A stretch of DNA of 64,000 nucleotides. Source: Escherichia phage vB_EcoM_SYGD1. The stretch is from sequence record MW883059, one strand, 5' to 3'. This document shows, in pieces, positions 1-64,000 of this stretch (positions are counted from its first letter, which is position 1; each line of letters opens with the position of its first letter). Both the position numbers and the translations under genes were made by a program. The notes beneath the pieces were generated by a model that did no database searches, had not been told where the DNA came from, and saw only the letters and a program-made list of their open reading frames with translations.

Positions 1-1035
1 ATTCCGGTTTTATTGGCAAAAGAATACGATAAAACACTTAAGCTGGTAAATGATTGTGATATTCTAGTTATCAATTCAGTTCCTGCTACTTCAGTTGAAG
101 AAGACACTATTAATAACTATAAAAAAATTATTGATAACATTAAACCTTCGGTTCGTGTTGTAGTTTATCAGCATGACCATTCTTCTCTTTCTTTGCGTCG
201 AAATTTGGGATTAGAAGAAACTGTTCGTCGAGCTGATGTTATTTTTAGCCATTCTGATAATGGTGATTTTAATAAAGTTTTAATGAAAGAATGGTATCCG
301 GAAACAGTTTCTCTGTTTGATGATATTGAAGAAGCACCGACTGTATATAACTTTCAGCCTCCCATGGATATTGCGAAGGTTCGATCAACCTACTGGAAAG
401 ATGTTTCTGAAATTAACATGAATATCAACCGTTGGATTGGTCGTACTACTACATGGAAAGGCTTTTATCAGATGTTTGATTTTCACGAAAAACATCTTAA
501 ACCTGCAGGACTAAGTACTATTATGGAAGGTCTGGAACGTTCTCCAGCGTTCATTCCTATTAAAGAAAAAGGAATTCCATACGAGTATTATCGTCTTCAT
601 CAAGTAGACCAAATTAAAATTGCTCCTAATTTGCCGACGCAAATTCTTGACCGTTATGTAAATAGCGAAATGCTTGAACGCATGAGTAAATCCGGATTTG
701 GTTATCAGCTGAGTAAATTAGATAAAAAATATCTACAACGTTCTTTAGAATATACTCATCTCGAGCTTGGTGCATGTGGAACAATTCCAGTATTTTGGAA
801 ATCTACTGGTGAAAATTTAAAATTCCGTGTTGATAATACTCCGTTAATTTCACATGATAGCGGTATCGTTTGGTTTGATGAAAATGACATGGAATCAACA
901 TTTGAACGTATTAAAGAACTGTCATCTGACCGAGCTCTTTATGACCGTGAACGTGAAAAAGCTTATGAATTTTTGTATCAGCATCAAGATTCAAGCTTCT
1001 GCTTTAAAGAACAGTTTGACATTATTACAAAATAA
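1..1035 (+). CDS. agt: DNA alpha-glucosyltransferase, 5'-truncated at window edge
   Basis: Frame-1 translation from nt 1 (IPVLLAKEYDKTLKLVNDCDIL...DSSFCFKEQFDIITK) matches my recollection of T4 alpha-gt almost residue for residue; the true start lies upstream of the window, the track start at 13 is an internal TTG. Confidence 0.9.
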   Translation: MPVLLAKEYDKTLKLVNDCDILVINSVPATSVEEDTINNYKKIIDNIKPSVRVVVYQHDHSSLSLRRNLGLEETVRRADVIFSHSDNGDFNKVLMKEWYPETVSLFDDIEEAPTVYNFQPPMDIAKVRSTYWKDVSEINMNINRWIGRTTTWKGFYQMFDFHEKHLKPAGLSTIMEGLERSPAFIPIKEKGIPYEYYRLHQVDQIKIAPNLPTQILDRYVNSEMLERMSKSGFGYQLSKLDKKYLQRSLEYTHLELGACGTIPVFWKSTGENLKFRVDNTPLISHDSGIVWFDENDMESTFERIKELSSDRALYDREREKAYEFLYQHQDSSFCFKEQFDIITK

Positions 1036-1051
1036 AGGGCTTCGGCCCTTT
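1034..1051 (+). terminator. intrinsic terminator hairpin (AAAGGGC-TTCG-GCCCTTT) after agt
   Basis: Perfect GC stem with UUCG tetraloop followed by T-rich tract, read directly. Confidence 0.6.
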
Positions 1052-1211
1052 AGCTTTATACGGAGTTTGATATAATGATATTTCTTGGATATGTGATACT
1101 TTTTCTCGCATTTTATCTATTCACTAGAGCATGTTGGATTGGGTTCTTTAGCACTCCAGATGGATTTATTTCAATAATTTTATTTTGCATTTCAATGACG
1201 GTTCTTGATAT

Positions 1212-2231
1212 ATGAAAATTTTAAATTTAGGTGATTGGCATTTAGGCGTTAAAGCTGATGATGAGTGGATTCAATCAATCCAGTTGGATGGAATTAAGCA
1301 AGCGATAGAATATTCTAAGAAAAACGGAATTACTACATGGATTCAATACGGTGATATTTTTGATGTGCGAAAAGCAATCACACATAAAACTATGGAGTTC
1401 GCCCGTGAAATAGTTCAAATGCTTGATGACGTTGGAATCACATTACATACTATTGTAGGAAATCACGATCTCCACTATAAAAATGTAATGCATCCAAATG
1501 CTTCTACTGAGCTTTTGGCTAAATATCCTAATGTTAAAGTATATGATAAGCCTACTACAGTAGATTTTGACGGATGTTTGATTGATTTAATTCCTTGGAT
1601 GTGCGAAGAAAATACTGGTGAAATTCTTGAACATATCAAAACTTCATCTGCTTCTTTTTGTGTCGGTCACTGGGAGCTGAATGGATTTTATTTTTATAAA
1701 GGAATGAAATCTCACGGTCTTGAACCTGATTTCCTTAAGACTTATAAAGAAGTGTGGTCTGGTCACTTCCATACTATCTCTGAGGCTGCTAACGTCAGAT
1801 ATATTGGGACACCATGGACACTAACTGCAGGTGACGAGAATGACCCTCGCGGGTTCTGGATGTTTGATACAGAAACAGAACGAATGGAATTTATTCCAAA
1901 CAACACTACTTGGCATCGTCGAATTCAATACCCATTTAAGGGAAAAATTGACTATAAAGATTTTACAAATCTATCAGTACGTGTTATAGTAACTGAGGTA
2001 GACAAAAATCTGACGAAGTTCGAATCTGAACTAGAAAAAGTTGTACATTCATTACGAGTTGTGTCAAAGATTGATAACTCTGTCGAGTCAGATGATAGTG
2101 AAGAAGTTGAAGTTCAATCTCTTCAGACATTGATGGAAGAATACATTAATGCAATTCCAGACATCACTGATTCTGATCGCGAAGCACTTATTCAATATGC
2201 AAATCAGTTATATGTAGAGGCAACACAATGA
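1212..2231 (+). CDS. 47: gp47 recombination endonuclease subunit (Mre11-like phosphoesterase)
   Basis: 339 aa; phosphoesterase motifs (LGDWHLG, GNHD, GHxH); position upstream of gp46 as in T4. Confidence 0.9.
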   Translation: MKILNLGDWHLGVKADDEWIQSIQLDGIKQAIEYSKKNGITTWIQYGDIFDVRKAITHKTMEFAREIVQMLDDVGITLHTIVGNHDLHYKNVMHPNASTELLAKYPNVKVYDKPTTVDFDGCLIDLIPWMCEENTGEILEHIKTSSASFCVGHWELNGFYFYKGMKSHGLEPDFLKTYKEVWSGHFHTISEAANVRYIGTPWTLTAGDENDPRGFWMFDTETERMEFIPNNTTWHRRIQYPFKGKIDYKDFTNLSVRVIVTEVDKNLTKFESELEKVVHSLRVVSKIDNSVESDDSEEVEVQSLQTLMEEYINAIPDITDSDREALIQYANQLYVEATQ

Positions 2232-2491
2232 CTTTTGATGAATTTAAAAATGATATGATGAGTCAGCATTTTGAATGCGAAGTAAAAGATGATATTGGTC
2301 ATAAAGAAATTATTGAATATTGGTTTGAACCACTAGAGGTTGAAGATAATTGTATTAAAAAGGTCACGGTCTGCACTGACTGGGCTGTATCTTTTAACTT
2401 CAACATTTTAGATAATGACACACCTAAATCATTACAAGATATGGCTGTATCTTGTATTAAGGATGCATACTGTGAAGTTTTCGACATTTGA
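2228..2491 (+). CDS. hypothetical small protein
   Basis: ORF start overlaps the gene 47 stop (ATGA); no recognisable motif. Confidence 0.4.
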   Translation: MTFDEFKNDMMSQHFECEVKDDIGHKEIIEYWFEPLEVEDNCIKKVTVCTDWAVSFNFNILDNDTPKSLQDMAVSCIKDAYCEVFDI

Positions 2492-2678
2492 CATTAACGA
2501 TGAATTCATAGCAAATATTGATTACGCCGAAGAAGATTCTAGATATGTTGGAATAATTTATATCACATCAAAAGCAGCACAAGGTGTTGTTTGCATGGCT
2601 GAATTTGATGAATACTTTTTAGATTATGATGATATGATAGAATGGTCTAAAAGATACATTAAAAGGAATCTTTTGTGA
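2415..2678 (+). CDS. hypothetical small protein (start uncertain, overlaps previous ORF in another frame)
   Basis: ORF only; could also be the second half of a frameshifted gene. Confidence 0.3.
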   Translation: MTHLNHYKIWLYLVLRMHTVKFSTFDINDEFIANIDYAEEDSRYVGIIYITSKAAQGVVCMAEFDEYFLDYDDMIEWSKRYIKRNLL

Positions 2679-3529
2679 AGAATTTTAAACTTGATATTAA
2701 TAATGAATTTTTAATAAAAGAATTAGTTGAAAAATTAGCGTTGAGTGAAGAAGACGCCAAGTTTTACATTAATTTTATTTCTATGAATTCAACTGTTAAA
2801 ACTCTAGGTAAAACGGAAGCACATCACGTGCTTCCTAAATCAATATTTCCTGAATATTTAAAATCTACATGGAATTTAGTTAATTTAAGTCATTTTAATC
2901 ATTTCAAAGCACATTTCTTATTAGCAAAAGGTAAAAATGGAAAAATGCTAAATGCTTTAAATAGAATGATGTCAGGAAAAACATATAAAAATTTATCTTT
3001 AGCCGAAGTTGATTTAATAGCTGCTGAATATAGTTTTATAAAACAAGATGTAAGTGACATAATATCAAAAAGGCTTCAACAGTATTATTCAAATCCGCAA
3101 AATAGAAATGCTGCTAGAGAAAGGGCATTAAAATATTTTTCAGTAGCAAAAAATAGAAAAGATAACAAAGAAAGATTAAATAATTTTAAAACAAAACAAA
3201 AAATTTCAATGGCTTCAAGGGAATGGTTTAATAACGAAGAAAATAAAATTAAACACCAAAGGGCTGTTCGCGCTGCTTTATCAAAACCTGAATATAAAAT
3301 AGCTATATCAAATTCAGTAGCTGCTAGTTGGAAAAATCCGGAGATTAGAAAAGCTCATATAGCATCTCGACGAAAAGGCTATCATTGGGATAATAAAGAT
3401 AAATTGTATGAATTGTGGATATCATATAATCGTCCTAAACATGTGATGTTTAGGAAAATGCTAGTTAAGAATGGATATCCAATAGAGGCTTCATTACAGG
3501 CTTTAGTTAAAGAATTTTCTTCATTGTGA
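2675..3529 (+). CDS. HNH-family homing endonuclease-like protein (Mob-like) inserted between genes 47 and 46
   Basis: 284 aa, basic and Lys/Asn-rich; EAHHVLPKS ... NLVNLSHFNHFKAH resembles the HNH core (HH ... N ... H); GTG start overlaps the upstream stop. Confidence 0.55.
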   Translation: MKNFKLDINNEFLIKELVEKLALSEEDAKFYINFISMNSTVKTLGKTEAHHVLPKSIFPEYLKSTWNLVNLSHFNHFKAHFLLAKGKNGKMLNALNRMMSGKTYKNLSLAEVDLIAAEYSFIKQDVSDIISKRLQQYYSNPQNRNAARERALKYFSVAKNRKDNKERLNNFKTKQKISMASREWFNNEENKIKHQRAVRAALSKPEYKIAISNSVAASWKNPEIRKAHIASRRKGYHWDNKDKLYELWISYNRPKHVMFRKMLVKNGYPIEASLQALVKEFSSL

Positions 3530-3544
3530 ACAATTGGATACAGA

Positions 3545-5233
3545 ATGAAATCATTTAAACTTAATAGAGTAAAATATAAAAATATAATGTCAGTTGGTCA
3601 AAATGGAGTTGACATTCAACTAGATAAGGTTCAAAAAACTCTTATTACTGGACGAAATGGCGGTGGTAAGTCTACTATGTTAGAAGCCATCACATTTGGG
3701 CTTTTCGGCAAGCCATTCCGTGATGTAAAGAAAGGTCAATTAATAAACAGCACAAATAAGAAAGAACTTTTAGTTGAACTGTGGATGGAATATGATGAGA
3801 AAAAGTACTATATCAAAAGAGGACAAAAACCAAACGTTTTCGAAATCACCGTTAACGGTACACGTCTTAATGAATCTGCCAGCAGTAAAGATTTCCAAGC
3901 AGAATTTGAACAGCTTATCGGAATGTCATATGCCAGTTTCAAGCAGATTGTTGTCCTTGGTACAGCAGGGTATACCCCTTTCATGGGTTTGTCGACCCCT
4001 GCGCGAAGAAAGCTTGTGGAAGACCTGCTTGAGGTAGGAACATTAGCTGAAATGGATAAGCTTAATAAAGCACTAATACGTGAATTAAATTCACAAAACC
4101 AAGTACTTGATGTTAAAAAAGATAGTATTATCCAACAAATTAAAATATATAATGATAACGTTGAACGCCAGAAAAAATTAACTGGTGATAACCTTACTCG
4201 TCTGCAGAATATGTATGACGATTTGGCAAAGGAAGCTAGAACGCTAAAATCGGAAATAGAAGAAGCTAATGAAAGATTAGTTAATATTGTTTTGGATGAA
4301 GACCCGACTGATGCATTTAATAAAATCGGTCAAGAAGCAGTTTTAATTAAATCAAAAATTGACTCGTATAATAAAGTCATTAATATGTATCACGAAGGTG
4401 GATTATGTCCAACCTGTTTGTCACAATTAAGTTCCGGTGATAAAGTTGTTTCTAAAATTAAAGATAAAGTTTCTGAATGCACGCATTCGTTTGAACAGCT
4501 TTCAACACATCGTGATAATTTAAAAGTTCTTGTTGATGAATACCGAGATAATATTAAAACCCAGCAGACGTTGGCAAATGATATTCGCAATAAAAAGCAA
4601 TCTCTAATCACGACGGTAGATAAAGCTAAAAAAGTTAAAGCAGCTATAGAAAAAGCATCATCTGAGTTTATTGACCATGCTGATGAAATAGCACTGCTTC
4701 AAGAAGAACTTGATAAAATTGTTAAGACAAAAACTAATTTAGTAATGGAAAAATACCACAGAGGAATTTTGACTGATATGCTCAAAGATTCTGGTATTAA
4801 AGGTGCTATTATTAAAAAGTACATTCCATTATTTAATAAGCAGATTAACCATTATCTTAAAATAATGGAAGCGGATTATGTGTTTACATTAGATGAAGAA
4901 TTTAATGAGACAATTAAATCCCGTGGTCGTGAAGATTTTAGTTATGCTTCATTTAGTCAAGGTGAAAAAGCACGAATTGATATTGCTCTTTTATTTACTT
5001 GGCGTGATATTGCTGAAAAAGTTTCAGGTGTTAAAATAAGTTGTTTATTTCTTGATGAAGTGTATGACGGTGCATTTGATGCTGAAGGTATTAAAAATGT
5101 GGCTAAAATTTTAGATGGTTTGAAGGATACCAACTTCTTCATAATTTCGCATAAAGACCATGACCCACAGGAATATGGTCAGCACATTCAAATGGAAAAA
5201 GTTGGTAGATTTAGTTTAGCTAAGATTAGCTAG
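3545..5233 (+). CDS. 46: gp46 recombination endonuclease ATPase subunit (Rad50/SbcC-like)
   Basis: 562 aa; Walker A GRNGGGKST near the N-terminus, long coiled-coil middle with CPTC zinc hook, Walker B/D-loop LFLDEVYDGAFD near the C-terminus. Confidence 0.9.
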   Translation: MKSFKLNRVKYKNIMSVGQNGVDIQLDKVQKTLITGRNGGGKSTMLEAITFGLFGKPFRDVKKGQLINSTNKKELLVELWMEYDEKKYYIKRGQKPNVFEITVNGTRLNESASSKDFQAEFEQLIGMSYASFKQIVVLGTAGYTPFMGLSTPARRKLVEDLLEVGTLAEMDKLNKALIRELNSQNQVLDVKKDSIIQQIKIYNDNVERQKKLTGDNLTRLQNMYDDLAKEARTLKSEIEEANERLVNIVLDEDPTDAFNKIGQEAVLIKSKIDSYNKVINMYHEGGLCPTCLSQLSSGDKVVSKIKDKVSECTHSFEQLSTHRDNLKVLVDEYRDNIKTQQTLANDIRNKKQSLITTVDKAKKVKAAIEKASSEFIDHADEIALLQEELDKIVKTKTNLVMEKYHRGILTDMLKDSGIKGAIIKKYIPLFNKQINHYLKIMEADYVFTLDEEFNETIKSRGREDFSYASFSQGEKARIDIALLFTWRDIAEKVSGVKISCLFLDEVYDGAFDAEGIKNVAKILDGLKDTNFFIISHKDHDPQEYGQHIQMEKVGRFSLAKIS

Positions 5234-5942
5234 GTTTATATTTACAATTATCATTATGCCATCTTGATAAATTTCCGAAAGTGGTAACTTTACCACAATG
5301 GACGCAAGTACCAGTCTTTTCAGTTTTCTTGCGTCCATTTGGATTTTTCTTGCAGAAATTTCTATGCGCTGCGATAACGCATTTCTTGCCTATCATTCCG
5401 CAGAATTCGCAGGATGTTTCTTCAAGAACGATTGCTTTAAGCCCGTTTGAGATATTATTTCTGTGTTCTTTAGACATTGGCGGTCTAACTTTAGGATTGG
5501 GGTGATTTGGGCAGTTATCAAAATGCCATCGATTCATATTCCCGCTTAATCCAGACTTACCGCAATGTGGACAAGTTAGTCTTGCTTTATTAGCTACTGC
5601 ATCGGACATTTTCTTTCGTGTCTCTTGGGAGAACTCTTTATTCTTTTCTATTTCCCAGAGTTTACGACGAATCCAGCCGAAAGTTTTATTGTTACGTTTA
5701 GCGTATTTCGTAGAAACTGTCATCATGTTAGCAGCATAGACTAATTTTGGTTCAGAAGGATAAATTTTTACTAAAAGTTGATGAGCTACATAGTGCTCTT
5801 CTGGTGTTAAATCTACTAAGTTTGAAGCATCATCGCTGCCATTTAAACAGCGTGGTATAATGTGATGAGATTCAGTATAGCAATCAAGTTTTCGAGATTT
5901 AGCATTAGAGATTAACTTTTCATAAATTAGTTTATAATTCAT
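5226..5942 (-). CDS. HNH homing endonuclease with three C-terminal zinc-finger repeats, antisense to flanking early genes
   Basis: 238 aa; N-terminal HNH core YTESHHIIPRCLNGSDDASNLVDLTPEEHYVAH; three repeats of CxxCG...(R/N)WHxDNC; 3' end overlaps the gene 46 stop by 8 nt on the opposite strand. Confidence 0.75.
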   Translation of the reverse strand: MNYKLIYEKLISNAKSRKLDCYTESHHIIPRCLNGSDDASNLVDLTPEEHYVAHQLLVKIYPSEPKLVYAANMMTVSTKYAKRNNKTFGWIRRKLWEIEKNKEFSQETRKKMSDAVANKARLTCPHCGKSGLSGNMNRWHFDNCPNHPNPKVRPPMSKEHRNNISNGLKAIVLEETSCEFCGMIGKKCVIAAHRNFCKKNPNGRKKTEKTGTCVHCGKVTTFGNLSRWHNDNCKYKPS

Positions 5943-5993
5943 AACATATCCTTTTGATACAGCGAGTGATAAACATATTTATACGGAGGAACT

Positions 5994-6185
5994 GTGGCAG
6001 AATATTCAACTGGACAGCATCTATTAACTATTCCTGAAATAAAACGATATATTCTGAGAAATAATTTTTCTAATGAAGAGCATATAGTTACTGAATCTAT
6101 GCTTAAGAATGCATTTAAATCAGAATATACGAAAATAATGTCCAACAGGAATGAAGCTTGGACTGTTACTGATTATTATGACTAA
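5994..6185 (+). CDS. hypothetical small protein (T4 45.2 position)
   Basis: 63-aa ORF upstream of rpbA; position only. Confidence 0.35.
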   Translation: MAEYSTGQHLLTIPEIKRYILRNNFSNEEHIVTESMLKNAFKSEYTKIMSNRNEAWTVTDYYD

Positions 6186-6194
6186 AGGTGTATT

Positions 6195-6584
6195 ATGACT
6201 AAAATTACTGTGAATTATACTGTTGATGTAAAAGATATTCAGCCAAAACACGTGCGTTCTGAATCAAATCCACAAAACCAAAATAAAATTCGTCGAGCAT
6301 GGGTTTTGTCTCTTTCTAATAACGCAATGGAAGTTATTCAGAACAAAATTAAATCTGCACCTGCTCGTCATGCGTATTATGAAGCTATCGATCGTGAAGT
6401 GAGTGATAAATGGATTGAACTGATGCGCAAACATACGGCAGAATCTCTAAACGCTGGTGCCAAATTTATTATGACTTCATGCGGTGAACGCCTTGAAGAT
6501 GATTATTGCGGTAATGCAGATGAACGTCTAATTGTTGCTGCTCAAATTGTTGCGGAAACAATTGCTGCTGATTTTAATCGTTAA
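6195..6584 (+). CDS. rpbA: RNA polymerase-binding protein RpbA
   Basis: 129 aa, matching the T4 RpbA size; located immediately upstream of gene 45. Confidence 0.65.
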
Positions 6585-6639
6585 TTGCTTTATTAAATTA
6601 GTTATAAAATTAAATCTCATTTGAATTGAAGGAAATTAC

Positions 6640-7326
6640 ATGAAACTGTCTAAAGATACTACTGCTCTGCTCAAAAATTTCGCTACTATTAACTCTGGTA
6701 TTATGCTTAAATCCGGTCAATTTATTATGACTCGCGCGGTTAATGGTACAACTTATGCAGAAGCAAATATTTCTGACACTATTGATTTTGATGTAGCGAT
6801 TTACGATTTGAACGGTTTTCTTGGTATTCTGTCTCTCGTTAATGATGATGCAGAAATTTCCCAGTCAGAAGATGGTAATATTAAAATTGCTGACGCCCGT
6901 TCAACAATTTTTTGGCCAGCAGCTGATCCGAGTACAGTAGTTGCTCCTAATAAACCAATTCCATTCCCGGTAGCATCTGTTGTTACTGAAATTAAAGCTG
7001 AAGACCTTCAACAGCTGTTGCGTGTATCTCGCGGTCTGCAGATTGATACAATTGCTATCACAGTAAAAGAAGGTAAAATTGTAATTAACGGTTTTAACAA
7101 AGTAGAAGATTCTGCTTTGACCCGTGTTAAATATTCTTTGACTCTTGGTGATTATGATGGTGAAAATACATTTAATTTCATTATCAATATGGCAAATATG
7201 AAAATGCAACCAGGAAATTATAAACTTCTGCTTTGGGCAAAAGGTAAACAAGGCGCTGCTAAATTTGAAGGTGAACACGCGAATTATGTAGTAGCTCTTG
7301 AAGCTGATTCTACCCACGACTTTTAA
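6640..7326 (+). CDS. 45: gp45 sliding clamp
   Basis: 228 aa; N-terminus MKLSKDTTALLKNFATINSGIMLKSGQ matches my recollection of T4 gp45. Confidence 0.9.
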   Translation: MKLSKDTTALLKNFATINSGIMLKSGQFIMTRAVNGTTYAEANISDTIDFDVAIYDLNGFLGILSLVNDDAEISQSEDGNIKIADARSTIFWPAADPSTVVAPNKPIPFPVASVVTEIKAEDLQQLLRVSRGLQIDTIAITVKEGKIVINGFNKVEDSALTRVKYSLTLGDYDGENTFNFIINMANMKMQPGNYKLLLWAKGKQGAAKFEGEHANYVVALEADSTHDF

Positions 7327-7327
7327 T

Positions 7328-7345
7328 AAAGGGCTTCGGCCCTTT
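7328..7345 (+). terminator. intrinsic terminator hairpin (AAAGGGC-TTCG-GCCCTTT)
   Basis: Same UUCG-tetraloop hairpin as at 1034, followed by T-rich tract, after gene 45. Confidence 0.55.
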
Positions 7346-7362
7346 ATAATTTACACTAAAAC

Positions 7363-8337
7363 TTGAATGAGGAAATTATGATTACTGTAAATGAAAAAGA
7401 ACACATTCTTGAACAGAAATATCGTCCATCTACTATCGATGAATGTATTCTTCCCGCCTTTGATAAAGAAACCTTTAAATCTATTACAAGTAAAGGTAAG
7501 ATTCCACATATTATTCTTCATTCTCCTTCTCCAGGAACAGGTAAAACAACCGTAGCAAAAGCATTGTGTCATGATGTAAATGCTGATATGATGTTTGTGA
7601 ATGGGTCAGATTGTAAAATTGATTTCGTTCGCGGTCCTTTGACTAATTTTGCTAGTGCAGCTTCATTTGATGGTCGTCAAAAAGTAATCGTTATTGATGA
7701 ATTTGACCGTTCAGGGTTAGCAGAGTCTCAGCGACATCTTCGTTCCTTTATGGAAGCTTATAGTTCAAACTGTAGTATTATTATTACTGCTAACAATATT
7801 GATGGTATTATTAAACCACTTCAGTCACGCTGCCGAGTTATTACGTTCGGTCAACCGACCGATGAAGATAAAATTGAAATGATGAAGCAGATGATTCGTC
7901 GATTGACTGAAATCTGTAAGCATGAAGGAATTGCTATAGCTGATATGAAAGTTGTAGCAGCTTTGGTTAAAAAGAATTTTCCTGATTTTCGTAAAACTAT
8001 CGGCGAGCTCGATAGTTATTCATCTAAAGGTGTTTTGGATGCTGGTATTTTATCACTGGTTACTAACGATCGTGGTGCTATTGATGATGTTCTTGAATCT
8101 CTCAAAAATAAAGATGTTAAACAGCTCAGAGCTTTAGCACCAAAATATGCAGCTGATTATTCGTGGTTCGTAGGTAAACTTGCCGAAGAAATTTATACAC
8201 GCGTAACTCCGCAAAGTATTATTCGTATGTATGAAATTGTTGGTGAAAATAACCAGTATCATGGAATTGCGGCTAATACGGAATTACATTTAGCATATCT
8301 TTTCATTCAATTGGCATGCGAAATGCAGTGGAAGTGA
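7363..8337 (+). CDS. 44: gp44 clamp-loader large subunit (AAA+ ATPase)
   Basis: 324 aa; Walker [11 protein letters not shown], Walker [12 protein letters not shown] motif (LQSRCRVI). Confidence 0.9.
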
Positions 8338-8338
8338 T

Positions 8339-8824
8339 ATGAGCTTATTTGAAGATGATATTCAATTAAACGAGCATCAAGTTGCTTGGTATTCAAAAGA
8401 TTGGACAGCTGTCCAATCTGCTGCTGATTCTTTTAAGGAAAAAGCTGAAAATGAATTTTTTGAAATAATTGGAGCTATTAATAATAAAACTAAATGCTCT
8501 ATTGCTCAAAAAGATTATTCAAAATACATGGTTGAGAATGCATTATCACAATTTCCTGAATGCATGCCAGCTGTATATGCTATGAATTTAATTGGATCAG
8601 GTTTAAGCGATGAAGCCGAAGTATTGATTATTAAGTTACTTGCTAAGCGGTATCAAGTTAATACAAATGATGCAATTAACTATAAATCAATTCTTACTAA
8701 AAATGGAAAACTTCCTTTAGTATTAAAAGAACTAAAAGGTTTAGTCACGGATGATTTTTTGAAAGAAGTGACTAAGAACGTAAAAGAACAGAAACAACTT
8801 AAAAAACTAGCATTGGAATGGTAA
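8339..8824 (+). CDS. 62: gp62 clamp-loader small subunit
   Basis: 161-aa ORF with start overlapping the gene 44 stop (TGATATG); position between 44 and regA. Confidence 0.65.
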
Positions 8825-8825
8825 A

Positions 8826-9194
8826 ATGATTGAAATTACTCTTAAAAAACCTGAAGATTTTCTGAAAGTAAAAGAAACTTTGACTCGTATGGGAATTGCT
8901 AATAATAAAGATAAAGTTCTGTATCAGTCCTGTCATATTCTTCAGAAAAAAGGACTATACTATATCGTTCATTTTAAAGAAATGCTTCGTATGGATGGCC
9001 GTCAGGTTGAAATGACAGAAGAAGATGAAGTTCGTCGTGATTCGATTGCATGGCTGTTAGAAGATTGGGGACTGATTGAAATCGTTCCTGGTCAAAGAAC
9101 TTTTATGAAAGATTTAACCAATAACTTCCGAGTTATTTCTTTTAAACAAAAACATGAATGGAAACTCGTTCCTAAATATACGATTGGCAATTAA
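8826..9194 (+). CDS. regA: RegA translational repressor
   Basis: 122 aa as in T4 RegA; located directly upstream of gene 43. Confidence 0.8.
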   Translation: MIEITLKKPEDFLKVKETLTRMGIANNKDKVLYQSCHILQKKGLYYIVHFKEMLRMDGRQVEMTEEDEVRRDSIAWLLEDWGLIEIVPGQRTFMKDLTNNFRVISFKQKHEWKLVPKYTIGN

Positions 9195-9196
9195 GC

Positions 9197-9214
9197 AAGG
9201 GGCTTCGGCCCCTT
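9197..9214 (+). terminator. intrinsic terminator hairpin (AAGGGGC-TTCG-GCCCCTT)
   Basis: GC stem with UUCG loop followed by ATTT, after regA. Confidence 0.55.
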
Positions 9215-9272
9215 ATTTGGAGTATAATATATCAAGAGCCTAATAACTCGGGCTATAAACTAAGGAATATCT

Positions 9273-11969
9273 ATGAAAGAATTTTATATCTCTATCGAAA
9301 CAGTCGGAAATAATATTGTTGAGCGTTATATTGATGAAAACGGAAAGGAACGTACTCGTGAAGTAGAATATCTTCCGACTATGTTTAGGCACTGTAAGGA
9401 AGAGTCAAAATACAAAGACATTTATGGTAAAAACTGTGCTCCTCAAAAATTTCCATCAATGAAAGATGCACGAGATTGGATGAAACGAATGGAAGACATC
9501 GGTCTCGAAGCTCTCGGTATGAACGATTTTAAACTCGCTTATATCAGTGATACATATGGTTCAGAAATTGTTTATGACCGAAAATTTGTTCGTGTAGCTA
9601 ACTGCGACATTGAGGTTACTGGCGATAAATTTCCTGACCCAATGAAAGCAGAATATGAAATTGATGCTATCACTCATTATGATTCAATTGACGACCGTTT
9701 TTACGTCTTTGATTTGTTGAATTCAATGTACGGTTCAGTATCAAAATGGGATGCAAAGTTAGCTGCTAAGCTTGACTGCGAAGGTGGTGATGAAGTTCCT
9801 CAAGAAATTCTTGACCGAGTAATTTATATGCCATTCGATAATGAGCGTGATATGCTCATGGAATATATTAATCTCTGGGAACAGAAACGACCTGCTATTT
9901 TTACTGGTTGGAATATTGAGGGATTTGACGTTCCGTATATCATGAATCGTGTTAAAATGGTTCTCGGCGAACGTAGTATGAAACGCTTCTCTCCAATCGG
10001 TCGAGTAAAATCTAAACTAATTCAAAATATGTACGGTAGCAAAGAAATTTATTCTATTGATGGCGTATCTATTCTTGATTATTTAGATTTGTACAAAAAA
10101 TTCGCATTTACTAATTTGCCATCATTCTCTTTGGAATCAGTTGCTCAACATGAAACCAAAAAAGGTAAATTACCGTACGATGGTCCTATTAATAAACTTC
10201 GTGAGACTAATCATCAACGATACATTAGTTATAACATCATTGACGTAGAATCAGTTCAAGCAATTGATAAAATTCGTGGGTTTATCGATCTAGTTTTAAG
10301 TATGTCTTATTACGCTAAAATGCCTTTTTCTGGTGTAATGAGTCCTATTAAAACTTGGGATGCTATTATTTTTAACTCATTGAAAGGTGAACATAAGGTT
10401 ATTCCTCAACAAGGTTCGCACGTTAAACAGAGTTTTCCAGGTGCATTTGTATTTGAACCTAAACCGATTGCTCGTCGATACATTATGAGTTTTGACTTGA
10501 CATCTCTGTATCCTAGCATTATTCGTCAGGTTAACATTAGTCCTGAGACTATTCGTGGACAGTTTAAAGTTCATCCAATTCATGAATATATCGCAGGAAC
10601 AGCTCCTAAGCCAAGTGATGAATATTCTTGCTCTCCGAATGGATGGATGTATGATAAGCACCAAGAAGGTATCATTCCAAAGGAAATCGCTAAAGTATTT
10701 TTCCAGCGTAAAGATTGGAAAAAGAAAATGTTCGCCGAAGAAATGAATGCCGAAGCTATTAAAAAGATTATTATGAAAGGTGCAGGGTCTTGTTCAACTA
10801 AACCGGAAGTTGAACGATATGTTAAGTTCAATGATGATTTCTTAAATGAATTATCAAATTACACCGAATCTGTTCTTAATAGTCTGATCGAAGAATGTGA
10901 AAAAGCAGCTACACTTGCTAACACAAATCAGCTGAACCGTAAAATTCTTATTAACAGTCTTTATGGTGCTCTTGGTAACATTCATTTCCGTTACTATGAT
11001 TTGCGAAATGCTACTGCTATCACAATTTTTGGTCAAGTTGGTATTCAGTGGATTGCTCGTAAAATTAATGAATATCTGAATAAAGTATGTGGAACTGATG
11101 GTGAAGATTTCATCGCAGCAGGTGATACTGATTCGGTATATGTCTGCGTAGATAAAGTTATTGAAAAAGTAGGTCTTGACCGCTTTAAAGAACAAAATGA
11201 TTTAGTTGAATTTATGAATCAGTTTGGTAAGAAAAAGATGGAACCTATGATTGATGTTGCATATCGTGAGTTATGTGATTATATGAATAACCGCGAGCAT
11301 CTGATGCATATGGACCGTGAAGCTATTTCTTGCCCTCCACTTGGTTCAAAGGGTGTTGGTGGATTTTGGAAAGCGAAAAAACGTTATGCTCTGAACGTTT
11401 ATGATATGGAAGATAAACGATTTGCTGAACCGCATCTAAAAATCATGGGTATGGAAACTCAACAGAGTTCAACACCAAAAGCAGTACAAGAAGCTCTCGA
11501 AGAAAGTATTCGTCGTATTCTTCAGGAAGGCGAAGAGTCTGTCCAAGAATACTACAAGAACTTTGAGAAAGAATATCGTCAACTTGACTATAAAGTTATT
11601 GCTGAAGTAAAAACCGCGAACGATATAGCGAAATATGACGATAAAGGTTGGCCAGGATTTAAATGCCCGTTCCACATTCGTGGGGTGCTAACTTATCGTC
11701 GAGCTGTTAGTGGTTTAGGTGTAGCTCCAATTTTGGATGGAAATAAGGTAATGGTTCTTCCATTACGTGAAGGAAATCCATTTGGTGACAAGTGCATTGC
11801 TTGGCCATCAGGCACAGAACTTCCAAAAGAAATTCGTTCTGATGTACTGTCTTGGATTGACTACTCAACTTTGTTCCAAAAATCGTTTGTTAAACCGCTT
11901 GCGGGTATGTGTGAATCGGCGGGTATGGACTATGAAGAAAAAGCTTCGTTAGACTTCCTGTTTGGCTGA
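9273..11969 (+). CDS. 43: gp43 DNA polymerase (family B) with 3'-5' exonuclease domain
   Basis: 898 aa; Exo I motif VANCDIEV, polymerase motif A DLTSLYPS, motif C GDTDSVY. Confidence 0.95.
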   Translation: MKEFYISIETVGNNIVERYIDENGKERTREVEYLPTMFRHCKEESKYKDIYGKNCAPQKFPSMKDARDWMKRMEDIGLEALGMNDFKLAYISDTYGSEIVYDRKFVRVANCDIEVTGDKFPDPMKAEYEIDAITHYDSIDDRFYVFDLLNSMYGSVSKWDAKLAAKLDCEGGDEVPQEILDRVIYMPFDNERDMLMEYINLWEQKRPAIFTGWNIEGFDVPYIMNRVKMVLGERSMKRFSPIGRVKSKLIQNMYGSKEIYSIDGVSILDYLDLYKKFAFTNLPSFSLESVAQHETKKGKLPYDGPINKLRETNHQRYISYNIIDVESVQAIDKIRGFIDLVLSMSYYAKMPFSGVMSPIKTWDAIIFNSLKGEHKVIPQQGSHVKQSFPGAFVFEPKPIARRYIMSFDLTSLYPSIIRQVNISPETIRGQFKVHPIHEYIAGTAPKPSDEYSCSPNGWMYDKHQEGIIPKEIAKVFFQRKDWKKKMFAEEMNAEAIKKIIMKGAGSCSTKPEVERYVKFNDDFLNELSNYTESVLNSLIEECEKAATLANTNQLNRKILINSLYGALGNIHFRYYDLRNATAITIFGQVGIQWIARKINEYLNKVCGTDGEDFIAAGDTDSVYVCVDKVIEKVGLDRFKEQNDLVEFMNQFGKKKMEPMIDVAYRELCDYMNNREHLMHMDREAISCPPLGSKGVGGFWKAKKRYALNVYDMEDKRFAEPHLKIMGMETQQSSTPKAVQEALEESIRRILQEGEESVQEYYKNFEKEYRQLDYKVIAEVKTANDIAKYDDKGWPGFKCPFHIRGVLTYRRAVSGLGVAPILDGNKVMVLPLREGNPFGDKCIAWPSGTELPKEIRSDVLSWIDYSTLFQKSFVKPLAGMCESAGMDYEEKASLDFLFG

Positions 11970-11981
11970 TAGAATAAATCT

Positions 11982-12004
11982 AGGGACCTCCGGGTCCCTT
12001 TTTC
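11982..12004 (+). terminator. intrinsic terminator hairpin (AGGGACC-TCCG-GGTCCCT + T5)
   Basis: Perfect 7-bp GC-rich stem and T-tract immediately after the gene 43 stop. Confidence 0.6.
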
Positions 12005-12086
12005 ATACAAGTAATATAAATCTATACTTAGGAAAAATAGGTGATTCTGGACCTCTGGAATTCATTAAAATTTTTTTCACAAAACT

Positions 12087-12116
12087 GTTTACATCCCTGT
12101 TCTTCCGTGGTACTAT
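12087..12116 (+). promoter_or_regulatory. T4-type early promoter (-35 GTTTAC, 18-nt spacer, extended -10 TGgTACTAT)
   Basis: GTTTAC at 12087-12092, TACTAT at 12111-12116, AT-rich UP-like tract upstream; followed by a conserved leader and RBS GGAG before the ATG at 12151. Confidence 0.6.
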
Positions 12117-12150
12117 ACAACTATCAACTGATACGGATTTGGAGAATAAA

Positions 12151-12531
12151 ATGAAAATCGCTATTTTGGTTATTGCATTGGGTCTTACTGGTTGTGTAGC
12201 TCAAGGACCGGTAGTAAATCAATCTGATGTAGGAAAAATTGTAAACTGTTCAAGCAAATTTTATAATCCTAATGTTAAGTGTTATAAAGAAGCTCCAAAA
12301 CAGACAGTAGAACAAATGCAGGCGAATTTTGACGAAGCTATTCGCCCAGATGAATCTGCTCAAGCATATCGTAATTCGGATATAATTACACGCGAAGAAA
12401 AAATTGAAAACTACTGTGCTGAACTTTGGGCAAATTGGGCTAATAATTACCAATGGCGTACTGGTAAAAATGCTCCGATGGAGTATGTAGTGAATTCTTA
12501 TAATTCATGCGTAAAAAATTTGACTAAGTGA
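12151..12531 (+). CDS. putative lipoprotein (signal peptide with lipobox LTG-C)
   Basis: MKIAILVIALGLTGC is a typical lipoprotein signal and lipobox; own promoter and RBS. The track ORF 11962..12531 is an in-frame read-through of the promoter and leader, not the real N-terminus. Confidence 0.55.
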   Translation: MKIAILVIALGLTGCVAQGPVVNQSDVGKIVNCSSKFYNPNVKCYKEAPKQTVEQMQANFDEAIRPDESAQAYRNSDIITREEKIENYCAELWANWANNYQWRTGKNAPMEYVVNSYNSCVKNLTK

Positions 12532-12538
12532 GGAAAAG

Positions 12539-12790
12539 ATGGAAACTTTAGTAGCAGGTTCAATTTTTATGGTTTTAGTTTCAGGCGTGTTGGCTATTAT
12601 TATATACATGCTTCCATGGTTCATCGCCTTGATGCGTGGGTCAAAATCGACAGTAGGAATCTTTTTCACATCTTTACTGTTTAACTGGTCAATTATTGGT
12701 TGGTTTATTACCTTTATTTGGTCAATTGCAGGTGAAACTAAAAAATCTGCACAGCAAAATCAAGTAATTATCATCAGAGAGAAGGAATGA
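12539..12790 (+). CDS. imm: Imm superinfection immunity membrane protein
   Basis: 83 aa with two hydrophobic helices; size and position between 43 and 42 match T4 Imm. Confidence 0.75.
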   Translation: METLVAGSIFMVLVSGVLAIIIYMLPWFIALMRGSKSTVGIFFTSLLFNWSIIGWFITFIWSIAGETKKSAQQNQVIIIREKE

Positions 12791-12943
12791 AAAGCAAAAT
12801 TTTAACAGTATTGCTTTTAATCTTGATGATTATAATAAGTATATACTATAGCGTAACGGTTCCTTGTATGATTCCGACACTTATTATAGGTTGGGGTTTA
12901 TTACTGTTACAAGTTAAATATGAATGTATCAATTGAGGTTTAA

Positions 12944-13684
12944 ATGATTAGTGACTCTATGACAGTTGAAGAAATCCGTCTTCATTTGGGGCTTGCATTA
13001 AAGGAAAAAGATTTCGTAGTTGATAAAACTGGCGTTAAAACTATTGAAATTATTGGCGCATCATTTGTAGCAGATGAACCGTTTATTTTTGGCGCTCTTA
13101 ATGATGAATACATTCAGCGTGAACTTGAATGGTATAAATCTAAAAGTTTGTTTGTTAAAGATATTCCGGGTGAAACACCAAAGATTTGGCAACAGGTAGC
13201 ATCTTCTAAAGGCGAAATTAACTCGAATTATGGTTGGGCTATCTGGTCAGAAGATAACTATGCCCAGTATGATATGTGTTTAGCTGAGCTTGGTCAAAAT
13301 CCTGATTCTCGACGTGGTATCATGATTTATACTCGTCCATCCATGCAATTTGACTACAATAAAGATGGCATGTCAGATTTCATGTGTACGAATACAGTAC
13401 AGTACCTGATTCGTGATAAGAAAGTCAATGCAGTAGTTAACATGAGAAGTAATGATTGTTGGGCAGGCTATCGTAATGATTATGCATGGCAAAAATACGT
13501 ATTAGATAAATTAGTATCTGATTTGAATACAGGCGACCCGTCGCGGCAATATAAAGCAGGTTCTATTATATGGAATGTTGGAAGTCTTCATGTGTACGAA
13601 AATCAATTTTATTTAGTTGACCATTGGTGGAACACCGGTGAAACTCACATTGCTAAAAAGGATTATACCGGAAAATGGAAGTAA
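12944..13684 (+). CDS. 42: gp42 dCMP hydroxymethylase
   Basis: 246 aa, thymidylate-synthase-like fold; same length and position as T4 gp42. Confidence 0.9.
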   Translation: MISDSMTVEEIRLHLGLALKEKDFVVDKTGVKTIEIIGASFVADEPFIFGALNDEYIQRELEWYKSKSLFVKDIPGETPKIWQQVASSKGEINSNYGWAIWSEDNYAQYDMCLAELGQNPDSRRGIMIYTRPSMQFDYNKDGMSDFMCTNTVQYLIRDKKVNAVVNMRSNDCWAGYRNDYAWQKYVLDKLVSDLNTGDPSRQYKAGSIIWNVGSLHVYENQFYLVDHWWNTGETHIAKKDYTGKWK

Positions 13685-14316
13685 ATGTTCCACATGTTTA
13701 TAAGTATAAACATCCTAAAACTAAAAAGTGGTATATAGGAAGTCATGATGGTCACAACCCGAATTATGATGGTTCGGGTGTAGTTTGGCAGCATGCTAAA
13801 AAGAAATATGGAATAAAATCCTTTAATAAAGAAATATTATATGAAGGACCGATGTTTAGACAAGTTGAAGAAATTATTTTAACTTGTTTAGATGCTGCTA
13901 ATTGCCCGGATTCATATAATTTAAAGAATGAAGCGTGGGGAGGAAGTTTTCCAGGTAAATTAAATGGAATGTACGGTAAGAAACTATCTCCAGAAGAAAG
14001 ATATAAATGTGGAAATGCCTTTCGTGGAATCAAGCGTCCTGATCATTCTAAAAGAATGAAAGGCGAAGGTAATCCAATGTATGGTAAAAATGAGCAGGCA
14101 TATGGAATTATAAATCGAGCAAAGGAAAATTCTGGTAAAACTTATGAAGAAATTTTTGGCGCAGAAAAAGCTAAAATAATTAAAGAAACGATGTCTAAAA
14201 ATCGTAAAGGAAAACCTCATAATTTGATAGAAAAAATATGTCCGCATTGCGGACTAAAAGGACGTGGGCCAAATATGACAAGATACCATTTTGACAAATG
14301 TAAGGCACTTAAATGA
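13675..14316 (+). CDS. GIY-YIG homing endonuclease (Seg-like) with C-terminal zinc finger
   Basis: N-terminal GIY-YIG motifs VYKYKH ... KKWYIGSH; C-terminal CPHCGLKGRGPNMTRYHFDKC; start overlaps the gene 42 stop. Confidence 0.7.
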   Translation: MEVNVPHVYKYKHPKTKKWYIGSHDGHNPNYDGSGVVWQHAKKKYGIKSFNKEILYEGPMFRQVEEIILTCLDAANCPDSYNLKNEAWGGSFPGKLNGMYGKKLSPEERYKCGNAFRGIKRPDHSKRMKGEGNPMYGKNEQAYGIINRAKENSGKTYEEIFGAEKAKIIKETMSKNRKGKPHNLIEKICPHCGLKGRGPNMTRYHFDKCKALK

Positions 14317-15155
14317 TTCAATTCGTAATTCCAAGCTATCAACGCGTAGGGGCAGTTTCTGCCCTTGATATGTTTCCATCTGATTATGAACCACATATTG
14401 TAGTACGTGAACACGAAGAAAAAGCTTATTATGATGCTTATGGGTCTAGAGCTAAAATTATAACTATTCCTGATGATGTCAATGGAATTGCTGGTACTCG
14501 TAAAGCGATTACTGATATGTATGCAGGTCAACGAATTTGGATGATCGATGATGATACTACTATTCGTATGAGTTCAATGCGAAAGAAAGATGATCGTCGC
14601 TGTGTAGATAAAATTAATCAGTTAACCCGTGAACAGTTCTATGAATTGATTCAATACGTTGAAGATGCTATGGATTGCGGGTATTATCATGGTCATGCTC
14701 GTCTACCTATTTTTAAAATTACTTCATCTTGGGGTAATTATCGTGAAAATTCATATGGATTCACGAATACATGGTATGACCTCGGGAAACTTACAACAGA
14801 ACAAATTGGGTATGGAAAAATTGATTTATGCGAAGATATGTATGCATTTCTCAATTTAATTAATCAAGGTTATCCGCATTTGGCTTTGTTCAAATATCTG
14901 GTTGTGTCTGGAAAAGCACAAGCTCCTGGCGGATGTAGTTCAATTCGTAGTAATTCAAAACATAATAGAGCTCTTGAGCAAATCAATAGAGAGTTTCCAG
15001 AGCAAGCTCGTTGGAAAACATCGAATATTGAAAAGAGAAAATCGTTGGGTGAAGAAGACGAGCCATTAAAGGTTCTTCGTATGTGTGTTTCACGTAAAGA
15101 AAAGTCAGAAGCATTTCATAAGTTTAATGCTATTCATCCAATAGCAGTTGATTAA
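14313..15155 (+). CDS. putative DNA-modifying glycosyltransferase (GT-A-like, DxD motif), not T4-type beta-gt
   Basis: 280 aa with WMIDDDTTI; occupies the T4 beta-gt position between 42 and uvsX but does not resemble T4 beta-gt (351 aa) as I recall it. Confidence 0.5.
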   Translation: MIQFVIPSYQRVGAVSALDMFPSDYEPHIVVREHEEKAYYDAYGSRAKIITIPDDVNGIAGTRKAITDMYAGQRIWMIDDDTTIRMSSMRKKDDRRCVDKINQLTREQFYELIQYVEDAMDCGYYHGHARLPIFKITSSWGNYRENSYGFTNTWYDLGKLTTEQIGYGKIDLCEDMYAFLNLINQGYPHLALFKYLVVSGKAQAPGGCSSIRSNSKHNRALEQINREFPEQARWKTSNIEKRKSLGEEDEPLKVLRMCVSRKEKSEAFHKFNAIHPIAVD

Positions 15156-15173
15156 TGCCTAAATTTATTGTGT

Positions 15174-15179
15174 TATAAT
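15174..15179 (+). promoter_or_regulatory. extended -10 promoter element (TGT-TATAAT) upstream of uvsX
   Basis: TGTTATAAT read directly; no clear GTTTAC -35 at standard spacing. Confidence 0.35.
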
Positions 15180-15232
15180 TACCCTATCTTTAACCAGTGA
15201 GGAAAATATAATGATGCCTATGGAAAAAATGA

Positions 15233-16162
15233 ATGTCTATTGCAGATTTAAAATCCCGTTTGATTAAAGCTTCCACTTCTAAAATGACTGCTGAACTGAC
15301 TACATCTAAATTCTTTAATGAAAAGGATGTAATCCGTACAAAAATCCCAATGCTTAATATCGCTATTTCCGGTGCGATTGATGGCGGTATGCAGTCTGGT
15401 TTAACTATTTTTGCAGGTCCTTCTAAACACTTTAAATCAAATATGTCTTTGACTATGGTTGCGGCGTATTTGAACAAATATCCTGACGCGGTTTGTCTAT
15501 TTTATGATAGCGAATTTGGTATTACTCCAGCTTATTTGCGGTCCATGGGAGTTGACCCTGAACGAGTAATTCATACGCCAATTCAGTCAGTTGAACAACT
15601 GAAAATTGATATGGTGAATCAGCTTGAAGCTATCGAGCGCGGTGAAAAAGTTATTGTATTCATCGACTCAATCGGTAATATGGCTTCTAAGAAAGAAACG
15701 GAAGATGCCTTGAATGAAAAATCTGTGGCAGATATGACTCGTGCTAAATCACTGAAGTCATTATTCCGTATTGTTACTCCTTATTTTAGTATTAAAAACA
15801 TTCCATGTGTTGCGGTTAACCATACAATTGAAACAATTGAAATGTTTAGTAAAACCGTGATGACAGGTGGTTGTGTTATTGCTGGTACTAAAATCCAGAT
15901 GTCCGATGGTTCTACTAAAGCAGTTGAAGATATTCGTCCAGGTGAGCGTGTTAAAACCATGGTCGGTGATAATGAAGTAACTTATGTTTGGGACCCCGAA
16001 ACTCTGGCTGAAGGTACTCCTGAATGTTTCGAAATTGAATTCGAAGACGGTTATAAAGTAACTACTTCAGATACTCACAAGTTCCTGGTAATGGTTAAAG
16101 ACATTCCAACTTGGGTTGAAGCTAAAGATTTAGTAGCTGGAATGGATTGTGTTGTAAGGTAA
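15233..16162 (+). CDS. uvsX: UvsX recombinase N-terminal fragment (residues 1-213) fused to an intein N-half (96 aa), then stop
   Basis: The first 213 aa are near-identical to T4 UvsX as I recall it (Walker A GPSKHFKS). From Cys214 (nt 15872) the sequence CVIAGTKIQ...TSDTHKFLV...MDCVVR has intein block A/B character and ends at tandem TAA TAA stops. Confidence 0.85.
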   Translation: MSIADLKSRLIKASTSKMTAELTTSKFFNEKDVIRTKIPMLNIAISGAIDGGMQSGLTIFAGPSKHFKSNMSLTMVAAYLNKYPDAVCLFYDSEFGITPAYLRSMGVDPERVIHTPIQSVEQLKIDMVNQLEAIERGEKVIVFIDSIGNMASKKETEDALNEKSVADMTRAKSLKSLFRIVTPYFSIKNIPCVAVNHTIETIEMFSKTVMTGGCVIAGTKIQMSDGSTKAVEDIRPGERVKTMVGDNEVTYVWDPETLAEGTPECFEIEFEDGYKVTTSDTHKFLVMVKDIPTWVEAKDLVAGMDCVVR

Positions 16163-16165
16163 TAA

Positions 16166-16207
16166 ATATGGGTACCGGACTAATGTATATTTTTGAGGTA
16201 CCCATAT
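16166..16207 (+). promoter_or_regulatory. perfect 11-bp hairpin (ATATGGGTACC / GGTACCCATAT) sequestering the RBS and start codon of the endonuclease gene
   Basis: The 3' arm (16197-16207) covers the last GG of the GAGG Shine-Dalgarno and the AT of the ATG at 16206; 20-nt loop; AATAAATA (16161-16168) immediately 5' resembles a late promoter. Confidence 0.55.
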
Positions 16208-16928
16208 GAATTTTGTCTATAAAATTGTGTTCAACGATAGAATTAAAAACGGCACTCCGCCATATTACTACATAGGGAGCAAGACAAATGCTTCTTATGT
16301 AGATGGTAAGATTATTGACGCCCACGGTCGTGAGTACTATGGCTCATCGAGATATCCCGGATATCATGATTTTATCAATAATGTTACTGTTGAAATATTG
16401 GAGCAATATGATGATATTAAACACACTAAACTGCTAGAGCGCGAAAATTTCTATCAGAAACAAGTAAATGTTAAAACAAATCCAGATTATTTTAATTTAG
16501 ATTATGCTTGTGGGCATAATTCATATGCTAATGCTGATTTTGCATCATACAAGCATTATATAACAGGTAAATGTATTCGTCTTGAAAGAAACCATCCGCT
16601 TGTTAAATCTGGTGTGTATGTTGGCGTCACAAAAGGCGTGAAATCTTCTGATGAACACCGTAAGCACATATCAGAAGGTATTACCGGAGAAAACAATGGG
16701 TTCTATGGTAAGAAACACACTAAAGAAACAATTAATAAAATATCAGAAAAAGCAAAGAAAAGATTAAAGCATTCCCATCCTAGACAAAAAGGTGTTATCA
16801 TAAACGGTATTGAATACCGGGGCGTCAGACCTGCTGCAAGAGCGTTGGGAATTAATCCTAACACAATTATCAACAAAATTAAAGCTAATATAAAAGGATG
16901 GGCTTATGCAGTAGATGCACGCGGTTAA
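16206..16928 (+). CDS. free-standing GIY-YIG homing endonuclease (Seg-like) located between the two uvsX fragments
   Basis: 240 aa; GIY-YIG motifs FVYKIVF ... PPYYYIGSK; own RBS; different reading frame from the upstream uvsX fragment; paralogous to the ORF at 60053..60685. Confidence 0.75.
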   Translation: MNFVYKIVFNDRIKNGTPPYYYIGSKTNASYVDGKIIDAHGREYYGSSRYPGYHDFINNVTVEILEQYDDIKHTKLLERENFYQKQVNVKTNPDYFNLDYACGHNSYANADFASYKHYITGKCIRLERNHPLVKSGVYVGVTKGVKSSDEHRKHISEGITGENNGFYGKKHTKETINKISEKAKKRLKHSHPRQKGVIINGIEYRGVRPAARALGINPNTIINKIKANIKGWAYAVDARG

Positions 16929-17036
16929 GGCATTCGAAGATATGGTAAAAGAATTTGGAATGAACATGACAATCAAGATTATGCTTTCATGAAATATGTA
17001 TATTGAAACTAGCTACTACGAAACACAAGGTAAAGT

Positions 17037-17684
17037 ATGAAAATTAAATCTGTTAAATCTGTTGGTAAAAAAGAAGTCTATGATTTGTCTGTTGCTGACG
17101 TCGAGCATTATGTTTTAGAAAATGGTATCGTTACACACAACACAGGCGTAATGTATTCGGCTGATACTGTGTTCATTATCGGTAAGCGTCAGATTAAAGA
17201 TGGTTCTGATCTTCAAGGGTATCAATTTGTTCTAAATGTAGAAAAATCTCGTACCGTTAAAGAAAAAAGTAAATTCTTTATTGATGTTAAATTTGACGGT
17301 GGTATCGATCCTTATTCTGGATTGTTAGATATGGCTCTAGAATTAGGATTTGTAGTAAAACCTAAAAATGGCTGGTATGCTCGTGAATTTCTTGACGAAG
17401 AAACCGGCGAGATGATTCGCGAAGAAAAATCTTGGCGTGCAAAAGATACCAATTGCACTACATTCTGGGGTCCTTTATTTAAGCATCAACCATTCCGAGA
17501 TGCTATTAAACGTGCTTATCAGTTAGGTGCTATTGATAGTAATGAAATTGTTGAAGCTGAAGTTGATGAATTGATTAACTCAAAGGTTGAAAAATTTAAA
17601 TCTCCAGAAAGTAAAAACAAATCAGCAGCTGATTTAGAAACTGACCTAGATCAGTTAAGTGATATGGAAGAATTTAATGAATAA
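17037..17684 (+). CDS. uvsX: intein C-half (35 aa) fused to the UvsX recombinase C-terminal fragment (180 aa)
   Basis: After ...IVTHN the sequence TGVMYSADTVFIIGKRQIKDG...SDMEEFNE matches the T4 UvsX C-terminal half as I recall it; RBS AAGG precedes the ATG at 17037. Confidence 0.85.
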   Translation: MKIKSVKSVGKKEVYDLSVADVEHYVLENGIVTHNTGVMYSADTVFIIGKRQIKDGSDLQGYQFVLNVEKSRTVKEKSKFFIDVKFDGGIDPYSGLLDMALELGFVVKPKNGWYAREFLDEETGEMIREEKSWRAKDTNCTTFWGPLFKHQPFRDAIKRAYQLGAIDSNEIVEAEVDELINSKVEKFKSPESKNKSAADLETDLDQLSDMEEFNE

Positions 17685-18015
17685 AGATGATTTAGATTTA
17701 GAAATTATCGACGAATCCCCCTCTTCGGAGGGGGAAGAAGAAAGAAAAGAACGTCTTTTTAATGAATCCCTTAAGATAATTAAATCTGCCATGGAAAATG
17801 TTATCCAGGAGATTATCATTAAACTAGAAGATGGTTCTACACACATTGTGTATGTGACAAAATTAGATTGGGTTGATGGAAAAGTCGTAATGGACTTTGC
17901 TGTTCTTGACCAAGAAAGAAAAGCTGAGTTAGCTCCTCATGTAGAAAAATGTATTACAATGCAACTACAAGATGCATTTAATAAAAGGTCAAAGAAAAAA
18001 TTTAAATTCTTTTAA
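17659..18015 (+). CDS. 40: gp40 head-vertex assembly protein
   Basis: Position between uvsX and 41; the track start is GTG, an alternative ATG start at 17677 overlaps the uvsX stop. Confidence 0.55.
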   Translation: MIWKNLMNKDDLDLEIIDESPSSEGEEERKERLFNESLKIIKSAMENVIQEIIIKLEDGSTHIVYVTKLDWVDGKVVMDFAVLDQERKAELAPHVEKCITMQLQDAFNKRSKKKFKFF

Positions 18016-18024
18016 GGAGTAAGT

Positions 18025-19452
18025 GTGGTAGAAATTATTCTTTCTCATCTCATATTTGATCAAGCTTATTTTTCAAAAGTTTGGCCATATATGGATTCAG
18101 AATATTTTGAAAGTGGTCCAGCTAAAAATACATTCAAATTAATTAAATCTCATGTTAATGAGTACCATAGCGTTCCATCTATTAATGCGTTAAATGTTGC
18201 ATTAGAAAATAGTTCATTTACTGAAACAGAATATTCTGGTGTAAAAACACTTATTTCAAAACTAGCCGATTCTCCGGAAGACCACAGCTGGTTAGTAAAA
18301 GAAACAGAAAAATATGTTCAGCAAAGGGCGATGTTTAATGCTACGTCTAAAATAATTGAAATTCAAACTAATGCTGAGCTTCCTCCGGAAAAACGCAATA
18401 AGAAAATGCCGGATGTTGGTGCTATTCCTGACATCATGCGTCAAGCATTATCAATTTCATTTGATAGCTACGTTGGCCATGATTGGATGGATGACTATGA
18501 AGCACGTTGGCTATCTTATATGAATAAAGCTCGTAAGGTTCCATTTAAACTCAAAATTCTAAATAAAATTACTAAAGGCGGAGCTGAAACTGGAACACTG
18601 AACGTTTTAATGGCTGGTGTTAACGTTGGTAAGTCATTAGGTCTGTGTTCATTGGCAGCAGATTATTTACAGCTCGGTCATAATGTTCTTTACATTTCCA
18701 TGGAAATGGCAGAAGAAGTCTGTGCTAAACGTATTGACGCTAATATGCTCGATGTTTCTCTTGATGACATTGATGATGGGCATATTTCTTATGCTGAGTA
18801 TAAAGGAAAAATGGAAAAATGGCGTGAGAAATCTACTCTCGGCCGTTTAATCGTTAAGCAATATCCTACTGGTGGAGCAGACGCTAATACATTTCGATCG
18901 CTTTTAAACGAATTAAAGCTCAAGAAGAATTTTGTTCCAACAATCATTATTGTTGACTATCTAGGTATTTGTAAATCTTGCCGCATCAGAGTTTACTCAG
19001 AAAATAGTTACACAACTGTTAAAGCCATTGCAGAGGAATTGCGTGCTCTGGCTGTTGAAACCGAAACTGTTCTTTGGACTGCAGCACAGGTTGGTAAGCA
19101 AGCTTGGGATTCTTCTGATGTTAACATGAGCGATATTGCAGAATCTGCCGGTCTTCCAGCAACAGCCGATTTTATGCTTGCGGTCATTGAAACCGAGGAG
19201 TTAGCAGCTGCTGAACAACAACTAATTAAGCAAATCAAATCACGATATGGTGATAAGAATAAATGGAATAAGTTTTTGATGGGTGTTCAAAAAGGAAATC
19301 AGAAATGGGTAGAAATTGAACAAGATTCTACTCCAACTGAAGTTAACGAAGTAGCAGGTTCACAGCAGATTCAGGCTGAACAGAACCGCTATCAAAGAAA
19401 CGAATCCACCCGAGCTCAGTTAGATGCTTTGGCGAATGAATTAAAATTTTAG
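18025..19452 (+). CDS. 41: gp41 replicative DNA helicase (DnaB-like)
   Basis: 475 aa as in T4 gp41; Walker A GVNVGKS, Walker B IIIVDYLG. Confidence 0.9.
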   Translation: MVEIILSHLIFDQAYFSKVWPYMDSEYFESGPAKNTFKLIKSHVNEYHSVPSINALNVALENSSFTETEYSGVKTLISKLADSPEDHSWLVKETEKYVQQRAMFNATSKIIEIQTNAELPPEKRNKKMPDVGAIPDIMRQALSISFDSYVGHDWMDDYEARWLSYMNKARKVPFKLKILNKITKGGAETGTLNVLMAGVNVGKSLGLCSLAADYLQLGHNVLYISMEMAEEVCAKRIDANMLDVSLDDIDDGHISYAEYKGKMEKWREKSTLGRLIVKQYPTGGADANTFRSLLNELKLKKNFVPTIIIVDYLGICKSCRIRVYSENSYTTVKAIAEELRALAVETETVLWTAAQVGKQAWDSSDVNMSDIAESAGLPATADFMLAVIETEELAAAEQQLIKQIKSRYGDKNKWNKFLMGVQKGNQKWVEIEQDSTPTEVNEVAGSQQIQAEQNRYQRNESTRAQLDALANELKF

Positions 19453-19481
19453 TTTACAAGCTGACAAGACTATGATATAGT
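19452..19481 (+). promoter_or_regulatory. T4-type early promoter (GTTTAC-N18-TATAGT) with an 8-bp inverted repeat spanning spacer and -10
   Basis: GTTTAC 19452-19457, TATAGT 19476-19481; inverted repeat CAAGACTA / TAGTCTTG at 19464-19471 and 19482-19489. Confidence 0.5.
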
Positions 19482-19510
19482 AGTCTTGTTGGTTAAATGA
19501 GGAGATTGTT

Positions 19511-19693
19511 ATGGAATTGGTAAAGGTAGTTTTTATGGGGTGGTTTAAGAATGAAAGCATGTTTACTAAAGAAATCACAATGATGAAAGACGACGTTCAA
19601 TGGGCTACTACTCAATATGCTGAAGTTAATAAAGCATTAGTTAAAGCTTTCATTGATGACAAGAAAGTATGCGAAGTGGATTGCCGAGGGTAA
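19511..19693 (+). CDS. dmd: Dmd-like small protein (antitoxin against host RnlA/LsoA in T4)
   Basis: 60 aa, same length as T4 Dmd; position just downstream of gene 41. Confidence 0.55.
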   Translation: MELVKVVFMGWFKNESMFTKEITMMKDDVQWATTQYAEVNKALVKAFIDDKKVCEVDCRG

Positions 19694-19694
19694 T

Positions 19695-19916
19695 ATGCAT
19701 ATCGTTTTATTTAAACCTACTCCGTATAATGTCAGGAAAAATACTCAATTCAAGGCACTTATTGCGGATACGTGGGAATTGGTGTTAGATATTCCAGCAG
19801 AAGAAAGTCCTCCATTTGGTCGAGTGGAATTTATTAAGTTTGCTGTGCGCCCTACGAAGCGACAGATTCGCCAATGCAAAAGAGACTTTCGTAAAATAGT
19901 CAAGTTAGAGAAATAG
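19695..19916 (+). CDS. hypothetical small protein
   Basis: ATG at 19695 preceded by GAGG; the longer track ORF from 19653 overlaps dmd. Confidence 0.35.
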   Translation: MHIVLFKPTPYNVRKNTQFKALIADTWELVLDIPAEESPPFGRVEFIKFAVRPTKRQIRQCKRDFRKIVKLEK

Positions 19917-19939
19917 TTATTGATGCTAGTAAAATAGTA

Positions 19940-19969
19940 GTTTACAAGCTGATAGAGTTGTGTTATAGT
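19940..19969 (+). promoter_or_regulatory. T4-type early promoter (GTTTAC-N18-TATAGT) with an inverted repeat in the spacer
   Basis: GTTTAC 19940-19945, TATAGT 19964-19969; inverted repeat GCTGATAG / CTATCAGC flanks the -10. Confidence 0.5.
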
Positions 19970-20000
19970 AATTCTATCAGCTAATCGCGGAGAAAAGAAA

Positions 20001-20255
20001 ATGATGCTAGTTAATAGAGAATATCAGTTTAAATCAGAAGAAGATTTTGAAAAATTCGCAAGTGGTTGTGAACTGAATAGACGCACAGCTAAAGTCATAG
20101 GATTAAAACCCTTTACAGTTCTAGATTGTGAAGTTTCTAAATTCCGCAGAGGGTGTTCTATTAGCGGTCATGCTCTGGTTGATGGGAACACATTTTTCTT
20201 TGTTTTTAGCGTCAGAGAACTTTTATTGATTAACGAACTTGAGGAAATAAAATAG
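20001..20255 (+). CDS. hypothetical small protein
   Basis: 84-aa ORF downstream of an early promoter. Confidence 0.4.
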   Translation: MMLVNREYQFKSEEDFEKFASGCELNRRTAKVIGLKPFTVLDCEVSKFRRGCSISGHALVDGNTFFFVFSVRELLLINELEEIK

Positions 20256-20312
20256 TTTACTTTTGTTGGAAATTGAGATACTATATAAACATAAACTACT
20301 GAGGAGATTATC

Positions 20313-20606
20313 ATGAAAAAATTTGTTTTTGCTGCAATTTTTGCTTTGGCTTCTTGTACTGCTCAGCCTGCTATGGCAGGTTATGATAAAGATTTGTGTG
20401 AATGGTCTATGACTGCAGATCAGACTGAGGTTGAAACTCAGATTGAAGCAGATATTATGAATATCGTTGAGCGTGATCGCCCTGAAATGAAAGCTGAAGT
20501 ACAAAAACAACTTAAGTCTGGTGGTGTAATGCAGTATAATTACGTTTTGTATTGTGATAAAAACTTCAATAATAAAAATATCATCGCTGAAGTGGTAGGT
20601 GAATAA
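20313..20606 (+). CDS. sp: Sp (spackle)-like periplasmic protein with signal peptide
   Basis: 97 aa, the length of T4 Sp; N-terminal signal peptide MKKFVFAAIFALASCTAQPAMA; RBS GAGGAG. Confidence 0.55.
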   Translation: MKKFVFAAIFALASCTAQPAMAGYDKDLCEWSMTADQTEVETQIEADIMNIVERDRPEMKAEVQKQLKSGGVMQYNYVLYCDKNFNNKNIIAEVVGE

Positions 20607-20618
20607 TTAGAGGCTAAT

Positions 20619-20783
20619 ATGAAAACGTTTAAAGAATTTATTAAAGAAGATATGGTAGCTGGAGATTCAGGTGGTAATCCTGAAAATATCTCTACTGGAA
20701 CAACGTCAGGCGCTGTAGTAAATAAAGGTCCTGAACAGATTCCTAAAAAGAAAAAAGAGGAATCTAAAGAAAAAGAAGAGTAA
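20619..20783 (+). CDS. hypothetical small Lys/Glu-rich protein
   Basis: 54-aa ORF with RBS, tightly packed before gene 61; below the track length cutoff. Confidence 0.35.
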   Translation: MKTFKEFIKEDMVAGDSGGNPENISTGTTSGAVVNKGPEQIPKKKKEESKEKEE

Positions 20784-20786
20784 AAA

Positions 20787-21815
20787 ATGTCATCAATACC
20801 TTGGATTGATAATGAGTTTGCATATCGTGCGCTAGCTCATTTACCTAAATTCACACAAGTAAATAATAGTTCAACTTTTAAATTACGGTTTAGATGCCCT
20901 GTTTGTGGAGATTCAAAAACCGACCAAAATAAAGCTCGTGGATGGTATTATGGCGATAATAATGAAGGAAATATTCATTGCTATAACTGTAACTATCATG
21001 CACCAATCGGAATATATTTAAAGGAGTTTGAACCTGATTTATATCGTGAGTATATCTTTGAAATAAGAAAAGAAAAAGGTAAAAGTCGTCCAGTAGAAAA
21101 ACCTAAAGAACTTCCTAAACAACCCGAGAAGAAAATAATTAAATCTCTTCCGTCATGCATTAGATTAGATAAACTGACGGAAGACCATCCAATTATAAAA
21201 TACGTAAAAGCTCGTTGTATTCCAAAGGATAAATGGAAATATCTTTGGTTTACAACCGAATGGCCTAAATTAGTTAATAGCATAGCACCGGGAACATATA
21301 AAAAGGAAATACCTGAGCCTCGTCTTGTTATTCCAATTTATAATGCTAATGGAAAAGCTGAGTCTTTTCAAGGACGTGCATTAAAGAAAGATGCTCCTCA
21401 AAAATATATCACCATCAAAGCTTATCCTGAGGCAACAAAAATCTATGGTGTTGAACGAGTTAAAGATGGTGATGTATATGTTCTAGAAGGACCTATAGAT
21501 TCACTTTTTATTGAAAATGGTATAGCTATTACAGGTGGTCAATTAGACCTAGAAATTGTTCCATTTAAAGATAGACGTGTGTGGGTTTTAGATAATGAAC
21601 CTCGTCATCCTGACACTATTAAACGAATGACTAAATTAGTTGATGCAGGAGAAAGGGTTATGTTTTGGGACAAATCTCCCTGGAAATCAAAAGATGTTAA
21701 TGATATGATTAGAAAGGAAGGTGCAACCCCTGAACAAATTATGGAATATATGAAAAATAATATTGCTCAAGGGTTGATGGCTAAAATGCGTCTATCTAAA
21801 TATGCTAAGATTTAA
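20787..21815 (+). CDS. 61: gp61 DNA primase
   Basis: 342 aa as in T4 gp61; N-terminal zinc ribbon CPVCGDS ... CYNC; TOPRIM-like acidic motifs. Confidence 0.9.
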   Translation: MSSIPWIDNEFAYRALAHLPKFTQVNNSSTFKLRFRCPVCGDSKTDQNKARGWYYGDNNEGNIHCYNCNYHAPIGIYLKEFEPDLYREYIFEIRKEKGKSRPVEKPKELPKQPEKKIIKSLPSCIRLDKLTEDHPIIKYVKARCIPKDKWKYLWFTTEWPKLVNSIAPGTYKKEIPEPRLVIPIYNANGKAESFQGRALKKDAPQKYITIKAYPEATKIYGVERVKDGDVYVLEGPIDSLFIENGIAITGGQLDLEIVPFKDRRVWVLDNEPRHPDTIKRMTKLVDAGERVMFWDKSPWKSKDVNDMIRKEGATPEQIMEYMKNNIAQGLMAKMRLSKYAKI

Positions 21816-22012
21816 ATTAACCCAACTAAAGCAAATGCTAAATCTACGAATGTATCAAGAGTAATTACTGGAATACTAACGCCATGAGCGAGAGCAACTG
21901 GCGATAAAACAAAATTCCAAAGTAAAATTCCTATCATAGCAGAAATAGTAAAAGCTATACGTTTTTTATTACCTTTGATGGCATTAACAAGTGCCATTAA
22001 TTTTTGTACCAT
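21812..22012 (-). CDS. small membrane protein (two predicted TM helices) on the opposite strand
   Basis: 66 aa, hydrophobic; strong SD on the minus strand (TAAGGAGGACAT-ATG); its stop overlaps the gene 61 stop. Confidence 0.45.
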   Translation of the reverse strand: MVQKLMALVNAIKGNKKRIAFTISAMIGILLWNFVLSPVALAHGVSIPVITLDTFVDLAFALVGLI

Positions 22013-22040
22013 ATGTCCTCCTTATTGCTTTATATATTTA

Positions 22041-22049
22041 TTGTATAAT
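22041..22049 (+). promoter_or_regulatory. extended -10 promoter element (TGT-TATAAT) upstream of gene 56
   Basis: TTGTATAAT read directly, about 40 nt upstream of the gene 56 ATG. Confidence 0.35.
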
Positions 22050-22085
22050 TAATCTACTAACCCATGAATTGAAAGGAAAAATAAC

Positions 22086-22601
22086 ATGCCACATTTCAAC
22101 GAATGTAGTCATCTGATCGAAGGCGCTGATAAAGCTCAAAATGAATACTGGGATATTCTCGGTGATGAAAAAGACCCGCTGCAGGTTATGCTTGATATGC
22201 AGAAATCTTTGCAGGTTCGTTTAGCAAATGACCGCGAATACTGCTATCATCCAGATAAATTAGAAACTGCCGGTGATGTTGTTTCTTGGATGCGTGAACA
22301 AAAAGACTGTATTGATGATGAATTCCGCGAACTTCTGACTTCTCTTGGTGAAATGTCACGTGGTGAAAAAGATGCATCGGCAGTTTGGAAAAAATGGAAA
22401 GCACGTTATATTGAAGCGCAAGAAAAACGCATTGATGAAATGTCCCCAGAAGATCAGCTCGAAATTAAATTTGAGCTTGTGGATATATTTCATTTCGTAT
22501 TAAATATGTTTGCTGGCCTTGGAATGAATGCGGAAGAAATTTTTAAACTTTATTATTTGAAAAATAAACATAATTTTGAACGTCAAGATAATGGGTATTA
22601 A
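22086..22601 (+). CDS. 56: gp56 dCTPase/dUTPase (MazG-like)
   Basis: 171 aa as in T4 gp56; conserved acidic helical motifs. Confidence 0.8.
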   Translation: MPHFNECSHLIEGADKAQNEYWDILGDEKDPLQVMLDMQKSLQVRLANDREYCYHPDKLETAGDVVSWMREQKDCIDDEFRELLTSLGEMSRGEKDASAVWKKWKARYIEAQEKRIDEMSPEDQLEIKFELVDIFHFVLNMFAGLGMNAEEIFKLYYLKNKHNFERQDNGY

Positions 22602-23265
22602 ACAAAAATTTTATAGAACATATATAGTAAAAGTTAGGACGCCGAAAGGCGTCTTTTGGTACGCTGGGAAACATGAATCATTTATTGTAAATCCATATGA
22701 TGATAAATATCCGGGTTCAGGCAAAATACTATGGAACATATATCGTAAGTATGGTTTTAATTATAAAATACGTTGGTCAAAATGCCATGGTTCTAGAGAA
22801 AAATCATATGAAGTTGAACGCGAGCTAATATCTGCATTAAAACGTAAACACCCAGATACTTGCATTAATATTTCTCCTGGTGGTCAGGGTGGAGAAGGAA
22901 GAAAATGGACTGAGCAACAACGATTAGAACATAAACTTAGATTAAACAACCCTGAAACAAAAACTCGGATGAAGAATTCACAACGTATAGCCCAAAATAG
23001 AGCAGAACGAAAAGCTCGGCAATCTGAAGTAATGAAAAAGTTTTATTCAAATGGCGGAAATAAAAAGATTTCAGAAGGAACTTCAAGGGCGCAAAGAAAA
23101 GCACCGCATTGGCATGAACCACTTAAAAGCGAAATACACGAGTTATGGGTTTCTTTAGGTAAACCAGCAACAGGCCCGGTTGTAAAGGCGCTTAAAGGAA
23201 AATATGATGTAACAAGTTCAGCTCTTAAGAATTTAATTTACTTATTCAGAAAAGAAGATGTATAA
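22576..23265 (+). CDS. GIY-YIG homing endonuclease (SegF-like, adjacent to gene 56)
   Basis: 229 aa; motifs FYRTYIVKV ... VFWYAGKH; basic C-terminal DNA-binding region; start overlaps the end of gene 56. Confidence 0.65.
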   Translation: MNVKIMGIKQKFYRTYIVKVRTPKGVFWYAGKHESFIVNPYDDKYPGSGKILWNIYRKYGFNYKIRWSKCHGSREKSYEVERELISALKRKHPDTCINISPGGQGGEGRKWTEQQRLEHKLRLNNPETKTRMKNSQRIAQNRAERKARQSEVMKKFYSNGGNKKISEGTSRAQRKAPHWHEPLKSEIHELWVSLGKPATGPVVKALKGKYDVTSSALKNLIYLFRKEDV

Positions 23266-23268
23266 ATA
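23261..23268 (+). promoter_or_regulatory. late promoter TATAAATA upstream of soc
   Basis: Exact TATAAATA about 30 nt upstream of the soc start. Confidence 0.6.
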
Positions 23269-23298
23269 ATCATGTAATTTAAATAAAAGGAGAATTAC

Positions 23299-23544
23299 AT
23301 GGCTAGTACTCGCGGTTATGTTAATATCAAAACATTTGAGCAGAAATTAGATGGAAATAAGAAAATTGAAGGAAAGGAAATTTCTGTAGCTTTCCCTCTT
23401 TATTCTGACGTTCACAAAATTTCTGGTGCTCATTACCAGACATTCCCTTCAGAAAAAGCAGCATATACTACTGTATATGAAGAAAATCAACGTGCTGCGT
23501 GGATTGCTGCAAACGAAGATTTGTGGAAAGTAACTGGTGAATAA
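23299..23544 (+). CDS. soc: Soc small outer capsid protein
   Basis: 81 aa; MASTRGYVNIKTFEQKLDGNKKIEG... matches T4 Soc as I recall it. Confidence 0.85.
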   Translation: MASTRGYVNIKTFEQKLDGNKKIEGKEISVAFPLYSDVHKISGAHYQTFPSEKAAYTTVYEENQRAAWIAANEDLWKVTGE

Positions 23545-23548
23545 TTTC

Positions 23549-23574
23549 AAGGACTCCTTCGGGAGTCCTTTTTT
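23549..23574 (+). terminator. intrinsic terminator (AAGGACTCC-TTCG-GGAGTCCTT + T-tract)
   Basis: 9-bp stem with UUCG loop directly after soc. Confidence 0.6.
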
Positions 23575-23584
23575 CATTTTACCG

Positions 23585-23614
23585 GTTTACTTTCCAAAAT
23601 GAGTATGGTATAAT
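23585..23614 (+). promoter_or_regulatory. T4-type early promoter (GTTTAC-N18-TATAAT)
   Basis: GTTTAC 23585-23590, TATAAT 23609-23614. Confidence 0.55.
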
Positions 23615-23640
23615 AGAATTATCTTATAGAGGAGAGCACT

Positions 23641-23847
23641 ATGTTAAATCGCTGGATTAAACCAAACGAAGATTTAGATATTATCATTTCACGACATGTA
23701 ATGAAGAAATATGAACTACAGCCATGGTCTACAGAAGTTGTTGTACATTCATTTATGATGTACGCAGATGGTTCTGTCGAATTTAATGCAGAGATTCGAT
23801 ATGATTATGGCGAGAAGCAAGTTGAATTCAAGAGAGGCTTTTTGTAA
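23641..23847 (+). CDS. hypothetical small protein
   Basis: 68-aa ORF with RBS GGAGAG. Confidence 0.4.
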   Translation: MLNRWIKPNEDLDIIISRHVMKKYELQPWSTEVVVHSFMMYADGSVEFNAEIRYDYGEKQVEFKRGFL

Positions 23848-24188
23848 TGTTTATCTTTAATTGGTTTAAAAATTTCTTTACAGATTTTTTCTCTACGACT
23901 CCTGGAGAAGGTGTAGTTCCTATTTCAAATGACTACCTTCCTTTAACTGTAGTTGAATATGTTTATATGGGAGATGGAACAGTAGAAGCAGTTACTATGA
24001 CTTATGAAGAAGCCCAGGAATATTATAAAAATCCTTGGCGTTGGTCAACACCTACTACATCATCTAATACGCAGAATACACAGTCTAGTTCTGATTCATA
24101 TGACACTAATGTTCCTGTTCATGTATGGACGGGCGATTCATGTGGAAGTTCTTGTGATTCTAGTTGTTCATCTACATCTTGTGATTGA
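23847..24188 (+). CDS. hypothetical protein with Ser/Cys-rich C-terminus
   Basis: 113-aa ORF; C-terminus [18 protein letters not shown]. Confidence 0.4.
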
Positions 24189-24682
24189 GGAAAATTATGG
24201 AAGCGATTTTGTTTGAAATGTATATTAGCAGTGATAGCATGGCGTTTGCTAAAGATATTCCAATTACAGTAGCAGTAATGATTGATAAAAGATATGATAA
24301 TAACATGTATCTAGTAGAAGATTTTATTTCAATGCCAGTTCCAGAAGATGCTGAAATAAAACTTAAAAAGATCGGAATTATTGAAACTGTACGAAATTCT
24401 CCATTTATGTCAATTCAAGCATTTACTAAATCTAACTATATTGATGTTGCTGAATCATATTATAACAATAAACCATTGCCATTATATTCATATGATTCAA
24501 TATATGACTGGAAAATAGATAAGGGAAATAAATTTATAATTACAGAAGAAAATGCACTATCATATTTTATTACCTCTTTATGGAATAATTTAAATCCAAA
24601 TTTACTCAAAATTCATAAATTTGACGATGCTCCTACTGTTGTTTTAGGTAAAACAAATGAAAGTTCTGAAGAAAATGCTTGA
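24185..24682 (+). CDS. hypothetical protein (T4 mrh position)
   Basis: 165-aa ORF; assignment by position only. Confidence 0.35.
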
Positions 24683-24860
24683 ATGGTTCAGTAGACCAAA
24701 CTCAATGTACATTGATGATGGTTGGGTTGAACAGGCAAATAAAGAAATGCAGAACGAATCAGAAGAATGGATGAAATCAATGATTAGTGCTGAGAAAGAA
24801 AAGAAACTAGAACGCTCAGCGCTTAAATTGATGAGAGATATCTATGGGGATAAATCATGA
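24657..24860 (+). CDS. hypothetical small protein
   Basis: ORF only. Confidence 0.3.
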
Positions 24861-25013
24861 ACAGAGATATGACGTTAGAAGAGGCTAAAGATAAAGCAAA
24901 TGAAGCACTGGATTTGCTTCTTAAAATCGGTAGTAAAATGATGGAAGAAAATGAGAAATATATCCAGGAAAACAAAATTCCTGACGGCCCATTAGTAGGC
25001 AAGAGGAAATCAC

Positions 25014-25484
25014 ATGATTGAAGTAGCAAAACATTATTCAATAGAATTTATGTCTAAAGAAGGTAAATCAGTAAATACACTTGATAAAAAATGCTCATTA
25101 ATTATTCCTTTAGCAGAAAATCCGGATATTTTAATTAAAGATATAAAAGAAAGAAAATATCCAGAAAATGTTATTCTAATTATAAAGCATACTGAAGATA
25201 TTTTGCAGAATACTGATTCACCATTTTCTTCTTCTGAAGCTTTAACTATTAAAGGCTATAAAAGAGCTCATGAATATGGTCTTTTTGACCTGTTTGAAGA
25301 CGATAAAGTTAAATTAGCGAGTCAACCTTCTAAAAGTAAAACATTCATTATTGAAGATATTAAAGATATAAATGCATTTGTTAAGATGGTCTGGGCTCAT
25401 TTTGATGTTGGACTACGCTGGAGAATGTCCGAAGAAGAAAGAAAGATTATTGAAGCTAATCGTTATTTTGGTTTTTATCGCTAG
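25014..25484 (+). CDS. hypothetical protein
   Basis: 156-aa ORF. Confidence 0.4.
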
Positions 25485-25492
25485 GAATTAAT

Positions 25493-25675
25493 ATGGATTT
25501 ATTTGAGATGTTAGAAGATAATCATTCTACGAATATCCAGAATGATTCTAGTGATTATAAGAAAGAGTACCGTATAGTATTACAGAATTATGGAATTGAA
25601 GCCCCAGATGCTCTTCTAGAAGAACTAGCTTCATACCATCTTGACCCTCCGCCCTGGGCTCCCTGGGCAAAATAA
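25493..25675 (+). CDS. hypothetical small protein
   Basis: 60-aa ORF. Confidence 0.3.
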   Translation: MDLFEMLEDNHSTNIQNDSSDYKKEYRIVLQNYGIEAPDALLEELASYHLDPPPWAPWAK

Positions 25676-25686
25676 TTCAAAAAGTT

Positions 25687-25716
25687 GTTTACTTTCCTTC
25701 CTAACAATGATATGAT
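25687..25716 (+). promoter_or_regulatory. T4-type early promoter (GTTTAC-N18-TATGAT)
   Basis: GTTTAC 25687-25692, TATGAT 25711-25716. Confidence 0.5.
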
Positions 25717-25730
25717 AGCTTCTGAAGTAT

Positions 25731-26366
25731 ATGGAGGCTATCATGATTATTAATCTTGCAGATGTTGAACAATTATCTATAAAAGCTGAAAGTGTCGATT
25801 TTCAATATGATATGTATAAAAAAGTCTGTGAAAAATTTACTGACTTTGAGCAGTCAGTTCTTTGGCAATGTATGGAAGCCAAAAAGAATGAAGCTCTTCA
25901 TCAGCAGTTGAATAAAATCATTAAAAAGCATTTAACTAAATCGCCTTATCAGCTATATCGTGGTATATCAAAATCGACAAAAGAACTCATTAAAGATTTA
26001 CAAGTTGGAGAAGTGTTTTCAACGAACAGAGTAGATTCATTTACTACTAGTTTGCATACAGCGTGTTCTTTTTCTTATGCTGAATATTTCACTGAAATAG
26101 TACTTCGCTTAAAAACTGATAAAGCTTTTAATTACTCTGACCATATCAGCGATATTATACTTTCTTCTCCTAATACTGAGTTTAAGTATACATATGAAGA
26201 TACTGATGGATTAGATTCAGAACGTACTGATAACTTAATGATGATTGTACGTGAACAAGAATGGATGATTCCAATTGGAAAGTATAAAATAACTTCTATT
26301 TCAAAAGAAAAATTACACGATTCATTTGGAACATTTAAAGTGTATGATATTGAGGTAGTTGAATGA
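25731..26366 (+). CDS. modB: ModB-like arginine mono-ADP-ribosyltransferase
   Basis: 211 aa; R / S-x-S / E-x-E-type motifs (LYRGIS, FTTSL, EQEWMIP); first of a tandem paralog pair as in T4 modB-modA. Confidence 0.5.
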   Translation: MEAIMIINLADVEQLSIKAESVDFQYDMYKKVCEKFTDFEQSVLWQCMEAKKNEALHQQLNKIIKKHLTKSPYQLYRGISKSTKELIKDLQVGEVFSTNRVDSFTTSLHTACSFSYAEYFTEIVLRLKTDKAFNYSDHISDIILSSPNTEFKYTYEDTDGLDSERTDNLMMIVREQEWMIPIGKYKITSISKEKLHDSFGTFKVYDIEVVE

Positions 26367-26965
26367 AATACTCAGTAATGCAACTAAAAGATTTTAAAAT
26401 AAAATCAATGGATGCATCGGTGCGTGCTTCTATTCGTGAAGAATTACTTTCTGAAGGGTTTAATTTATCTGAAATTGAACTTTTAATTCATTGTATTACT
26501 AATAAGCCAGACGATCATTCTTGGTTAAATGAAATAATCAAATCTCGTTTGGTTCCAAACGATAAACCTCTTTGGAGAGGTGTTCCAGTCGAGACTAAAC
26601 AGGTGTTAAATCAAGGAATTGATATTATTACATTTGATAAAGTCGTATCAGCTTCATATGATAAAAATATAGCTCTACATTTTGCTTCTGGATTAGAATA
26701 CAACACACAAGTTATTTTTGAATTCAAAGCTCCTATGGTGTTTAATTTCCAGGAGTATGCTATAAAAGCTTTACGTTGTAAAGAATATAGTCCGAGTTTT
26801 AAGTTTCCGGATAGCCATCGTTATCGTAATATGGAATTAGTTTCAGATGAACAGGAAGTAATGATACCAGCTGGAAGTGTATTTAGAATTGCAGATAGAT
26901 ATGAGTATAAAAAGCATTCAACATACACTATCTATACTCTTGATTTTGAAGGATTTAATCTATAA
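26363..26965 (+). CDS. modA: ModA-like arginine mono-ADP-ribosyltransferase
   Basis: 200 aa; LWRGVP, VSASY, EQEVMIP motifs; paralog of the upstream ORF. Confidence 0.5.
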   Translation: MKYSVMQLKDFKIKSMDASVRASIREELLSEGFNLSEIELLIHCITNKPDDHSWLNEIIKSRLVPNDKPLWRGVPVETKQVLNQGIDIITFDKVVSASYDKNIALHFASGLEYNTQVIFEFKAPMVFNFQEYAIKALRCKEYSPSFKFPDSHRYRNMELVSDEQEVMIPAGSVFRIADRYEYKKHSTYTIYTLDFEGFNL

Positions 26966-27022
26966 TGGAAGGACTTAGATTCATTATACCATGAAAGTTT
27001 TAAAGCATTTTTCATAAAGTTG

Positions 27023-27051
27023 TTTACAAGCTGAAGTAAAAATGTTATAGT
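27023..27051 (+). promoter_or_regulatory. T4-type early promoter (GTTTAC-N17-TATAGT)
   Basis: GTTTAC 27023-27028, TATAGT 27046-27051. Confidence 0.5.
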
Positions 27052-27081
27052 ATAAGTAGTTAACCCGTCCGTGAGAAAAAT

Positions 27082-27828
27082 ATGAAACTGTCTAAAAATC
27101 AAATTCGTAAAATTACACGTCGTTTAGAGCATACTCAGGCATCTGCCAAAAGACGTTCTAAAGATTTTAACTTAGACTTCAATTACATTAAGAACATTTT
27201 AGATCAGAAAGTTTGCGCTTACTCAGGAGAACCTTTTGATAATCGTATTGAAGGAGAGAAATTATCATTAGAACGTTTTGATAATAACGTTGGATACATT
27301 AAAGGGAATGTTATTGCAGTAAAGAAAAAGTATAATACATTTCGTTCTGATTATACTTTAGAAGAGTTGATTGAAAAGCGTGATTTATTTGCTTTGCGAA
27401 TTGGTCGTTCATCTGCGAAAAAAGTTCATAAACTAAATTTAGATGAAAAGAAATGGACTAAAATCAAAAAGACTTATAATCAAATTAAAGCTATACAGAA
27501 AAAACGTGAAAACCGAATTGAACACATTTCTCAGCTTTCTAAATCAAAACAAACTTCTGACGTTAAGCTAACGATTATAGCACTTAAAGCTCGTATTGAT
27601 GGTTCTCGTATAGCAGAAGGCGCTGAAGTTGTTAAATTGAACGTTCTTCTTAAAGGCTCGGATTGGAAAACTGTGAAAAAGTTGTCAGAAGCAGAAATGC
27701 AATATGATATGTGTGATAAAATTATTCAAGGTGTAGAGCGGTATCAAAACTTGTCTTTTATTGATAAACTTAAACTGAAAAGAGGATACCCGCTAAATTG
27801 TTCAATTTTTAAACTTATCCGAGGATAA
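27082..27828 (+). CDS. hypothetical basic protein (T4 srd position)
   Basis: 248-aa ORF between modA and dda; assignment by position and size only. Confidence 0.35.
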   Translation: MKLSKNQIRKITRRLEHTQASAKRRSKDFNLDFNYIKNILDQKVCAYSGEPFDNRIEGEKLSLERFDNNVGYIKGNVIAVKKKYNTFRSDYTLEELIEKRDLFALRIGRSSAKKVHKLNLDEKKWTKIKKTYNQIKAIQKKRENRIEHISQLSKSKQTSDVKLTIIALKARIDGSRIAEGAEVVKLNVLLKGSDWKTVKKLSEAEMQYDMCDKIIQGVERYQNLSFIDKLKLKRGYPLNCSIFKLIRG

Positions 27829-27829
27829 T

Positions 27830-28141
27830 ATGTTTTATGTATATGCGATAGTGTATAGAGATAAAGATGGATTTGCAGTGCCTGTTCCGCTTGATGAACA
27901 TCGTCCTGCTGTATTTTTTGAAAGGGAGATTGCTGATAAAGTTTTTACAACTCTTAAAGAGCAGTATCGACTAGCTTTAGGTATGGGAATTCCAAGATTA
28001 GTTGAGACTCCACGTAAGTTCTGGTTTAATAAGCTTGAAATGAAACACGTTAAACTAGATGCGGAGACGCAAAGATTATATCGGCGAATTTTAGATACTG
28101 GGCGTATTGTTAGTATACCAATTGCAGGGAATTTACGATGA
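27830..28141 (+). CDS. hypothetical small protein
   Basis: 103-aa ORF immediately upstream of dda. Confidence 0.4.
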   Translation: MFYVYAIVYRDKDGFAVPVPLDEHRPAVFFEREIADKVFTTLKEQYRLALGMGIPRLVETPRKFWFNKLEMKHVKLDAETQRLYRRILDTGRIVSIPIAGNLR

Positions 28142-29457
28142 CATTTGATGATTTGACAGAAGGCCAGAAAAATGCCTTTAACATCGTTATGAGGGCTATT
28201 AAAGAAAAGAAACATCATGTAACTATTAATGGACCTGCTGGTACTGGTAAGACTACTCTTACTAAGTTCATCATTGAAGCCTTAATATCTACGGGCGAAA
28301 CTGGCATTATTTTAGCAGCTCCTACTCATGCAGCTAAAAAGATTCTTTCAAAACTGTCAGGGAAAGAAGCGAGTACTATTCACAGTATTCTTAAAATTAA
28401 CCCAGTAACATACGAAGAAAACGTTCTTTTTGAACAAAAAGAAGTACCGGATTTAGCCAAATGTAGAGTATTAATCTGCGACGAAGTGTCAATGTATGAT
28501 AGAAAGCTATTTAAAATTCTGCTTTCAACTATTCCGCCGTGGTGTACTATAATTGGAATAGGCGATAATAAGCAAATTAGACCCGTTGACCCAGGAGAAA
28601 ACACTGCTTATATCAGTCCATTCTTTACGCATAAAGATTTTTATCAGTGTGAACTCACTGAAGTTAAACGTAGTAATGCTCCTATTATTGATGTAGCTAC
28701 TGATGTTCGTAATGGTAAGTGGATTTATGATAAAATTGTTGACGGGCATGGAGTACGTGGATTTACTGGTGATACCGCTTTACGCGATTTTATGGTAAAT
28801 TATTTTTCAATCGTCAAATCGCTAGATGATTTGTTTGAAAATCGTGTAATGGCATTTACGAATAAATCTGTTGATAAGTTAAATAGCATTATTCGTAAAA
28901 AGATTTTTGAAACTGATAAAGATTTTATCGTTGGTGAAATTATTGTAATGCAGGAACCATTAATTAAAACATATAAAATTGATGGAAAGCCTGTGTCAGA
29001 AATTATTTTTAATAACGGACAATTAGTTCGTATTATAGAAGCAGAATATACATCGACGTTTGTTAAAGCTCGTGGTGTTCCTGGAGAATATCTAATTCGT
29101 CATTGGGATTTAACAGTAGAAACTTACGGCGATGATGAATATTATCGTGAAAAGATTAAAATAATTTCATCTGATGAAGAGCTGTATAAGTTTAATTTAT
29201 TTTTAGGTAAAACTGCAGAAACTTACAAAAATTGGAATAAAGGCGGAAAGGCTCCGTGGAGCGATTTTTGGGATGCTAAATCCCAATTTAGTAAAGTGAA
29301 AGCACTTCCTGCATCAACATTCCATAAAGCACAGGGTATGTCTGTAGACCGTGCTTTCATCTATACACCCTGTATTCATTATGCAGACGCTGAATTGGCT
29401 CAACAGCTTCTTTATGTTGGTGTAACACGTGGTCGTTATGATGTGTTTTATGTGTGA
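28138..29457 (+). CDS. dda: Dda DNA helicase (SF1B)
   Basis: 439 aa as in T4 Dda; Walker A GPAGTGKTT, Walker B LICDEVSM. Confidence 0.85.
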   Translation: MTFDDLTEGQKNAFNIVMRAIKEKKHHVTINGPAGTGKTTLTKFIIEALISTGETGIILAAPTHAAKKILSKLSGKEASTIHSILKINPVTYEENVLFEQKEVPDLAKCRVLICDEVSMYDRKLFKILLSTIPPWCTIIGIGDNKQIRPVDPGENTAYISPFFTHKDFYQCELTEVKRSNAPIIDVATDVRNGKWIYDKIVDGHGVRGFTGDTALRDFMVNYFSIVKSLDDLFENRVMAFTNKSVDKLNSIIRKKIFETDKDFIVGEIIVMQEPLIKTYKIDGKPVSEIIFNNGQLVRIIEAEYTSTFVKARGVPGEYLIRHWDLTVETYGDDEYYREKIKIISSDEELYKFNLFLGKTAETYKNWNKGGKAPWSDFWDAKSQFSKVKALPASTFHKAQGMSVDRAFIYTPCIHYADAELAQQLLYVGVTRGRYDVFYV

Positions 29458-29463
29458 GGATAT

Positions 29464-29724
29464 ATGATTAACATCAATTCAAAATATTTAAATCGTCTAA
29501 TAGATGGTATAAAGAAGCATACTGATAAGCAAGATAATCTCAGTGTTATGGTAACAGGAGCTGAGCTCCTTTATAAGCTTAATCTTATAAGTGATACTAT
29601 ACTAGCAATTAAACGAATTGAAAAACAATCATATCATAGTAATACAGATACGGTAATTACATTAGATGAAAGTGTCTGTAAGCTGCTGATTAAATTTGAG
29701 GAAGCTATTCGTGGAAATAACTAA
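29464..29724 (+). CDS. hypothetical small protein, first of three tandem paralogs
   Basis: 86-aa ORF with RBS GAGG. Confidence 0.4.
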   Translation: MININSKYLNRLIDGIKKHTDKQDNLSVMVTGAELLYKLNLISDTILAIKRIEKQSYHSNTDTVITLDESVCKLLIKFEEAIRGNN

Positions 29725-29956
29725 AGACCAGTTTTATCTACTTCAAGATAAAGTGAGCGAAATTTATGAAATAGCTTATAGTAAAAATCGCAAAAACGTG
29801 AAAATTGAATCGGGAAAGTTAATGCTTCAATTGGAAGAAATTGAACGAGATTTGATTGCATTAGAATTCTTTTGCGGTGAAGTGAAAACTGTTACAATCA
29901 GTGATTATGTTTTAGGTGAAATTAGCCATCTTTATAAGGCGGTTATTAATGATTGA
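29711..29956 (+). CDS. hypothetical small protein, second tandem paralog
   Basis: Probable GTG start at 29711 preceded by GAGGAAG (track start 29696 is TTG); shares the ...LEEI.(R/K)D...(V/I)...(S/Q)DY.(L/V)G(E/Q)I pattern with the next ORF. Confidence 0.4.
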   Translation: MEITKDQFYLLQDKVSEIYEIAYSKNRKNVKIESGKLMLQLEEIERDLIALEFFCGEVKTVTISDYVLGEISHLYKAVIND

Positions 29957-30191
29957 ATTAAGTTTGCATCAGTTTAAATCTCTTATGGCAAATGTTAAAG
30001 CTGTCATTCAAGAAAATCCAGGACCTGATAATGTTACTATTCGCGAAAAAGCTTCAAAGATAGTATACAGTCTTGAAGAGATACAAAAAGATATTGAATC
30101 TATGGCAAAATTTATTGATGAGCCCATTAATAAAGTTTATATCCAAGATTATACTGTAGGTCAAATTCGCGATTTAGCGAGGAAAATTTAA
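29949..30191 (+). CDS. hypothetical small protein, third tandem paralog
   Basis: ATG at 29949 overlaps the upstream stop (ATGATTGA); clear sequence similarity to the previous ORF. Confidence 0.4.
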   Translation: MIELSLHQFKSLMANVKAVIQENPGPDNVTIREKASKIVYSLEEIQKDIESMAKFIDEPINKVYIQDYTVGQIRDLARKI

Positions 30192-30874
30192 TGTTTGATT
30201 TTATTATAGATTTTGAAACAATGGGAAGCGGTGAAAAGGCAGCTGTTATTGATTTGGCTGTTATTGCCTTTGATCCTAATCCAGAAGTAGTTGAAACGTT
30301 TGATGAATTAGTTTCGCGCGGCATTAAAATCAAGTTTGATTTAAAAAGTCAAAAAGGACATCGTCTTTTTACTAAAAGCACTATCGAATGGTGGAAAAAT
30401 CAATCTCCTGAAGCTCGAAAAAATATTGCACCATCAGATGAAGATGTAAGCACTATCGATGGTATTGTAAAATTTAATGATTACATCAATGCGCATAATA
30501 TCGATCCTTGGAAATCTCAAGGCTGGTGCCGTGGAATGTCATTTGATTTTCCGATTTTAGTCGATCTCATTCGCGATATTCAACGTCTTAATGGCGTTTC
30601 TGAGAATGAGCTTGACACATTTAAGTTAGAACCATGTAAATTCTGGAATCAGCGTGATATTCGTACCAGAATTGAAGCACTTCTGCTTGTTCGTGATATG
30701 ACCACGTGTCCTCTTCCAAAAGGAACTTTAGATGGATTCGTTGCACATGATTCTATTCATGATTGTGCGAAAGACATCCTGATGATGAAGTATGCTTTGC
30801 GATATGCTATGGGTCTTGAAGATGCTCCGTCAGAAGAAGAGTGCGATCCTCTATCTCTTCCAACAAAACGATAA
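30191..30874 (+). CDS. dexA: DexA exonuclease A (DEDD family 3'-5' exonuclease)
   Basis: 227 aa as in T4 DexA; N-terminal FIIDFETMG Exo I-type motif. Confidence 0.75.
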   Translation: MFDFIIDFETMGSGEKAAVIDLAVIAFDPNPEVVETFDELVSRGIKIKFDLKSQKGHRLFTKSTIEWWKNQSPEARKNIAPSDEDVSTIDGIVKFNDYINAHNIDPWKSQGWCRGMSFDFPILVDLIRDIQRLNGVSENELDTFKLEPCKFWNQRDIRTRIEALLLVRDMTTCPLPKGTLDGFVAHDSIHDCAKDILMMKYALRYAMGLEDAPSEEECDPLSLPTKR

Positions 30875-30880
30875 AAAGTT

Positions 30881-30910
30881 GTTTACTTCCTCGGTTAGTT
30901 GTGGTATTAT
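30881..30910 (+). promoter_or_regulatory. T4-type early promoter (GTTTAC-N18-TATTAT)
   Basis: GTTTAC 30881-30886, TATTAT 30905-30910. Confidence 0.5.
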
Positions 30911-30937
30911 AACACCATAGCTACTGAGGATAATAAA

Positions 30938-31438
30938 ATGAAAATTTATCGTGTTGAATCATCTTTTAGTATTCTTAATTATGAAGATGCTATAACAATA
31001 CGTCGAAATCTTTGTGTTCAAATAACGCCGTACAGGAGTATAATAGATTCATGGAGCGAAGAGTGGCTATTACACGTAGGTTATGACAGACCTAATTTTA
31101 TGCATCATAGCGATAATAATAAAAGAATTCCTTTACCACACGAAGATAAACTATTAGTTAAAAACGCTAATATAGTAATTAATACTAAGTTCAAGAAAGA
31201 TTATGTTGGAGTAGAATATCATATTCCAGGATGGTTTATAGCTCTTTATCATTTTGCTTTCGCTAGTGAATATGATATGATGAGATGGTTCACACGAGAA
31301 GAGCGGGAAGAATTATCTTCTAAAGGATTTTATCTCGCTGTATACGAAGTTCCTGAAGATGAAGTTATCATTGGCGGGCACCAAGTAATGTTCCGTAAAT
31401 CCCATGCTGAGCTCGTAGATTTTATTGAAATGAGATAA
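30938..31438 (+). CDS. hypothetical protein
   Basis: ATG at 30938 downstream of promoter and RBS GAGGA; the track start at 30899 lies inside the promoter. Confidence 0.4.
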   Translation: MKIYRVESSFSILNYEDAITIRRNLCVQITPYRSIIDSWSEEWLLHVGYDRPNFMHHSDNNKRIPLPHEDKLLVKNANIVINTKFKKDYVGVEYHIPGWFIALYHFAFASEYDMMRWFTREEREELSSKGFYLAVYEVPEDEVIIGGHQVMFRKSHAELVDFIEMR

Positions 31439-31440
31439 TT

Positions 31441-31983
31441 ATGAAATTTAATTATAATCCTGAATACACACCAAATCCGGTAGCTAAACTGATTGATTTT
31501 GATGTTGTAAGCACTTATGTATGCCCTGTTAAACCACTGGAAATTAAGGAACCTACTATGACTACCGCTATTGAAATCGGCAAAACCTACAAACTAGTTG
31601 AACCTGAAATTAAAACTAATGCCTTGATTTCCGGCTATAAAACTTTGACTGATGTTTTTGGTGAAGGCGAATTTACTGTTGAAGACTTTGAAAAAAGTAA
31701 ATGGTTTACTAAATCTTATATTGTCCACGGTCGTCGTTTAGACAATAACAAAATAGAGAAAATCCTGGTTTATGAGGCAGAGTTCATCCTGTTCCAAGAA
31801 GTTGAAGAACAAGACCCTACAGACCTTCTAACTCGTGCTGTAGCTATCAAGACTCCATTTATTTCGGTCTGTGGTTGGGTAACAGACCAGTGGATTGAAG
31901 ATGGTGTTGAACTTCTGAACGTTGTTCACGCAGGTGATTTTAGTGTAGTACCTCGTAGTGCAGTGGTAGCTATTTTGAATTAA
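31441..31983 (+). CDS. hypothetical protein, paralog of the downstream MotB-like ORF
   Basis: C-terminal WVTDQWIEDGVELLNVVHAGDFSVVP parallels YITDQWVEDGVKLYNVVFLGTYKVIP in the ORF at 32060. Confidence 0.45.
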   Translation: MKFNYNPEYTPNPVAKLIDFDVVSTYVCPVKPLEIKEPTMTTAIEIGKTYKLVEPEIKTNALISGYKTLTDVFGEGEFTVEDFEKSKWFTKSYIVHGRRLDNNKIEKILVYEAEFILFQEVEEQDPTDLLTRAVAIKTPFISVCGWVTDQWIEDGVELLNVVHAGDFSVVPRSAVVAILN

Positions 31984-31985
31984 TA

Positions 31986-32015
31986 GTTTACAAACTCTTG
32001 GGACCAGAGTATAAT
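31986..32015 (+). promoter_or_regulatory. early promoter (GTTTAC-N18-TATAAT) whose -10 lies in the loop of a GGGACC/GGTCCC hairpin
   Basis: GTTTAC 31986-31991, TATAAT 32010-32015; stem 32000-32005 / 32016-32021. Confidence 0.45.
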
Positions 32016-32059
32016 GGTCCCGTGGAGTATAAAATCTTTTTAACAAGTGAGAGATAACT

Positions 32060-32548
32060 ATGATTATTAATATTGGTGAATTAGCTCGTGTATCTGATAA
32101 ATCCCGTTCTAAAGCAGCAGGAAAATTGGTCGAAATTGTAAGCATTCAGCTTAAACACGGCGTTAAAGATGAAGATTCTGAAGTAAAAGTGCGTATCATT
32201 CCTAAAGATGGAAAGTCTAAACCTCAGTTTGGCTATGTTCGTGCGAAATTTCTTGAATCTGCGTTTTTGAAAGCTGTTCCTGCTAAAGGAATTGAAACGA
32301 TTGATACTTCGCATGTAGGTGTAGACTTTAAGTGGAAACTCGGTCAGGCTATTAAGTTCATTGCTCCTTGTGAATTTAAATTTATCAAAGATGATGGTGT
32401 GGCTGTTTATACTCGTGCTATGTGTGCATACATTACCGATCAGTGGGTAGAAGATGGTGTTAAGCTGTACAACGTGGTATTTTTAGGAACATACAAAGTC
32501 ATTCCTGAAAGCTGGATTAAACACTATAGCAAAGCTCTCTATGCATAA
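32060..32548 (+). CDS. MotB-like protein
   Basis: 162 aa, the size of T4 MotB; paralog of the upstream ORF; assignment by size and position. Confidence 0.4.
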   Translation: MIINIGELARVSDKSRSKAAGKLVEIVSIQLKHGVKDEDSEVKVRIIPKDGKSKPQFGYVRAKFLESAFLKAVPAKGIETIDTSHVGVDFKWKLGQAIKFIAPCEFKFIKDDGVAVYTRAMCAYITDQWVEDGVKLYNVVFLGTYKVIPESWIKHYSKALYA

Positions 32549-32645
32549 AGTTTAAAATTTTTTCATAAAACTATATACATCAGTAGTTGATTATGGTACT
32601 ATATCAATATCAACTACTGATACAGAAAACAACTTGGAGAATAAA

Positions 32646-32915
32646 ATGGAAAACTTAATTATCATCGAACAATCTTTCAACGATTATGGTATGGCTTATG
32701 GTTATCGTGCGATAATGGAAGATTCTCGTGGATGTGTTATCGATATTGCAGAATGTAAAGATTTACTGCAGCTTTTGAAGATTGTTCGCAAAAATTGGGA
32801 TTGTGAAAACATTAAAGCTCGTGTTGTAACGGAAGAAGAAACTGTTTTTCATGATGTAAAATTCGCCAAAGGTGCTGCTACTCTTCTGAAACGCATCGCT
32901 CCACTGTTCAATTAA
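32646..32915 (+). CDS. hypothetical small protein
   Basis: ATG at 32646 after the conserved leader and GGAG; the track start at 32634 is TTG within the leader. Confidence 0.4.
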   Translation: MENLIIIEQSFNDYGMAYGYRAIMEDSRGCVIDIAECKDLLQLLKIVRKNWDCENIKARVVTEEETVFHDVKFAKGAATLLKRIAPLFN

Positions 32916-32928
32916 TGAGGAAATTGTA

Positions 32929-33144
32929 ATGAAACGCAAAATTGTTCAGAACTGCACTAATGATGAATTTGAAGATGTATTATTCGATCCAGATTTGGTA
33001 GTAGTTCAAAAGGAACACACCATTAAGTTTACTCACTTAACTTCGGTTTATGTTTATGAAAAGGTTGGTGATAAACAGCCAATTTACGGTGTATTTCGTG
33101 AAATTACTGAAGATGGCACAACTTACTGGAAGGAAATTTATTAA
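32929..33144 (+). CDS. hypothetical small protein
   Basis: 71-aa ORF with RBS GAGGAA. Confidence 0.4.
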
Positions 33145-33563
33145 TGGCTATTAGATTTGAAGTTAATAAATGGTATCAATTTAAAAATAAACAAGCTCAA
33201 GAAAATTTTATTAAAGACCATACTGATAACGGAATCTATGCACGACGTTTAGGTATGTATCCTTTTAAAATTTTAGATGTGGACGCTCTTGGGCGTCCTA
33301 TTAAAATTTTGTCATCTACTGGAAATTTAGTACTATCTTCTGGTAAAGATGTTTTGGATGAAGACTTTATTTGGCTTTCAAAAAGTGAAGCTGGGTTCTT
33401 TGATGAAGTGAAAAATCCATATCAGGCAGCTGAAGAGCAAGAGCAGGAAGAGCAAGAACAAATAGAAGATTTCACCGAATTTCCTGTCATGAAAGTTACT
33501 ATTGAAAATAATGAGCAGGCCTGGTCCTTGTATCAGATGTTGAAAGCACACTTTAAGGAATAA
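33144..33563 (+). CDS. hypothetical protein with acidic [10 protein letters not shown] tract
   Basis: 139-aa ORF. Confidence 0.4.
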
Positions 33564-33565
33564 TT

Positions 33566-33742
33566 ATGCCAATGTATGATTATAAATGCCAATCCGAAGA
33601 TTGTGGGCATGAATATGAAAAAATTAAAAAGATTTCTGAACGAGAAAATGATGTTTGCCCTAAATGTCATCGTTTGTCTACTCGTCGGCCTTCTGCTCCT
33701 AAGCATGTGAATGGCGGATTTTACGACTTACTTAAAGGGTGA
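33566..33742 (+). CDS. small zinc-ribbon protein (FmdB-like CxxC ... CxxC)
   Basis: 58 aa: MPMYDYKCQSEDCGHEYEKIK...DVCPKCHRL; RBS AAGGA; below the track length cutoff. Confidence 0.45.
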   Translation: MPMYDYKCQSEDCGHEYEKIKKISERENDVCPKCHRLSTRRPSAPKHVNGGFYDLLKG

Positions 33743-34116
33743 TTATGTTTAAAATCGGTAAGAAATATCGTGTTCGCGAAGGTGAAGAAAAGAAATATCT
33801 ACTTTCTGCTATTTATAGGAATGGTTCTATTAATGCCGTAATATCTACAAGCGAATTTATCGTTGAAGATATGAAAGGTAATAATGTTACAATGATTAGT
33901 ACAGCATCTGGAAATGATGGAAAAATTCTTCACAGTTTTCAGAGTAATGTTCTAATTTATGATGAAGAATTTGACTTCTTCGAAGAAGTTCCTGAAGATT
34001 TTGATTTTGAATGCACTATCACTATGAAATCTGGTGACCCTCTTTCTTTTACAGTTAAAGATGAAAGAAGTCGCTTGAGAATTATTAGTCTCCTTCAAGC
34101 CATTAAATTTGAGTGA
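33739..34116 (+). CDS. hypothetical protein
   Basis: 125-aa ORF (GTG start in track; alternative ATG at 33745). Confidence 0.4.
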   Translation: MIMFKIGKKYRVREGEEKKYLLSAIYRNGSINAVISTSEFIVEDMKGNNVTMISTASGNDGKILHSFQSNVLIYDEEFDFFEEVPEDFDFECTITMKSGDPLSFTVKDERSRLRIISLLQAIKFE

Positions 34117-34381
34117 AATTATGAAATATGTTAATCGTTCTATCGCGGCATTAGTATTAGCAGTGTCTTTAGTAGGATGTACTGATGCTGATAATGCAAC
34201 CAAAGTTTTGTCTTCAAGTGGTTTTACTAATATTGAAATCACTGGATATAATTGGTTCGGTTGTTCTGAAAATGATTTCCAACATACTGGATTTCGTGCT
34301 GTTGGACCTACCGGGCAGAAAGTAGAAGGAACAGTATGTTCTGGTCTATTCTTCAAGGATTCGACTATCCGTTTTAAATAA
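34109..34381 (+). CDS. putative small lipoprotein
   Basis: Signal peptide and lipobox ...LAVSLVGC; 90 aa. Confidence 0.45.
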   Translation: MSEIMKYVNRSIAALVLAVSLVGCTDADNATKVLSSSGFTNIEITGYNWFGCSENDFQHTGFRAVGPTGQKVEGTVCSGLFFKDSTIRFK

Positions 34382-34398
34382 AAGGCCTTCGGGCCTTT
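34381..34398 (+). terminator. intrinsic terminator hairpin (AAAGGCC-TTCG-GGCCTTT)
   Basis: UUCG-tetraloop hairpin followed by T-rich sequence. Confidence 0.55.
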
Positions 34399-34447
34399 AG
34401 CTTTATGATTACCGGAGTATAATATTCCCGAAACCAAACGAGGATAA

Positions 34448-36268
34448 GTGATGATTAAGAATGAAATTAAAATTCTGAGCGATATTGAACATATCAAAAA
34501 GCGTAGCGGCATGTACATTGGCTCTTCTGCTAATGAAATGCATGAGCGCTTTCTGTTTGGTAAATGGGAAAGTGTTCAGTATGTACCTGGTCTTGTTAAG
34601 CTTATTGATGAAATTATCGATAACTCAGTAGATGAAGGTATTCGTACTAAGTTTAAATTCGCAAATAAAATTAATGTTACTATTAAAAACAATCAAGTAA
34701 CAGTTGAAGATAACGGTCGCGGTATTCCACAAGCGATGGTTAAAACACCTACCGGTGAAGAAATTCCTGGTCCAGTTGCTGCATGGACTATTCCAAAAGC
34801 AGGTGGTAACTTCGGTGATGATAAAGAACGCGTCACTGGTGGTATGAACGGTGTTGGTTCTAGTTTAACTAACATTTTTTCTGTGATGTTTGTCGGTGAA
34901 ACTGGTGATGGTCAAAATAATATTGTAGTTCGTTGTTCAAACGGCATGGAAAATAAATCGTGGGAAGATATTCCTGGAAAATGGAAAGGAACTCGCGTTA
35001 CTTTCATTCCTGATTTTATGTCATTTGAAACTAATGAGCTATCTCAAGTTTATCTTGACATTACACTAGATCGTCTCCAGACACTTGCAGTAGTTTATCC
35101 TGATATTCAATTTACCTTTAATGGTAAAAAGGTTCAGGGTAATTTTAAGAAATATGCACGCCAATATGATGAACATGCTATCGTTCAAGAACAAGAAAAC
35201 TGTTCTATCGCGGTTGGTCGTTCACCGGATGGTTTTCGTCAATTAACGTACGTCAATAACATTCATACTAAGAATGGTGGCCATCATATTGACTGCGTTA
35301 TGGATGATATTTGTGAAGACCTTATTCCGCAAATCAAACGTAAATTCAAAATTGATGTAACTAAAGCACGTGTTAAAGAATGTTTGACTATCGTTATGTT
35401 TGTTCGTGATATGAAAAACATGCGATTTGATTCTCAAACTAAAGAGCGTTTGACTTCTCCATTTGGTGAAATCCGTAGTCATATTCAACTTGATGCTAAA
35501 AAGATTTCACGTGCTATTTTAAATAATGAAGCAATTTTAATGCCAATTATTGAAGCTGCCTTGGCTCGTAAATTGGCGGCAGAAAAAGCAGCAGAAACTA
35601 AAGCAGCTAAAAAGGCTTCTAAAGCTAAGGTTCATAAACATATTAAAGCGAATCTTTGCGGTAAAGATGCTGACACTACTCTTTTCTTGACTGAGGGTGA
35701 TTCTGCTATCGGATATCTTATTGATGTTCGTGATAAAGAACTTCATGGTGGTTATCCATTGCGTGGTAAAGTTCTTAACAGTTGGGGTATGTCATATGCT
35801 GATATGCTTAAAAACAAAGAACTGTTTGATATTTGCGCAATCACTGGATTGGTTCTTGGTGAAAAAGCTGAAAACTTGAATTATCATAATATTGCTATTA
35901 TGACTGATGCTGACCATGATGGTCTAGGAAGCATTTATCCTTCTCTGCTAGGATTTTTTAGTAATTGGCCAGAACTGTTTGAACAAGGAAGAATTCGCTT
36001 TGTCAAAACTCCTGTAATCATCGCTCAGGTCGGTAAAAAACAAGAATGGTTTTATACAGTCGCTGAATATGAGAGTGCCAAAGATGCTCTACCTAAACAT
36101 AACATCCGTTATATTAAGGGACTTGGCTCTTTGGAAAAATCTGAATATCGTGAGATGATTCAAAACCCAGTATATGATGTTGTTAAACTTCCTGAGAATT
36201 GGAAAGAGCTTTTTGAAATGCTCATGGGAGATAATGCTGACCTTCGTAAAGAATGGATGAGCCAATAG
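34448..36268 (+). CDS. 39: gp39 DNA topoisomerase II large (ATPase, GyrB-like) subunit, continuous 39+60 form
   Basis: 606 aa; GHKL ATPase motifs (DNSVDEG, GRGIP, GGMNGVGSS) and TOPRIM region; no separate gene 60 and no bypass-type interruption. Confidence 0.9.
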   Translation: MMIKNEIKILSDIEHIKKRSGMYIGSSANEMHERFLFGKWESVQYVPGLVKLIDEIIDNSVDEGIRTKFKFANKINVTIKNNQVTVEDNGRGIPQAMVKTPTGEEIPGPVAAWTIPKAGGNFGDDKERVTGGMNGVGSSLTNIFSVMFVGETGDGQNNIVVRCSNGMENKSWEDIPGKWKGTRVTFIPDFMSFETNELSQVYLDITLDRLQTLAVVYPDIQFTFNGKKVQGNFKKYARQYDEHAIVQEQENCSIAVGRSPDGFRQLTYVNNIHTKNGGHHIDCVMDDICEDLIPQIKRKFKIDVTKARVKECLTIVMFVRDMKNMRFDSQTKERLTSPFGEIRSHIQLDAKKISRAILNNEAILMPIIEAALARKLAAEKAAETKAAKKASKAKVHKHIKANLCGKDADTTLFLTEGDSAIGYLIDVRDKELHGGYPLRGKVLNSWGMSYADMLKNKELFDICAITGLVLGEKAENLNYHNIAIMTDADHDGLGSIYPSLLGFFSNWPELFEQGRIRFVKTPVIIAQVGKKQEWFYTVAEYESAKDALPKHNIRYIKGLGSLEKSEYREMIQNPVYDVVKLPENWKELFEMLMGDNADLRKEWMSQ

Positions 36269-36297
36269 TTTACTTTACCACAAGGATGTGGTATAAT
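36268..36297 (+). promoter_or_regulatory. T4-type early promoter (GTTTAC-N18-TATAAT)
   Basis: GTTTAC 36268-36273, TATAAT 36292-36297. Confidence 0.55.
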
Positions 36298-36322
36298 TAA
36301 TTGGGCAAATGAGGATATTGAA

Positions 36323-36526
36323 ATGAAATCATATAGAGTAAATTTAGAACTTTTTGATAAAGCAGTTCATCGAGAATATAGAATCATTCAACGCTTTTTC
36401 GATATGGGAGAAGCCGAAGAGTTTAAAAACCGCTTTAAGGATATTAGAGATAAAATTCAATCCGACACCGCAACTAAAGATGAACTACTAGAAGTTGCTG
36501 AAGTTATTAAACGCAATATGAATTAA
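36323..36526 (+). CDS. hypothetical small protein (rIIA.1 position)
   Basis: 67-aa ORF with RBS GAGGA. Confidence 0.4.
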
Positions 36527-36536
36527 TGAGGAAATT

Positions 36537-38714
36537 ATGATTATCACCACCGAAAAAGAAACAATTCTTGGTAATGGTTCTAAATCAAAAGCATTTAGCA
36601 TCGCAGCAAATCCTAAAGTATTTAAAATTCTATCATCTGATTTGTATACAAACAAGATTCGTGCAGTAGTCCGTGAATTGATTACCAACATGATTGATGC
36701 CCATGCTCTCAATGGAAATCCTGAAAAATTTATCATTCAAGTTCCAGGACGATTAGATCCGCGATTTGTTTGCCGAGATTTTGGTCTGGGCATGAGTGAT
36801 TTTGATATTCAGGGCGATGATAATTCTCCTGGGTTGTATAATTCATACTTTAGTTCATCTAAGGCTGAATCTAATGATTTCATTGGTGGATTTGGTTTAG
36901 GTTCTAAATCTCCGTTTAGTTATACTGATACATTTAGTATTACTTCATATCATAAAGGTGAAATTCGTGGTTATGTAGCTTACATGGATGGTGATGGTCC
37001 ACAAATTAAACCTACATTCGTAAAAGAAATGGGTCCAGATGATAAAACTGGTATTGAAATCGTAGTTCCAGTTGAAGAAAAAGACTTTAGAAACTTTGCT
37101 TATGAAGTTTCTTATATTATGCGACCATTCAAAGATTTGGCTATCATTAATGGTCTTGACCGTGAAATTGATTATTTTCCGGATTTTGATGACTATTACG
37201 GCGTAAATCCAGAAAGATACTGGCCAGATCGTGGTGGATTGTATGCTATCTATGGCGGTATTGTTTATCCTATTGATGGTGTTATTAGAGACCGTAACTG
37301 GTTAAGCATCCGCAATGAAGTGAATTACATTAAGTTTCCAATGGGTTCACTTGATATTGCTCCATCGCGTGAGGCTCTTTCACTAGATGATCGTACTCGT
37401 AAAAATATTATTGAGCGCGTCAAAGAGCTTAGTGAGAAGGCATTCAATGAAGATGTAAAACGATTTAAAGAATCTACATCTCCTCGTCATACATACCGTG
37501 AATTGATGAAGATGGGATATTCTGCTCGAGATTATATGATTAGTAATTCGGTCAAATTCACGACTAAAAATCTGTCATATAAAAAGATGCAGAGCATGTT
37601 TGAACCTGACAGTAAGTTATGCAATGCAGGGGTTGTGTATGAAGTAAATCTTGACCCTCGACTGAAACGCATTAAGCAAAGCCATGAAACTTCAGCCGTT
37701 GCATCAAGCTATCGTCTGTTTGGTATTAATACGACAAAAATTAATATTGTTATTGATAATATTAAAAATCGCGTTAATATTGTCCGTGGATTAGCACGTG
37801 CATTAGATGATAGTGAATTTAATAACACTTTGAATATTCATCACAATGAGCGTCTTTTGTTTATTAATCCGGAAGTAGAATCGCAGATTGATTTGCTTCC
37901 TGATATTATGGCAATGTTTGAAAGTGATGAAGTTAACATTCATTATTTGTCAGAAATTGAAGCTTTAGTTAAAAGTTATATTCCAAAGGCAGTAAAAAGT
38001 ACAGCTCCTCGTCCTAAAACTGCTACTGCATTTAAGTTTGAAATTAAAGACGGGCGTTGGGAAAAAGAGGAACTGTTTACGCTCACATCAGAAGCAGATG
38101 AAATTACTGGTTATGTAGCATACATGCATCGTTCTGATATTTTCTCTATGGATGGTACTACATCGCTTTGTCATCCATCTACGAGTATTTTGACTCGTAT
38201 GGCTAATCTTATTGGCATTAATGAATTTTATGTTATTCGTCCGCTTTTGCAGAAAAAGGTAAAAGAACTTGGTCAGTGCCAATGTATTTTTGAAACTCTG
38301 CGTGATTTATATGTAGATGCTTTTGATGATGTAGATTATGATAAGTATGTAGGTTATTCAAGTTCAGCTAAACGATATATTGATAAAATTATTAAGTATC
38401 CTGAACTAGATTTTATGATGAAGTACTTCAGTGTAGATGAAGTTTCTGAAGAATATACACGACTCGCTAATATGGTTAGTTCATTACAGGGTGTATATTT
38501 CAACGGTGGAAAAGATACCATCGGTCATGACATCTGGACAGTAACTAATCTTTTTGATATATTATCAAATAATGCTTCAAAAAACAGTGATAAAATGGTT
38601 GCTGAGTTTACCAAGAAATTCCGTATTGTTTCCGACTTCATCGGTTATCGCAACTCTTTAAGTGATGATGAAGTTTCCCAAATCGCTAAAACTATGAAGG
38701 CCCTTGCGGCCTAA
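36537..38714 (+). CDS. rIIA: rIIA protector from prophage-induced early lysis
   Basis: 725 aa, the exact T4 rIIA length; N-terminal GHKL-like ATPase features; followed by rIIB. Confidence 0.9.
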
Positions 38715-38725
38715 TAAGGAAAATT

Positions 38726-39664
38726 ATGTACAATATTAAATGCCTGACCAAAAACGAACAAGCTGAAATTGTTAAACTGTATTCAAGTGGTAATTATACC
38801 CAACAGGAATTGGCTGATTGGCAAGGTGTATCAGTGGACACAATCCGTCGTGTTTTGAAAAATGCTGAAGAAGCTGAGCGTTCCAAAGTTACCATTAGCG
38901 GTGACATTACAGTTGAAGTTAAGAGTGATGTAGCTATTGCTCCAGTTGCTAAATCTGACATTATTTGGAATGCATCTAAAAAATTCATTTCAATTACTGT
39001 TGATGGCGTAACTTATAACGCAACTCCTAATACTCATTCAAACTTCCAGGAAATTCTTAATCTGCTTGTTGCAGATAAATTGGAAGAAGCGGCACAAAAA
39101 ATTAATGTTCGTCGCGCCGTTGAAAAATATATTTCCGGTGATGTTCGAATTGAAGGTGGAAGCCTGTTCTATCAAAATATTGAATTGCGGTCTGGTTTAG
39201 TTGATCGTATTCTCGATTCGATGGAAAAAGGTGAAAACTTTGAATTTTATTTTCCGTTCCTGGAAAATCTGCTGGAAAACCCAAGCCAAAAAGCAGTATC
39301 TCGACTCTTTGATTTCTTGGTAGCAAACGATATTGAAATTACAGAAGACGGCTACTTCTATGCTTGGAAAGTAGTTCGCAGCAATTACTTTGACTGTCAT
39401 TCAAATACTTTTGATAACAGTCCTGGTAAAGTAGTTAAAATGCCACGTACTCGTGTGAATGACGATGATACACAAACCTGTTCTCGTGGTCTACATGTAT
39501 GTTCTAAATCTTATATTCGTCACTTTGGCAGTTCAACCAGCCGAGTTGTAAAAGTTAAAGTACATCCTCGCGATGTAGTATCAATTCCGATTGATTACAA
39601 CGATGCTAAAATGCGTACCTGTCAATACGAAGTAGTTGAAGACGTTACTGAACAATTTAAATAA
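38726..39664 (+). CDS. rIIB: rIIB protector from prophage-induced early lysis
   Basis: 312 aa, the exact T4 rIIB length; position after rIIA. Confidence 0.9.
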   Translation: MYNIKCLTKNEQAEIVKLYSSGNYTQQELADWQGVSVDTIRRVLKNAEEAERSKVTISGDITVEVKSDVAIAPVAKSDIIWNASKKFISITVDGVTYNATPNTHSNFQEILNLLVADKLEEAAQKINVRRAVEKYISGDVRIEGGSLFYQNIELRSGLVDRILDSMEKGENFEFYFPFLENLLENPSQKAVSRLFDFLVANDIEITEDGYFYAWKVVRSNYFDCHSNTFDNSPGKVVKMPRTRVNDDDTQTCSRGLHVCSKSYIRHFGSSTSRVVKVKVHPRDVVSIPIDYNDAKMRTCQYEVVEDVTEQFK

Positions 39665-39679
39665 GGGCTTCGGCCCTTA
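39662..39679 (+). terminator. intrinsic terminator hairpin (TAAGGGC-TTCG-GCCCTTA)
   Basis: UUCG-tetraloop hairpin at the rIIB stop. Confidence 0.5.
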
Positions 39680-39692
39680 ACTAAGGAAAATT

Positions 39693-39887
39693 ATGTTAGG
39701 TTATCAAGCACGAGTAAAAGAAGAATACGATCAATTAATGCTCAAAATTAATGCACTGAGCAAATTTTTAGAAAGCACAAAGTTTCTAACGATTAATGAA
39801 GTTGAACAAGAATTACTGCTTTCACAATTTACCTCAATGAAATCTTACGCGGATTGTTTAGAGAAAAGAATTGCGCAATTCAAATAA
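39693..39887 (+). CDS. hypothetical small protein
   Basis: 64-aa ORF. Confidence 0.4.
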   Translation: MLGYQARVKEEYDQLMLKINALSKFLESTKFLTINEVEQELLLSQFTSMKSYADCLEKRIAQFK

Positions 39888-39890
39888 AAT

Positions 39891-39908
39891 AAGGGGCTTC
39901 GGCCCTTT
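39891..39908 (+). terminator. intrinsic terminator hairpin (AAGGGGC-TTCG-GCCCTTTT)
   Basis: UUCG hairpin plus T-tract. Confidence 0.5.
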
Positions 39909-39925
39909 TGTTTTAAGGAAAAATT

Positions 39926-40255
39926 ATGATTTATTGTATGAATATCGGTGATTCCGACATAAAAGAGATTAAACTGCACGGAAATCATCACGCTAATATT
40001 GTGTACTGCAATAAATTTGAGTTTGGTCACGAAAAACTTGGAGTTCTTTACTGCAATGATGTTATAATCATGGATAAAAAGGAACTCGATGAACTCGACC
40101 GTGAGTCTTTAGATGAAAATGACAGAATTTATTATGGTACTCTTAAAGTATATAACGCTTATCTCAGCGGTAAAAAGGAAAGTCTAAATGCAGAAAACGA
40201 ATCCGGGTTTACAGAGACTATTTCAGATTCCGACATTTACCCTATCGAACAATGA
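39926..40255 (+). CDS. hypothetical protein
   Basis: 109-aa ORF; overlaps the next ORF. Confidence 0.35.
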   Translation: MIYCMNIGDSDIKEIKLHGNHHANIVYCNKFEFGHEKLGVLYCNDVIIMDKKELDELDRESLDENDRIYYGTLKVYNAYLSGKKESLNAENESGFTETISDSDIYPIEQ

Positions 40256-40745
40256 TTTGACTAGTGAAATGAAGGTCAAAATTGCTGATACAGCAAGATA
40301 CTCTTTAAAACAAAACCCGAACCAGGATAAAGCAGAAGTTATCGAAAGATGCCGTATCGCCGTGTACGCAGAGTTTTTTGTAGCAGATTGGCTAAGCGGG
40401 TATGTTAACAAAGGCCAAGAGGATGTTAATGACCCGTATACATACGCATGGGATGTATTGGCACACCCAAGATACTGCGGGCTTCGTGTAGAAGTTAAGA
40501 CACATCAAACTGACTCACGTTGGATTTCGGTAACAACCGGATGCAGCGGAGAGTATCCATACGGTTCTGGAATAAATCTAGGGCCCATTCTGAATCATCA
40601 GGTCGCTGACTGTATAATTATATTCAACACTAAAGAAATTCATCCAGGTGTCATCCAGTACACTCCGAAGTTCATCGGTGATAGAGAAGACCTTCGTAAG
40701 GTTGTAAGAAAAAGCAACTACAACGGATGGTATCTTTCCATTTAA
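40188..40745 (+). CDS. denB: DenB-like endonuclease IV
   Basis: 185 aa, the size of T4 DenB, in the expected position after rIIB; true start uncertain. Confidence 0.55.
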   Translation: MQKTNPGLQRLFQIPTFTLSNNDLTSEMKVKIADTARYSLKQNPNQDKAEVIERCRIAVYAEFFVADWLSGYVNKGQEDVNDPYTYAWDVLAHPRYCGLRVEVKTHQTDSRWISVTTGCSGEYPYGSGINLGPILNHQVADCIIIFNTKEIHPGVIQYTPKFIGDREDLRKVVRKSNYNGWYLSI

Positions 40746-40761
40746 AAAATTTCACAAAACA

Positions 40762-40791
40762 GTTTACATACCACAAGGACTGTGGTACTAT
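40762..40791 (+). promoter_or_regulatory. T4-type early promoter (GTTTAC-N18-TGgTACTAT) with conserved leader
   Basis: GTTTAC 40762-40767, TACTAT 40786-40791; leader ACAACTATCAACTGATGCGGATTTGGAGAATAAA-ATG. Confidence 0.6.
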
Positions 40792-40825
40792 ACAACTATC
40801 AACTGATGCGGATTTGGAGAATAAA

Positions 40826-41032
40826 ATGTTTACTACAGCTGAATTAAAACGAGCAAAAGCTAAGAAAGGGCAAGGAAAATATAAAGCTGAATTAGTTAAA
40901 GAACTTCAGTTTGCTGAGGCTGAATTGAATTCAATGATTATTCAAAATGCTCCAGAAACTGAAATTGCTCTTAAACGTATTGTGAATAAGTGTCTTCGTG
41001 ATGCAATCGTCGATCTTTTAGCGGATTATTGA
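40826..41032 (+). CDS. hypothetical small protein
   Basis: ATG at 40826 after the conserved leader; the track start at 40727 reads through the promoter. Confidence 0.4.
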   Translation: MFTTAELKRAKAKKGQGKYKAELVKELQFAEAELNSMIIQNAPETEIALKRIVNKCLRDAIVDLLADY

Positions 41033-41301
41033 GTAAAATGAAATTTAAATTTTATTACGCTAAACATAAAATAACTGATGAGTTTGTGTCAGTTGAATAT
41101 TCTAGCGATGATGAAGGTATGATTTATACTCGCTTGGGACTATCGCACTGGGAGTCTGACACGCCTTATTTTTCAACTCTCGAAGAAATTACACGCTTAG
41201 TTAATGGTCATATGAATGATCACTGGGATGTAATTCTTTCAGATAGTCTTAAAGCGGCTATTAATAGTAATGAAATGAAAATCGCTGGGATTGAACTATG
41301 A
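41029..41301 (+). CDS. hypothetical small protein
   Basis: 90-aa ORF. Confidence 0.4.
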   Translation: MSKMKFKFYYAKHKITDEFVSVEYSSDDEGMIYTRLGLSHWESDTPYFSTLEEITRLVNGHMNDHWDVILSDSLKAAINSNEMKIAGIEL

Positions 41302-41486
41302 GTTCATTATGGTGGTGTTTTGTTTGGTTAATTAGTATTCCATTAATTTGTTTAACATTTACTTTTGTGATGAGGTTATTATGAAAATTTTGAATTCTGT
41401 ACTTATTGCTTGTGCGTGGTGGGTTGCACAAGTTTCGGCAGTGGTGATTGGTATTCACATTTATTACGAATATTTTTAAAAAAGTT

Positions 41487-41516
41487 GTTTACAAGACTGT
41501 TCCTCTGTGGTATTAT
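41487..41516 (+). promoter_or_regulatory. T4-type early promoter (GTTTAC-N18-TATTAT)
   Basis: GTTTAC 41487-41492, TATTAT 41511-41516. Confidence 0.5.
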
Positions 41517-41544
41517 TACCCTATCAACTACGGAGGAACAGAAA

Positions 41545-41658
41545 ATGAAAAAGATTGTTAAAGCTATATGGAATGTAGTTATAATACTAGTAGTTTTAAG
41601 TATATTCCCAATCGTTTTAATGATTGATGTATTAAACGCTTACTTTGGATTTATGTGA
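41545..41658 (+). CDS. small hydrophobic membrane peptide
   Basis: 37 aa, one TM helix; ATG after RBS GGAGGA. Confidence 0.35.
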   Translation: MKKIVKAIWNVVIILVVLSIFPIVLMIDVLNAYFGFM

Positions 41659-41863
41659 GGAAAATATGAAGCGTAAACGCAGTGCTTTTACATTTATGGA
41701 ATGGTTTTTCGATAATATTTTTCCGGCTTTATTCATTTTCATGCTGATTTTCGCCTTGGGGTCAGTTGTGGTTGGAATCTATTTGATGGCGGTTGTCGGA
41801 ATGGATATTCACCAAAATGGTTTAAAATCTGTGGTTGAAACAATTTGGAATGGTGTAAAATGA
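41645..41863 (+). CDS. small membrane protein
   Basis: 72 aa with two hydrophobic segments; RBS GAGGAAAA. Confidence 0.4.
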   Translation: MDLCEENMKRKRSAFTFMEWFFDNIFPALFIFMLIFALGSVVVGIYLMAVVGMDIHQNGLKSVVETIWNGVK

Positions 41864-41978
41864 TGAATTTGCTGAGTGGTTGGTTTTATATTCTTATGTT
41901 TTACATTGGTGCAAATTTCCCATATTGGATGGGATGGTCAACAACTGCATTTGGATTTTATACTCCCTGAGGTGAATT

Positions 41979-42194
41979 ATGAAAATTTTTAAAGATGTAA
42001 AGGTCGGTGAAATTTTTTGCTTAGATAATGGTGATCAGTTAATTCGTATTTCACCTCTTAAGAGCACTAGCGAGAAAATGACAGTTAACGCTACTTTAGC
42101 AAATAACAGTAATGAACGTTTCTGTATTGAAAATGATACTGAAACTTATACTGTAGAAGAATTCTGGGAATTAAGTGCCGACTGCGACGATTAA
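41979..42194 (+). CDS. hypothetical small protein
   Basis: 71-aa ORF with RBS GAGG. Confidence 0.4.
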   Translation: MKIFKDVKVGEIFCLDNGDQLIRISPLKSTSEKMTVNATLANNSNERFCIENDTETYTVEEFWELSADCDD

Positions 42195-42254
42195 TTTATC
42201 GGCCGTATGAATACATACGGCCTTGGAGTAGAAAATAATTTAGAGGAAATCAAT

Positions 42255-42698
42255 ATGAAATACATGACTGTTACTGATCTGAATAATGCAGGCGCAACTG
42301 TTATTGGTACAATCAAGGGCGGTGAATGGGTTTTTGGAACTCCGCATAAAGACATTTTGTCTAACCCTGGATTTTACTTTTTAGTAAGTGAATTCGATGG
42401 TTCATGCGTATCTGCACGATTTTATGTAGGTAATCAGCGTTCTAAGCAAGGATTCAGCGCAGTTCTAAGTCATATTCGTCAACGCCGGTCTCAGCTTGCG
42501 TGTACTATTGCAAATAACAATATGGTATACACAGTATTTTATCTGCCTGCTTCTAAGATGAAACCTCTGACGACAGGATTTGGAAAAGGTCAGTTAGCTT
42601 TGGCGTTTACTCGTAACCATCATTCTGAGTATCAAACGCTTGAAGAAATGAATCGTATGTTGGCTGATAACTTTAAATTTGTTTTGCAGGCATATTAA
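42255..42698 (+). CDS. ndd: Ndd nucleoid disruption protein
   Basis: [25 protein letters not shown]... matches my recollection of T4 Ndd; ATG at 42255 after GAGGAAA (the track start at 42207 is upstream). Confidence 0.65.
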
Positions 42699-42785
42699 TG
42701 AGTAATTTCCACAACGAACACGTGATGCAGTTCTATCGTAACAATCTTAAAACCAAAGGCGTCTTCGGACGCCAGTGAGGAAAAT

Positions 42786-42941
42786 ATGAATATTGCGAAA
42801 CTATTAGGAGTTATTTCATTTATTTGTTGGATAGTAGCATGTGTTTTAACTATCTGTATCGATGCTAGCAGTGTGTTTTCACAAGCTTTAGCCCAGGGTA
42901 TGTGTGCATATTTAACATTTGTGTTGTTATCTAATGATTAA
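42786..42941 (+). CDS. ac: Ac-like small membrane protein (acridine sensitivity locus)
   Basis: 51-aa hydrophobic ORF with RBS GAGGAAAA located between ndd and 52; below the track cutoff. Confidence 0.4.
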   Translation: MNIAKLLGVISFICWIVACVLTICIDASSVFSQALAQGMCAYLTFVLLSND

Positions 42942-43074
42942 GAAAATCTTGGGCTACTCAGTAGCCCTTGCTGCTTTATTGGTAGCACTATATTATGGAG
43001 TAATGTTCGGATTAATTCAAGTCGTGCTTTTCATTTCTGATGTTATTATGGCACTACATTCACTAGTATGGTAA
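42934..43074 (+). CDS. small hydrophobic membrane peptide
   Basis: 46-aa ORF overlapping the upstream stop; below the track cutoff. Confidence 0.3.
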   Translation: MIKKILGYSVALAALLVALYYGVMFGLIQVVLFISDVIMALHSLVW

Positions 43075-43078
43075 ATTT

Positions 43079-44407
43079 ATGCAACTGAATAATCGCGATT
43101 TAAAAAGTATCATTGATAATGAAGCATTGGCTTATGCTATGTACACGGTTGAAAATCGTGCTATTCCAAATATGATTGATGGATTTAAGCCAGTTCAACG
43201 ATTTGTTATTGCTCGAGCTCTTGATTTGGCGCGAGGAAATAAAGATAAGTTTCACAAACTCGCTTCTATTGCAGGTGGTGTAGCTGACCTTGGATATCAT
43301 CATGGTGAAAACTCCGCACAAGATGCGGGGGCTTTGATGGCTAACACTTGGAATAATAACTTTCCTTTGTTAGATGGTCAAGGAAACTTTGGTTCTCGTA
43401 CCGTTCAAAAAGCAGCAGCAAGTCGTTATATTTTTGCTCGTGTAAGTAAAAATTTCTATAGCGTATATAAAGATACTGAATATGCTCCGGTACATCAAGA
43501 TAAAGAACACATTCCGCCTGCTTTCTATTTGCCTATTATTCCTACCGTTCTTCTTAATGGTGTTTCCGGTATTGCAACTGGTTATGCAACTTACATTCTT
43601 CCTCATAGTGTTTCTTCTGTCAAGAAAGCTGTATTGCAAGCTCTTCAAGGAAAGAAAGTAACTAAACCGAAGGTAGAATTCCCAGAATTTCGTGGTGAAG
43701 TCGTTGAAATTGACGGTCAATATGAAATTCGTGGAACGTACAAGTTTACTTCACGAACTCAAATGAATATCACTGAGATTCCGTATAAGTATGATCGTGA
43801 AACTTATGTGAGTAAAATCTTAGACCCGCTTGAAGATAAAGGCTTCATTACGTGGGATGATGCTTGTGGTGAGCATGGCTTTGGCTTTAAAGTTAAATTC
43901 CGCAAAGAATACTCTTTGAGCGATAACGAAGAAGAACGTCACGCGAAAATTATGAAAGACTTCGGGTTGATTGAGCGTCGTTCCCAGAATATTACCGTTA
44001 TTAATGAGAAAGGAAAGCTGCAAGTTTACGACAACGTAGTTGATTTAATCAAAGACTTCGTTGAAGTTCGTAAAACTTATGTCCAAAAACGAATTGATAA
44101 CAAAATCAAAGAAACTGAATCAGCATTTCGTCTAGCCTTTGCCAAGGCACATTTCATTAAGAAAGTAATTTCAGGTGAAATTGTTGTGCAAGGTAAAACT
44201 CGTAAAGAACTGACCGAAGAACTTTCTAAAATTGATATGTATTCTTCTTATGTTGATAAACTAGTCGGAATGAATATTTTTCATATGACTTCCGACGAAG
44301 CAAAGAAACTTGCTGAAGAAGCTAAAGCTAAGAAAGAAGAAAACGAATATTGGAAAACTACTGATGTAGTTACCGAATACACTAAAGATTTAGAGGAAAT
44401 CAAATGA
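43079..44407 (+). CDS. 52: gp52 DNA topoisomerase II medium (GyrA-like) subunit
   Basis: 442 aa, close to T4 gp52; GyrA-like N-terminus (AYAMYTVENRAIPNMIDGFKPVQR). Confidence 0.9.
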   Translation: MQLNNRDLKSIIDNEALAYAMYTVENRAIPNMIDGFKPVQRFVIARALDLARGNKDKFHKLASIAGGVADLGYHHGENSAQDAGALMANTWNNNFPLLDGQGNFGSRTVQKAAASRYIFARVSKNFYSVYKDTEYAPVHQDKEHIPPAFYLPIIPTVLLNGVSGIATGYATYILPHSVSSVKKAVLQALQGKKVTKPKVEFPEFRGEVVEIDGQYEIRGTYKFTSRTQMNITEIPYKYDRETYVSKILDPLEDKGFITWDDACGEHGFGFKVKFRKEYSLSDNEEERHAKIMKDFGLIERRSQNITVINEKGKLQVYDNVVDLIKDFVEVRKTYVQKRIDNKIKETESAFRLAFAKAHFIKKVISGEIVVQGKTRKELTEELSKIDMYSSYVDKLVGMNIFHMTSDEAKKLAEEAKAKKEENEYWKTTDVVTEYTKDLEEIK

Positions 44408-44553
44408 GTCCATTCATAGGTATTACAAGCGCTGCATTAGTATCTGGTGGCATTTTACTAGCGGGTTTAGGTGTTGTTCCAGCTGTAGCAGGAGGTCTTC
44501 TTGCGTTCGGCATTCAACGTGTTATCATGACAGTTATCACAGTCATGCAGTAA
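44404..44553 (+). CDS. small hydrophobic Gly/Ala-rich membrane peptide (52.1 position)
   Basis: 49 aa; ATG overlaps the gene 52 stop (ATGA). Confidence 0.3.
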   Translation: MSPFIGITSAALVSGGILLAGLGVVPAVAGGLLAFGIQRVIMTVITVMQ

Positions 44554-44557
44554 TTTT

Positions 44558-44585
44558 AGGGAGAGCCGAGGCTCTCCCTTTTTAT
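44558..44585 (+). terminator. intrinsic terminator (AGGGAGAGCC-GAG-GCTCTCCCT + T-tract)
   Basis: 10-bp perfect stem followed by TTTTTATTTT. Confidence 0.6.
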
Positions 44586-44607
44586 TTTAAAATTTTTTCA
44601 CAAAACG

Positions 44608-44637
44608 GTTTACAACCAAAGCATACTGTGGTACTAT
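44608..44637 (+). promoter_or_regulatory. T4-type early promoter (GTTTAC-N18-TGgTACTAT) with conserved leader, upstream of motA
   Basis: GTTTAC 44608-44613, TACTAT 44632-44637; leader ACAACTATCAACT... Confidence 0.6.
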
Positions 44638-44678
44638 ACAACTATCAACTACTGATACAGAATTACGGAGATTAGAAA

Positions 44679-45314
44679 ATGTCTAAAGTAACTTACATCA
44701 TCAAAGCTTCTAACGATGTTCTGAATGAAAAAACTGCTGCGATTTTAATTACCATTGCTAAGAAAGATTTCATTACAGCTGCAGAAGTTCGTGAGGTGCA
44801 TCCAGATTTAGGTAATGCAGTAGTTAATAGTAATATTGGGGTATTGATTAAAAAAGGCTTGGTGGAGAAATCTGGTGATGGATTAATCATTACTGGTGAA
44901 GCTCAGGATATTATTTCAAATGCAGCAACTTTATACGCACAGGAAAATGCTCCGGAACTACTGAAAAAACGAGCAACTCGTAAAGCTCGCGAAATTACTT
45001 CTGATATGGAAGAAGATAAAGACCTCATGCTAAAACTTTTAGATGAAAATGGATTTGTTCTTAAAAAGGTTGAAACTTATCGTAGTAACTATCTCGCTAT
45101 TTTAGAAAAACGCACTCACGGAATTCGTAATTTTGAAATTAACAACAATGGAAATATGCGAATTTTTGGATACAAAATGATGGAACATCATATCCAAAAA
45201 TTTACTGATATCGGTATGTCATGTAAAATCGCTAAAAACGGTAATGTGTATCTTGACATTAAACGCTCGGCAGAAAACATTGAAGCTGTAATCACCGTAG
45301 CATCTGAACTGTGA
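44679..45314 (+). CDS. motA: MotA middle-transcription activator
   Basis: 211 aa, the T4 MotA length; position downstream of gene 52. Confidence 0.8.
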   Translation: MSKVTYIIKASNDVLNEKTAAILITIAKKDFITAAEVREVHPDLGNAVVNSNIGVLIKKGLVEKSGDGLIITGEAQDIISNAATLYAQENAPELLKKRATRKAREITSDMEEDKDLMLKLLDENGFVLKKVETYRSNYLAILEKRTHGIRNFEINNNGNMRIFGYKMMEHHIQKFTDIGMSCKIAKNGNVYLDIKRSAENIEAVITVASEL

Positions 45315-45324
45315 GGAATAAATA

Positions 45325-45654
45325 ATGAACAAGTTAGAAATTATCAATGAACTCCGTCGCTGTGCAGAACCCACCCAAGAGGGGTGGGATATCTGGTACC
45401 ACGGAGCTTATCTTGGAACTATCGTAAAGATTAAGACTGGCAAATACATGATTATTCGTGAAAGTAAAGATGCTCCAGTAGGTATTCGCAATAATTTCAT
45501 GGCAGCGATAAGTTCCTTTACGGATTCAGCTTACGAAATTTACCTTGCTGATTATAAAGAATTCCAGGAATCTCAACCAGTTATTCGCTCAATTGGTGTT
45601 AACAAAGCTCAACAGAAAACTTTGTGGCAGCGTATCAAAGGATGGTTTAAATGA
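45325..45654 (+). CDS. hypothetical small protein
   Basis: 109-aa ORF with RBS GAGGAA. Confidence 0.4.
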
Positions 45655-45917
45655 ATCCATTTATTAATCGTTTAAAAATGTTGAATGTTCCTTTATCTCG
45701 TGAGACTCCAGAAAGTCTTGTTGAAAAATTTAAAGCGCATGGTTATAAATGTACAGAAGAAGATATTCTTACAGAAGTTCCGGAAATCTGTTGGCAGACC
45801 GCATACTGGGATGAAAACCAAAAGTACCAACGACGGATTGTTTGCGCAGCCAACCGTTTTAGATTAAAAGATGGACGAACTCTTATTATTCCGGGTGCTC
45901 GTCATTATTCTATGTAG
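45651..45917 (+). CDS. hypothetical small protein (an open frame continues past the stop in another frame)
   Basis: 88-aa ORF; a second frame stays open from about 45911 to 46089. Confidence 0.35.
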
Positions 45918-46089
45918 TTAAACCTCAATTAGTTACTCAGCAAGTTTGTGATGATGACCAAGGGTTTATTGATCAATATAGTAATTATTGGACACGTGAA
46001 GAAGCAATGATTATTGCAACTTACGCTGGACAAGTACGTATTGAACGTGGTGGTAGTGAAAAAGAACTTTACTCTGAGGACCTTTACTA

Positions 46090-46386
46090 ATGAATATTAA
46101 AAAGTTTCAAATTGATGGAATTATGAATCAAATCCAGGCATTGGAATATGCCAATAAAATGATGTCAACCAAATGGGGAATTTATGCCAATGAACCGGCA
46201 TTTCAGTTCTGTAATATGGAATTCACTAAAAAGCTCGTAGGAAAAGATTATGTATGTCCATTTAGTTCCCCAATAAATGGAATGCTAAAGCCGGCTTTAC
46301 GCGATCTTTATATTGCGATGAACGAAGAAATGATAAAAGAACTAAAACGTCAACTGAAGGTGATTCAATTTGGCCAGGGAAATTAA
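46090..46386 (+). CDS. hypothetical small protein
   Basis: 98-aa ORF. Confidence 0.4.
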   Translation: MNIKKFQIDGIMNQIQALEYANKMMSTKWGIYANEPAFQFCNMEFTKKLVGKDYVCPFSSPINGMLKPALRDLYIAMNEEMIKELKRQLKVIQFGQGN

Positions 46387-46588
46387 TTCAAAATCCGATT
46401 ATTTTAACTCTCTCAATGATAAAGATAAAAATCTAATACGGCATTTTATTGTTGAGATGGGATATACTGATACACGTGATTTAAGAGAACATATATTTGA
46501 ATGTGGTGTAGCTAAAAAGTTTTCATTCACATGCAAATGTTTAAGAGAGGTAATTCAGCATTATGAACAATTTAGTCGCAAAACATAA
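46370..46588 (+). CDS. hypothetical small protein
   Basis: 72-aa ORF. Confidence 0.3.
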   Translation: MAREINSKSDYFNSLNDKDKNLIRHFIVEMGYTDTRDLREHIFECGVAKKFSFTCKCLREVIQHYEQFSRKT

Positions 46589-46671
46589 TTTTAATAGAGC
46601 TTCTGTCCATAAAGATAAGAAGAAAGCGTTTAAAGAATCTAATCGCAAACAGAAACATAAGGGGAAGGTCT

Positions 46672-46950
46672 ATGATTATTGATTCTCAATCTGTAGTTCA
46701 ATATACAATAAAAATTGATATTCTAGAAAAGCTATATAAGTTTCTACCAAATTTATACCACTCAATTGTTAATGAATTAGTTGAAGAACTACATCTCGAG
46801 AATAATGATTTCTTGGTTGGAACTTATAAAGACCTCTCAAAAGCAGGATATTTTTACGTAATTCCAGCTCCAGGAAAAAGTATTGATGATGTATTAAAAA
46901 CTATAATGATTTACGTCCATGATTACGAAATTGAAGATTATTTCGAATGA
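46672..46950 (+). CDS. arn: Arn-like anti-restriction protein
   Basis: 92 aa, acidic, immediately upstream of asiA as T4 arn; assignment by size and position. Confidence 0.5.
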   Translation: MIIDSQSVVQYTIKIDILEKLYKFLPNLYHSIVNELVEELHLENNDFLVGTYKDLSKAGYFYVIPAPGKSIDDVLKTIMIYVHDYEIEDYFE

Positions 46951-47111
46951 GTCATAATCTTGAAAAGGTAATCGAGCATAATGTAGCTCAGGAACGCGAG
47001 TCGTTCAAGGAATTCGTAGAAAAAATTTTTGAAGAAAATAACACAGACCAGTTTACAAATCAAGTGTCTGATGATATTATAATAAAGTCAACTAATTGAG
47101 TGGTATAGTTA

Positions 47112-47384
47112 ATGAATAAAAACATTGATACAGTTCGTGAAATTATTACTGTTGCGTCTATTTTGATTAAATTTTCCAGAGAAGATATTGTTGAGAATCG
47201 TGCTAATTTTATCGCATTTCTGAATGAGATTGGAGTAACGCATGAAGGTAGAAAGTTAAATCAGAATTCATTCCGTAAAATTGTTTCTGAATTAACCCAA
47301 GAAGATAAGAAAACCCTCATCGACGAATTCAACGAGGGTTTTGAGGGTGTATATCGATATCTAGAGATGTATACAAACAAATAA
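47112..47384 (+). CDS. asiA: AsiA anti-sigma-70 factor
   Basis: 90 aa; MNKNIDTVREIITVASILIKFSREDIVENRANFIAFLNEIG... matches T4 AsiA as I recall it. Confidence 0.85.
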   Translation: MNKNIDTVREIITVASILIKFSREDIVENRANFIAFLNEIGVTHEGRKLNQNSFRKIVSELTQEDKKTLIDEFNEGFEGVYRYLEMYTNK

Positions 47385-48041
47385 TTATTTAGCCCTTCCT
47401 AATATTCTGGCCGCCTGAGAACATATTGATTCAAGGCGGTCATTACTTATATGATCATTTCTATACCAGTACATGGTTATTGTTCCAGCATAGATATTAT
47501 CCAAATTGAAATATGGACAACTGTACATGTAATTTATTTCGGGAGTAGGCTTTTTAGTTGGCAAAAAAGCAAATTTTGAGTCGGAATAATAATGACGTCC
47601 ATTTAAATGAACTGTATATTCATCCATAGTTTTATCAACAGGATATCCTCCAAGTGATTTTTCGCTTATTGTTGAAGGTAATTTTCCTTCATATGCTATA
47701 ATATCAACAAAATAGTTTAAGTTTTTAGGGCGGAAAGAATACACCGCACTAAAGTCTGCCTCAGATGATATATGAACTATCTGGAGTTGTTCCAGGGCGA
47801 CAGATTCAAAGCGTGCAGTTCTTTCCTTTTCAATAATTTCACTGTATGTTTCATACTTTGATTGCTTATAGTACTCAAAGAAACTATCTCCCCTATACCA
47901 AACAATCGCCATCATAAATAAAAGAATTACGACAGCTACTCGGGAAGCAAGAACTTTCCCGGTAGCGTTATCTTTGAACAAGCGATCTAGAACACCCAAC
48001 AGAATATCAGAGGGCGAAAATGATATTCTAGGTGCTGCCAT
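47385..48041 (-). CDS. t: holin T
   Basis: 218 aa, the T4 T-holin length; single N-terminal TM segment and large periplasmic domain; directly downstream of gene 38 on the same strand. Confidence 0.8.
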   Translation of the reverse strand: MAAPRISFSPSDILLGVLDRLFKDNATGKVLASRVAVVILLFMMAIVWYRGDSFFEYYKQSKYETYSEIIEKERTARFESVALEQLQIVHISSEADFSAVYSFRPKNLNYFVDIIAYEGKLPSTISEKSLGGYPVDKTMDEYTVHLNGRHYYSDSKFAFLPTKKPTPEINYMYSCPYFNLDNIYAGTITMYWYRNDHISNDRLESICSQAARILGRAK

Positions 48042-48071
48042 AGACCCTCCTTTTAAGGATATTTATTCAAA

Positions 48072-48860
<789 letters not shown>

Positions 48861-51800
48861 TTATACTCCAAAGAGAGGCGTTTTCAATTCTTTAATTTCT
48901 TCACTCATTTCCTGAATAGCCTTAATTAAAAGCGCGTTCACAGCAGAGTTAGAAATTGTTAAAATTTCTTCTGGGTTATCCTGAGATCCGACACTAGAAG
49001 TGCTAACAGCTTCCGGTAATACTTCTTGCAAATCCTGTGCGATAATACCAATCTCATGGCCGATAACTTCGCGGTCAGAAAGAGATTTAACTTTATCATA
49101 GGTTTTAACTTTGAGTTTATTTACCTTATCCACCGCATTCTCTTCGTAGTCTTCAACATTAATTTTCAGACGACGGTCAGAACGAATATAAACGTCGTTA
49201 CAATATACAGCAGCACCAGCAGTAAAATCACCGTTAAATGCAAATGCATAATCATTCCCACCCACATGCAATGCAACATGAGGATTACCACCGCCAGCAT
49301 GAACACCCATCGCCGCAAGGTGCTGTTCGCCCCAATGAGTAGCTTTCCAAATGTTATATGCTTGATTTCGTGAGTCCTGACAGTCTACCAACAATCCAGC
49401 CGGACGCGCTCTCCAGTCTACCCATGCACCACCGGAAATATCACCACGGATAAGAGCGTATTCACTATTATATGGAACACGCTCTCCCGCTTTAATCATT
49501 GCACCCTGAAAGTGATGACTAAATGAACCCCCATGATTATTTCGTATATGTAAAATACCATCATCTGTAGCCCAGATAACAGCCTTTTCTGCCTCGCTAT
49601 CATCTCTAAACCAGATATGGCGAGCACCAGCAGAGTTTTTGATAGTGATCCCGCTAGATCCATGCACGGTAAAAGTGCCAGCAACATCAAACATCAAACT
49701 GTTATCTGTCTTGCGTTCTGTATAGAAGTGATAACCTTTGGAATCACCGACTTCCATCACTGCCGAGCGACCAACTTCTGAATTTCCCCAATTATTGATA
49801 TGGAATCGTTCAGAGCTATTATTCATCTGATTTAGGTATAATGCACCATCAGTAAATGTTTCGCCAAAGAAACGAGTTTTAATTGCACCTGTCGCTAAAG
49901 TACGTTCAGTGGAAAAATGAGCGCCTTGACTATCTTCTAACTGGATGATGTTATCACGAGCATTATTACTATCACCCCAATGGTTAAATTTAAAATAATC
50001 TCGTGATCCTAAACGTCCGGCGTCAAAAGTCATCACGCCTTTCATGTTAATATCACCGTCGACCAGAACATTATCCGGGAAGTTAACAGTACCGTCTTGA
50101 TTAAAACGAGACGTATGGCCTTGTGAACCATCTTCTTTCAGATGATGAATAACGAATGTACCTGAACTAATCTCAGTACCTAAAGACCAAACGGCTTTAC
50201 CATTTAAAAACTTCTGTTTAACAATAGGATAATATTTGCTTATAGCATCATCATCAATTTCCTGGAAAATAGGAGCCGCTTGAGCATATTGAATGTCATA
50301 ACCACCAGCGCCTGCGCCATGACCAGTAAATTTAATATAGCCGTTTGCTGCGAACGTATTGTAACTTGATTGTAAATCTGGAATAGTAACTTTACCGGTA
50401 TCTAAAGCCATACTAAACGGGCGAAGTGGACCGATATCGCCATGTTTACCTTCACCATAAGCAGTTGGAATAATATGAAGACTGTTTTCTGAGCGACGGA
50501 AAATAGCTCCATAATCTGCGTTCCAAATGCGAAGCGCATTCACTGCTCCAGATGAAATTTCGCCTGTTGTGTGAACTCCTCTATTTCCAGCAGTAACACC
50601 AGATGATTCAAATGAACCATTGACGTTCATTTCTACTTCACCAGTAGTAAGTCTTTGAATATAACTCATCCAACTAGTTGCGTCAGAAATTTCCATAACG
50701 TTTTTACGATTACCTACACTAGGATTAGTAAACGTATTACCCCATACAGAAATTGTCATATTATCAACTGAGCTGCTACCAGTTGTGTTACCTCTAAACA
50801 TCAGTGTAGAAGCATTATTACGTCCATCAATATTAACCGAACCACCAATAACGTCAATATTGCCTGGAGTAACTAACAAACCGCCATGAGTATTAATGTT
50901 TGTAGTACCCTTACCGCGGAAATAATGATGATAGTTACCGCCTTGATAATATCCCAAAAGAGTCTGACCATCTCCAAACGCGTTATTATCGTGATAAGTA
51001 ACTACAGTTGCAAGAGCATAATTTTCAGTTGGAGGAGTAGTCAAATCAGTACCATTTACAGAATAACCCATAACCATTTTTCTAAGGCTAGTGGTTTCCG
51101 CCGGACCAGAAAGGAAAGTTTTTGTACCGTTGTTTACCGTAAAAAAATATCCATCCTGGTGCCATTTTAACCCGGTGTCATTATCACCAAGAGCAATTGA
51201 TGCAGTTCCTAATTCAGAATATCCTTTATTGCCACCAGGAGTACCAACAGAAATAGAATGACCGGCTTTCAATCCACCGGCCCAGTTAAACGACCAAAGA
51301 TAAGTGTCTAAGCCATCTCCGGAATACCAGGTTATTCCGTCATTAACATTAACTTCATGGAATATACCAGATCCTACGGCATTTCGCATAACACGGAGGT
51401 GGTTAATAGCCGTTTCGCTTTCTGCCAATGGAGTGTTATTTGATAATGAAGATATATCATAATCGCTCGTAGATTTATTATTAGTAATAACTCTATTTGT
51501 CAAAATCTGAGGAGTTGACATAGATTTCCATGCTGATACTTCAGGTGAAGTAAATAGGCCACTGCCTGAAAATGCATAGGTGCTTTCATCACCAGCGGCG
51601 TAGTCTTTAACGCGGATATTAACTACTTGCGTAGTTAATCCATCATTAGCCGGGGCATAAATGATTCCACGTTCACGATCAGCTGAATCATGAAAACGAA
51701 CATGTGCTGTACCTGAACTTTTTGTAATAAGTTCTCCGCCTTCGGTCATAATCTGCCCGGCGGCAATAATATCGCGAGTTACTCGAGCAATACCAGTTAA

Positions 51801-52061
51801 ATTAAAATTACCTGTCTGAGTGAAAGTGCCATTTAAAGTATAATCACCAGTTTGATTATAGTTTCCTGTATGAATAACATTCCCGTCAATGCTACCGCCT
51901 TTAGCAAAACCCAGATCAATAATATTTCCTTGGTCGTCTTTAGTAAAAAGTACGCGGTCTTTTAAGTTTATAGCCAATTCACCTTCGGCTAATACTGAAG
52001 CGGCAGGACGGGCTCCTGCAGTTTTGCTTCTTTTAAATTGTATTTGTTTTAAAGTAGCCAT
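48861..52061 (-). CDS. 37: gp37 long tail fibre distal subunit
   Basis: 1066 aa; N-terminus MATLKQIQFKRSKTAGARPAASVLAEGELAINLKDRVLFTKDDQGNIIDLGF; start coupled to the gene 36 stop. Confidence 0.9.
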   Translation of the reverse strand: MATLKQIQFKRSKTAGARPAASVLAEGELAINLKDRVLFTKDDQGNIIDLGFAKGGSIDGNVIHTGNYNQTGDYTLNGTFTQTGNFNLTGIARVTRDIIAAGQIMTEGGELITKSSGTAHVRFHDSADRERGIIYAPANDGLTTQVVNIRVKDYAAGDESTYAFSGSGLFTSPEVSAWKSMSTPQILTNRVITNNKSTSDYDISSLSNNTPLAESETAINHLRVMRNAVGSGIFHEVNVNDGITWYSGDGLDTYLWSFNWAGGLKAGHSISVGTPGGNKGYSELGTASIALGDNDTGLKWHQDGYFFTVNNGTKTFLSGPAETTSLRKMVMGYSVNGTDLTTPPTENYALATVVTYHDNNAFGDGQTLLGYYQGGNYHHYFRGKGTTNINTHGGLLVTPGNIDVIGGSVNIDGRNNASTLMFRGNTTGSSSVDNMTISVWGNTFTNPSVGNRKNVMEISDATSWMSYIQRLTTGEVEMNVNGSFESSGVTAGNRGVHTTGEISSGAVNALRIWNADYGAIFRRSENSLHIIPTAYGEGKHGDIGPLRPFSMALDTGKVTIPDLQSSYNTFAANGYIKFTGHGAGAGGYDIQYAQAAPIFQEIDDDAISKYYPIVKQKFLNGKAVWSLGTEISSGTFVIHHLKEDGSQGHTSRFNQDGTVNFPDNVLVDGDINMKGVMTFDAGRLGSRDYFKFNHWGDSNNARDNIIQLEDSQGAHFSTERTLATGAIKTRFFGETFTDGALYLNQMNNSSERFHINNWGNSEVGRSAVMEVGDSKGYHFYTERKTDNSLMFDVAGTFTVHGSSGITIKNSAGARHIWFRDDSEAEKAVIWATDDGILHIRNNHGGSFSHHFQGAMIKAGERVPYNSEYALIRGDISGGAWVDWRARPAGLLVDCQDSRNQAYNIWKATHWGEQHLAAMGVHAGGGNPHVALHVGGNDYAFAFNGDFTAGAAVYCNDVYIRSDRRLKINVEDYEENAVDKVNKLKVKTYDKVKSLSDREVIGHEIGIIAQDLQEVLPEAVSTSSVGSQDNPEEILTISNSAVNALLIKAIQEMSEEIKELKTPLFGV

Positions 52062-52069
52062 AAGTCCTC

Positions 52070-52726
52070 TTAATAATAGCCGAAATCTTGAACAGAATCC
52101 TTAATAACAATTTGATCAAATCGTGGAACATGCGAAGGTTGAGATGCAGGATTCTGTGAAAAAAGGTTTGGCGCAGTTAAATTTCCTGTCATAGTATCTC
52201 CAGAGCGTAATACTCTAGAGTTTGCGTTTGCTGTAACAATATTTATTGCTCCATCAACATAATCTTTCCGTGTAAGGTCATAATTATTTACTGGAGATAA
52301 TGAAGCTGCGCGTATTTGTGATGCTTCAATTACACCCTTTGAGCTAATATCTCCATTTCGCGTGTTAATTACTACAGTTCTACCTGCTGTTCCTTGTGAT
52401 GATTTAAAACCAATACCATACCACGAAACAATATCCATATTTGTAGTATCATACGTGGCATTATCACCAGGACCAGCAAAAATACCATTGTCACCTGACC
52501 CTGCACCAGGAACAGTCATTCCTTTGTTAAAAATTACTTTATTTAAATACGTACCACCATTAGCTTTAGAAACGAAATCGTTATCAGCAGCTTGTGGTTT
52601 ATTGTATTCTGAATATATTTTAAATGATTTATAGAGTACATCGTCACCGGCTGGATTCAATGGAAAATTTCCTTGATGCCAAATGACAGAGCCTCCAGTT
52701 GTTGAACCTACTTTTAAATCAGCCAT
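52070..52726 (-). CDS. 36: gp36 long tail fibre distal connector
   Basis: 218 aa; conserved N-terminus MADLKVGSTTGGSVIWHQGNFPLNPAGDD. Confidence 0.85.
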   Translation of the reverse strand: MADLKVGSTTGGSVIWHQGNFPLNPAGDDVLYKSFKIYSEYNKPQAADNDFVSKANGGTYLNKVIFNKGMTVPGAGSGDNGIFAGPGDNATYDTTNMDIVSWYGIGFKSSQGTAGRTVVINTRNGDISSKGVIEASQIRAASLSPVNNYDLTRKDYVDGAINIVTANANSRVLRSGDTMTGNLTAPNLFSQNPASQPSHVPRFDQIVIKDSVQDFGYY

Positions 52727-52749
52727 TGTATGCCCCTTTATTTTAATAG

Positions 52750-52757
52750 TATTTATA
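52750..52757 (-). promoter_or_regulatory. late promoter TATAAATA (minus strand) upstream of gene 36
   Basis: Plus strand reads TATTTATA at 52750-52757. Confidence 0.55.
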
Positions 52758-52763
52758 AAGAAA

Positions 52764-52783
52764 AAGGGAACCCGAAGGCTCCC
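52764..52783 (-). terminator. minus-strand hairpin (AGGGAGCC-UUCG-GGUUCCCU) downstream of gene 35
   Basis: Forms a UUCG tetraloop with one G-U pair only when read on the minus strand, followed by a U-tract there. Confidence 0.5.
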
Positions 52784-52788
52784 TCAAT

Positions 52789-53904
52789 TTAAACTTCTCT
52801 AAATTCTTGTCCAAACACTTTACCAGTTTTAGACGATGCTTGCGTAGGAAGTACCATTATATCCGGAGGTGAAGCAGATTCACAGACATAATTAACTCGA
52901 ATACCATTGACGCCAAATTCAGCAGGTTTTGAAATTCCGCCATTTCTTGATACTTCAGAAAAGCTTAAATTTCTCATGCCACCTTGACCTGCTTGGGCAG
53001 TTCTTTGTGCATATATCGTAAATCCCGCTGCATTTTCTGGAATAACTACATAATCTTCCTTTAATTCCCATGACCCAGCTTGTCCGGTAAACTCAGCATA
53101 TGTTGAAGAAATATATCCATTCGATTCATCATAAAAACGGATAGATATATTTGTAGTTCCAAGCGCAAGTAAATCGGCATCAGCATATAACTGCGCTTTA
53201 AGATAAAGAACATCGCCAGGAATTAAATTATAATCAGATAATTTACTTATCGCGGATGAAGTTGGTAAACGTGCAATTTCGTTATTAGTTCCACCAACCG
53301 CTGACATAAATTGCTCAACGCTTTCATATGTTCTTTTAGGAAATCCTGTAGCTCCAACGTCTTCTAAACTGTCAAATACAACATCTAAAATAGTTTGATA
53401 ATCATCTGTGCTTTTTCTATTACTTAGTTTAACATGTTCTAACGCAATAGCTCTTTTAGAAGATGTATAAAAGGCAGCATATGATACGTCAAATCTTGAC
53501 AATATAGAATCAGATGGAAAAGCAGACGTTCCTGTGGCTCTTAGCCAAGATACTACTTCAGGAGGAAAATTAACCTTTCCGCTAGTTAATATAGCAACAA
53601 GTCTATTATTCGTCAAAGAGTCCATGAAACTAACAAAAGCAGCTGATGTGGTATCATTTGAAGTCGAAAAAGCATATGACTTACTATCTACTAATGCTCC
53701 TGTAGAAGGGTCAAAAACTCTTAAATGAAGACCTGCGTTAAATGTTTGACTTCCGATAGGATTATCCTGAAATTTGACATATGGTCCTGCTGTAGAAAGC
53801 GGGCAAGAACCCGCTATGCTTATTTTATATCTTACTGAATTGCTTTCCGATAAAAATGGCGTTTGGACATATCCTTGTCCAAACTCTGCCATAAATTTTT
53901 CCAT
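52789..53904 (-). CDS. 35: gp35 long tail fibre hinge connector
   Basis: 371 aa, close to T4 gp35; located between 34 and 36. Confidence 0.85.
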   Translation of the reverse strand: MEKFMAEFGQGYVQTPFLSESNSVRYKISIAGSCPLSTAGPYVKFQDNPIGSQTFNAGLHLRVFDPSTGALVDSKSYAFSTSNDTTSAAFVSFMDSLTNNRLVAILTSGKVNFPPEVVSWLRATGTSAFPSDSILSRFDVSYAAFYTSSKRAIALEHVKLSNRKSTDDYQTILDVVFDSLEDVGATGFPKRTYESVEQFMSAVGGTNNEIARLPTSSAISKLSDYNLIPGDVLYLKAQLYADADLLALGTTNISIRFYDESNGYISSTYAEFTGQAGSWELKEDYVVIPENAAGFTIYAQRTAQAGQGGMRNLSFSEVSRNGGISKPAEFGVNGIRVNYVCESASPPDIMVLPTQASSKTGKVFGQEFREV

Positions 53905-53912
53905 AATACCTC

Positions 53913-56900
53913 TTATTCAACCCATTCAAATTTAACCGTTTTATTCACTGGGTCAGGAATAATGCGAACATTACCAATTCGTAAGAAATCACGAATAGTA
54001 AGATTCCCCATTATAGCATTATCAGATGGTAAAGCACCAATATCAGATGGCTGAGGAGGGTTACCCCCATCAAATACCTGAACAAAACTTGACCAAGAGT
54101 TTTTGGTTTTCTGCCATGTACGCGTCCAGCGAGTGGTGCGCGCTTCTGGGGTCGTTGGATAAGTAATCCAATCTTGGTAAAGCGAATCGAGTGTGTTACC
54201 AAATTGAGTCAGCGTACCAGGAGATTTAACCTCTTCACCGCGTTCTAAGTATGGAAGTCCAGTCACTTCATTAGTTTTTTCAACCATCTTAAAATAACCC
54301 GGGAACTGGTTATAAGTGGCTGAATCATTAATATCGATTGACCAGAATCCTACAGTATCAGATGTTGGCGCACGGGTATATAAATCAGAGGTTTTAGTAC
54401 CTTGAGAACGAATTCTCGAGTTAACAGTTAAACCACCTGAAGTTATAGTAGCACCTTTGGCAATGATTAAGCTTTCACCAATTGTAACCTGACCAGATTG
54501 ATTATTAATTGATAATGGGCGTAATCCATTAAATCCACCAGTCTGATCGCCAGATGCAGTAAGCATAAAATAGGTGTTAGCAGCATCATTACGAATAAAG
54601 AATCCATAATCACCGTTTATTGCTCTAAAAGCATTCGACGATTTACTGATAAATTCGCCATTAGCAGTAACTGAACTACCGAATGTTGCAACGCCGTTCG
54701 CGTTCAAAGAACCTAAAGCATTCACATTTATTGGCATTACAGTACCATTAATGCTAAATGCTATATTACCATCTTTATCGCGTTGAGAATAAAAGTGATA
54801 AGATGTTTCATCACTAACTTCAAATACGGTAGAACGTGTTGTGTTTGATTCCCCACTAAATTGATTCCCCCACACGCTGACTGTCATTGTTTGAGCCGGG
54901 TTCGTTCCAGTTTGAGGTCCTTTCTCAAAAATCAGACGAGTTGCTGTTCCATCAGTATTAGAAATGGTTAGTGTACTATTTGCTGAAACTGATCCACCAA
55001 ACGTAGCAGTACTAGATGATACAAGAGGGGCACTCAGATTCGTTTGTTGGGTTAAGGTTAGTGAACCATTAACCGTCTGTGCAATATCCCTACGAATGAA
55101 CTGAGATGAATCTAGACCATCCAGTAAATTACTATCTACGGCTTTTGCTTTTAACGGCAAATAATTTGCTAATACACGGTTTAATTCATATGGTGATACT
55201 GCATAGCTATTTTTCTCATATAGCTCTAAGTTCTGTGTAGAACCAACTGTATCATTACCAACGAATGTAATTGAACCGGATGAAGTTTTAACAAAACCTC
55301 TTATCGCAGTAGTAGCTGCCCAAGTAGGTTCACTCTGCACAATCCATTTTAAATTTTTTGGAGATACAGCAGTATTTGCTGACGTTCCAGTCACAGTTTC
55401 AGACTGAGTTGCAACTTTAATAACACCTTCTTGTGCTTCAGTAGATTTAGTACCTAAAAGCTTTTTAGGAGTTATTAAAACATTATCTAATTTTCCTGCA
55501 GCAGCTTCAACTTGTGTAGCTACACGAAGTGTACCACGCTGTGTCTCATTTGCTTCAAGAATATTAAGGGTATAATGGTCCCAGAGAGTTCCTGATTCAA
55601 CTAATCCAGATAGAGCAACAACAGAAGTACGATCAGTACTATTAAATCTAGTTTTAATTTTTAATGGTGTAGAGATACGAGTATCGTCGACGCCTGCGTC
55701 GAATTCAACTTGTGTAGCAATTTCAGCTATACCACTTAAACTTTCAGTTGCTTTACGGTCATTTAAAGTTTTAGGAGTGACTGCACGAGTATAATCAGTT
55801 CCTGTATTAACTTCACTTTGCGTAGCAATTTCAATTAAACCAATTCTTCCATCAGTTGATGTCTTTTTATGTAACGTTTCTGGCGTTACAACCGCATTTG
55901 CCCATCCTTCTTGGCTTTGCCCAGCAATTACTTCACTTTCAACTGCTAAAATTACTGCACCTTGTTGTGTTGGAGTAGCTTTATACTGATCCAAAGCTTT
56001 AGGCGAAACAACTAAATTATTGGTGCTTTTATTATAAACGTTTGTACCATTTAATTCACGACTAGAAGCTGGAGTAGCTCCTGCAGTAGATACAAAGGTT
56101 ACAATACCAGATAATGATTCAGAACCTTGTCGAGCTTGAAGCTTTTTAGGAGTGATGATTGTAGTATCATCAGTACCTGCATTAGTTTCTTGCTGTGTAG
56201 CAATTTCAGCAACACCTCTACGAGTTTCTGTGGCAGTTCTTTCATTCAGCTTTTTAGGAGTGATGATAATATCATCAGCAAAAGAGAATGTAGTATCCTG
56301 GTTCACTTGGGCAGTAGTTGCTATTCTTGCGATACCTCTGCGAGTTTCTGTAGCAGTACGGTTAGCTAATGTTTCTGGTGTAATTGCTAATTCTTTTTGC
56401 GGAGAATTTTCTAAATCAGCATTTGCTTGAGCTTGTGTAGCTAAAGCTATTACGCCTAATCTTGCTCTAGTAGAATCATTTAAAGAATCAACTCTTTCAA
56501 CTGTTGGCACGTTTTGCTGCACCACCCAGTATTTTCCATCAGAATCTTCTATATAAGCAAGCTGTAAAACTGGAACATAATTAGTTTCGCCGTTAAAAAC
56601 TAATTCTTGAACAGTCACCCATTTAGTTTCAGGCGGATATTCTGAACGTTTTGGGAATTGCAGCAATTGAACTGAAGAAGCAATTTTATCTTCACCGGCA
56701 GCTTTGATTTTAACTGTTTGGCCTTTTCTCATGTAATTCATGGAAATTTTAACAGTATCACCAATGGAAATATTAGTTGGAAGCTGAAGTTCAATTGTTT
56801 GGGTTGTTCCGTTATTCGCTCCAAATACCATAACTTCTTCATTTGGACGAATACTAGAATTAGTTGTTATAATACGTAAACGTGCTTTACTATCACCGTC

Positions 56901-57785
56901 AAACAATCTCCACAATTTTTCATTATCATCATACATCAAGAAACCATCAATCGATGTACGGCCTTCAATGGAATGAGTTCCAACTTCTTGCACTGAAGTT
57001 GTTTCATCGTATGTAGTAACAATTGTATGATAAAGTGGATTTAATTTGTCTAAATCGACGAAATTAATAATATCGCCATGATTAGCAAATCTCGGAAGTT
57101 TAATATTAATCGCCGCGGCTGAAGTAAATCTGCGCACGATAAAATCGTTAGATTGCGCCTGATAAAGACTTGCCGGTGTTACGACTACAGCTTCTCTGCT
57201 ATAATCAGCAACATACATTTGCCACAGACGATTACTAAAAATTAAAACTATCTGCGATTTTGGATGAGTCATTAGTACTGAACGTACTTGTTCGCCTCTG
57301 AAGTTTACAATACTTTGCACTGGAGCTACAATTAAAACTTGGTTAACACCAGGTTTTCCACCAATATCTTGAAGAACGATAGTATCTCCATCAATTGGAG
57401 AAGATGGCAAAGTAAATGTAATGTCATTACCGGCTGCAGTATCAACTGAAATTGATTCGCCTGACTTTAATTGATAAGGTCCTGATGAAACAGTTGTCCA
57501 ATTAGCATCAGTACGTAATGATCTCCAACGTACGCTATTAAAAGCTCCTGCTGGTTTTGGAATATCATTTATAGCAGCCCAAAAGCGGTTATCATAAATG
57601 ATTACAAAATCTTTTAAATATCCACGAGTTGGATCGTATTGTTGAACTGTGTTTTCTTGAATTAAGTAATCAACGTTAACACCGTCAGTTCCTACGGTAC
57701 GATCAGCTAAAGCTACGTTGATTATTTTATCGCCACCTGCGTCCAGACCGTCTTCTGCTCTGAACTTTCTTTTAATCTCGGCCAT
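53913..57785 (-). CDS. 34: gp34 long tail fibre proximal subunit
   Basis: 1290 aa, close to T4 gp34; N-terminus MAEIKRKFRAEDGLDAGGDKIINVALADR. Confidence 0.9.
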   Translation of the reverse strand: MAEIKRKFRAEDGLDAGGDKIINVALADRTVGTDGVNVDYLIQENTVQQYDPTRGYLKDFVIIYDNRFWAAINDIPKPAGAFNSVRWRSLRTDANWTTVSSGPYQLKSGESISVDTAAGNDITFTLPSSPIDGDTIVLQDIGGKPGVNQVLIVAPVQSIVNFRGEQVRSVLMTHPKSQIVLIFSNRLWQMYVADYSREAVVVTPASLYQAQSNDFIVRRFTSAAAINIKLPRFANHGDIINFVDLDKLNPLYHTIVTTYDETTSVQEVGTHSIEGRTSIDGFLMYDDNEKLWRLFDGDSKARLRIITTNSSIRPNEEVMVFGANNGTTQTIELQLPTNISIGDTVKISMNYMRKGQTVKIKAAGEDKIASSVQLLQFPKRSEYPPETKWVTVQELVFNGETNYVPVLQLAYIEDSDGKYWVVQQNVPTVERVDSLNDSTRARLGVIALATQAQANADLENSPQKELAITPETLANRTATETRRGIARIATTAQVNQDTTFSFADDIIITPKKLNERTATETRRGVAEIATQQETNAGTDDTTIITPKKLQARQGSESLSGIVTFVSTAGATPASSRELNGTNVYNKSTNNLVVSPKALDQYKATPTQQGAVILAVESEVIAGQSQEGWANAVVTPETLHKKTSTDGRIGLIEIATQSEVNTGTDYTRAVTPKTLNDRKATESLSGIAEIATQVEFDAGVDDTRISTPLKIKTRFNSTDRTSVVALSGLVESGTLWDHYTLNILEANETQRGTLRVATQVEAAAGKLDNVLITPKKLLGTKSTEAQEGVIKVATQSETVTGTSANTAVSPKNLKWIVQSEPTWAATTAIRGFVKTSSGSITFVGNDTVGSTQNLELYEKNSYAVSPYELNRVLANYLPLKAKAVDSNLLDGLDSSQFIRRDIAQTVNGSLTLTQQTNLSAPLVSSSTATFGGSVSANSTLTISNTDGTATRLIFEKGPQTGTNPAQTMTVSVWGNQFSGESNTTRSTVFEVSDETSYHFYSQRDKDGNIAFSINGTVMPINVNALGSLNANGVATFGSSVTANGEFISKSSNAFRAINGDYGFFIRNDAANTYFMLTASGDQTGGFNGLRPLSINNQSGQVTIGESLIIAKGATITSGGLTVNSRIRSQGTKTSDLYTRAPTSDTVGFWSIDINDSATYNQFPGYFKMVEKTNEVTGLPYLERGEEVKSPGTLTQFGNTLDSLYQDWITYPTTPEARTTRWTRTWQKTKNSWSSFVQVFDGGNPPQPSDIGALPSDNAIMGNLTIRDFLRIGNVRIIPDPVNKTVKFEWVE
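55445..56455 (-). repeat. degenerate tandem repeats of about 27 aa within gp34 ((I/V)(T/S)PxxL...(K/R)(A/T/S)T(E/D)...G(I/V)..(I/V)AT(Q/T)); boundaries approximate
   Basis: At least seven copies read in the gp34 translation, e.g. ITPETLANRTATETRRGIARIATTAQV and IITPKKLNERTATETRRGVAEIATQQET. Confidence 0.5.
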
Positions 57786-57819
57786 TCTCCCGGGCTCCTA
57801 TTGTGTTTTCAATAATAAG

Positions 57820-57827
57820 TATTTATA
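57820..57827 (-). promoter_or_regulatory. late promoter TATAAATA (minus strand) upstream of gene 34
   Basis: Plus strand reads TATTTATA at 57820-57827, about 35 nt upstream of the gp34 start. Confidence 0.6.
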
Positions 57828-57830
57828 CTT

Positions 57831-57860
57831 GTTTACTTTAAGATTTTGATGGTATATAAT
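57831..57860 (+). promoter_or_regulatory. T4-type early promoter (GTTTAC-N18-TATAAT) for rnh, divergent from the gene 34 late promoter
   Basis: GTTTAC 57831-57836, TATAAT 57855-57860. Confidence 0.55.
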
Positions 57861-57889
57861 AGAAATCTCACTAATTGAACGAGGTTCAT

Positions 57890-58807
57890 ATGGATTTAGA
57901 AATGATGCTGGATGAAGATTACAAAGAAGGAATCTGCTTAATTGACTTTAGTCAAATTGCACTTTCGACTGCTTTAGTAAACTTTCCAGATAAAGAAAAA
58001 ATTAATTTATCAATGGTTCGTCATTTGATATTGAACTCAATTAAGTTTAATGTCAAAAAAGCAAAAACTCTTGGATACACTAAAATTGTACTGTGTATCG
58101 ATAACGCAAAATCAGGATATTGGCGTCGTGATTTTGCTTATTACTATAAGAAAAACCGCGGAAAAGCACGAGAAGAATCTACTTGGGACTGGGAAGGTTA
58201 TTTTGAATCCAGTCATAAAGTTATAGATGAATTGAAAGCTTATATGCCATACATTGTTATGGATATTGATAAGTATGAAGCAGATGATCACATTGCTGTT
58301 CTTGTTAAAAAGTTCTCTTTAGAAGGACACAAGATTTTAATCATTTCATCGGATGGTGACTTTACTCAACTTCACAAATACCCAAATGTTAAGCAATGGT
58401 CACCGATGCATAAGAAATGGGTTAAAATTAAAAGCGGTTCTGCTGAAATTGATTGCATGACTAAAATTCTTAAGGGTGATAAAAAGGATAACGTCGCTTC
58501 AGTTAAAGTACGATCTGACTTTTGGTTTACCAGAGTTGAAGGCGAACGAACTCCTTCAATGAAAACATCTATTGTTGAAGCTATTGCTAATGACCGTGAG
58601 CAAGCTAAGGTGCTTCTCACTGAATCTGAATATAATCGATATAAAGAAAATTTAGTTCTAATTGATTTTGATTATATTCCTGATAATATTGCTTCAAACA
58701 TTGTGAATTACTATAATTCATATAAATTACCACCGCGTGGCAAAATTTATTCATATTTTGTAAAAGCGGGTCTTTCTAAATTAACTAATAGCATTAATGA
58801 ATTTTGA
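57890..58807 (+). CDS. rnh: RNase H (FEN-1-like 5'-3' exonuclease)
   Basis: MDLEMMLDEDYKEGICLIDFSQIALSTAL... matches T4 RNase H as I recall it; ATG at 57890 preceded by GAGG (the track start at 57875 is TTG). Confidence 0.85.
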   Translation: MDLEMMLDEDYKEGICLIDFSQIALSTALVNFPDKEKINLSMVRHLILNSIKFNVKKAKTLGYTKIVLCIDNAKSGYWRRDFAYYYKKNRGKAREESTWDWEGYFESSHKVIDELKAYMPYIVMDIDKYEADDHIAVLVKKFSLEGHKILIISSDGDFTQLHKYPNVKQWSPMHKKWVKIKSGSAEIDCMTKILKGDKKDNVASVKVRSDFWFTRVEGERTPSMKTSIVEAIANDREQAKVLLTESEYNRYKENLVLIDFDYIPDNIASNIVNYYNSYKLPPRGKIYSYFVKAGLSKLTNSINEF

Positions 58808-58815
58808 GGTGAATA

Positions 58816-59085
58816 ATGGCTAAAAAAGAAATGGTTGAATTTGATGAAGCTATCCATGGCGAAGACTTGGCTAAATTTATTAAAGAAGCATCTGATCATA
58901 AACTGAAAATTTCCGGTTATAATGAATTGATTAAAGATATTCGAATTCGTGCTAAAGATGAACTTGGTGTTGATGGTAAGATGTTTAATCGTTTATTAGC
59001 TTTGTATCATAAAGATAACCGTGATGTGTTTGAAGCTGAAACTGAAGAGGTAGTTGAACTTTATGACACAGTTTTCTCTAAATGA
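58816..59085 (+). CDS. dsbA: DsbA-like late-transcription dsDNA-binding protein
   Basis: 89 aa, the T4 DsbA size; position between rnh and 33. Confidence 0.55.
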   Translation: MAKKEMVEFDEAIHGEDLAKFIKEASDHKLKISGYNELIKDIRIRAKDELGVDGKMFNRLLALYHKDNRDVFEAETEEVVELYDTVFSK

Positions 59086-59401
59086 TATTCGTCCGGTCGA
59101 TGAGACCGGTCTTTCAGAAAAAGAACTTTCAATTAAGAAAGAAAAGGATGAAATTGCAAAACTGCTTGATCGTCAAGAAAATGGATTTATTATTGAAAAA
59201 ATGGTAGAAGAGTTTGGAATGAGTTATCTTGAAGCTACGACAGCATTCTTGGAAGAAAATTCTATTCCTGAAACTCAATTTGCTAAATTTATTCCTTCGG
59301 GTATAATTGAAAAAATTCAGTCAGAAGCTATTGACGAAAATCTTTTACGTCCTTCTGTTGTTCGTTGTGAAAAAACTAATACATTAGATTTTCTACTATG
59401 A
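59054..59401 (+). CDS. 33: gp33 late transcription co-activator
   Basis: 115 aa, acidic; position upstream of gene 59. Confidence 0.55.
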   Translation: MNFMTQFSLNDIRPVDETGLSEKELSIKKEKDEIAKLLDRQENGFIIEKMVEEFGMSYLEATTAFLEENSIPETQFAKFIPSGIIEKIQSEAIDENLLRPSVVRCEKTNTLDFLL

Positions 59402-60051
59402 TTAAACTCCGCATGCCTGCTGGTGGTGAAAGATATATTGATGGTAAATCAGTTTATAAATTATACTTAATGATAAAACAACATATGAATGGAAAGTATG
59501 ATGTAATTAAGTATAATTGGTGCATGCGGGTGTCTGATGCCGCTTATCAAAAGCGAAGGGATAAGTATTTTTTCCAGAAGTTATCAGAAAAATATAAATT
59601 AAAGGAACTTGCTTTAATCTTTATAAGCAATCTTGTTGCTAACCAGGATGCTTGGATTGGTGACATCTCTGACGCTGATGCACTTGTGTTTTATCGTGAA
59701 TATATCGGACGCTTAAAGCAAATTAAATTTAAGTTTGAAGAAGATATTCGCAATATTTATTATTTTAGTAAAAAAGTTGAAGTTTCTGCTTTTAAAGAAA
59801 TTTTTGAATATAATCCAAAAGTTCAATCAAGTTATATTTTTAAACTACTTCAATCGAATATAATTTCGTTTGAGACGTTTATCTTGCTTGATTCGTTTTT
59901 AAATATAATTGATAAACATGATGAACAGACTGATAATTTAGTCTGGAATAATTATTCTATAAAGTTAAAGGCTTATAGAAAAATTTTAAATATTGATTCG
60001 CAGAAAGCTAAAAGTGTTTTCATTGAAACTGTGAAATCTTGTAAGTATTAA
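59398..60051 (+). CDS. 59: gp59 helicase loader
   Basis: 217 aa, the exact T4 gp59 length; position upstream of gene 32. Confidence 0.75.
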   Translation: MIKLRMPAGGERYIDGKSVYKLYLMIKQHMNGKYDVIKYNWCMRVSDAAYQKRRDKYFFQKLSEKYKLKELALIFISNLVANQDAWIGDISDADALVFYREYIGRLKQIKFKFEEDIRNIYYFSKKVEVSAFKEIFEYNPKVQSSYIFKLLQSNIISFETFILLDSFLNIIDKHDEQTDNLVWNNYSIKLKAYRKILNIDSQKAKSVFIETVKSCKY

Positions 60052-60052
60052 T

Positions 60053-60685
60053 ATGAATATAGTATATTGGTTTACATTTGAAGACCGTATCAAAAATAAG
60101 ACTCCGCCGTACTACTATATCGGCAGTAAATTAAATTGCTCATTTGAGAATGGAATAATATATGACTCTTCCGGAAAGGAATACTGGAGTTCGTGTAAAC
60201 AAAAAAGATTTTTAAATGCGGTAATGCTTCAAAAACCGAGCGTTAAAATAATTCAAATTGATGATGATTTGGATGTTATTGAAGCAGAGCGAAAATACCA
60301 ACTTGAAGTAAATGCCAGAGATAATCCAGACTATTTTAATCTGGTATATGCCGGTGGCGGATTTGGTGTGAGTGGTGAAACTCATCCAGCCAAAGACCCG
60401 GAAGTTAGAGAGCATATGAGATTGGCTAATTATATGAACCGTGACGATTTTAGACCTTGGAAAACATCACGAGCTAATATAGAGTCTTGGAAATTATCTC
60501 ATATTGCTTACGAGAATTATGTGTTATTATTATCCTCTAATCTGTACGGTAAAACTCCTGGATGGCGAAGAGTTAAAGGTAATATAAATATAACTGATAC
60601 AACTGCTAAATCGATGGTAAAGTATTTCAATTCAGGTTGGATACCTCTCGAAGACCCAGAGTATTGCGAATTATGCCAGCTATGA
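60053..60685 (+). CDS. GIY-YIG homing endonuclease (SegG-like, between genes 59 and 32)
   Basis: 210 aa; IVYWFTF ... PPYYYIGSK; paralog of the endonuclease inside uvsX (shared NPDYFNL block). Confidence 0.7.
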   Translation: MNIVYWFTFEDRIKNKTPPYYYIGSKLNCSFENGIIYDSSGKEYWSSCKQKRFLNAVMLQKPSVKIIQIDDDLDVIEAERKYQLEVNARDNPDYFNLVYAGGGFGVSGETHPAKDPEVREHMRLANYMNRDDFRPWKTSRANIESWKLSHIAYENYVLLLSSNLYGKTPGWRRVKGNINITDTTAKSMVKYFNSGWIPLEDPEYCELCQL

Positions 60686-60735
60686 GGTAAAGTGTCATAG
60701 CACCAACTGTTAATTAAATTAAAAAGGAAATAAAA

Positions 60736-61644
60736 ATGTTTAAACGTAAATCTACTGCTGAACTCGCTGCACAAATGGCTAAACTGGCTGGAAATAAAGG
60801 TGGTTTTTCTTCTGAAGATAAAGGCGAGTGGAAACTGAAACTCGATAATGCGGGTAACGGTCAAGCAGTAATTCGTTTTCTTCCGTCTAAAAATGATGAA
60901 CAAGCACCATTCGCACTTCTTGTAAATCACGGTTTCAAGAAAAATGGTAAATGGTATATCGAAACATGCTCATCTACCTACGGTGATTACGATTCTTGTC
61001 CAGTATGTCAGTACATCAGTAAAAATGATTTGTACAATACTGACAATAAAGAGTACGGTCTTGTTAAACGTAAAACTTCTTACTGGGCTAACATTCTTGT
61101 TGTAAAAGACCCAGCTGCTCCAGAAAATGAAGGTAAAGTATTTAAATACCGTTTCGGTAAGAAAATCTGGGATAAAATCAATGCAATGATTGCAGTTGAT
61201 GTTGAAATGGGTGAAACTCCGGTTGATGTAACTTGTCCGTGGGAAGGTGCTAACTTTGTACTGAAAGTTAAACAAGTTTCTGGTTTTAGTAACTACGACG
61301 AATCTAAATTCCTGAATCAATCTGCGATTCCAAACATTGATGATGAATCTTTCCAGAAAGAATTGTTCGAACAAATGGTTGACCTTTCTGAAATGACTTC
61401 TAAAGATAAATTCAAATCGTTTGAAGAACTGAGCACTAAGTTCAGTCAAGTTATGGGAACTGCTGCTATGGGTGGTGCCGCAGCAACTGCCGCTAAGAAA
61501 GCTGATAAAGTTGCTGATGATTTGGATGCATTTAATGTTGATGACTTCAAAACAAAAACTGAAGATGATTTTATGAGCTCAAGCTCTGGCAGTTCATCTA
61601 GTGCTGATGACACGGACCTGGATGACCTTTTGAATGACCTTTAA
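60736..61644 (+). CDS. 32: gp32 single-stranded DNA-binding protein
   Basis: 302 aa; N-terminus [17 protein letters not shown], zinc-binding Cys/His residues, acidic Ser/Asp-rich C-terminal tail. Confidence 0.9.
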
Positions 61645-61666
61645 TAGATTATATTACTAATTAATT

Positions 61667-61690
61667 GGGGACCCTAGAGGTCCCCTTTTT
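61667..61690 (+). terminator. intrinsic terminator (GGGGACC-CTAGAG-GTCCCC + T6)
   Basis: Stem-loop plus T-tract after gene 32. Confidence 0.6.
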
Positions 61691-61716
61691 TATTTCAAAA
61701 ATTTTTTCACAAAACG

Positions 61717-61746
61717 GTTTACAGGCATAAAGCTTTATGGTACTAT
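61717..61746 (+). promoter_or_regulatory. T4-type early promoter (GTTTAC-N18-TGgTACTAT) with conserved leader
   Basis: GTTTAC 61717-61722, TACTAT 61741-61746. Confidence 0.6.
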
Positions 61747-61789
61747 ACAACTATCGGCAATACTGCTGATGATTAAAGAGGAAAATAAC

Positions 61790-62017
61790 ATGGCTAAAAT
61801 TGATATTGATGTTGTTGATTTTGAATATATTGAAGAAATTATTCGTAATCGTTATCCTGAACTCCGTATTACAAGCGCACTAAATGACCCCAATTGCAAT
61901 GTTTCAGTTGTTATTGAAGGTCCTTTAAATCGTCTTAAACAATTTATGGTTAATGAATATTGTGACGGTATGGATGCTGAAGATGTAGAATTTTACACAG
62001 GATTTATTGAGCAGTAA
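61790..62017 (+). CDS. hypothetical small protein
   Basis: ATG at 61790 after GAGGAAAA; the track start at 61769 is in the leader. Confidence 0.4.
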
Positions 62018-62061
62018 TTATTAAGGGGCTATCAAGCCCCTATTAAAATGAGGAAAACACA

Positions 62062-62427
62062 ATGTATATTGGTAGAAAATATGAACTTGTTCCAAGACTT
62101 ATTGATACATTTATTAATTATCGCCCGCGTTCTAATTCATCAATAGTTAAAATTATTCGAGATAATGGCGGATGGTTTGAAGTTAAAGAAGCTTTCTCTG
62201 CTGATGGATTTAGAGTAATAAAACACATTAAATGCGCAAATGGAAAGCATTTTTACTTCAACGTCTGCGAAGACGAATTTCATTGTTTCCGCGAGTATAA
62301 AGAACCAACTTCTGAAGAAGATGAAGTCGAAGACAAGGTTTCTGGCGTAACAAAAATTCACTGCATTGTAGATGAAAACAATGTAGATGAAATCATTGAA
62401 CTTTTGCGAAAAACTTTCAAAAAGTAG
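62062..62427 (+). CDS. hypothetical protein
   Basis: 121-aa ORF with RBS GAGGAAA. Confidence 0.4.
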   Translation: MYIGRKYELVPRLIDTFINYRPRSNSSIVKIIRDNGGWFEVKEAFSADGFRVIKHIKCANGKHFYFNVCEDEFHCFREYKEPTSEEDEVEDKVSGVTKIHCIVDENNVDEIIELLRKTFKK

Positions 62428-62456
62428 TTTACATCAGGGTAGTAGTGTGATACTAT
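62427..62456 (+). promoter_or_regulatory. T4-type early promoter (GTTTAC-N18-TACTAT)
   Basis: GTTTAC 62427-62432, TACTAT 62451-62456. Confidence 0.5.
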
Positions 62457-62481
62457 TACCCTATCAACTAAGGAGAATAAA

Positions 62482-62724
62482 ATGAGATTACAACGCCAGA
62501 GCATCAAAGATTCAGAAGTTAGAGGTAAATGGTATTTTAATATCATCGGTAAAGATTCTGAACTTGTTGAAAAAGCTGAACTTCTTTTGCGTGATATGGG
62601 ATGGGAAGATGAATGCGATGGATGCCCTCTTTATGAGGATGGAGAAAGCGCAGGGTTTTGGATTTACCATTCTGATGTTGAACAGTTTAAAGCTGATTGG
62701 AAAATTGTGAAAAAGTCTGTTTAA
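62482..62724 (+). CDS. hypothetical small protein
   Basis: 80-aa ORF with RBS AAGGAG. Confidence 0.4.
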   Translation: MRLQRQSIKDSEVRGKWYFNIIGKDSELVEKAELLLRDMGWEDECDGCPLYEDGESAGFWIYHSDVEQFKADWKIVKKSV

Positions 62725-62734
62725 GGAAAATAAT

Positions 62735-63561
<827 letters not shown>

Positions 63562-63580
63562 AATAACGCGTGGCGGAAAT

Positions 63581-63928
63581 ATGAATTTTAATTATTACCC
63601 TATTCTATTAGAAAAAGACACGAAACAGCCAAAGTGGCAGGGTCCTCAGTTTATTAAAGGTGTCTATCAATTAGTAGTTCCTAAAGACAAGATTTATAGC
63701 AGTTGTTTCACTGAATCCGCTTGCAGTATTTTCGGTAATAGTTCTCCGTATTGGAATTTTGACATAAAGCTGGATAGAAATATCGATATTTGGTTGAAAG
63801 CTATGGATATTGGTAATATCATGTTTGATGAGAATAATTATCATATTATTGGTCGCTTTTCCAAACGTGGTAAAGAATTATATTTCACACCTGAAATTGA
63901 GAGAAAATTTGATGCTAAACCGTATTGA
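63581..63928 (+). CDS. hypothetical protein
   Basis: 115-aa ORF downstream of frd. Confidence 0.4.
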   Translation: MNFNYYPILLEKDTKQPKWQGPQFIKGVYQLVVPKDKIYSSCFTESACSIFGNSSPYWNFDIKLDRNIDIWLKAMDIGNIMFDENNYHIIGRFSKRGKELYFTPEIERKFDAKPY

Positions 63929-64000
63929 TTATTTAGCTTCATAAAATGTATTATAATTTATATAAGGTACTAAATGAAACAATACCAAGATTTAATTAAA

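Follow-up and report, generated by a model that had tools for sequence, protein, structure and literature searches.

Several described systems of T-even phages bear on the locus that we analyse here. In T4, the mob genes run in the same direction as the genes around them (PMC2988022), and the only T4 homing endonuclease gene (HEG) that runs against its neighbours is segD, a GIY-YIG gene between genes 23 and 24 (Edgell review, PMC2988022). An identifiable promoter is absent from segD, and the gene is thought to be barely transcribed (PMC2988022). SegF and SegG, encoded in the gene 56 and gene 32 regions of T4, home without an intron: they cut a neighbouring conserved gene in a phage that lacks the HEG, and the repair that follows co-converts flanking markers (PMC2988022, PMC2993671). 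Certain HEGs encoded within introns are co-oriented with the host gene and have late or middle promoters of their own set in an early region (PMC2988022).

The window, a stretch of 64,000 nucleotides from Escherichia phage vB_EcoM_SYGD1 (MW883059), is Tequatrovirus DNA near RB51, RB68, Aplg8 and N2. Gene 46 in this window has been remodelled at both ends, by one element per end. A preliminary description had placed the gene between two HNH endonuclease-like genes, the second inverted and overlapping its stop codon; the positions, lengths, flanking arrangement and 8-nt overlap all hold on re-examination. The features discussed below are as follows.

2675-3529, plus strand: ORF1 (284 aa), a free-standing Mob-type HNH endonuclease gene at the 46.1/46 site
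2684-3553, plus strand: the ORF1 insertion, 870 bp relative to T4 and RB32, as placed from alignment gaps and junctions
3530-3547, plus strand: replacement translation-initiation region of gene 46, from the ORF1 cassette (15-nt spacer, weak GGA, new ATG)
3545-5233, plus strand: gene 46 (562 aa), a Rad50/SbcC-like recombination nuclease subunit
5015-5233, plus strand: ORF2-linked allele of the gene 46 3' end, with about 21-25% nucleotide divergence from the T4 and T2 alleles
5226-5942, minus strand: ORF2 (238 aa), a free-standing Mob-type HNH endonuclease gene at the 46/45.2 site
5943-5998, no strand assigned: right end of the ORF2 cassette, which replaces the T4 46-45.2 spacer and alters the 45.2 start
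5949-5953, minus strand: AAGGA, a Shine-Dalgarno-like sequence 6 nt before the ORF2 ATG, kept in MHG19 and L010
5976-5983, minus strand: T4-type late-promoter motif TATAAATA, on the ORF2 strand, 33 nt before the ORF2 ATG

The product of gene 46 matches the Rad50/SbcC-like families AAA_23, SMC_N and PHROG 77. ORF2 converges on gene 46, and the overlap (5226-5233) includes the gene 46 stop codon. Because the neighbouring genes (a-gt, 47, 46.2, 46.1, 45.2, rpbA, 45 and 44) all lie on the plus strand, ORF2 is antisense to a co-directional block, as had been claimed. ORF1 and ORF2 lie between host genes or at their edges, neither in an intron nor in an intein. It is likely, in our view, that two unrelated insertions of different free-standing HNH HEGs of the T4 Mob type, which presumably home, took place, one at each end of gene 46, and were later combined by recombination among Tequatroviruses.

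The assignment of both genes to the HNH homing-endonuclease type is supported by PHROG matches, family alignments and invariant residues, whereas Pfam lends weak support. PHROG 655 ("homing endonuclease") is matched by ORF1 at E 6.5e-43 and by ORF2 at E 8.6e-69, and PHROG 12434 ("HNH endonuclease") at E 1.5e-14 and 1.6e-10, respectively. Alignments of the two families match each other in hhalign (98.7%, E 2.8e-16) over the N-terminal 100 residues or so. The HNH residues are invariant in both: H50, H51, N67, H76 and H80 of ORF1 in 7 relatives, and H26, H27, N41, H50 and H54 of ORF2 in 34. Structure models place a strand-strand-helix arrangement at the motif, with strands at 47-51 and 68-72 and a helix at 73-84 in ORF1 (pLDDT at least 85), and strands at 24-27 and 42-45 and a helix at 47-60 in ORF2 (pLDDT 97; mean for the model, 93). 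Foldseek relates the ORF2 model to T4 MobB (P13329, E 1.9e-11) and MobC (P07074, E 3.9e-9), and the BFVD matches are predicted HNH HEGs. In Pfam, the HNH match of ORF2 is sub-threshold (E 0.007, 16.9 bits against a cutoff of 21.4), a search of ORF1 and its 6 relatives gave no HNH match, and 21 of the 34 ORF2 relatives match HNH (PF01844). PDB sequence searches returned nothing for ORF1 and marginal matches alone for ORF2, whole-chain fold searches of the PDB with the models gave no significant HNH match, and the sole NCBIfam match of ORF2, to the IscB HNH region, is far below threshold.

Like ORF1 and ORF2, T4 MobB, MobC and MobE have an N-terminal HNH domain of this type and are encoded by free-standing genes between essential genes, sporadically among T-even phages. 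The insertion sites differ, however, and the sequences share only some 30% identity with the T4 Mob proteins. The HNH domain of ORF2 occupies residues 1 to about 100, and its C-terminal half holds three CxxC...H...C zinc ribbons (residues 123-143, 178-197 and 213-233, approximately) in place of recognisable NUMOD3 repeats. A profile search for NUMOD-type modules had been suggested for both proteins; neither matches NUMOD1 or NUMOD3 in Pfam at E<=0.1. Their relatives do: NUMOD3 occurs in 22 of 34 ORF2 relatives, and among the 7 ORF1 relatives three have NUMOD1 or an I-HmuI-NUMOD-like module and one has NUMOD3. Our literature search, which included the locus tag RB32ORF054w, found no gene-specific work on either HEG. 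For SegF and SegG, which belong to the GIY-YIG class, cleavage and marker exclusion have been demonstrated; for ORF1 and ORF2 we infer nuclease activity, target sites and homing.

The distribution of the two genes confirms that they are optional insertions, sharply bounded relative to T4, which lacks both; in T2 ORF1 occurs alone, and in RB32 ORF2 does. Of some 503 Tequatrovirus records, about 70 (~14%; 8 of 53 in a sampled set) have ORF1 and about 59-60 (~12%) have ORF2, with the 46/45.2 site empty in 443. Eleven records carry both, against 8.3 expected, which is no significant association (Fisher p ~0.2-0.3). ORF1 and ORF2 are two independent elements, and their bracketing of gene 46 is a coincidence. 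The suggestion of a homing hotspot was not upheld, as either site has two states alone among about 500 Tequatrovirus records, empty or filled by its own element, and no third kind of occupant was found at either site in the sampled records. A single point speaks for a hotspot, namely that the part of gene 46 that adjoins ORF2, its 3' end, is hypervariable, with deeply diverged alleles.

The ORF1 insert, co-oriented with gene 46, is placed within the first six codons of that gene. ORF1 starts at a GTG that overlaps the gene 46.1 TGA (GTGA, 2675-2678) and that serves as the gene 46 start in T4 and RB32; in this use of the host gene's start codon it is unlike the T4 mob genes. The boundaries of the insert are ambiguous within a 9-bp direct repeat, TTTAAACTT (2684-2692 and 3554-3562), which belongs to a longer, imperfect repeat of 18 nt that duplicates codons 1-6 of gene 46 (2675-2692 and 3545-3562). 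In all ORF1-positive genomes examined (the window, N2, RB51 and T2) gene 46 begins ATG AAA TCA, and in T4 and RB32 it begins GTG AAG AAT; codons 2-3 are thus recoded from AAG AAT to AAA TCA, and the N-terminus changes from MKN to MKS. Relatives of ORF1 start with MNYDRF... rather than MKNFKL, and its nearest relative lies at another site, between nrdD and nrdG, which is the mobC site. No promoter motif of its own was found for ORF1. The T4 junction is equally explicable as the product of a deletion between the 9-bp repeats.

These observations bear on a rival reading, in which both genes are inactive or decaying relics whose pattern arose from ordinary recombination and deletion, for ORF1 through the 9-bp repeats, rather than from ongoing homing. 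ORF1 is frameshifted independently in T2 and in RB51/RB68, decay that is expected for HEGs, and no database copy is more than 97.9% identical in amino acids to the one in the window, while for ORF2 identical copies exist. A T4 junction of the form that repeat-mediated deletion yields fits the same reading, as does the lack of a diverged flank beside ORF1, where T4 is identical on both sides so that nothing indicates a resistant allele; the Edgell review also lists the activity of T4 mobA-D as "not determined" (PMC2988022). Yet both ORFs are intact in the window and in most carriers, the catalytic residues are invariant, and ORF2 keeps its expression signals across diverged alleles and is completely linked to a diverged flank, as co-conversion would yield (both detailed below). 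We judge the relic reading quite unlikely and retain that of two independently acquired homing endonuclease genes.

The antisense placement of ORF2 had been described as unusual, implying either a dedicated promoter or tolerance of convergent transcription. ORF2 is indeed antisense, in contrast to the co-oriented T4 mob genes (PMC2988022), but T4 segD provides a precedent for an orientation against the neighbours (PMC2988022). The two differ in nuclease family (GIY-YIG for segD, HNH for ORF2) and in setting, since segD is antisense to late genes and ORF2 to early and middle genes. They differ also in that segD is without an identifiable promoter, whereas a canonical motif for late promoters stands upstream of ORF2, normally spaced and on the correct strand, and this gives the antisense gene a predicted dedicated promoter. 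Six copies of TATAAATA occur in the 64 kb, against 10 expected, and three of the four minus-strand copies stand 23-34 nt before gene 34, gene 36 or ORF2, whose promoter geometry is the same as that of genes 34 and 36 in the window; the probability of a copy 33 nt upstream of ORF2 by chance is ~0.003-0.005. Both the motif and the ribosome-binding site are kept in alleles that are 63-64% identical (MHG19 and L010), and CTAAATA stands in those that are 44% identical. From these signals we infer that ORF2 is transcribed late, in the direction of the late genes. Because ORF2 is expected late and gene 46 is early and middle, tolerating convergent transcription is a small problem, and with a predicted late promoter of its own the backwards gene is an ordinary arrangement rather than a puzzling one.

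The right end of the ORF2 cassette alters the neighbouring signals as well. The 45.2 start changes from ATG GAA to GTG GCA GAA, and TATAAATA lies directly beside the ribosome-binding site of gene 45.2 (GGAGG, 5985-5989), which is on the opposite strand. The T4 46-45.2 spacer that is replaced bears a predicted MotA-type middle promoter, and a predicted middle promoter is annotated in the empty spacer of the fPS-90 record. We considered a replacement within ORF2 on the plus strand, TTGCTTTA-N13-TATTAT at about 5432-5464, and do not claim it, because it is not conserved in L010 and L011 and is matched weakly in MHG19. A scan of 2300-6300 for sigma-70 promoters and terminators gave nothing above shuffle expectation. 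The promoter set of ORF2 recalls that of intron-encoded HEGs (PMC2988022), but those genes are co-oriented with the host gene while ORF2 is free-standing and antisense. In addition, the homing site is present in operator copies that overlap their promoters, and no such similarity was found for ORF2: an I-TevI-style operator was rejected after comparison of the ORF2 promoter region with the T4 46/45.2 region, where the best match was 14/20 and 123 of 200 shuffles equalled it.

The gene 46 segment next to ORF2 contains the codons for Walker B, the D-loop and the H-loop, and the C-terminal tail that it specifies reads RFSLAKIS in ORF2 carriers as compared with RFTVMV. Exactly 59 records have this allele (at 95% identity or more), and the number in which it is contiguous with ORF2 is likewise exactly 59. 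Such complete linkage fits co-conversion of the SegF/SegG type, and 5015-5233 is probably a co-conversion or immunity tract. The segment is hypervariable in its own right, with at least three allele classes 20-30% apart in genomes otherwise 97-99% identical; T4 and T2, both without ORF2, differ by ~30% here, so its diversity is not due to ORF2 alone.

ORF2 homologues in diverged T4-like phages occupy the same site with a late-promoter motif at the same place, and their divergence tracks that of gp46 (63-64% identity for ORF2 against 65-69% for gp46, and 44% against 44%). This parallel points to a gene long inherited vertically rather than one that spread recently. A partial comparison of the window's 3' allele with those beside the MHG19 and L010 homologues revealed no clear affinity. 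One reading, unlikely though worth stating, is that ORF2 is an ancient resident of the 46/45.2 site, antisense and expressed late, whose nuclease targets the Walker-B/D-loop end of gene 46 in competitors and so maintains diverged "immunity" alleles. In this reading its late transcript, lacking a terminator, might in addition continue antisense across genes 46 and 47. Another reading is that T4-like phages have domesticated ORF2, making it a late gene and not a selfish one, whose protein would act late as a nuclease or bind DNA, or whose late antisense transcript would damp genes 46 and 47. It would fit a site, antisense orientation and late-promoter motif common to phages whose gp46 is 44-69% identical, divergence in step with gp46, and the absence of a terminator between ORF2 and gene 46; none was seen downstream of ORF2. 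ORF2 is, however, missing from ~88% of Tequatroviruses, including T4, T2 and T6-type genomes, all fully viable. It also belongs to a large HNH family (more than 2,300 relatives, many with NUMOD3) of the type usual for mobile endonucleases. We consider domestication very improbable.

If, as we prefer, both genes are homing endonuclease genes, each cassette would work in its own way. ORF1 would be translated from the original gene 46 initiation site. Its cassette carries a spacer and a fresh ATG, so that gene 46 is still made, and the recoding of codons 2-3 leaves just a 9-bp exact repeat, which should limit loss through repeat recombination. The same cassette splits the sequence spanning the insertion point. 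The ORF2 cassette (~5015-5998) replaces the gene 46 tail, the spacer between 46 and 45.2, and codon 1 of 45.2, and late transcription of ORF2 would minimise conflict with early and middle transcription of genes 46, 45.2 and 45. In a mixed infection, each enzyme would presumably cut the allele that lacks its element. The ORF1 cut is expected at or across the 46.1/46 junction, and the ORF2 cut in the last ~220 bp of gene 46, where the linked diverged allele would be resistant. The cut genome would then acquire element and flank through recombinational repair.

Both HEGs are already annotated in GenBank, in RB32, RB51, T2 and T6-type genomes, and their kind is already catalogued in T-even phages. 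The RB32 and RB51 records call ORF2 "similar to mobB", phage N2 has the same CDS as ORF1 annotated as a homing endonuclease, and the tally of HEGs by phage and class in a 2010 review is consistent with both. The three anatomical details added here (start-codon capture, late promoter and linked gene 46 end) have modest value, because each can be tested directly. Because genes 46 and 47 are needed for the recombinational repair used in homing, elements on gene 46 make a neat case for crosses, though they do not open a new question. The seemingly odd arrangement is ordinary T-even biology, namely optional HEGs that border conserved genes of replication and recombination. Within it, ORF1, lacking a promoter, would take over both the start codon and the coupled translation of an essential gene, which receives a new start in return, and antisense ORF2 would avoid conflict with early transcription through a late promoter; the mobile ORF2 unit of ~1 kb always bears the diverged gene 46 end, which predicts where its enzyme would cut.

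The plus strand around gene 46 reads a-gt, 47, 46.2, 46.1, 46, 45.2, rpbA, 45 and 44, a T4-like gene order, and 503 phage records match window positions 1200-7400 at 95-99% identity by megablast. The top matches are the Escherichia phages N2 (98.4%), Aplg8, LF73P1, G28, RB51 and RB68, all Tequatrovirus. A preliminary description had placed gene 46 between two endonuclease-like genes, one inverted and sharing 8 nt with the gene 46 stop; its coordinates, lengths and strands were all confirmed, the nucleotides common to the convergent gene 46 and ORF2 being 5226-5233.

Features at the gene 46 locus
2675-3529, plus strand: ORF1, 284 aa, GTG start
3545-5233, plus strand: gene 46, 562 aa, Rad50/SbcC-like
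5226-5942, minus strand: ORF2, 238 aa
5953-5949, minus strand: AAGGA before ORF2, as read in the sequence
5983-5976, minus strand: TATAAATA, late-promoter motif, 33 nt before the ORF2 ATG

Two further differences were seen in relatives. Phage N2 (locus L005, 6882-7769) has an additional 295-aa ORF between rpbA and gene 45, absent from the window and RB51, which probably represents a further optional insertion into this block of genes. In Yersinia phage MHG19 (locus L009, 6871-8586) the gene 47 homologue has a predicted length of 571 aa, compared with 339 aa in the window, and gp47 matches just a portion of it, pointing to an insertion or fusion on its 5' side.

Both ORFs are annotated in public records: the RB32ORF054w record reads [quoted passage not shown], and RefSeq copies are named "homing endonuclease". 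The HNH identity proposed for both proteins drew little from Pfam, which gave no match for ORF1 and matched ORF2 to PF01844 at E 0.007, under the gathering score. Both match PHROG 655 "homing endonuclease" (ORF1 E 6.5e-43, ORF2 E 8.6e-69) and PHROG 12434 "HNH endonuclease". BLASTP aligns ORF1 with ORF2 across the motif region (E 1e-5), the two family alignments match over the N-terminal ~100 residues (hhalign 98.7%, E 2.8e-16), and the HNH motif residues are invariant within each family. The AlphaFold model of ORF2 (pLDDT 93) has HNH homing endonucleases as its best named viral predicted-structure matches, including T4 MobB (E 1.9e-11) and MobC (E 3.9e-9), and shows three CxxC...H...C zinc ribbons in the C-terminal half; in the ORF1 model the N-terminal nuclease domain is the sole confident part. 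Searches of both proteins against solved structures were uninformative. The evidence beyond direct Pfam matches, above all from profiles, alignments and motif residues, is consistent and argues strongly that both are HNH endonucleases. NUMOD-type modules, also suggested as a search target, were undetected by Pfam search in ORF1 or ORF2 themselves; among 34 ORF2 relatives, NUMOD3 is found in 22 and Pfam HNH in 21.

Elsewhere in the window, at 13675-14316 on the plus strand between gene 42 and beta-gt, a Seg-like GIY-YIG gene (213 aa; PHROG 314, E 1.8e-31) is a third optional endonuclease gene. The ORF2 zinc-ribbon profile also finds the C-terminal CPHC...H...C zinc finger of its product (hmmsearch domain E 9.6e-12), and thus one DNA-binding module is common to different nuclease domains.

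Five phages were aligned to the window: T4 carries neither ORF, T2 has ORF1 alone, RB32 has ORF2 alone, and RB51 and N2 have the two together. The junctions of both inserts are clean in this alignment, and comparison with the relatives lacking them defines sharp sites for two optional genes. The occupancy of each site was then surveyed by concatenated flanks. At the 46/45.2 site 443 records show one and the same empty span and the other ~60 are split by an insert, in agreement with the 59 records that hold ORF2 at ≥95% identity. At the 46.1/46 site there are two spans only, 940 bp when empty and 1808-1817 bp with ORF1, which the flank survey found in 8 of 53 sampled records and tblastn in ~70 records. 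Both ORFs occur together in 11 records, representing 7 phages, where 8.3 would be expected under independence (Fisher p 0.16-0.32). The bracketing of gene 46 is therefore a chance pairing of independent elements. The case for a homing hotspot is weak: each site has two states, no third occupant type was found at either site in the records surveyed, and ORF1 and ORF2 are not associated.

The antisense placement of ORF2 had been taken to imply either a dedicated promoter or selection for an insertion that tolerates convergent transcription. In T4, late genes use TATAAATA promoters and are transcribed against the direction of the early genes. The predicted late motif before ORF2 lies on the right strand for a promoter of its own, as the first of these alternatives supposed. 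The octamer has 6 copies in the 64-kb window, against ~10 expected, and the chance of its falling within a given 60-nt upstream stretch is ~0.003-0.005. Of its four copies on the minus strand, three precede a long gene of that strand by 23-34 nt; these genes are 34 (tail fibre), 36 and ORF2, so that ORF2 has the geometry of a bona fide late gene. A late promoter would thus explain the antisense placement without any special tolerance of convergent transcription, and selection for such tolerance need not be invoked.

The ORF2 cassette also alters its neighbours. It swaps the gene 46 tail from ...RFTVMV-stop (560 aa) in T4/T2 to ...RFSLAKIS-stop (562 aa), replaces the 55-nt 46-45.2 spacer of those phages, and changes the 45.2 start from ATG GAA to GTG GCA GAA. 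The empty spacer contains a MotA-box and TATAAT arrangement, annotated in the fPS-90 record as a predicted middle promoter, which insertion of the cassette eliminates.

More distant T4-like phages carry ORF2 homologues at this site as well, again in antisense orientation. Identities for the ORF2 homologue and gp46, respectively, are 63% and 65% in MHG19, 64% and 69% in the IMG/VR contig L010, and 44% and 44% in three further contigs (L011-L013). TATAAATA stands at -43/-44 from the homologue's ATG in MHG19 and L010, and CTAAATA replaces it at the same place in L011-L013. The stop overlap with gene 46 varies in length (8 nt in the window, 4 nt in RB51 and MHG19, apparently none in L010); the overlap itself is probably incidental.

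Over its last ~220 nt (5015-5233), gene 46 is 21-25% diverged from the T4 and T2 sequences, against ~1-3% for the remaining region. Exactly 59 records have the window-type 3' allele at ≥95% identity; two others are 80-90% identical and all the rest <80%. The contiguous block 5005-5998 is likewise found in exactly 59 records. Because allele, block and ORF2 are each present in 59 records, we infer a mobile unit of ~5015-5998, the outcome expected of co-conversion from a cut inside the gene 46 end; this reading predicts an ORF2 target within that end and a resistant linked allele. It is tempered by the behaviour of 5015-5172 (gene 46 residues ~491-543), which codes the Walker B, D-loop and H-loop region. 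Between T4 and T2, both without ORF2, the difference there is ~30% (47/158 nt) vs ~1% elsewhere, and Tequatroviruses lacking ORF2 present a ladder of alleles 75-80% identical to the window. Judged by these alleles, the segment is hypervariable even apart from ORF2.

ORF1 is joined to gene 46 differently. In T4 and RB32 gene 46 opens GTG AAG AAT TTT AAA CTT, the GTG overlapping the 46.1 TGA; in the window this same start opens ORF1 (MKNFKL...), and gene 46 restarts 870 bp downstream, after a 15-nt spacer, as ATG AAA TCA TTT AAA CTT (MKSFKL...). Since ORF1 relatives begin MNYDRF... and the nearest (36% identity) sits at the mobC site, between nrdD and nrdG, the first six codons of ORF1 come from gene 46. 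We conclude, on sequence grounds, that the ORF1 element is located within the 5' end of gene 46. ORF1 would then be translated from the gene 46 initiation site, coupled to 46.1, and the element would provide gene 46 with a replacement start. A motif scan of the window found no TATAAATA near ORF1 on the plus strand. The ORF1 flanks match T4 exactly on either side. The target of the enzyme, if active, most likely spans the insertion point. An exact 9-bp repeat (2684-2692 and 3554-3562) also provides a route for precise ORF1 loss, gain and loss being indistinguishable by junctions alone. Separate frameshifts in T2 (2-nt deletion) and RB51/RB68 (1-nt deletion) are the decay expected in the homing endonuclease gene life cycle.

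Several other features of ORF1 and its surroundings were recorded. The window copy is ≤97.9% identical to any database copy, with D10N, S30F and P44L (2675-2810) absent from N2, T2 and RB51; for ORF2, many phages contain a copy of 100% identity. RB32, which lacks ORF1, has 10 clustered substitutions in 47 nt just downstream of the empty site (equivalent to 3554-3608), where T4 has the window sequence; the cluster may mark a target allele that is variant or resistant. A 9-bp-stem palindrome (GGAAGCAC-GTG... on the minus strand) at 2815-2835, exactly over the ORF1 catalytic His-His codons, was flagged as terminator-like on that strand in a scan whose total was not above shuffle expectation, and is probably due to chance. 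On the metagenomic T4-like contig L006 (1456-4840) nrdD is present as a 181-aa fragment, after which come a SegE-like GIY-YIG gene, a 335-aa ORF without Pfam match and then the ORF1 relative P0003. The layout resembles an nrdD that is interrupted or contains an intron, with a stack of endonuclease genes.

Our literature search found no experimental work on ORF1 or ORF2. Petrov et al. 2010 (PMC2993671) count homing endonuclease genes by phage and class, without naming them: one "other HNH" in T2, two mob-like in RB32, and one mob-like plus one other HNH in RB51. ORF1 and ORF2 are compatible with these counts, in a tally that gives classes rather than gene identities. By sequence, they are two free-standing HNH homing endonuclease genes, independent of each other, of a type known before and already annotated. 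According to Edgell et al. 2010 (PMC2988022), all T4 homing endonuclease genes but segD are co-oriented with their neighbours, segD has no recognisable promoter, and promoters specific to such genes are middle or late. ORF2, also antisense, differs from segD by its clear late-promoter motif, and is a second kind of antisense homing endonuclease gene.

Follow-up and report, generated by a model that had tools for sequence, protein, structure and literature searches.

imm.1 of a T4-like phage, an early gene for a predicted lipoprotein beside imm and a possible accessory of superinfection exclusion

Two exclusion proteins of the T-even phages are known, Imm and Spackle (gp61.3). Imm is an integral inner-membrane protein that stops the transfer of DNA from superinfecting T-even phages, and to our knowledge the descriptions of this block, from the late 1980s and early 1990s onward, have not led to an agreed mechanism. 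For Spackle, a structural mechanism is now available. Spackle is a small, helical, soluble protein of the periplasm (PMC7677548), and both proteins are made early, located in the envelope, and restricted to T-even-type phages. Another set of related systems consists of Llp of phage T5 and the Cor family (T1, phi80), small phage lipoproteins with disulfides that face the periplasm from the outer membrane and are produced shortly after infection [PMC9586334; bioRxiv 10.64898/2026.03.26.714494]. At the level of DNA, the closest described arrangement is the PeSL, or promoter-early stem-loop, cassette of T4-type phages, in which a terminator stem-loop and a strong early promoter of the type TTTACW-N17-TAYWAT stand at the edge of a slot whose content varies between genera [Arbiol 2010, PMC2839356; Comeau 2014, PMC4122927].

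The locus considered here, on the plus strand between DNA polymerase and imm, belongs to a stretch of 64,000 nucleotides from Escherichia phage vB_EcoM_SYGD1 (MW883059), all of which is called the window below. The source phage is T4-like, of the genus Tequatrovirus; positions 11900-13000 match 532 phage records at 90-99% identity, and the gene order in the window is that of T4 (44, 62, regA, 43, imm.1, imm, 42). The ORF at 12151-12531 (126 aa) is, judging by its near-identity and by its flanking genes (43 upstream and imm downstream), the orthologue of T4 imm.1, a gene already catalogued rather than an unrecognised one. The predicted protein is identical to T4 Imm.1 (NP_049661, UniProt P18057) at 123 of 125 residues (98%), from which it differs by LTGC in place of LAGC, both valid lipoboxes, and by one extra C-terminal Lys; the two genes differ by 12 synonymous and 2 nonsynonymous codon changes. 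The position between 43 and imm, the terminator, the promoter, and the leader are likewise common to both phages. The match to PF17578 (DUF5481) covers the whole domain (profile positions 1-103 of 103, E 1e-71) with 238.3 bits against a gathering threshold of 27 bits, and the protein falls in PHROG 1754, of unknown function. A tblastn search recovered Imm.1 from 501 phage records at 95% identity or more, and practically all of these phages are T4-like (Tequatrovirus). The ATG of the ORF lies at 12151, not 12152, and its GGAG at 12141-12144. The RefSeq product name "iduronate sulfatase," which has no support in Pfam, was rejected; searches with NCBIfam, PADLOC, and Rfam gave nothing meaningful.

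T4 imm.1 has been classed as "early-RNA_early-Protein" (PMC9697503, supplementary files 4 and 6), and the early expression that had been predicted is therefore backed experimentally for the orthologue, at the level of both RNA and protein. Imm.1 has been listed as a T4-group-specific protein, with speculation about a role in exclusion (PMC5885020), and our literature search, in which queries for "imm.1" were swamped by journal abbreviations, turned up no functional study. Hundreds of T4-like genomes carry an annotated imm.1; the copy in the window is in itself unremarkable, and its identification changes little in practice.

The original prediction placed a strong terminator immediately after gene 43, followed by a full early promoter with a conserved leader, and these elements are present. 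Gene 43 (9273-11969, an 898-aa ORF annotated as DNA polymerase in matching records) is followed, after 12 nt, by an intrinsic-terminator-like hairpin (AGGGACC-TCCG-GGTCCCT, then TTTTT; 11982-12004, with the stem-loop at 11982-11999) that closes the 45-44-62-regA-43 unit. Five of its seven pairs are G-C, and it folds with -14.5 kcal/mol (z of -2.6 against shuffled sequences). A hairpin occupies the same site after gene 43 in T4 and in two diverged lineages, L005 and L007, whose Imm.1 proteins are 33-41% identical. Support for the terminator is thermodynamic and positional only; in the comparison with T4 and these two lineages, compensatory changes were seen at none of the seven pairs. Beyond it lies a block, GTAATATAAAT (12011-12021), that is unchanged in the window, T4, L005, and L007, while the intergenic DNA around it has diverged. 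The block agrees with the core of the T4 late promoter, TATAAATA, at seven of eight positions, and the one further exact copy in the window, at 60579, overlaps a perfect TATAAATA; it thus resembles a late promoter and may be a candidate for one.

The early promoter (12087-12116) is of the T4 type, with G-TTTACA (-35 element at 12088-12093), a 17-nt spacer, TG at 12108-12109, and TACTAT (-10 element at 12111-12116). It is kept in T4, IME340, L005, and L007, and an equivalent early promoter also precedes the imm.1 homologue of Mosigvirus. In the window, the pattern GTTTAC-N15-19-TANNNT occurs at 21 sites where 4.1 are expected, and the same pattern followed by ATCAAC at 5 sites where 0.02 are expected. 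The leader and translation-initiation region (ACAACTATCAACTGATACGGATTTGGAGAATAAA, 12117-12150) carry the Shine-Dalgarno sequence GGAG named above, and from the extended -10 element to the ATG, 46 of 47 positions are identical to a second site in the window (40781-40828), whose promoter spacer differs. Given this repeat and the recurrence of the leader motif, the conserved leader is real. The intergenic DNA has 92% column identity with that of T4. Two early transcription units of the T4 type meet in this region: the one with gene 43 stops at an intrinsic terminator, and a new one starts from an early promoter about 100 nt further on.

The description of this region as a self-contained cassette does not hold, however, since no terminator follows the ORF. 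Rather, a gap of 7 nt separates imm.1 from imm (12539-12790, 83 aa; PF14373 Imm_superinfect, E 7.7e-16; PHROG 1039), whose Shine-Dalgarno sequence (GAGGA, 12530-12534) overlaps the imm.1 stop codon. The stop codon of imm is in turn overlapped by the start (ATGA, a 4-nt overlap) of a conserved hydrophobic ORF of 49 aa, here called orf49 (12787-12936; PHROG 3610, E 1e-25), and gene 42, for dCMP hydroxymethylase, begins 7 nt after orf49 (12944-13684). On the plus strand from 12117 to 19452, neither a terminator with a T-run nor a further GTTTAC promoter was found; consequently, the imm.1 promoter heads an early unit ~7 kb long, which begins with imm.1, imm, orf49, and 42 and extends through gene 41. 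Gene 42, included in this unit, is essential. The promoter-proximal place of imm.1 would suit a protein that is required within minutes of infection.

The lipoprotein signal and lipobox of the original prediction stood up to closer inspection. The N-terminus of Imm.1, MKIAILVIALGLTGC, has the composition M-K-IAILVIALG-LTG-C15, that is, a positively charged n-region, a hydrophobic h-region, and a lipobox with a predicted cut between LGLTG and C. The gene encodes, by these sequence criteria, a precursor with a signal of the signal peptidase II type (residues 1-14) and a lipobox, L-T-G-C (12184-12195), which agrees with the pattern [LVI][ASTVI][GAS]C with Cys at +1; the precursor is probably lipidated on Cys15. 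Of 11 full-length lineage representatives inspected, among them those of Dhakavirus WG01 and Yersinia phage P8, 10 have a lipobox, as do 20 of the 21 full-length sequences in a 22-row family alignment (A9). The exception, P0005, has a signal of the signal peptidase I type instead, and export is therefore retained. Sorting to the outer membrane by the Lol system, which in Enterobacteriaceae goes with the lack of Asp at +2, is predicted, as the +2 residue, Val in the window and V, G, A, S, or Q elsewhere in the lineages inspected, is never D.

The mature protein would have a helical domain at its C-terminus and four further cysteines (C33, C44, C89, and C120). Tyr38 and Cys120 are the only residues unchanged in all 22 aligned sequences. 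C89 has been lost in a single family member, just as the lipobox Cys is missing from one full-length member, and C33 and C44 are gained or lost together across the family. The lipobox, the +2 residue, and the pattern of cysteines together indicate that Imm.1 is probably an exported, disulfide-bonded, and usually outer-membrane-anchored protein. An AlphaFold2 model, which is only moderately confident (mean pLDDT 69), gives four helices in residues ~50-126, at pLDDT >70, and a disordered N-terminal tether. Neither a structure search nor a PDB profile search matched Imm.1 to the fold or sequence of any solved structure; profile matches to YecR and FlgP, which are unrelated lipoproteins, were driven by the signal peptide and were rejected.

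In all eight of the T-even-type lineages inspected, a gene for a lipoprotein of the Imm.1 type neighbours imm, in two gene orders and at two genome positions or more. The order 43, imm.1-imm, 42 is found in the window, T4, L005, and L007, while in L008 imm.1-imm-orf49 stands between a frd.3-like gene and 42. In Mosigvirus ST0, the genes imm.1-imm-sp, each with its own early promoter, lie between the 41/dmd side and gene 61, so that imm.1 is adjacent to both imm and sp, and the slot after gene 43 holds other, unrelated genes. A lipoprotein of 146-148 aa is encoded directly upstream of imm in Gelderlandvirus, Moonvirus, Muldoonvirus, and the T4-like phages of Klebsiella (148 records). Dhakavirus WG01 and Yersinia phage P8 have the permuted order imm-orf49-lipoprotein, with a lipoprotein of ~166 aa; an initial view that these two phages have Imm without Imm.1 was consequently rejected. 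In profile-profile comparison, the full-length 146-148-aa lipoproteins match Imm.1 with a probability of 96.8% (E 2.7e-10), which drops to 75% (E 2.6e-5) when only the mature parts are compared; without the signal peptide, the scores that suggest homology of the 146-166-aa proteins to Imm.1 are weak. Outside the T-even group, the Imm-like genes of a Vibrio phage and an Acinetobacter phage lack a lipoprotein neighbour.

As to the cassette being inserted, as the original prediction put it, a direction of insertion cannot be assigned, and the relatives show rearrangement rather than a simple insertion. The family as a whole is found in phage-like sequence only, with 6 clusters among 1.84 billion representatives in an exhaustive HMMER search and 20 by profile search; the distant members of 146-166 aa were missed by Pfam and came to light through inspection of gene neighbourhoods. 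By tblastn, 155 Mosigvirus records have a homologue at ~33% identity. Mosigvirus has a homologue, 36% identical, elsewhere in the genome, and the statement that Imm.1 is absent from the RB69 group (PMC5885020) was therefore rejected. Throughout the family, the lipobox and the C-terminal cysteine pair are near-invariant, and the rest of the protein has diverged to 15-45% identity.

Because the adjacency to imm has survived both relocation and permutation, shared function explains it better than shared timing, and Imm.1 may well work in the same process as Imm. The suggestion that this lipoprotein is a candidate for superinfection exclusion is now better supported than when it was made, given its adjacency to imm in every T-even-type lineage examined, whereas receptor masking, which was proposed with it, is disfavoured; the observation behind the original prediction is confirmed, and its interpretation is partly supported. 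What is new here is the conserved neighbourhood of imm.1 and imm, with or without orf49 and sp, and the case against masking that is given below.

Our preferred reading, to which we assign a probability of roughly 45%, is that Imm.1, tethered to the outer membrane on its periplasmic side, serves the Imm module as an accessory at a step after adsorption. In this model, the small helical domain, held together by one or two disulfides, would extend into the periplasm on a poorly ordered linker some 30 residues long. The exclusion set would then span the envelope, with Imm.1 in the outer membrane, Imm in the inner membrane, and Spackle at the peptidoglycan. Imm.1 would leave the receptor unhidden and act on the incoming tail tip, on ejected proteins, or on the contact site at which DNA crosses, and its rapid divergence between genera is what one would expect of a protein that recognises phage components rather than conserved components of the host. 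Like Imm and Spackle, Imm.1 is early, probably located in the envelope, and restricted to T-even-type phages, and its modelled structure, like that of Spackle, is small and helical. However, it has no similarity in sequence or fold to either protein, its predicted lipid anchor differs from the integral membrane position of Imm and the solubility of Spackle, and, unlike these known exclusion proteins, it has no described phenotype.

Several points weigh against an accessory role. The literature that we found contains no experiments that tie Imm.1 to exclusion, and direct contact between Imm.1 and Imm would be geometrically awkward, with one in the outer membrane and the other, which has little periplasmic mass, in the inner membrane. 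In addition, Lu and Henning reportedly found in 1989 that T4 is excluded when a plasmid supplies imm by itself, in which case core exclusion would not depend on Imm.1.

The last point also favours a serious rival, which we hold to be less likely, namely that Imm.1 has an envelope function apart from exclusion. It might stabilise the envelope of the infected cell, confer resistance to lysis from without, adjust lysis inhibition, or counter an envelope enzyme or stress response of the host. In a compact genome, gene adjacency can reflect timing rather than function, and imm.1 might adjoin imm simply because both are needed in the first minute of infection. The conserved signals for export and disulfides, and the place of imm.1 as the first gene behind an early promoter, would be expected in this case as well, and the pleiotropic effects of Imm extend to lysis from without and to the collapse of lysis inhibition (PMC6832632). 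Timing, however, leaves unexplained why imm.1 still adjoins imm after relocation in Mosigvirus and permutation in WG01 and P8, when dozens of other early genes were possible neighbours, and the fast divergence of the protein speaks against a conserved host target.

It is less probable still that Imm.1 excludes unrelated competitors, that is, heterologous phages or colicins that cross the envelope. An early, predicted outer-membrane lipoprotein from a phage-restricted and fast-evolving family would suit such a task, but imm acts on T-even phages as far as is known, and the strict linkage of imm.1 to it speaks for homologous exclusion instead. Nor does the high conservation within the T4-like genus, despite a diversity of hosts and competitors, lend the idea support.

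Masking of the kind known from Llp and Cor, in which Imm.1 would bind the periplasmic face of a receptor and block adsorption, is the analogy on which the original prediction relied, and it appears to us more improbable again. Its attraction is that Imm.1 is small, early, and predicted to be an outer-membrane-type lipoprotein with disulfides. T4 uses OmpC/LPS as its receptor, T2 uses FadL/OmpF, and T6 uses Tsx. The Imm.1 proteins of T4 and T6 are nonetheless each 98.4% identical to that of the window, within the 95% or more that holds across the 501 T4-like records; thus, the sequence does not track the receptor, and near-identical proteins in the face of different T4 and T6 receptors disfavour masking. 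Furthermore, T-even exclusion stops genome translocation and leaves secondary adsorption, which lysis inhibition needs, unblocked (PMC6832632). Llp resembles Imm.1 in being a periplasmic outer-membrane lipoprotein, with a Cys11-Cys58 disulfide, but llp lies beside the gene for pb5 (PMC9586334), whereas imm.1 adjoins imm and gene 43 and no receptor-binding gene. Finally, neither similarity in sequence or fold to Llp or Cor nor any homology with them was found.

The remaining idea, that the ORF is a filler without function carried by a mobile promoter-terminator cassette, is effectively refuted, even though imm.1 occupies a variable slot flanked by PeSL-type elements (PMC2839356), by the detection of the protein early in T4 proteomics (PMC9697503) and by a pattern of conservation in which synonymous codon differences from T4 outnumber nonsynonymous ones by 12 to 2 and the frame, lipobox, and cysteine pair are still kept where identity has fallen to 15-35%.

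If Imm.1 is indeed an accessory of Imm, a more ambitious model can be put forward, tentatively and with some doubt on our part. Here Imm.1 would be the missing outer-membrane or periplasmic part of a three-layer T-even exclusion barrier, encoded together with Spackle and Imm as one island in Mosigvirus, and as its fastest-evolving part would set which phages are excluded. Recognition of tail-tip or ejected proteins by Imm.1 might then lead to genus-specific exclusion, for example RB69 against T4. The membrane protein predicted from orf49 could be a fourth member. It is found as diverged, in-frame copies after imm in L008, WG01, and P8, and it is intact in T4, yet unannotated in the T4 reference record. 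Should Imm.1, and possibly orf49, prove to be an obligate or modulating partner of Imm, this would provide a concrete handle on the mechanism of Imm, and it would add a lipoprotein that acts after adsorption to exclusion factors that have so far been mainly receptor blockers.

The flanking DNA can also be compared with PeSL cassettes, which it resembles in having a terminator stem-loop and a strong early promoter of the same type at the edge of a genus-variable slot. It differs in that the stem-loop and promoter are 87 nt apart, with the GTAATATAAAT block between them, instead of being joined in a single compact motif. The near-identical copy of the promoter and leader at 40781-40828 could serve as a substrate for recombination. 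A compact PeSL is present elsewhere in the window, at 44547-44637.

An invariant 11-nt block, GTAATATAAAT (window 12011-12021), lies after the terminator of gene 43 and before the imm.1 early promoter, and it is kept even in lineages with diverged intergenic DNA on either side of it. The block resembles the T4 late-promoter core, TATAAATA, and may act as a late promoter for imm.1-imm.

The leader behind the early promoter has a near duplicate elsewhere in the window. In all, 46/47 nt are common to 12106-12153 and 40781-40828, which comprise the 5' untranslated and translation-initiation regions of two early promoters. Because these leaders are nearly identical ahead of unrelated genes, despite -35/-10 spacers that differ between the two promoters, gene conversion or recombination of a PeSL-type (promoter-early stem-loop) cassette is suggested as their source. 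A compact stem-loop with a promoter is also present at window 44547-44637.

Downstream, orf49, a conserved hydrophobic ORF of 49 aa (PHROG 3610; window 12787-12936), is translationally coupled to imm. The T4 copy (NC_000866, 4228-4377, minus strand) is intact, yet it is not annotated in that record. Diverged copies of orf49 are found 3' of imm in a diverged T-even-type lineage (L008), in Dhakavirus WG01, and in Yersinia phage P8, while none follows imm in Mosigvirus, Gelderlandvirus, Moonvirus, or the Klebsiella T4-like phages.

It has been stated that the RB69 group lacks Imm.1 (PMC5885020). However, this is contradicted by the imm.1 gene of the Mosigvirus Escherichia phage ST0, in which imm.1, imm, and sp (spackle) lie side by side (2495-3530 of L003, the ST0 sequence). 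The Mosigvirus cluster is flanked by the 41/dmd side and by the primase gene 61, and each of its three genes has its own GTTTAC early promoter. In RefSeq, Imm.1 of T4 (NC_000866, 4637-5014), RB18, IME339, and IME340 carries the product name "iduronate sulfatase", for which there is a supporting match in none of Pfam, NCBIfam, and PHROG; the name is probably an annotation-transfer error.

From gene 42 to uvsX (window 13675-15155), the content is unlike that of T4. The end of gene 42 is overlapped by an ORF of 213 aa with a weak NUMOD3 motif, likely a homing endonuclease. After it comes a TAGT-family glycosyltransferase of 280 aa, in the place taken by beta-gt and segA in T4.

Beyond this interval (window 15233-17684), a split intein appears to divide uvsX into halves that flank a free-standing homing endonuclease. 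The first ORF (15233-16162) encodes the N-terminal part of UvsX, with the RecA domain, and then a Hint/intein-N-like tail (CVIAGTKIQ...) that ends at a stop codon. An ORF with NUMOD3 and NUMOD1 motifs (16206-16928) lies between the halves, and in the third ORF (17037-17684) an intein-C-like segment (...VTHN|T) comes first and leads into the C-terminal domain of UvsX. These matches to inteins score under the Pfam thresholds. In T4, by contrast, uvsX is intact.

Follow-up and report, generated by a model that had tools for sequence, protein, structure and literature searches.

Repeated T4-type early promoter and leader cassettes in front of unrelated genes of a Tequatrovirus

Which described systems come closest to a promoter and leader repeated along a T4-like phage genome? 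The early promoters of T4 were reportedly catalogued by Liebig and Ruger in 1989, and also by Wilkens and Ruger. They are laid out as an UP element, a −35 hexamer, a TGn motif, and a −10 hexamer, together with additional consensus regions (Hinton 2010, PMC2988021). Modules of this kind go by the Krisch laboratory's term PeSL (PMC4122927); in the T4/PST pair, their consensus is TTTACW-N17-TAYWAT with a Shine–Dalgarno (SD) sequence and an ATG at the 3′ end (PMC4122927), and the denB-ndd locus with ORF269/268 is a PeSL example (Fig. 6A of Comeau, Arbiol & Krisch 2014, PMC4122927). The PeSLs of RB49 and phi1 embody the same concept—elements of ~100 bp with promoter and terminator that flank ORFans and serve as linkers for modular shuffling (PMC2839356)—but differ from the segments described here in having near-perfect sigma-70 hexamers (TTGACA/TATAAT) and G/C-rich stem-loops that often lie inside the promoter. 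Arbiol et al. (2010, PMC2839356) regard the T-even elements as analogues, not homologues, of those in RB49 and phi1. With regard to the leaders, the RegB/S1 consensus GGAGAAUAAAA is the optimal cleavage site (Durand 2006, PMC1702504), and the mRNA of motA is among the known targets of RegB (PMC2988021, PMC1702504).

We analysed five such segments in the window, the whole 64,000-nt stretch of Escherichia phage vB_EcoM_SYGD1 (sequence record MW883059). The window is Tequatrovirus DNA with ~95% identity to T4; its syntenic stretches are ~92–97% identical to T4 and other Tequatroviruses, and its early genes lie on the + strand. The repeat is real, its interpretation is correct, and it is already known: the promoter-early stem-loop cassettes of T4-type phages that an earlier, sequence-only reading of this DNA had mentioned are in the literature (Arbiol 2010, PMC2839356; Comeau 2014, PMC4122927), including for the T4/PST pair. 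There, cassettes consisting of the strong early promoter and a short leader figure both as promoters and as hot-spots of recombination. The short-patch spacer swapping proposed below is a modest extra.

Five cassettes with one promoter architecture

How far does the identity among the copies extend? In a search of the window, TGGTACTATACAACTATC occurs without mismatch at 12108, 40783, 44629, and 61738 and with three mismatches at 32594, and TTTTTCACAAAACNGTTTAC lies upstream in all five copies. Shuffles predict 0.09 and 0.12 matches, respectively, and chance repetition was rejected on that basis. The five copies lie where the sequence-only reading had placed them, and the near-identity that it saw between those at 12087 and 40762 was borne out, as 12107–12153 and 40782–40828 match at 46 of 47 positions, ATG included (repeat family D17). 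The multiple alignment of the copies that it had proposed gave 73% mean column identity over 137 columns. Two of its details needed correction: the 18-nt gap that it gave is that from GTTTAC to TACTAT, the gap from GTTTAC to TGG being 15 nt, and the copy reported at 32597 does exist but begins at ~32559, with a degenerate −35 (ATATAC) at 32573.

The cassettes follow one order—an UP element joined to the −35 (TTTTTCACAAAAC-N-GTTTAC), a 15-nt spacer, TGG-TACTAT-ACAACTATC, the leader, an SD, and the start codon—and SD and ATG stand at the 3′ end in 5/5 copies. GTTTAC is present in four copies, as TTTACA-17 nt-TACTAT, and is replaced by ATATAC in the copy at 32573; TGG stands ahead of TACTAT in all five, and upstream of it is AAAATTTTTTCACAAAAC, for which pairwise identity is 72%. 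Compared with 11 other early promoters in the window, identity among the five copies is far higher in the 25-nt UP block (72% vs. 39%), the extended −10 (100% vs. 71%), and the 12 nt 3′ of the −10 (83% vs. 37%). Similarity thus reaches well past the hexamers; restriction to the hexamers was the outcome that the sequence-only reading had named as counting against it. Pairwise identity in the −35/−10 spacer is 37% in the five copies and 31% in the other early promoters, and because spacer identity within the window equals background, we rejected the idea that entire cassettes were recently duplicated, whether in tandem or at dispersed sites. The −10 is TACTAT at these sites, here and in T4, and TATAAT at other early promoters of the window.

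All features listed here are on the + strand. Cassette 1 (12062..12153) stands before imm.1 and comprises an UP/−35 block (12073–12092, with GTTTAC at 12087–12092), a spacer (12093–12107), a TGn/−10/start block (12108–12125, with the −10 TACTAT at 12111–12116), and a leader with the RegB/S1-SD site GGAGAATAAAA at 12141–12151 and an ATG at 12151. Cassette 2 (32548..32648), a variant copy after motB, has its UP block at 32559–32578, a −35 (32573–32578) that is degenerate in the same way in T4, TGGTACTAT at 32594–32602, a leader with AACTACTGATACAG, and a RegB/S1-SD site at 32636–32646; its ATG at 32646 opens an 89-aa ORF that T4 lost through an internal 200-bp deletion. Cassette 3 (40748..40828) lies directly 3′ of the denB stop codon (GTTTAC 40762–40767; core 40783–40800; RegB/S1-SD site 40816–40826; ATG 40826) and is followed by, and would drive, a variable pair of ORFs (40826..41301) of 68 aa (40826–41032) and 90 aa (41029–41301). 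An ndd.4-like ORF is preceded by an early promoter that is related but belongs to a second subclass (41466..41547; AAAAAGTTGTTTAC followed by TGGTATTATTACCCTATCAACTACGGAGG), and together with cassette 3 this promoter brackets the variable ORFs. Cassette 4 (44594..44681) is the early promoter and leader of motA (GTTTAC 44608–44613; core 44629–44646; SD GGAG 44667–44670; ATG 44679). Cassette 5 (61703..61792), before frd.3, has GTTTAC at 61717–61722, its core at 61738–61755, an ATG at 61790, and a leader of its own type with a small 5′ hairpin and the SD GAGG.

An intrinsic terminator of the upstream unit precedes the cassette in three of the five copies, and the terminator scan recovered each of the hairpins previously noted at 11982, 44558, and 61667. 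They follow gene 43 (11982..11999; AGGGACC-TCCG-GGTCCCT then a T run), motA.1 (44558..44579; a 9-bp stem then a T run), and gene 32 (61667..61685); at the cassettes at 40762 and 32573 the scan found no hairpin. Such a terminator would insulate each unit against transcription from upstream. The PeSLs of PST and T4 have the same AT-rich region, promoter, and 3′ SD and start codon, and they too adjoin ORFs that differ between close relatives. They also have a stem-loop upstream; in the window, however, a nearby stem-loop is found at only 3/5 copies, and the hairpin of cassette 1 lies ~88 nt upstream of its −35.

The T4 early promoters before imm.1, ndd.6, motA, frd.3, and cef are positional orthologues of the window copies, with the orthologous cassettes at T4 positions 27080 (imm.1), 167086 (ndd.6 region), 163673 (motA), 146875 (frd.3), and ~6640 (motB-cef). 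Both sets have an A/T-rich UP element, a GTTTAC −35, a TGn-extended −10, and a start-site consensus; there is no essential difference between them, with slight variation in leader (ACT present or absent) and spacer type. For the cassette downstream of denB, T4 record X75802 gives a promoter annotation that includes −35 and −10 signals. We identify the window copies as T4 early promoters from this match in layout, their positional orthologues in T4, the X75802 annotation, and the block-wise conservation. Judged from sequence, the five segments are very probably paralogous T4-type immediate-early promoter and leader modules (PeSLs), with extended identity that comes from selection together with recombination between copies. 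As is predicted for this class, unmodified host RNA polymerase would transcribe them immediately after infection.

Leaders, RegB/S1 sites, and start codons

What kind of RNA precedes the genes? With the transcription start placed from the position of the −10, the leaders would be ~28–45 nt long, and they are predicted to be unstructured. They could instead be structured regulatory RNAs (a riboswitch, an attenuator, or a 5′ stabilising hairpin), leader peptides, or a real N-terminal extension (...TIQLSTDxDLENK). An imperfect palindrome, TATCA..TGATA, at the predicted 5′ end would suit a structured leader, as would the frd.3 leader, which has a 7-bp 5′ hairpin (−7.6 kcal/mol, z = −1.8) in which one variant turns a G.U pair into A-U. 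The other four leaders, however, are predicted to be no more stably folded than shuffled sequence (z from −0.4 to +1.5), and natural G-to-A variants such as AACTAATACGG disrupt the small hairpin without compensation; on these two grounds a conserved TATCA..TGATA hairpin was rejected. A known RNA family was rejected as well, because Rfam gave no hits in the whole window at the gathering threshold. As for a coding extension, it would have no ribosome-binding site of its own and would read through the promoter and, at cassette 1, the terminator too, which led us to reject it. We consider this whole group of readings highly improbable. The N-terminal extensions in the ORF track, which translate as GTIQLSTDTDLENK-MKIAI and GTIQLSTDADLENK-MFTTA, are spurious, just as the sequence-only reading had supposed, and the ATG at 61769 of the ORF listed at cassette 5 is probably not the true start.

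Our preferred reading is an open leader that carries a RegB/S1 site. The published cleavage site GGAGAAUAAAA is the exact SD region in 3/5 leaders, with the start codon directly 3′. The pattern GGAGRAYARAA has four perfect matches in the window (0.4 expected by chance), every one of them the SD of an early leader, and GGAGAATAAAA is perfect at 12141, 32636, and 40816, plus 62472. In published RegB/S1 substrates, the site is a single-stranded 11-mer that usually serves as the SD of an early mRNA, and the same is predicted for the three leaders and for the leader of the promoter at 62427. The latter, a second-subclass related early promoter (62404..62484) with its RegB/S1-SD site at 62472–62482, contains in its leader an indel junction between the window and T4 (62468–62477). 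In the motA leader the site is a variant, GGAGAUUAGAA, even though RegB is known from published work to act on motA, and a motif search of the window found no RegB consensus in the frd.3 leader. The regB gene lies outside the window. An open leader would allow strong translation; RegB, as predicted from these sites, would then cut inside the SD and shut the gene off.

Gene turnover and probable exchange between cassettes

Which genes stand behind the cassettes? They are mutually unrelated, each matching a different PHROG; this much of the sequence-only reading stood, but it had wrongly counted motA, a core regulator of 211 aa, among "small accessory" genes. The comparison of flanking genes across related phages that it had suggested showed that the ORFs directly behind cassettes vary, and that the breakpoints fall either within the leader or at the ATG. 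The copies with variable ORFs behind them are those of gp43, denB, and motB, and the motA and frd.3 copies are followed by genes that do not vary; one leader precedes at least seven unrelated ORFs at three loci. The ORF pair behind cassette 3 is homologous to PST ORF269/ORF268. T4 lacks this pair except for the last eight codons (MKIAEIEL). The variable ORFs are polymorphic among phages: both ORFs of the pair are present in 64/421 matching records, while the 200-bp ORF core at the cassette 2 locus is present in 260 records. The junctions of ORF gain or loss fall at AAT[A/G]AAATG, ATGAAAAT, and GxAAAA, and the observed indels have 5–9 nt of microhomology at the start codon and one end in the cassette. 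Gain and loss of the ORFs behind a cassette probably take place through junctions of this kind around the SD and ATG.

Given these one-ended microhomology junctions, we rejected the view that the indels between the window and T4 arose when two flanking cassettes exchanged. Here the window differs from the PST/T4 PeSLs: neither an excision product (mini-circle) nor an exchange between two complete cassettes was seen in the comparative data. With this qualification, the idea that the repeats act as recombination substrates is supported, by breakpoints at the leader and ATG and by spacer exchange between loci.

Might the cassettes belong to a dedicated mobile element, as integron-like site-specific attachment sites or the ends of small transposable elements? 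Integron gene cassettes and phage "morons" likewise involve small, terminator-insulated accessory ORFs that move with, or are inserted behind, a promoter; the resemblance of cassette-plus-ORF units to integron gene cassettes was drawn as an analogy by Arbiol 2010 (PMC2839356), and a fragment made up of the −10 and leader is also present outside the genus, in Salmonella phage STML-198. However, the copies have neither an integrase nor a recombinase associated with them, the attC sites of integrons are absent, and a repeat search of the window found no target-site duplications or terminal inverted repeats. Junctions fall at variable short microhomologies, not at a single fixed crossover point, and the limits of an exchange patch are set by the conserved block that happens to be common to both copies. 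We give this possibility very little credence. Exchange apparently proceeds by general or short-homology recombination, and in the window cassettes, unlike morons, it is the regulatory sequence that serves as substrate for recombination.

Do the cassettes attract breakpoints? Five of the 32 breakpoints between the window and T4 lie in early-promoter cassettes, which make up 2.8% of the sequence (permutation P = 0.0016), and 27 lie elsewhere. Two insertions, 16206–16928 and the split-intein region of uvsX, have homing-endonuclease or intein signatures; the remaining inserted ORFs that were tested had no Pfam match.

Among 85 cassette instances from ~20 phages, the same 15-nt spacer can be found at more than one locus. 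At the frd.3 promoter there are four "foreign" types of spacer—S1 in five genomes and S2, S3, and S4 in two each—between constant flanks, the gene-32 terminator and the leader. Every one of these types is fixed at some other locus (e.g., S4 after denB in 11/11 genomes and S3 at motA in 9/9). An assembly artefact was rejected, because the same 141-nt chimeras recur at ≥99% identity in independent isolate genomes. Recombination between copies is drawn from this reassortment, seen by comparison with other phages.

Pure functional convergence—independent selection toward one promoter and ribosome-binding-site consensus, with no role for recombination or gene shuffling—would explain why conservation falls on the regions where contacts are known (UP, −35, TGn/−10, start site, and RegB/S1-SD). 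It would also fit the background identity of the window spacers, which recent duplicates should share, and the location of most synteny breaks with T4 away from cassettes. It does not, however, account for identical nonconsensus 15-mers common to different loci in different genomes, for the four frd.3 spacer types that are "at home" at other loci, for leader positions without known contact within the 46/47 match, or for the breakpoint enrichment in cassettes. Convergence as the sole explanation is improbable, and the reassortment of spacers already goes most of the way to refuting it; some of the conservation nonetheless simply reflects functional constraint, imposed by the contacts of RNA polymerase and by the RegB/S1 site. 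Extended identity would then have two causes: selection on the contacts with RNA polymerase and RegB/S1, and recombination between copies.

By what route would the spacers move? The ~20-nt conserved blocks may act as homology patches, and the exchange of spacer and leader segments between loci would amount to ectopic gene conversion. We put at about even the chance that Tequatrovirus early-promoter cassettes undergo such conversion in very short patches, with the unconstrained 15-nt −35/−10 spacer and, separately, the leader swapped between loci tens of kilobases apart on homology confined to the ~20-nt UP/−35 and −10/start blocks. Short-patch ectopic conversion would explain a frd.3 promoter that has at least four borrowed spacers in nature. 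Swapping of spacer patches is not described in Arbiol 2010 (PMC2839356) or Comeau 2014 (PMC4122927).

What the cassettes mark in T4-like genomes

The main value of these cassettes is for annotation. They show where translation truly starts, so that "TIQLSTD.DLENK" extensions of ORFs should be cut back; they also point out immediate-early transcription units and genes probably controlled by RegB, and they flag the likeliest sites of accessory-ORF difference among related therapeutic and environmental T4-like phages. Their role in recombination backs the existing PeSL/modular-shuffling model and opens no new question. Spacer swapping could be developed into a way of quantifying short-homology recombination, which would be an incremental advance. 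Should such swapping prove general, the T4 early-promoter "consensus" would be kept partly by concerted evolution, and the spacers would offer natural markers with which to measure minimal-homology recombination among T4-like phages.

Anatomy of the repeated early-promoter cassettes

How far does the likeness among the promoter-plus-leader repeats of this window extend? By its sequence the window is assigned to Tequatrovirus; hundreds of records from T4-like coliphages and Shigella phages match segments of it at 95-97% identity, its early genes lie on the + strand, and over most of its extent it is colinear with T4 (~92-97%). A sequence-only reading had placed five near-identical or closely similar segments ahead of unrelated small genes, and direct reading of the sequence bore them out at 12087-12153, 40762-40828, 44608-44681 and 61717-61792; the fifth, put at 32597-32648, is present but begins earlier, near 32559, with ATATAC as a degenerate -35. 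The 18-mer TGGTACTATACAACTATC occurs on the + strand without mismatch at 12108, 40783, 44629, and 61738 and with three mismatches at 32594, against 0.09 matches expected by chance (dinucleotide-preserving shuffles), and the block TTTTTCACAAAACNGTTTAC lies upstream of every copy (0.12 matches expected). A repeat finder assigned the five to its families D1-D3 and supported the claimed near-identity, with 98% (46/47) between 12107-12153 and 40782-40828 through the ATG (family D17); mean column identity across an alignment of all five is 73%. The gap of 18 nt described after GTTTAC is in fact 15 nt, from GTTTAC to TGG.

We compared mean pairwise identities among the five copies with those among 11 further early-type promoters of the window (GTTTAC-N17-TAnnnT, + strand). 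The values were 0.72 versus 0.39 in the 25-nt A/T-rich upstream (UP) block, 0.37 versus 0.31 (background) in the 15-nt spacer, 1.00 versus 0.71 in the TGn/-10 nonamer, and 0.83 versus 0.37 in the 12 nt after the -10; thus, the similarity reaches far beyond the two hexamers, to which it would have been confined had the sequence-only reading been wrong, and runs block by block rather than continuously. This layout fits the T4 early promoters, which are of “UP/-35/TGn/-10” type with further consensus regions (PMC2988021). Transcription would start ~7 nt downstream of TACTAT, and the early timing and promoter strength of the cassettes are likewise predicted. A second early-promoter subclass (repeat family D2) is found at 41466-41547 and 62404-62484 (the 62427 promoter), both with ...AAAAAGT(T/A)GTTTAC and T(A/G)... 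TATTACCCTATCAACTA-GGAG.

Behind the copies lie imm.1 (12151), an 89-aa ORF between motB and cef (32646), a 68-aa ORF after denB (40826), motA (44679), and frd.3 (61790). These genes are indeed unrelated, belonging to five different PHROG families, but they are not all small accessory genes, motA being a conserved regulator. Mechanical ORF calls at 11962-12531 and 40727-41032 do carry the spurious extensions noticed earlier, reading ...GTIQLSTDTDLENK and ...GTIQLSTDADLENK, respectively, before the true Met. T4 has cassettes at the matching positions (27080, 167086, 163673, 146875, and ~6640), and in T4 record X75802 the denB-downstream copy and its neighbor bear promoter annotations, the -35 and -10 signals marked; the five copies are therefore well-known T4 early promoters.

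They are also cassettes of the promoter-early stem-loop (PeSL) type, with imperfect membership. PeSLs were first described in RB49/phi1 (PMC2839356), and those of PST and T4 combine TTTACW-N17-TAYWAT with an AT-rich region and a stem-loop upstream and end, on the 3' side, in a Shine-Dalgarno (SD) sequence and start codon (PMC4122927). In the window, hairpin-plus-T-run terminators were confirmed at 11982-11999, 44558-44579, and 61667-61685, whereas the copies with -35 positions at 40762 and 32573 have no stem-loop or terminator, so that two of the five depart from the PeSL layout. The two ORFs that follow the copy at 40762 are homologous to PST ORF269 and ORF268, the locus drawn as the Fig. 6A example in the 2014 paper (PMC4122927). 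The sequence-only reading was therefore right that such cassettes have been described for T4-type phages, and the finding is a rediscovery: the cassette observation is true, and the feature is already known.

Leaders, RegB/S1 sites, and stem-loops

Four of the five leaders fold no better than shuffled sequence, the frd.3 leader alone having a predicted hairpin, modest and 5'; Rfam yielded no match anywhere in the window. The 3' block GGAGAATAAAA-TG of three leaders (12141, 32636, and 40816) exactly matches the 11-nt optimal RegB/S1 cleavage site GGAGAAUAAAA, which was defined by experiment in T4 and usually also serves as the SD of early mRNAs (PMC1702504). The window holds four perfect matches to GGAGRAYARAA against 0.4 expected, the fourth at 62472 in the leader of the 62427 promoter, and all four are SDs of early leaders. 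The fourth cassette copy precedes motA, whose mRNA is a published RegB substrate (PMC2988021, PMC1702504). Because regB lies outside the window, RegB cleavage in SYGD1 is a prediction.

A second, distinct family of repeated intergenic stem-loops, located by repeat search (families D4/D5), consists of six GGGCTTCGGCCC-type hairpins with a UUCG tetraloop, positioned after genes at 1036, 7330, 9199, 34383, 39664, and 39893.

Gain and loss of ORFs

As the sequence-only reading had anticipated, cross-phage comparison revealed that the gene content downstream of the cassettes differs between related phages, with ORFs gained or lost and their junctions placed around the SD and ATG; which way each indel went is inferred. 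T4 lacks the two ORFs of 40826-41301, its cassette ATG being fused to their last eight codons (junction AAT[A/G]AAATG), and of 421 records that match in the phage collection, only 64 contain both ORFs, while others have a single one. T4 also has a 200-bp deletion beginning 8 nt past the ATG of the 32646 ORF, the core of which is found in 260 records of the collection. In other phages an additional 78-85-aa ORF separates the gp43 cassette from imm.1 (junction ATGAAAAT), and a window-versus-T4 indel junction falls within the leader of the 62427 promoter (62468-62477). Early-promoter cassettes, at 2.8% of the sequence, contain five of the 32 window-versus-T4 breakpoints (permutation p = 0.0016). 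The resolved indels have short microhomology and one end in a cassette, and none of their junctions follows the pattern of an exchange between two complete cassettes, a further difference from PeSLs.

The denB-downstream cassette of T4 drives an unannotated 8-codon ORF (MKIAEIEL; 27020-26994 in the compared sequence L030, T4 167020-166994) overlapping the ndd.6 start; it is the C-terminal remnant of a PST ORF268-type gene, intact in the window at 41029-41301. Three early-type promoters cluster at 19442-20313 (-35 at 19448, 19936/19940, and 20255), the first two being 64-nt repeats 70% identical (D10/D12). Between the second and third is an 84-aa ORF (20001-20255) absent from T4, without a Pfam match and with both breakpoints inside cassettes.

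Relative to T4, the window also lacks gene 61.2, the dam methyltransferase, and the mobA/60.1/gene-60 segment (20607, 22023-22044, and 35868-35933), and its topoisomerase large subunit appears as a single fused 606-aa ORF (34448-36268), where T4 has 39 and 60 as split genes. At 13676-15245 other sequence takes the place of T4's beta-glucosyltransferase/segA region, and ORF 14313-15155 there is a match to PF20691, the TET-associated glycosyltransferase family. Two more inserted ORFs, of 284 aa (2675-3529, +) and 237 aa (5226-5942, -), have no Pfam match. The uvsX gene (15233-17684) looks fractured, interrupted by what is probably a split intein together with a NUMOD3 endonuclease gene that stands free: ORF 15233-16162 reads as the UvsX/RecA N-part and, after it, an intein N-part starting CVIAGTKIQMSDG, ORF 16206-16928 has the NUMOD3 homing-endonuclease motif, and ORF 17037-17684 opens with the intein C-part (...GIVTHN|T) before the UvsX C-terminal domain. 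In the phage collection this insert, 1280 bp that T4 lacks, has matches in just 13 records, in eight of them across 80% or more of the insert, and it is 100% identical in Escherichia phage BYEP01; to specialists it may be more unusual than the cassettes.

Reassortment of spacers and leaders among loci

Do the spacers stay with their loci? We sorted 85 exact-core instances from IMG/VR contigs, metagenome contigs, T4, and ime09 by flanking context and compared their 15-nt -35/-10 spacers, among which are the types S1-S4. At most loci the spacer is locus specific: S4 after denB (11/11 genomes), S3 at motA (9/9), and S2 at one other locus (7/7). At frd.3, where the gene-32 terminator before the promoter and the leader and gene after it are constant throughout this set, the spacer is S1 in five genomes and S2 (T4 and the window), S3, and S4 in two each. 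The occurrence of identical non-consensus 15-mers at different loci rules out convergence as their source and would point to short patches being exchanged ectopically, with the conserved UP/-35 and -10/start blocks as their limits. Nor are the chimeric frd.3 promoters assembly artefacts, because the 141-nt regions are found at ≥99% identity in sequenced isolates (S4 in 8 records, S3 in 4, one of them at 100%, and S1 in 60). Leaders move as well: AACT(ACT)GATACGGATTTGGAGAATAAAATG is the leader of seven or more unrelated ORFs, spread over three loci, and the ORF MKFKFYYAK... has one promoter with two different leaders. Spacers and leaders thus reassort among loci.

The promoter at 36268 (36268-36299 versus 40762-40793, D6) has a spacer, TTTACCACAAGGATG, that agrees with the denB-downstream spacer ATACCACAAGGACTG at 12 of 15 positions, which suggests that loci within the window's genome also have spacer families in common. 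Degraded cassettes in L014 and L027 (IMG/VR contig 2974787500_000001), with the UP/-35 block deleted and the terminator hairpin joined directly to the spacer or -10, resemble the “half PeSLs” of Comeau 2014. Salmonella phage STML-198 (Gelderlandvirus, a genus other than the window's) has a “half cassette,” the -10 and full leader (TACTATACAACTATCAACTGATACGGATTCGGAGAATAAAATATG) without the UP/-35 block (L074, 2490-2545), lying downstream of an ADP-ribosylase gene and upstream of an ORF of 59 aa.

Spacer swapping between distant loci did not come up in the PeSL papers PMC2839356 and PMC4122927. As an addition to what is known of these cassettes, such short-patch swapping is incremental, yet it merits a systematic look.

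Follow-up and report, generated by a model that had tools for sequence, protein, structure and literature searches.

Which glycosyltransferase does Escherichia phage vB_EcoM_SYGD1 (record MW883059) carry at the position held by the beta-glucosyltransferase gene (beta-gt) in phage T4, and which sugars would its DNA consequently bear on 5-hydroxymethylcytosine (hmC)? The window, i.e., the whole stretch of 64,000 nucleotides that was analysed, had been described in a sequence-only reading as containing at this place a 280-residue ORF with a DDD motif, situated between gene 42 and uvsX. The locus was found to be organised as follows.

12944..13684, + strand: gene 42, dCMP hydroxymethylase, which supplies hmC (Pfam Thymidylat_synt; 94% identity to T4 gp42).
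13675..14316, + strand: Seg-like free-standing homing endonuclease of 213 aa, GIY-YIG/NUMOD3 (phrog_314, T4 SegA).
14313..15155, + strand: ba-gt (ggt, TAGT), assigned here as a beta-glucosyl-HMC-alpha-glucosyltransferase of 280 aa, ATG to TAA, with a predicted GT-A fold.
From 15233, + strand: uvsX, downstream of ba-gt (Pfam and comparison with T4 UvsX).

The ORF does lie between gene 42 and uvsX, and the DDD was read on the + strand at residues 79-81. The gene does not directly adjoin gene 42, however, as the Seg-like ORF intervenes. A chance reading frame was ruled out, because the ORF was present at 90% or higher nucleotide identity in 474 phage records (megablast) and its product matched the phrog_842 family, "beta-glucosyl-HMC-alpha-glucosyltransferase," with E = 1e-88 over residues 1-275 (PHROGs). 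The 474 records are from Tequatroviruses of Escherichia, Shigella, Yersinia, and Salmonella, many of them with the gene annotated as a beta-glucosyl-HMC-alpha-glucosyltransferase.

Over its 280 residues, the protein was 98.2% identical to the enzyme of T2 (AP018813), 97.5% to that of T6 and 98.9% to that of the Durham Tequatroviruses Solly and TB37. It scored 38.8 bits with PF20691, the Pfam model for TET-associated glycosyltransferases (TAGT), and so exceeded the gathering score of 27.5, protein residues 3-207 aligning with positions 2-205 of the 205-position model; a model for the protein was not found in NCBIfam. The earlier guess that this could be the glucosyltransferase known from T2 and T6 was thus borne out by both the T2/T6 and the profile comparisons. 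Like the T2/T6 enzyme of phrog_842, the gene product is 280 aa long, is encoded in the gene 42-uvsX locus, has an alpha-glucosyltransferase (alpha-gt) as partner and retains all family-conserved residues. We conclude, with a probability of about 0.92, that the ORF at 14313..15155 is the gene of the "secondary" DNA glucosyltransferase known from T2 and T6 (ba-gt, ggt, or TAGT), at the T4 beta-gt position. The enzymatic role is assigned from literature on the T2/T6 enzyme, whereas identity, family, fold, residues and context were computed here.

A location between gene 42 and uvsX, the place of beta-gt, is also what a diverged or functional replacement of T4 beta-gt with beta-monoglucosyl-hmC as product would show. 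The sequence, however, is unlike T4 beta-gt: BLASTP of the 351-aa T4 protein against the ORF gave no match (best E = 3.3), as had been claimed before any search was run. PF09198, the Pfam domain of beta-gt, was not found in the ORF, and a T4 beta-gt homologue was not found within the 64-kb window by tblastn. The fold predicted for the protein is GT-A and that of beta-gt is GT-B (PMC13216743), and beta-glucosyl-hmC is absent from phages carrying the TAGT gene (PMC13390438). The replacement reading is already refuted by the BLASTP, Pfam and structural results, the last being to GT-A and not GT-B enzymes, and we regard its probability as negligible. What the two enzymes share is genomic position and the formation of a beta-glycosidic bond on phage DNA. 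UDP-glucose is the donor of both. T4 beta-gt acts directly on the hydroxymethyl group of hmC, whereas the T2/T6-type enzyme extends an existing alpha-glucose.

The GT-A assignment, which had been proposed from the DDD motif, agreed with the structure prediction. An AlphaFold2 model built with 11 homologues had a mean pLDDT of 77.9 and a pTM of 0.79, with low confidence in the loop at residues 133-149. Its predicted strand 74-78 runs into the DDD, as in GT-A enzymes, and structural matches of the model point to a GT-A, GT2-like, Rossmann-like fold with the DxD placed after the fourth beta-strand. A PDB sequence search with the single protein returned nothing meaningful, and a solved structure of the TAGT family was not found. 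The family profile gave a marginal N-terminal match in the PDB to the GT2 enzyme AvpGT (E = 0.058), in which IPSYxR aligned with IPTYNR and the DDD with LDDDD. Identity to inverting GT2-type GT-A enzymes (TarP, TarS, RmlT, WrtF, AvpGT, and K4CP) was 8-16%; these enzymes have teichoic acids or glycans, and not DNA, as acceptors.

Conservation was computed on an alignment of 152 diverse family members. Fourteen to fifteen positions were at least 88% conserved (I6, P7, R11, R63, D79, D80, D81, D175, L180, G186, G206, G207, C208, R212, and P229), and all of them are intact in the window protein. The motifs map as follows.

14343..14345, + strand: codon CGC of R11 in the N-terminal IPSYxR motif; Arg in 151/151 members, His in phage T2.
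14547..14555, + strand: DDD (D79-D80-D81), the DxD metal and nucleotide-sugar motif; D79 in 99%, D80 in 100%, and D81 in 96% of 152 members.
14832..14837, + strand: E174-D175, the "ED" motif, with D175 as putative catalytic base; D175 in 100% of 152 members, role by GT2 analogy.
14928..14948, + strand: G206-G207-C208-S-S-I-R212, the C-terminal family motif; G206 in 99%, G207 in 100%, C208 in 88%, and R212 in 97%.

By analogy with GT2 enzymes, the DDD at residues 79-81 would bind a divalent metal and the diphosphate of UDP, R11 of IPSYxR and R63 may contribute to nucleotide binding, and D175 in the ED motif probably serves as catalytic base. The protein is presumably a metal-dependent, inverting GT-A transferase, metal dependence being suggested by the DxD motif and inversion by the fact that UDP-alpha-glucose gives a beta-glucoside (gentiobiose).

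The breadth of the TAGT family bears on how far the substrate can be read from membership. A word-indexed homologue search returned just 12 proteins, and an exhaustive profile search was needed to reveal the family, with 2266 cluster representatives (clustering at 50% identity) at E <= 0.001; PF20691 matched 50 of 50 sampled homologues. IPSYxR, DDD, ED, and GGCSxxR are common to the family and the window protein, but most members are just 20-35% identical to it, with substrate unknown, and many occur with TET/JBP oxygenases or alone and are not paired with an alpha-gt. [quoted passage not shown] Against this stand the 97-99% identity to enzymes from phages of measured DNA composition (T2, T6, Solly, TB37, Geo, and EL) and the fact that the only three private substitutions relative to Solly and TB37 (T23S, R92K, and V101I, all conservative) sit at family-variable positions. 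A different substrate is therefore very improbable, and the T2/T6-type assignment is retained.

The T2/T6 enzyme adds a second, beta-linked glucose to alpha-glucosyl-hmC, giving gentiobiosyl-hmC (PMC13216743, PMC13160076). When ba-gt was deleted from T6, the DNA contained alpha-glucosyl-hmC alone, gentiobiosyl-hmC was lost and sensitivity to Brig1 increased (PMC11078745). The remaining components of such a pathway were detected in the window.

1..1035, + strand: alpha-gt, C-terminal 344 aa (the gene runs past the left window edge), which would make the alpha-glucosyl-hmC acceptor.
22086..22598, + strand: gene 56, dCTPase of the hmC pathway, by which unmodified C is excluded (tblastn with T4 gp56, 94.7% over 171 aa).

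With gp42 and gp56, the DNA would be built with 5-hydroxymethylcytosine. Most hmC residues would next receive an alpha-linked glucose through alpha-gt, and this glucose would be the acceptor onto which TAGT would transfer a second glucose from UDP-glucose in a beta-1,6 linkage to form gentiobiosyl-hmC. ba-gt would probably be expressed along with the early/middle replication genes. A scan for sigma-70 promoters and terminators over 12500..15400 gave 15 sites, compared with 12.8 expected from shuffles; there being no excess, no promoter is claimed.

The alpha-gt expected at the window start was present, cut by the window edge, but it was 91% identical to that of T4 and not nearly identical as had been stated. 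It belongs instead to the allele of T2 and Solly (98.5% identity to T2, 99.1% to Solly and Some, and about 99% to TB37). Alpha-gt was found to occur as two alleles that share about 91% identity, one in T4, T6, Geo, and EL and the other in T2, Solly, TB37, Some, and the window. The allele does not track the reported gentiobiosyl-hmC fraction among the phages compared.

Both transferases were compared with those of phages whose DNA sugars are known, using compositions from PMC13390438 and PMC13160076 and taking the TAGT of Solly and TB37 as the reference (consensus) sequence.

Solly and TB37: T2-type alpha-gt; reference TAGT; about 1/3 hmC, about 2/3 gentiobiosyl-hmC and a trace of alpha-glucosyl-hmC, with about the same hmC and gentiobiosyl-hmC shares in relatives of the two phages (PMC13390438).
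Some: T2-type alpha-gt (the comparison covered alpha-gt only); DNA composition as in Solly and TB37 (PMC13390438).
T2: T2-type alpha-gt; TAGT with R11H and P251S; about 25% bare hmC, 70% alpha-glucosyl and 5% gentiobiosyl (PMC13160076, PMC13390438).
Geo and EL: T4-type alpha-gt; TAGT with I50V, M89I, R95K, C97R, V101I, A202S, and Q203H; hmC, alpha-glucosyl and gentiobiosyl at about 1:2:2.
T6: T4-type alpha-gt; TAGT with Y40N, D55G, and R106H, the two records each showing a further apparent lesion; about 25% bare hmC, 3% alpha-glucosyl and 72% gentiobiosyl.
Window: T2-type alpha-gt; TAGT with T23S, R92K, and V101I; predicted to be as in Solly and TB37.

In Tequatroviruses with alpha-gt and TAGT, alpha-gentiobiosyl-hmC was detected by LC-MS and beta-glucosyl-hmC was absent (PMC13390438). 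As the locus lacks a beta-gt and the two transferases share 99% identity with their Solly and TB37 counterparts, the DNA of vB_EcoM_SYGD1, unless a beta-gt or another transferase is encoded outside the 64-kb window, is predicted to carry about 1/3 bare hmC and about 2/3 gentiobiosyl-hmC, with little alpha-monoglucosyl-hmC and no beta-monoglucosyl-hmC, a pattern like that of T6 and not like those of T4 or T2. Solly and TB37 offer the best guide available to the DNA pattern (TAGT 98.9%, alpha-gt 99%), although in these phages gene 42 overlaps the TAGT gene directly and uvsX is uninterrupted. The prediction is an extrapolation from the nearest TAGT, from which the window protein differs at three freely varying positions. 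Identity alone does not set the quantitative pattern, because gentiobiosyl-hmC content ranges widely among phages whose enzymes are 97-99% identical (about 5% in T2, 40% in Geo and EL, 66% in Solly and TB37, and 72% in T6).

T2 illustrates a further alternative for SYGD1, namely that TAGT is present but weak, so that the DNA would contain mostly alpha-monoglucosyl-hmC and a few percent gentiobiosyl-hmC. The window alpha-gt is the T2-type allele (98.5% identity), its TAGT is 98.2% identical to that of T2, and T2 DNA classically contains about 70% alpha-glucosyl-hmC and 5% gentiobiosyl-hmC (PMC13160076, PMC13390438). Yet the same alpha-gt allele (99%) is found in Solly, TB37, and Some, whose DNA is about 2/3 gentiobiosyl-hmC (PMC13390438). 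The T2 TAGT departs from that of Solly and TB37 solely by R11H and P251S, and the window protein keeps R11 and P251 as in Solly and TB37; the T6 substitutions Y40N, D55G, and R106H are also absent from it. R11, moreover, is invariant among the family members in which it was compared. A weak enzyme of the T2 kind is accordingly unlikely in SYGD1, and the Solly-like pattern remains the prediction.

R11H and P251S were present in all three translated T2 records, AP018813, MH751506, and LC348380 (loci L004:4283-5125, L014:1286-2128, and L015:1295-2137, respectively). A 55-nt probe centred on T2 codon 11 matched eight records (T2 and SV76), and the equivalent probe from the window matched 186. Since T2 shares its alpha-gt allele with Solly and TB37 and its TAGT differs from theirs solely at R11 and P251, R11H is a plausible cause of the low gentiobiosyl-hmC content of T2. 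A literature search on the phage T2 gentiobiosyl glucosyltransferase returned no match. Taken as one proposal, that an intact TAGT close to the consensus, together with a T2-type alpha-gt, would give SYGD1 heavy, T6-like gentiobiosylation and that the T2 TAGT may be an R11H hypomorph (about 5% vs. about 66% gentiobiosyl-hmC) is tentative, and we put it at slightly less than an even chance.

The two T6 records each contained an apparent lesion in ba-gt, different in the two. In MH550421 (L003:4138-4980), codon 10 reads TAG and the annotated gene begins at Met20, a start that would eliminate the conserved IPSYxR strand. In AP018814 (L005:2135-2974), one Asp of the DDD has been lost in frame (WMIDDTT). 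The differences arose either by mutation in the stocks or through errors in sequencing, and in both cases they matter to those who use MH550421 or AP018814 as the T6 reference. An N-terminal lesion considered for phage ELT1, whose annotated gene has 261 aa, was rejected; the translation is intact and the shorter product reflects a choice of annotation only. A 9-bp stem-loop (TAGGGGCAG TTT CTGCCCTTG) at 14347..14367 (+) lies within codons 12-19 of ba-gt, just 5' of the in-frame Met20. It is also kept in T2 and T6 and was flagged by the terminator scan though it lies within coding sequence.

The neighbourhood of ba-gt differs from that in T2 and T6 by the Seg-like homing endonuclease gene between gene 42 and the transferase gene: the order in the window is 42, Seg-like ORF, ba-gt, and uvsX, and that in T2 and T6 is 42, ggt, and uvsX. 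The Seg-like product matched the phrog_314 homing endonuclease (E = 1.8e-31) and T4 SegA (32% identity, E = 5e-9), and its TGA stop codon overlaps the ATG of ba-gt in the sequence ATGA. The insert is missing from T2, T6, Geo, EL, Solly, and TB37, in which gene 42 directly overlaps ba-gt. On the other side of ba-gt, uvsX is fractured into three ORFs over 15233..17684 (+) by a split intein and an endonuclease gene.

15233..16162, + strand: UvsX N-part (aa 1-212) and a 97-aa intein N-fragment starting with Cys (CVIAGTK...).
16206..16928, + strand: free-standing homing endonuclease ORF of the NUMOD3/GIY-YIG type.
17037..17684, + strand: 35-aa intein C-fragment (...IVTHN, ending in HN), followed by Thr and the UvsX C-part.

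The intein junction maps exactly to G211|T212 of T4 UvsX, and in the PDB the fused intein halves matched the split inteins Npu DnaE and gp41-1. The insertion is common to only about eight phage records, including ELT1, HY03, RPN226, BYEP01, SP21535, and pSe_SNUABM_01; a paper describing it was not found in a literature search for a split intein in Tequatrovirus. Four homing-endonuclease-like ORFs are present in the first 17 kb, the two Seg-like ones at 13675..14316 (+) and 16206..16928 (+), which matched phrog_314 and phrog_7504, and two HNH-like ones.

2675..3529, + strand: HNH-like homing endonuclease ORF (phrog_655).
5226..5942, - strand: HNH-like homing endonuclease ORF on the opposite strand, between gene 46 and rpbA (phrog_655).

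Mobile endonucleases thus have a hot spot in the replication-gene block, and they may promote the exchange of glucosyltransferase alleles.

Much of what was found at this locus was known from other phages. The TAGT gene, its predicted GT-A fold and its assignment to PF20691 have been published (PMC13216743), as has its synteny with T4 beta-gt (PMC13390438). The pairing of alpha-gt with TAGT has been described as usual among T-even-like phages, where it forms the majority, the alpha and beta pair of T4 being a rarity (PMC13216743, PMC13390438, PMC11078745). The identity, locus and prevalence of ba-gt are therefore already known, and T4 is the unusual phage, not vB_EcoM_SYGD1.

The sugar pattern of hmC determines which host defences can act on a T-even phage. 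Brig1, an alpha-glucosyl-hmC glycosylase, does not excise gentiobiosyl-hmC (PMC11078745), and BapA does not deglucosylate it (PMC13160076); it remains a target of GmrSD-type enzymes (PMC13216743). A primary system consisting of alpha-gt only leaves about 25-33% bare hmC, which is exposed to hmC-directed enzymes. Because the sugar pattern sets the exposure to defence, correct annotation of ba-gt aids the prediction of host range and defence sensitivity.
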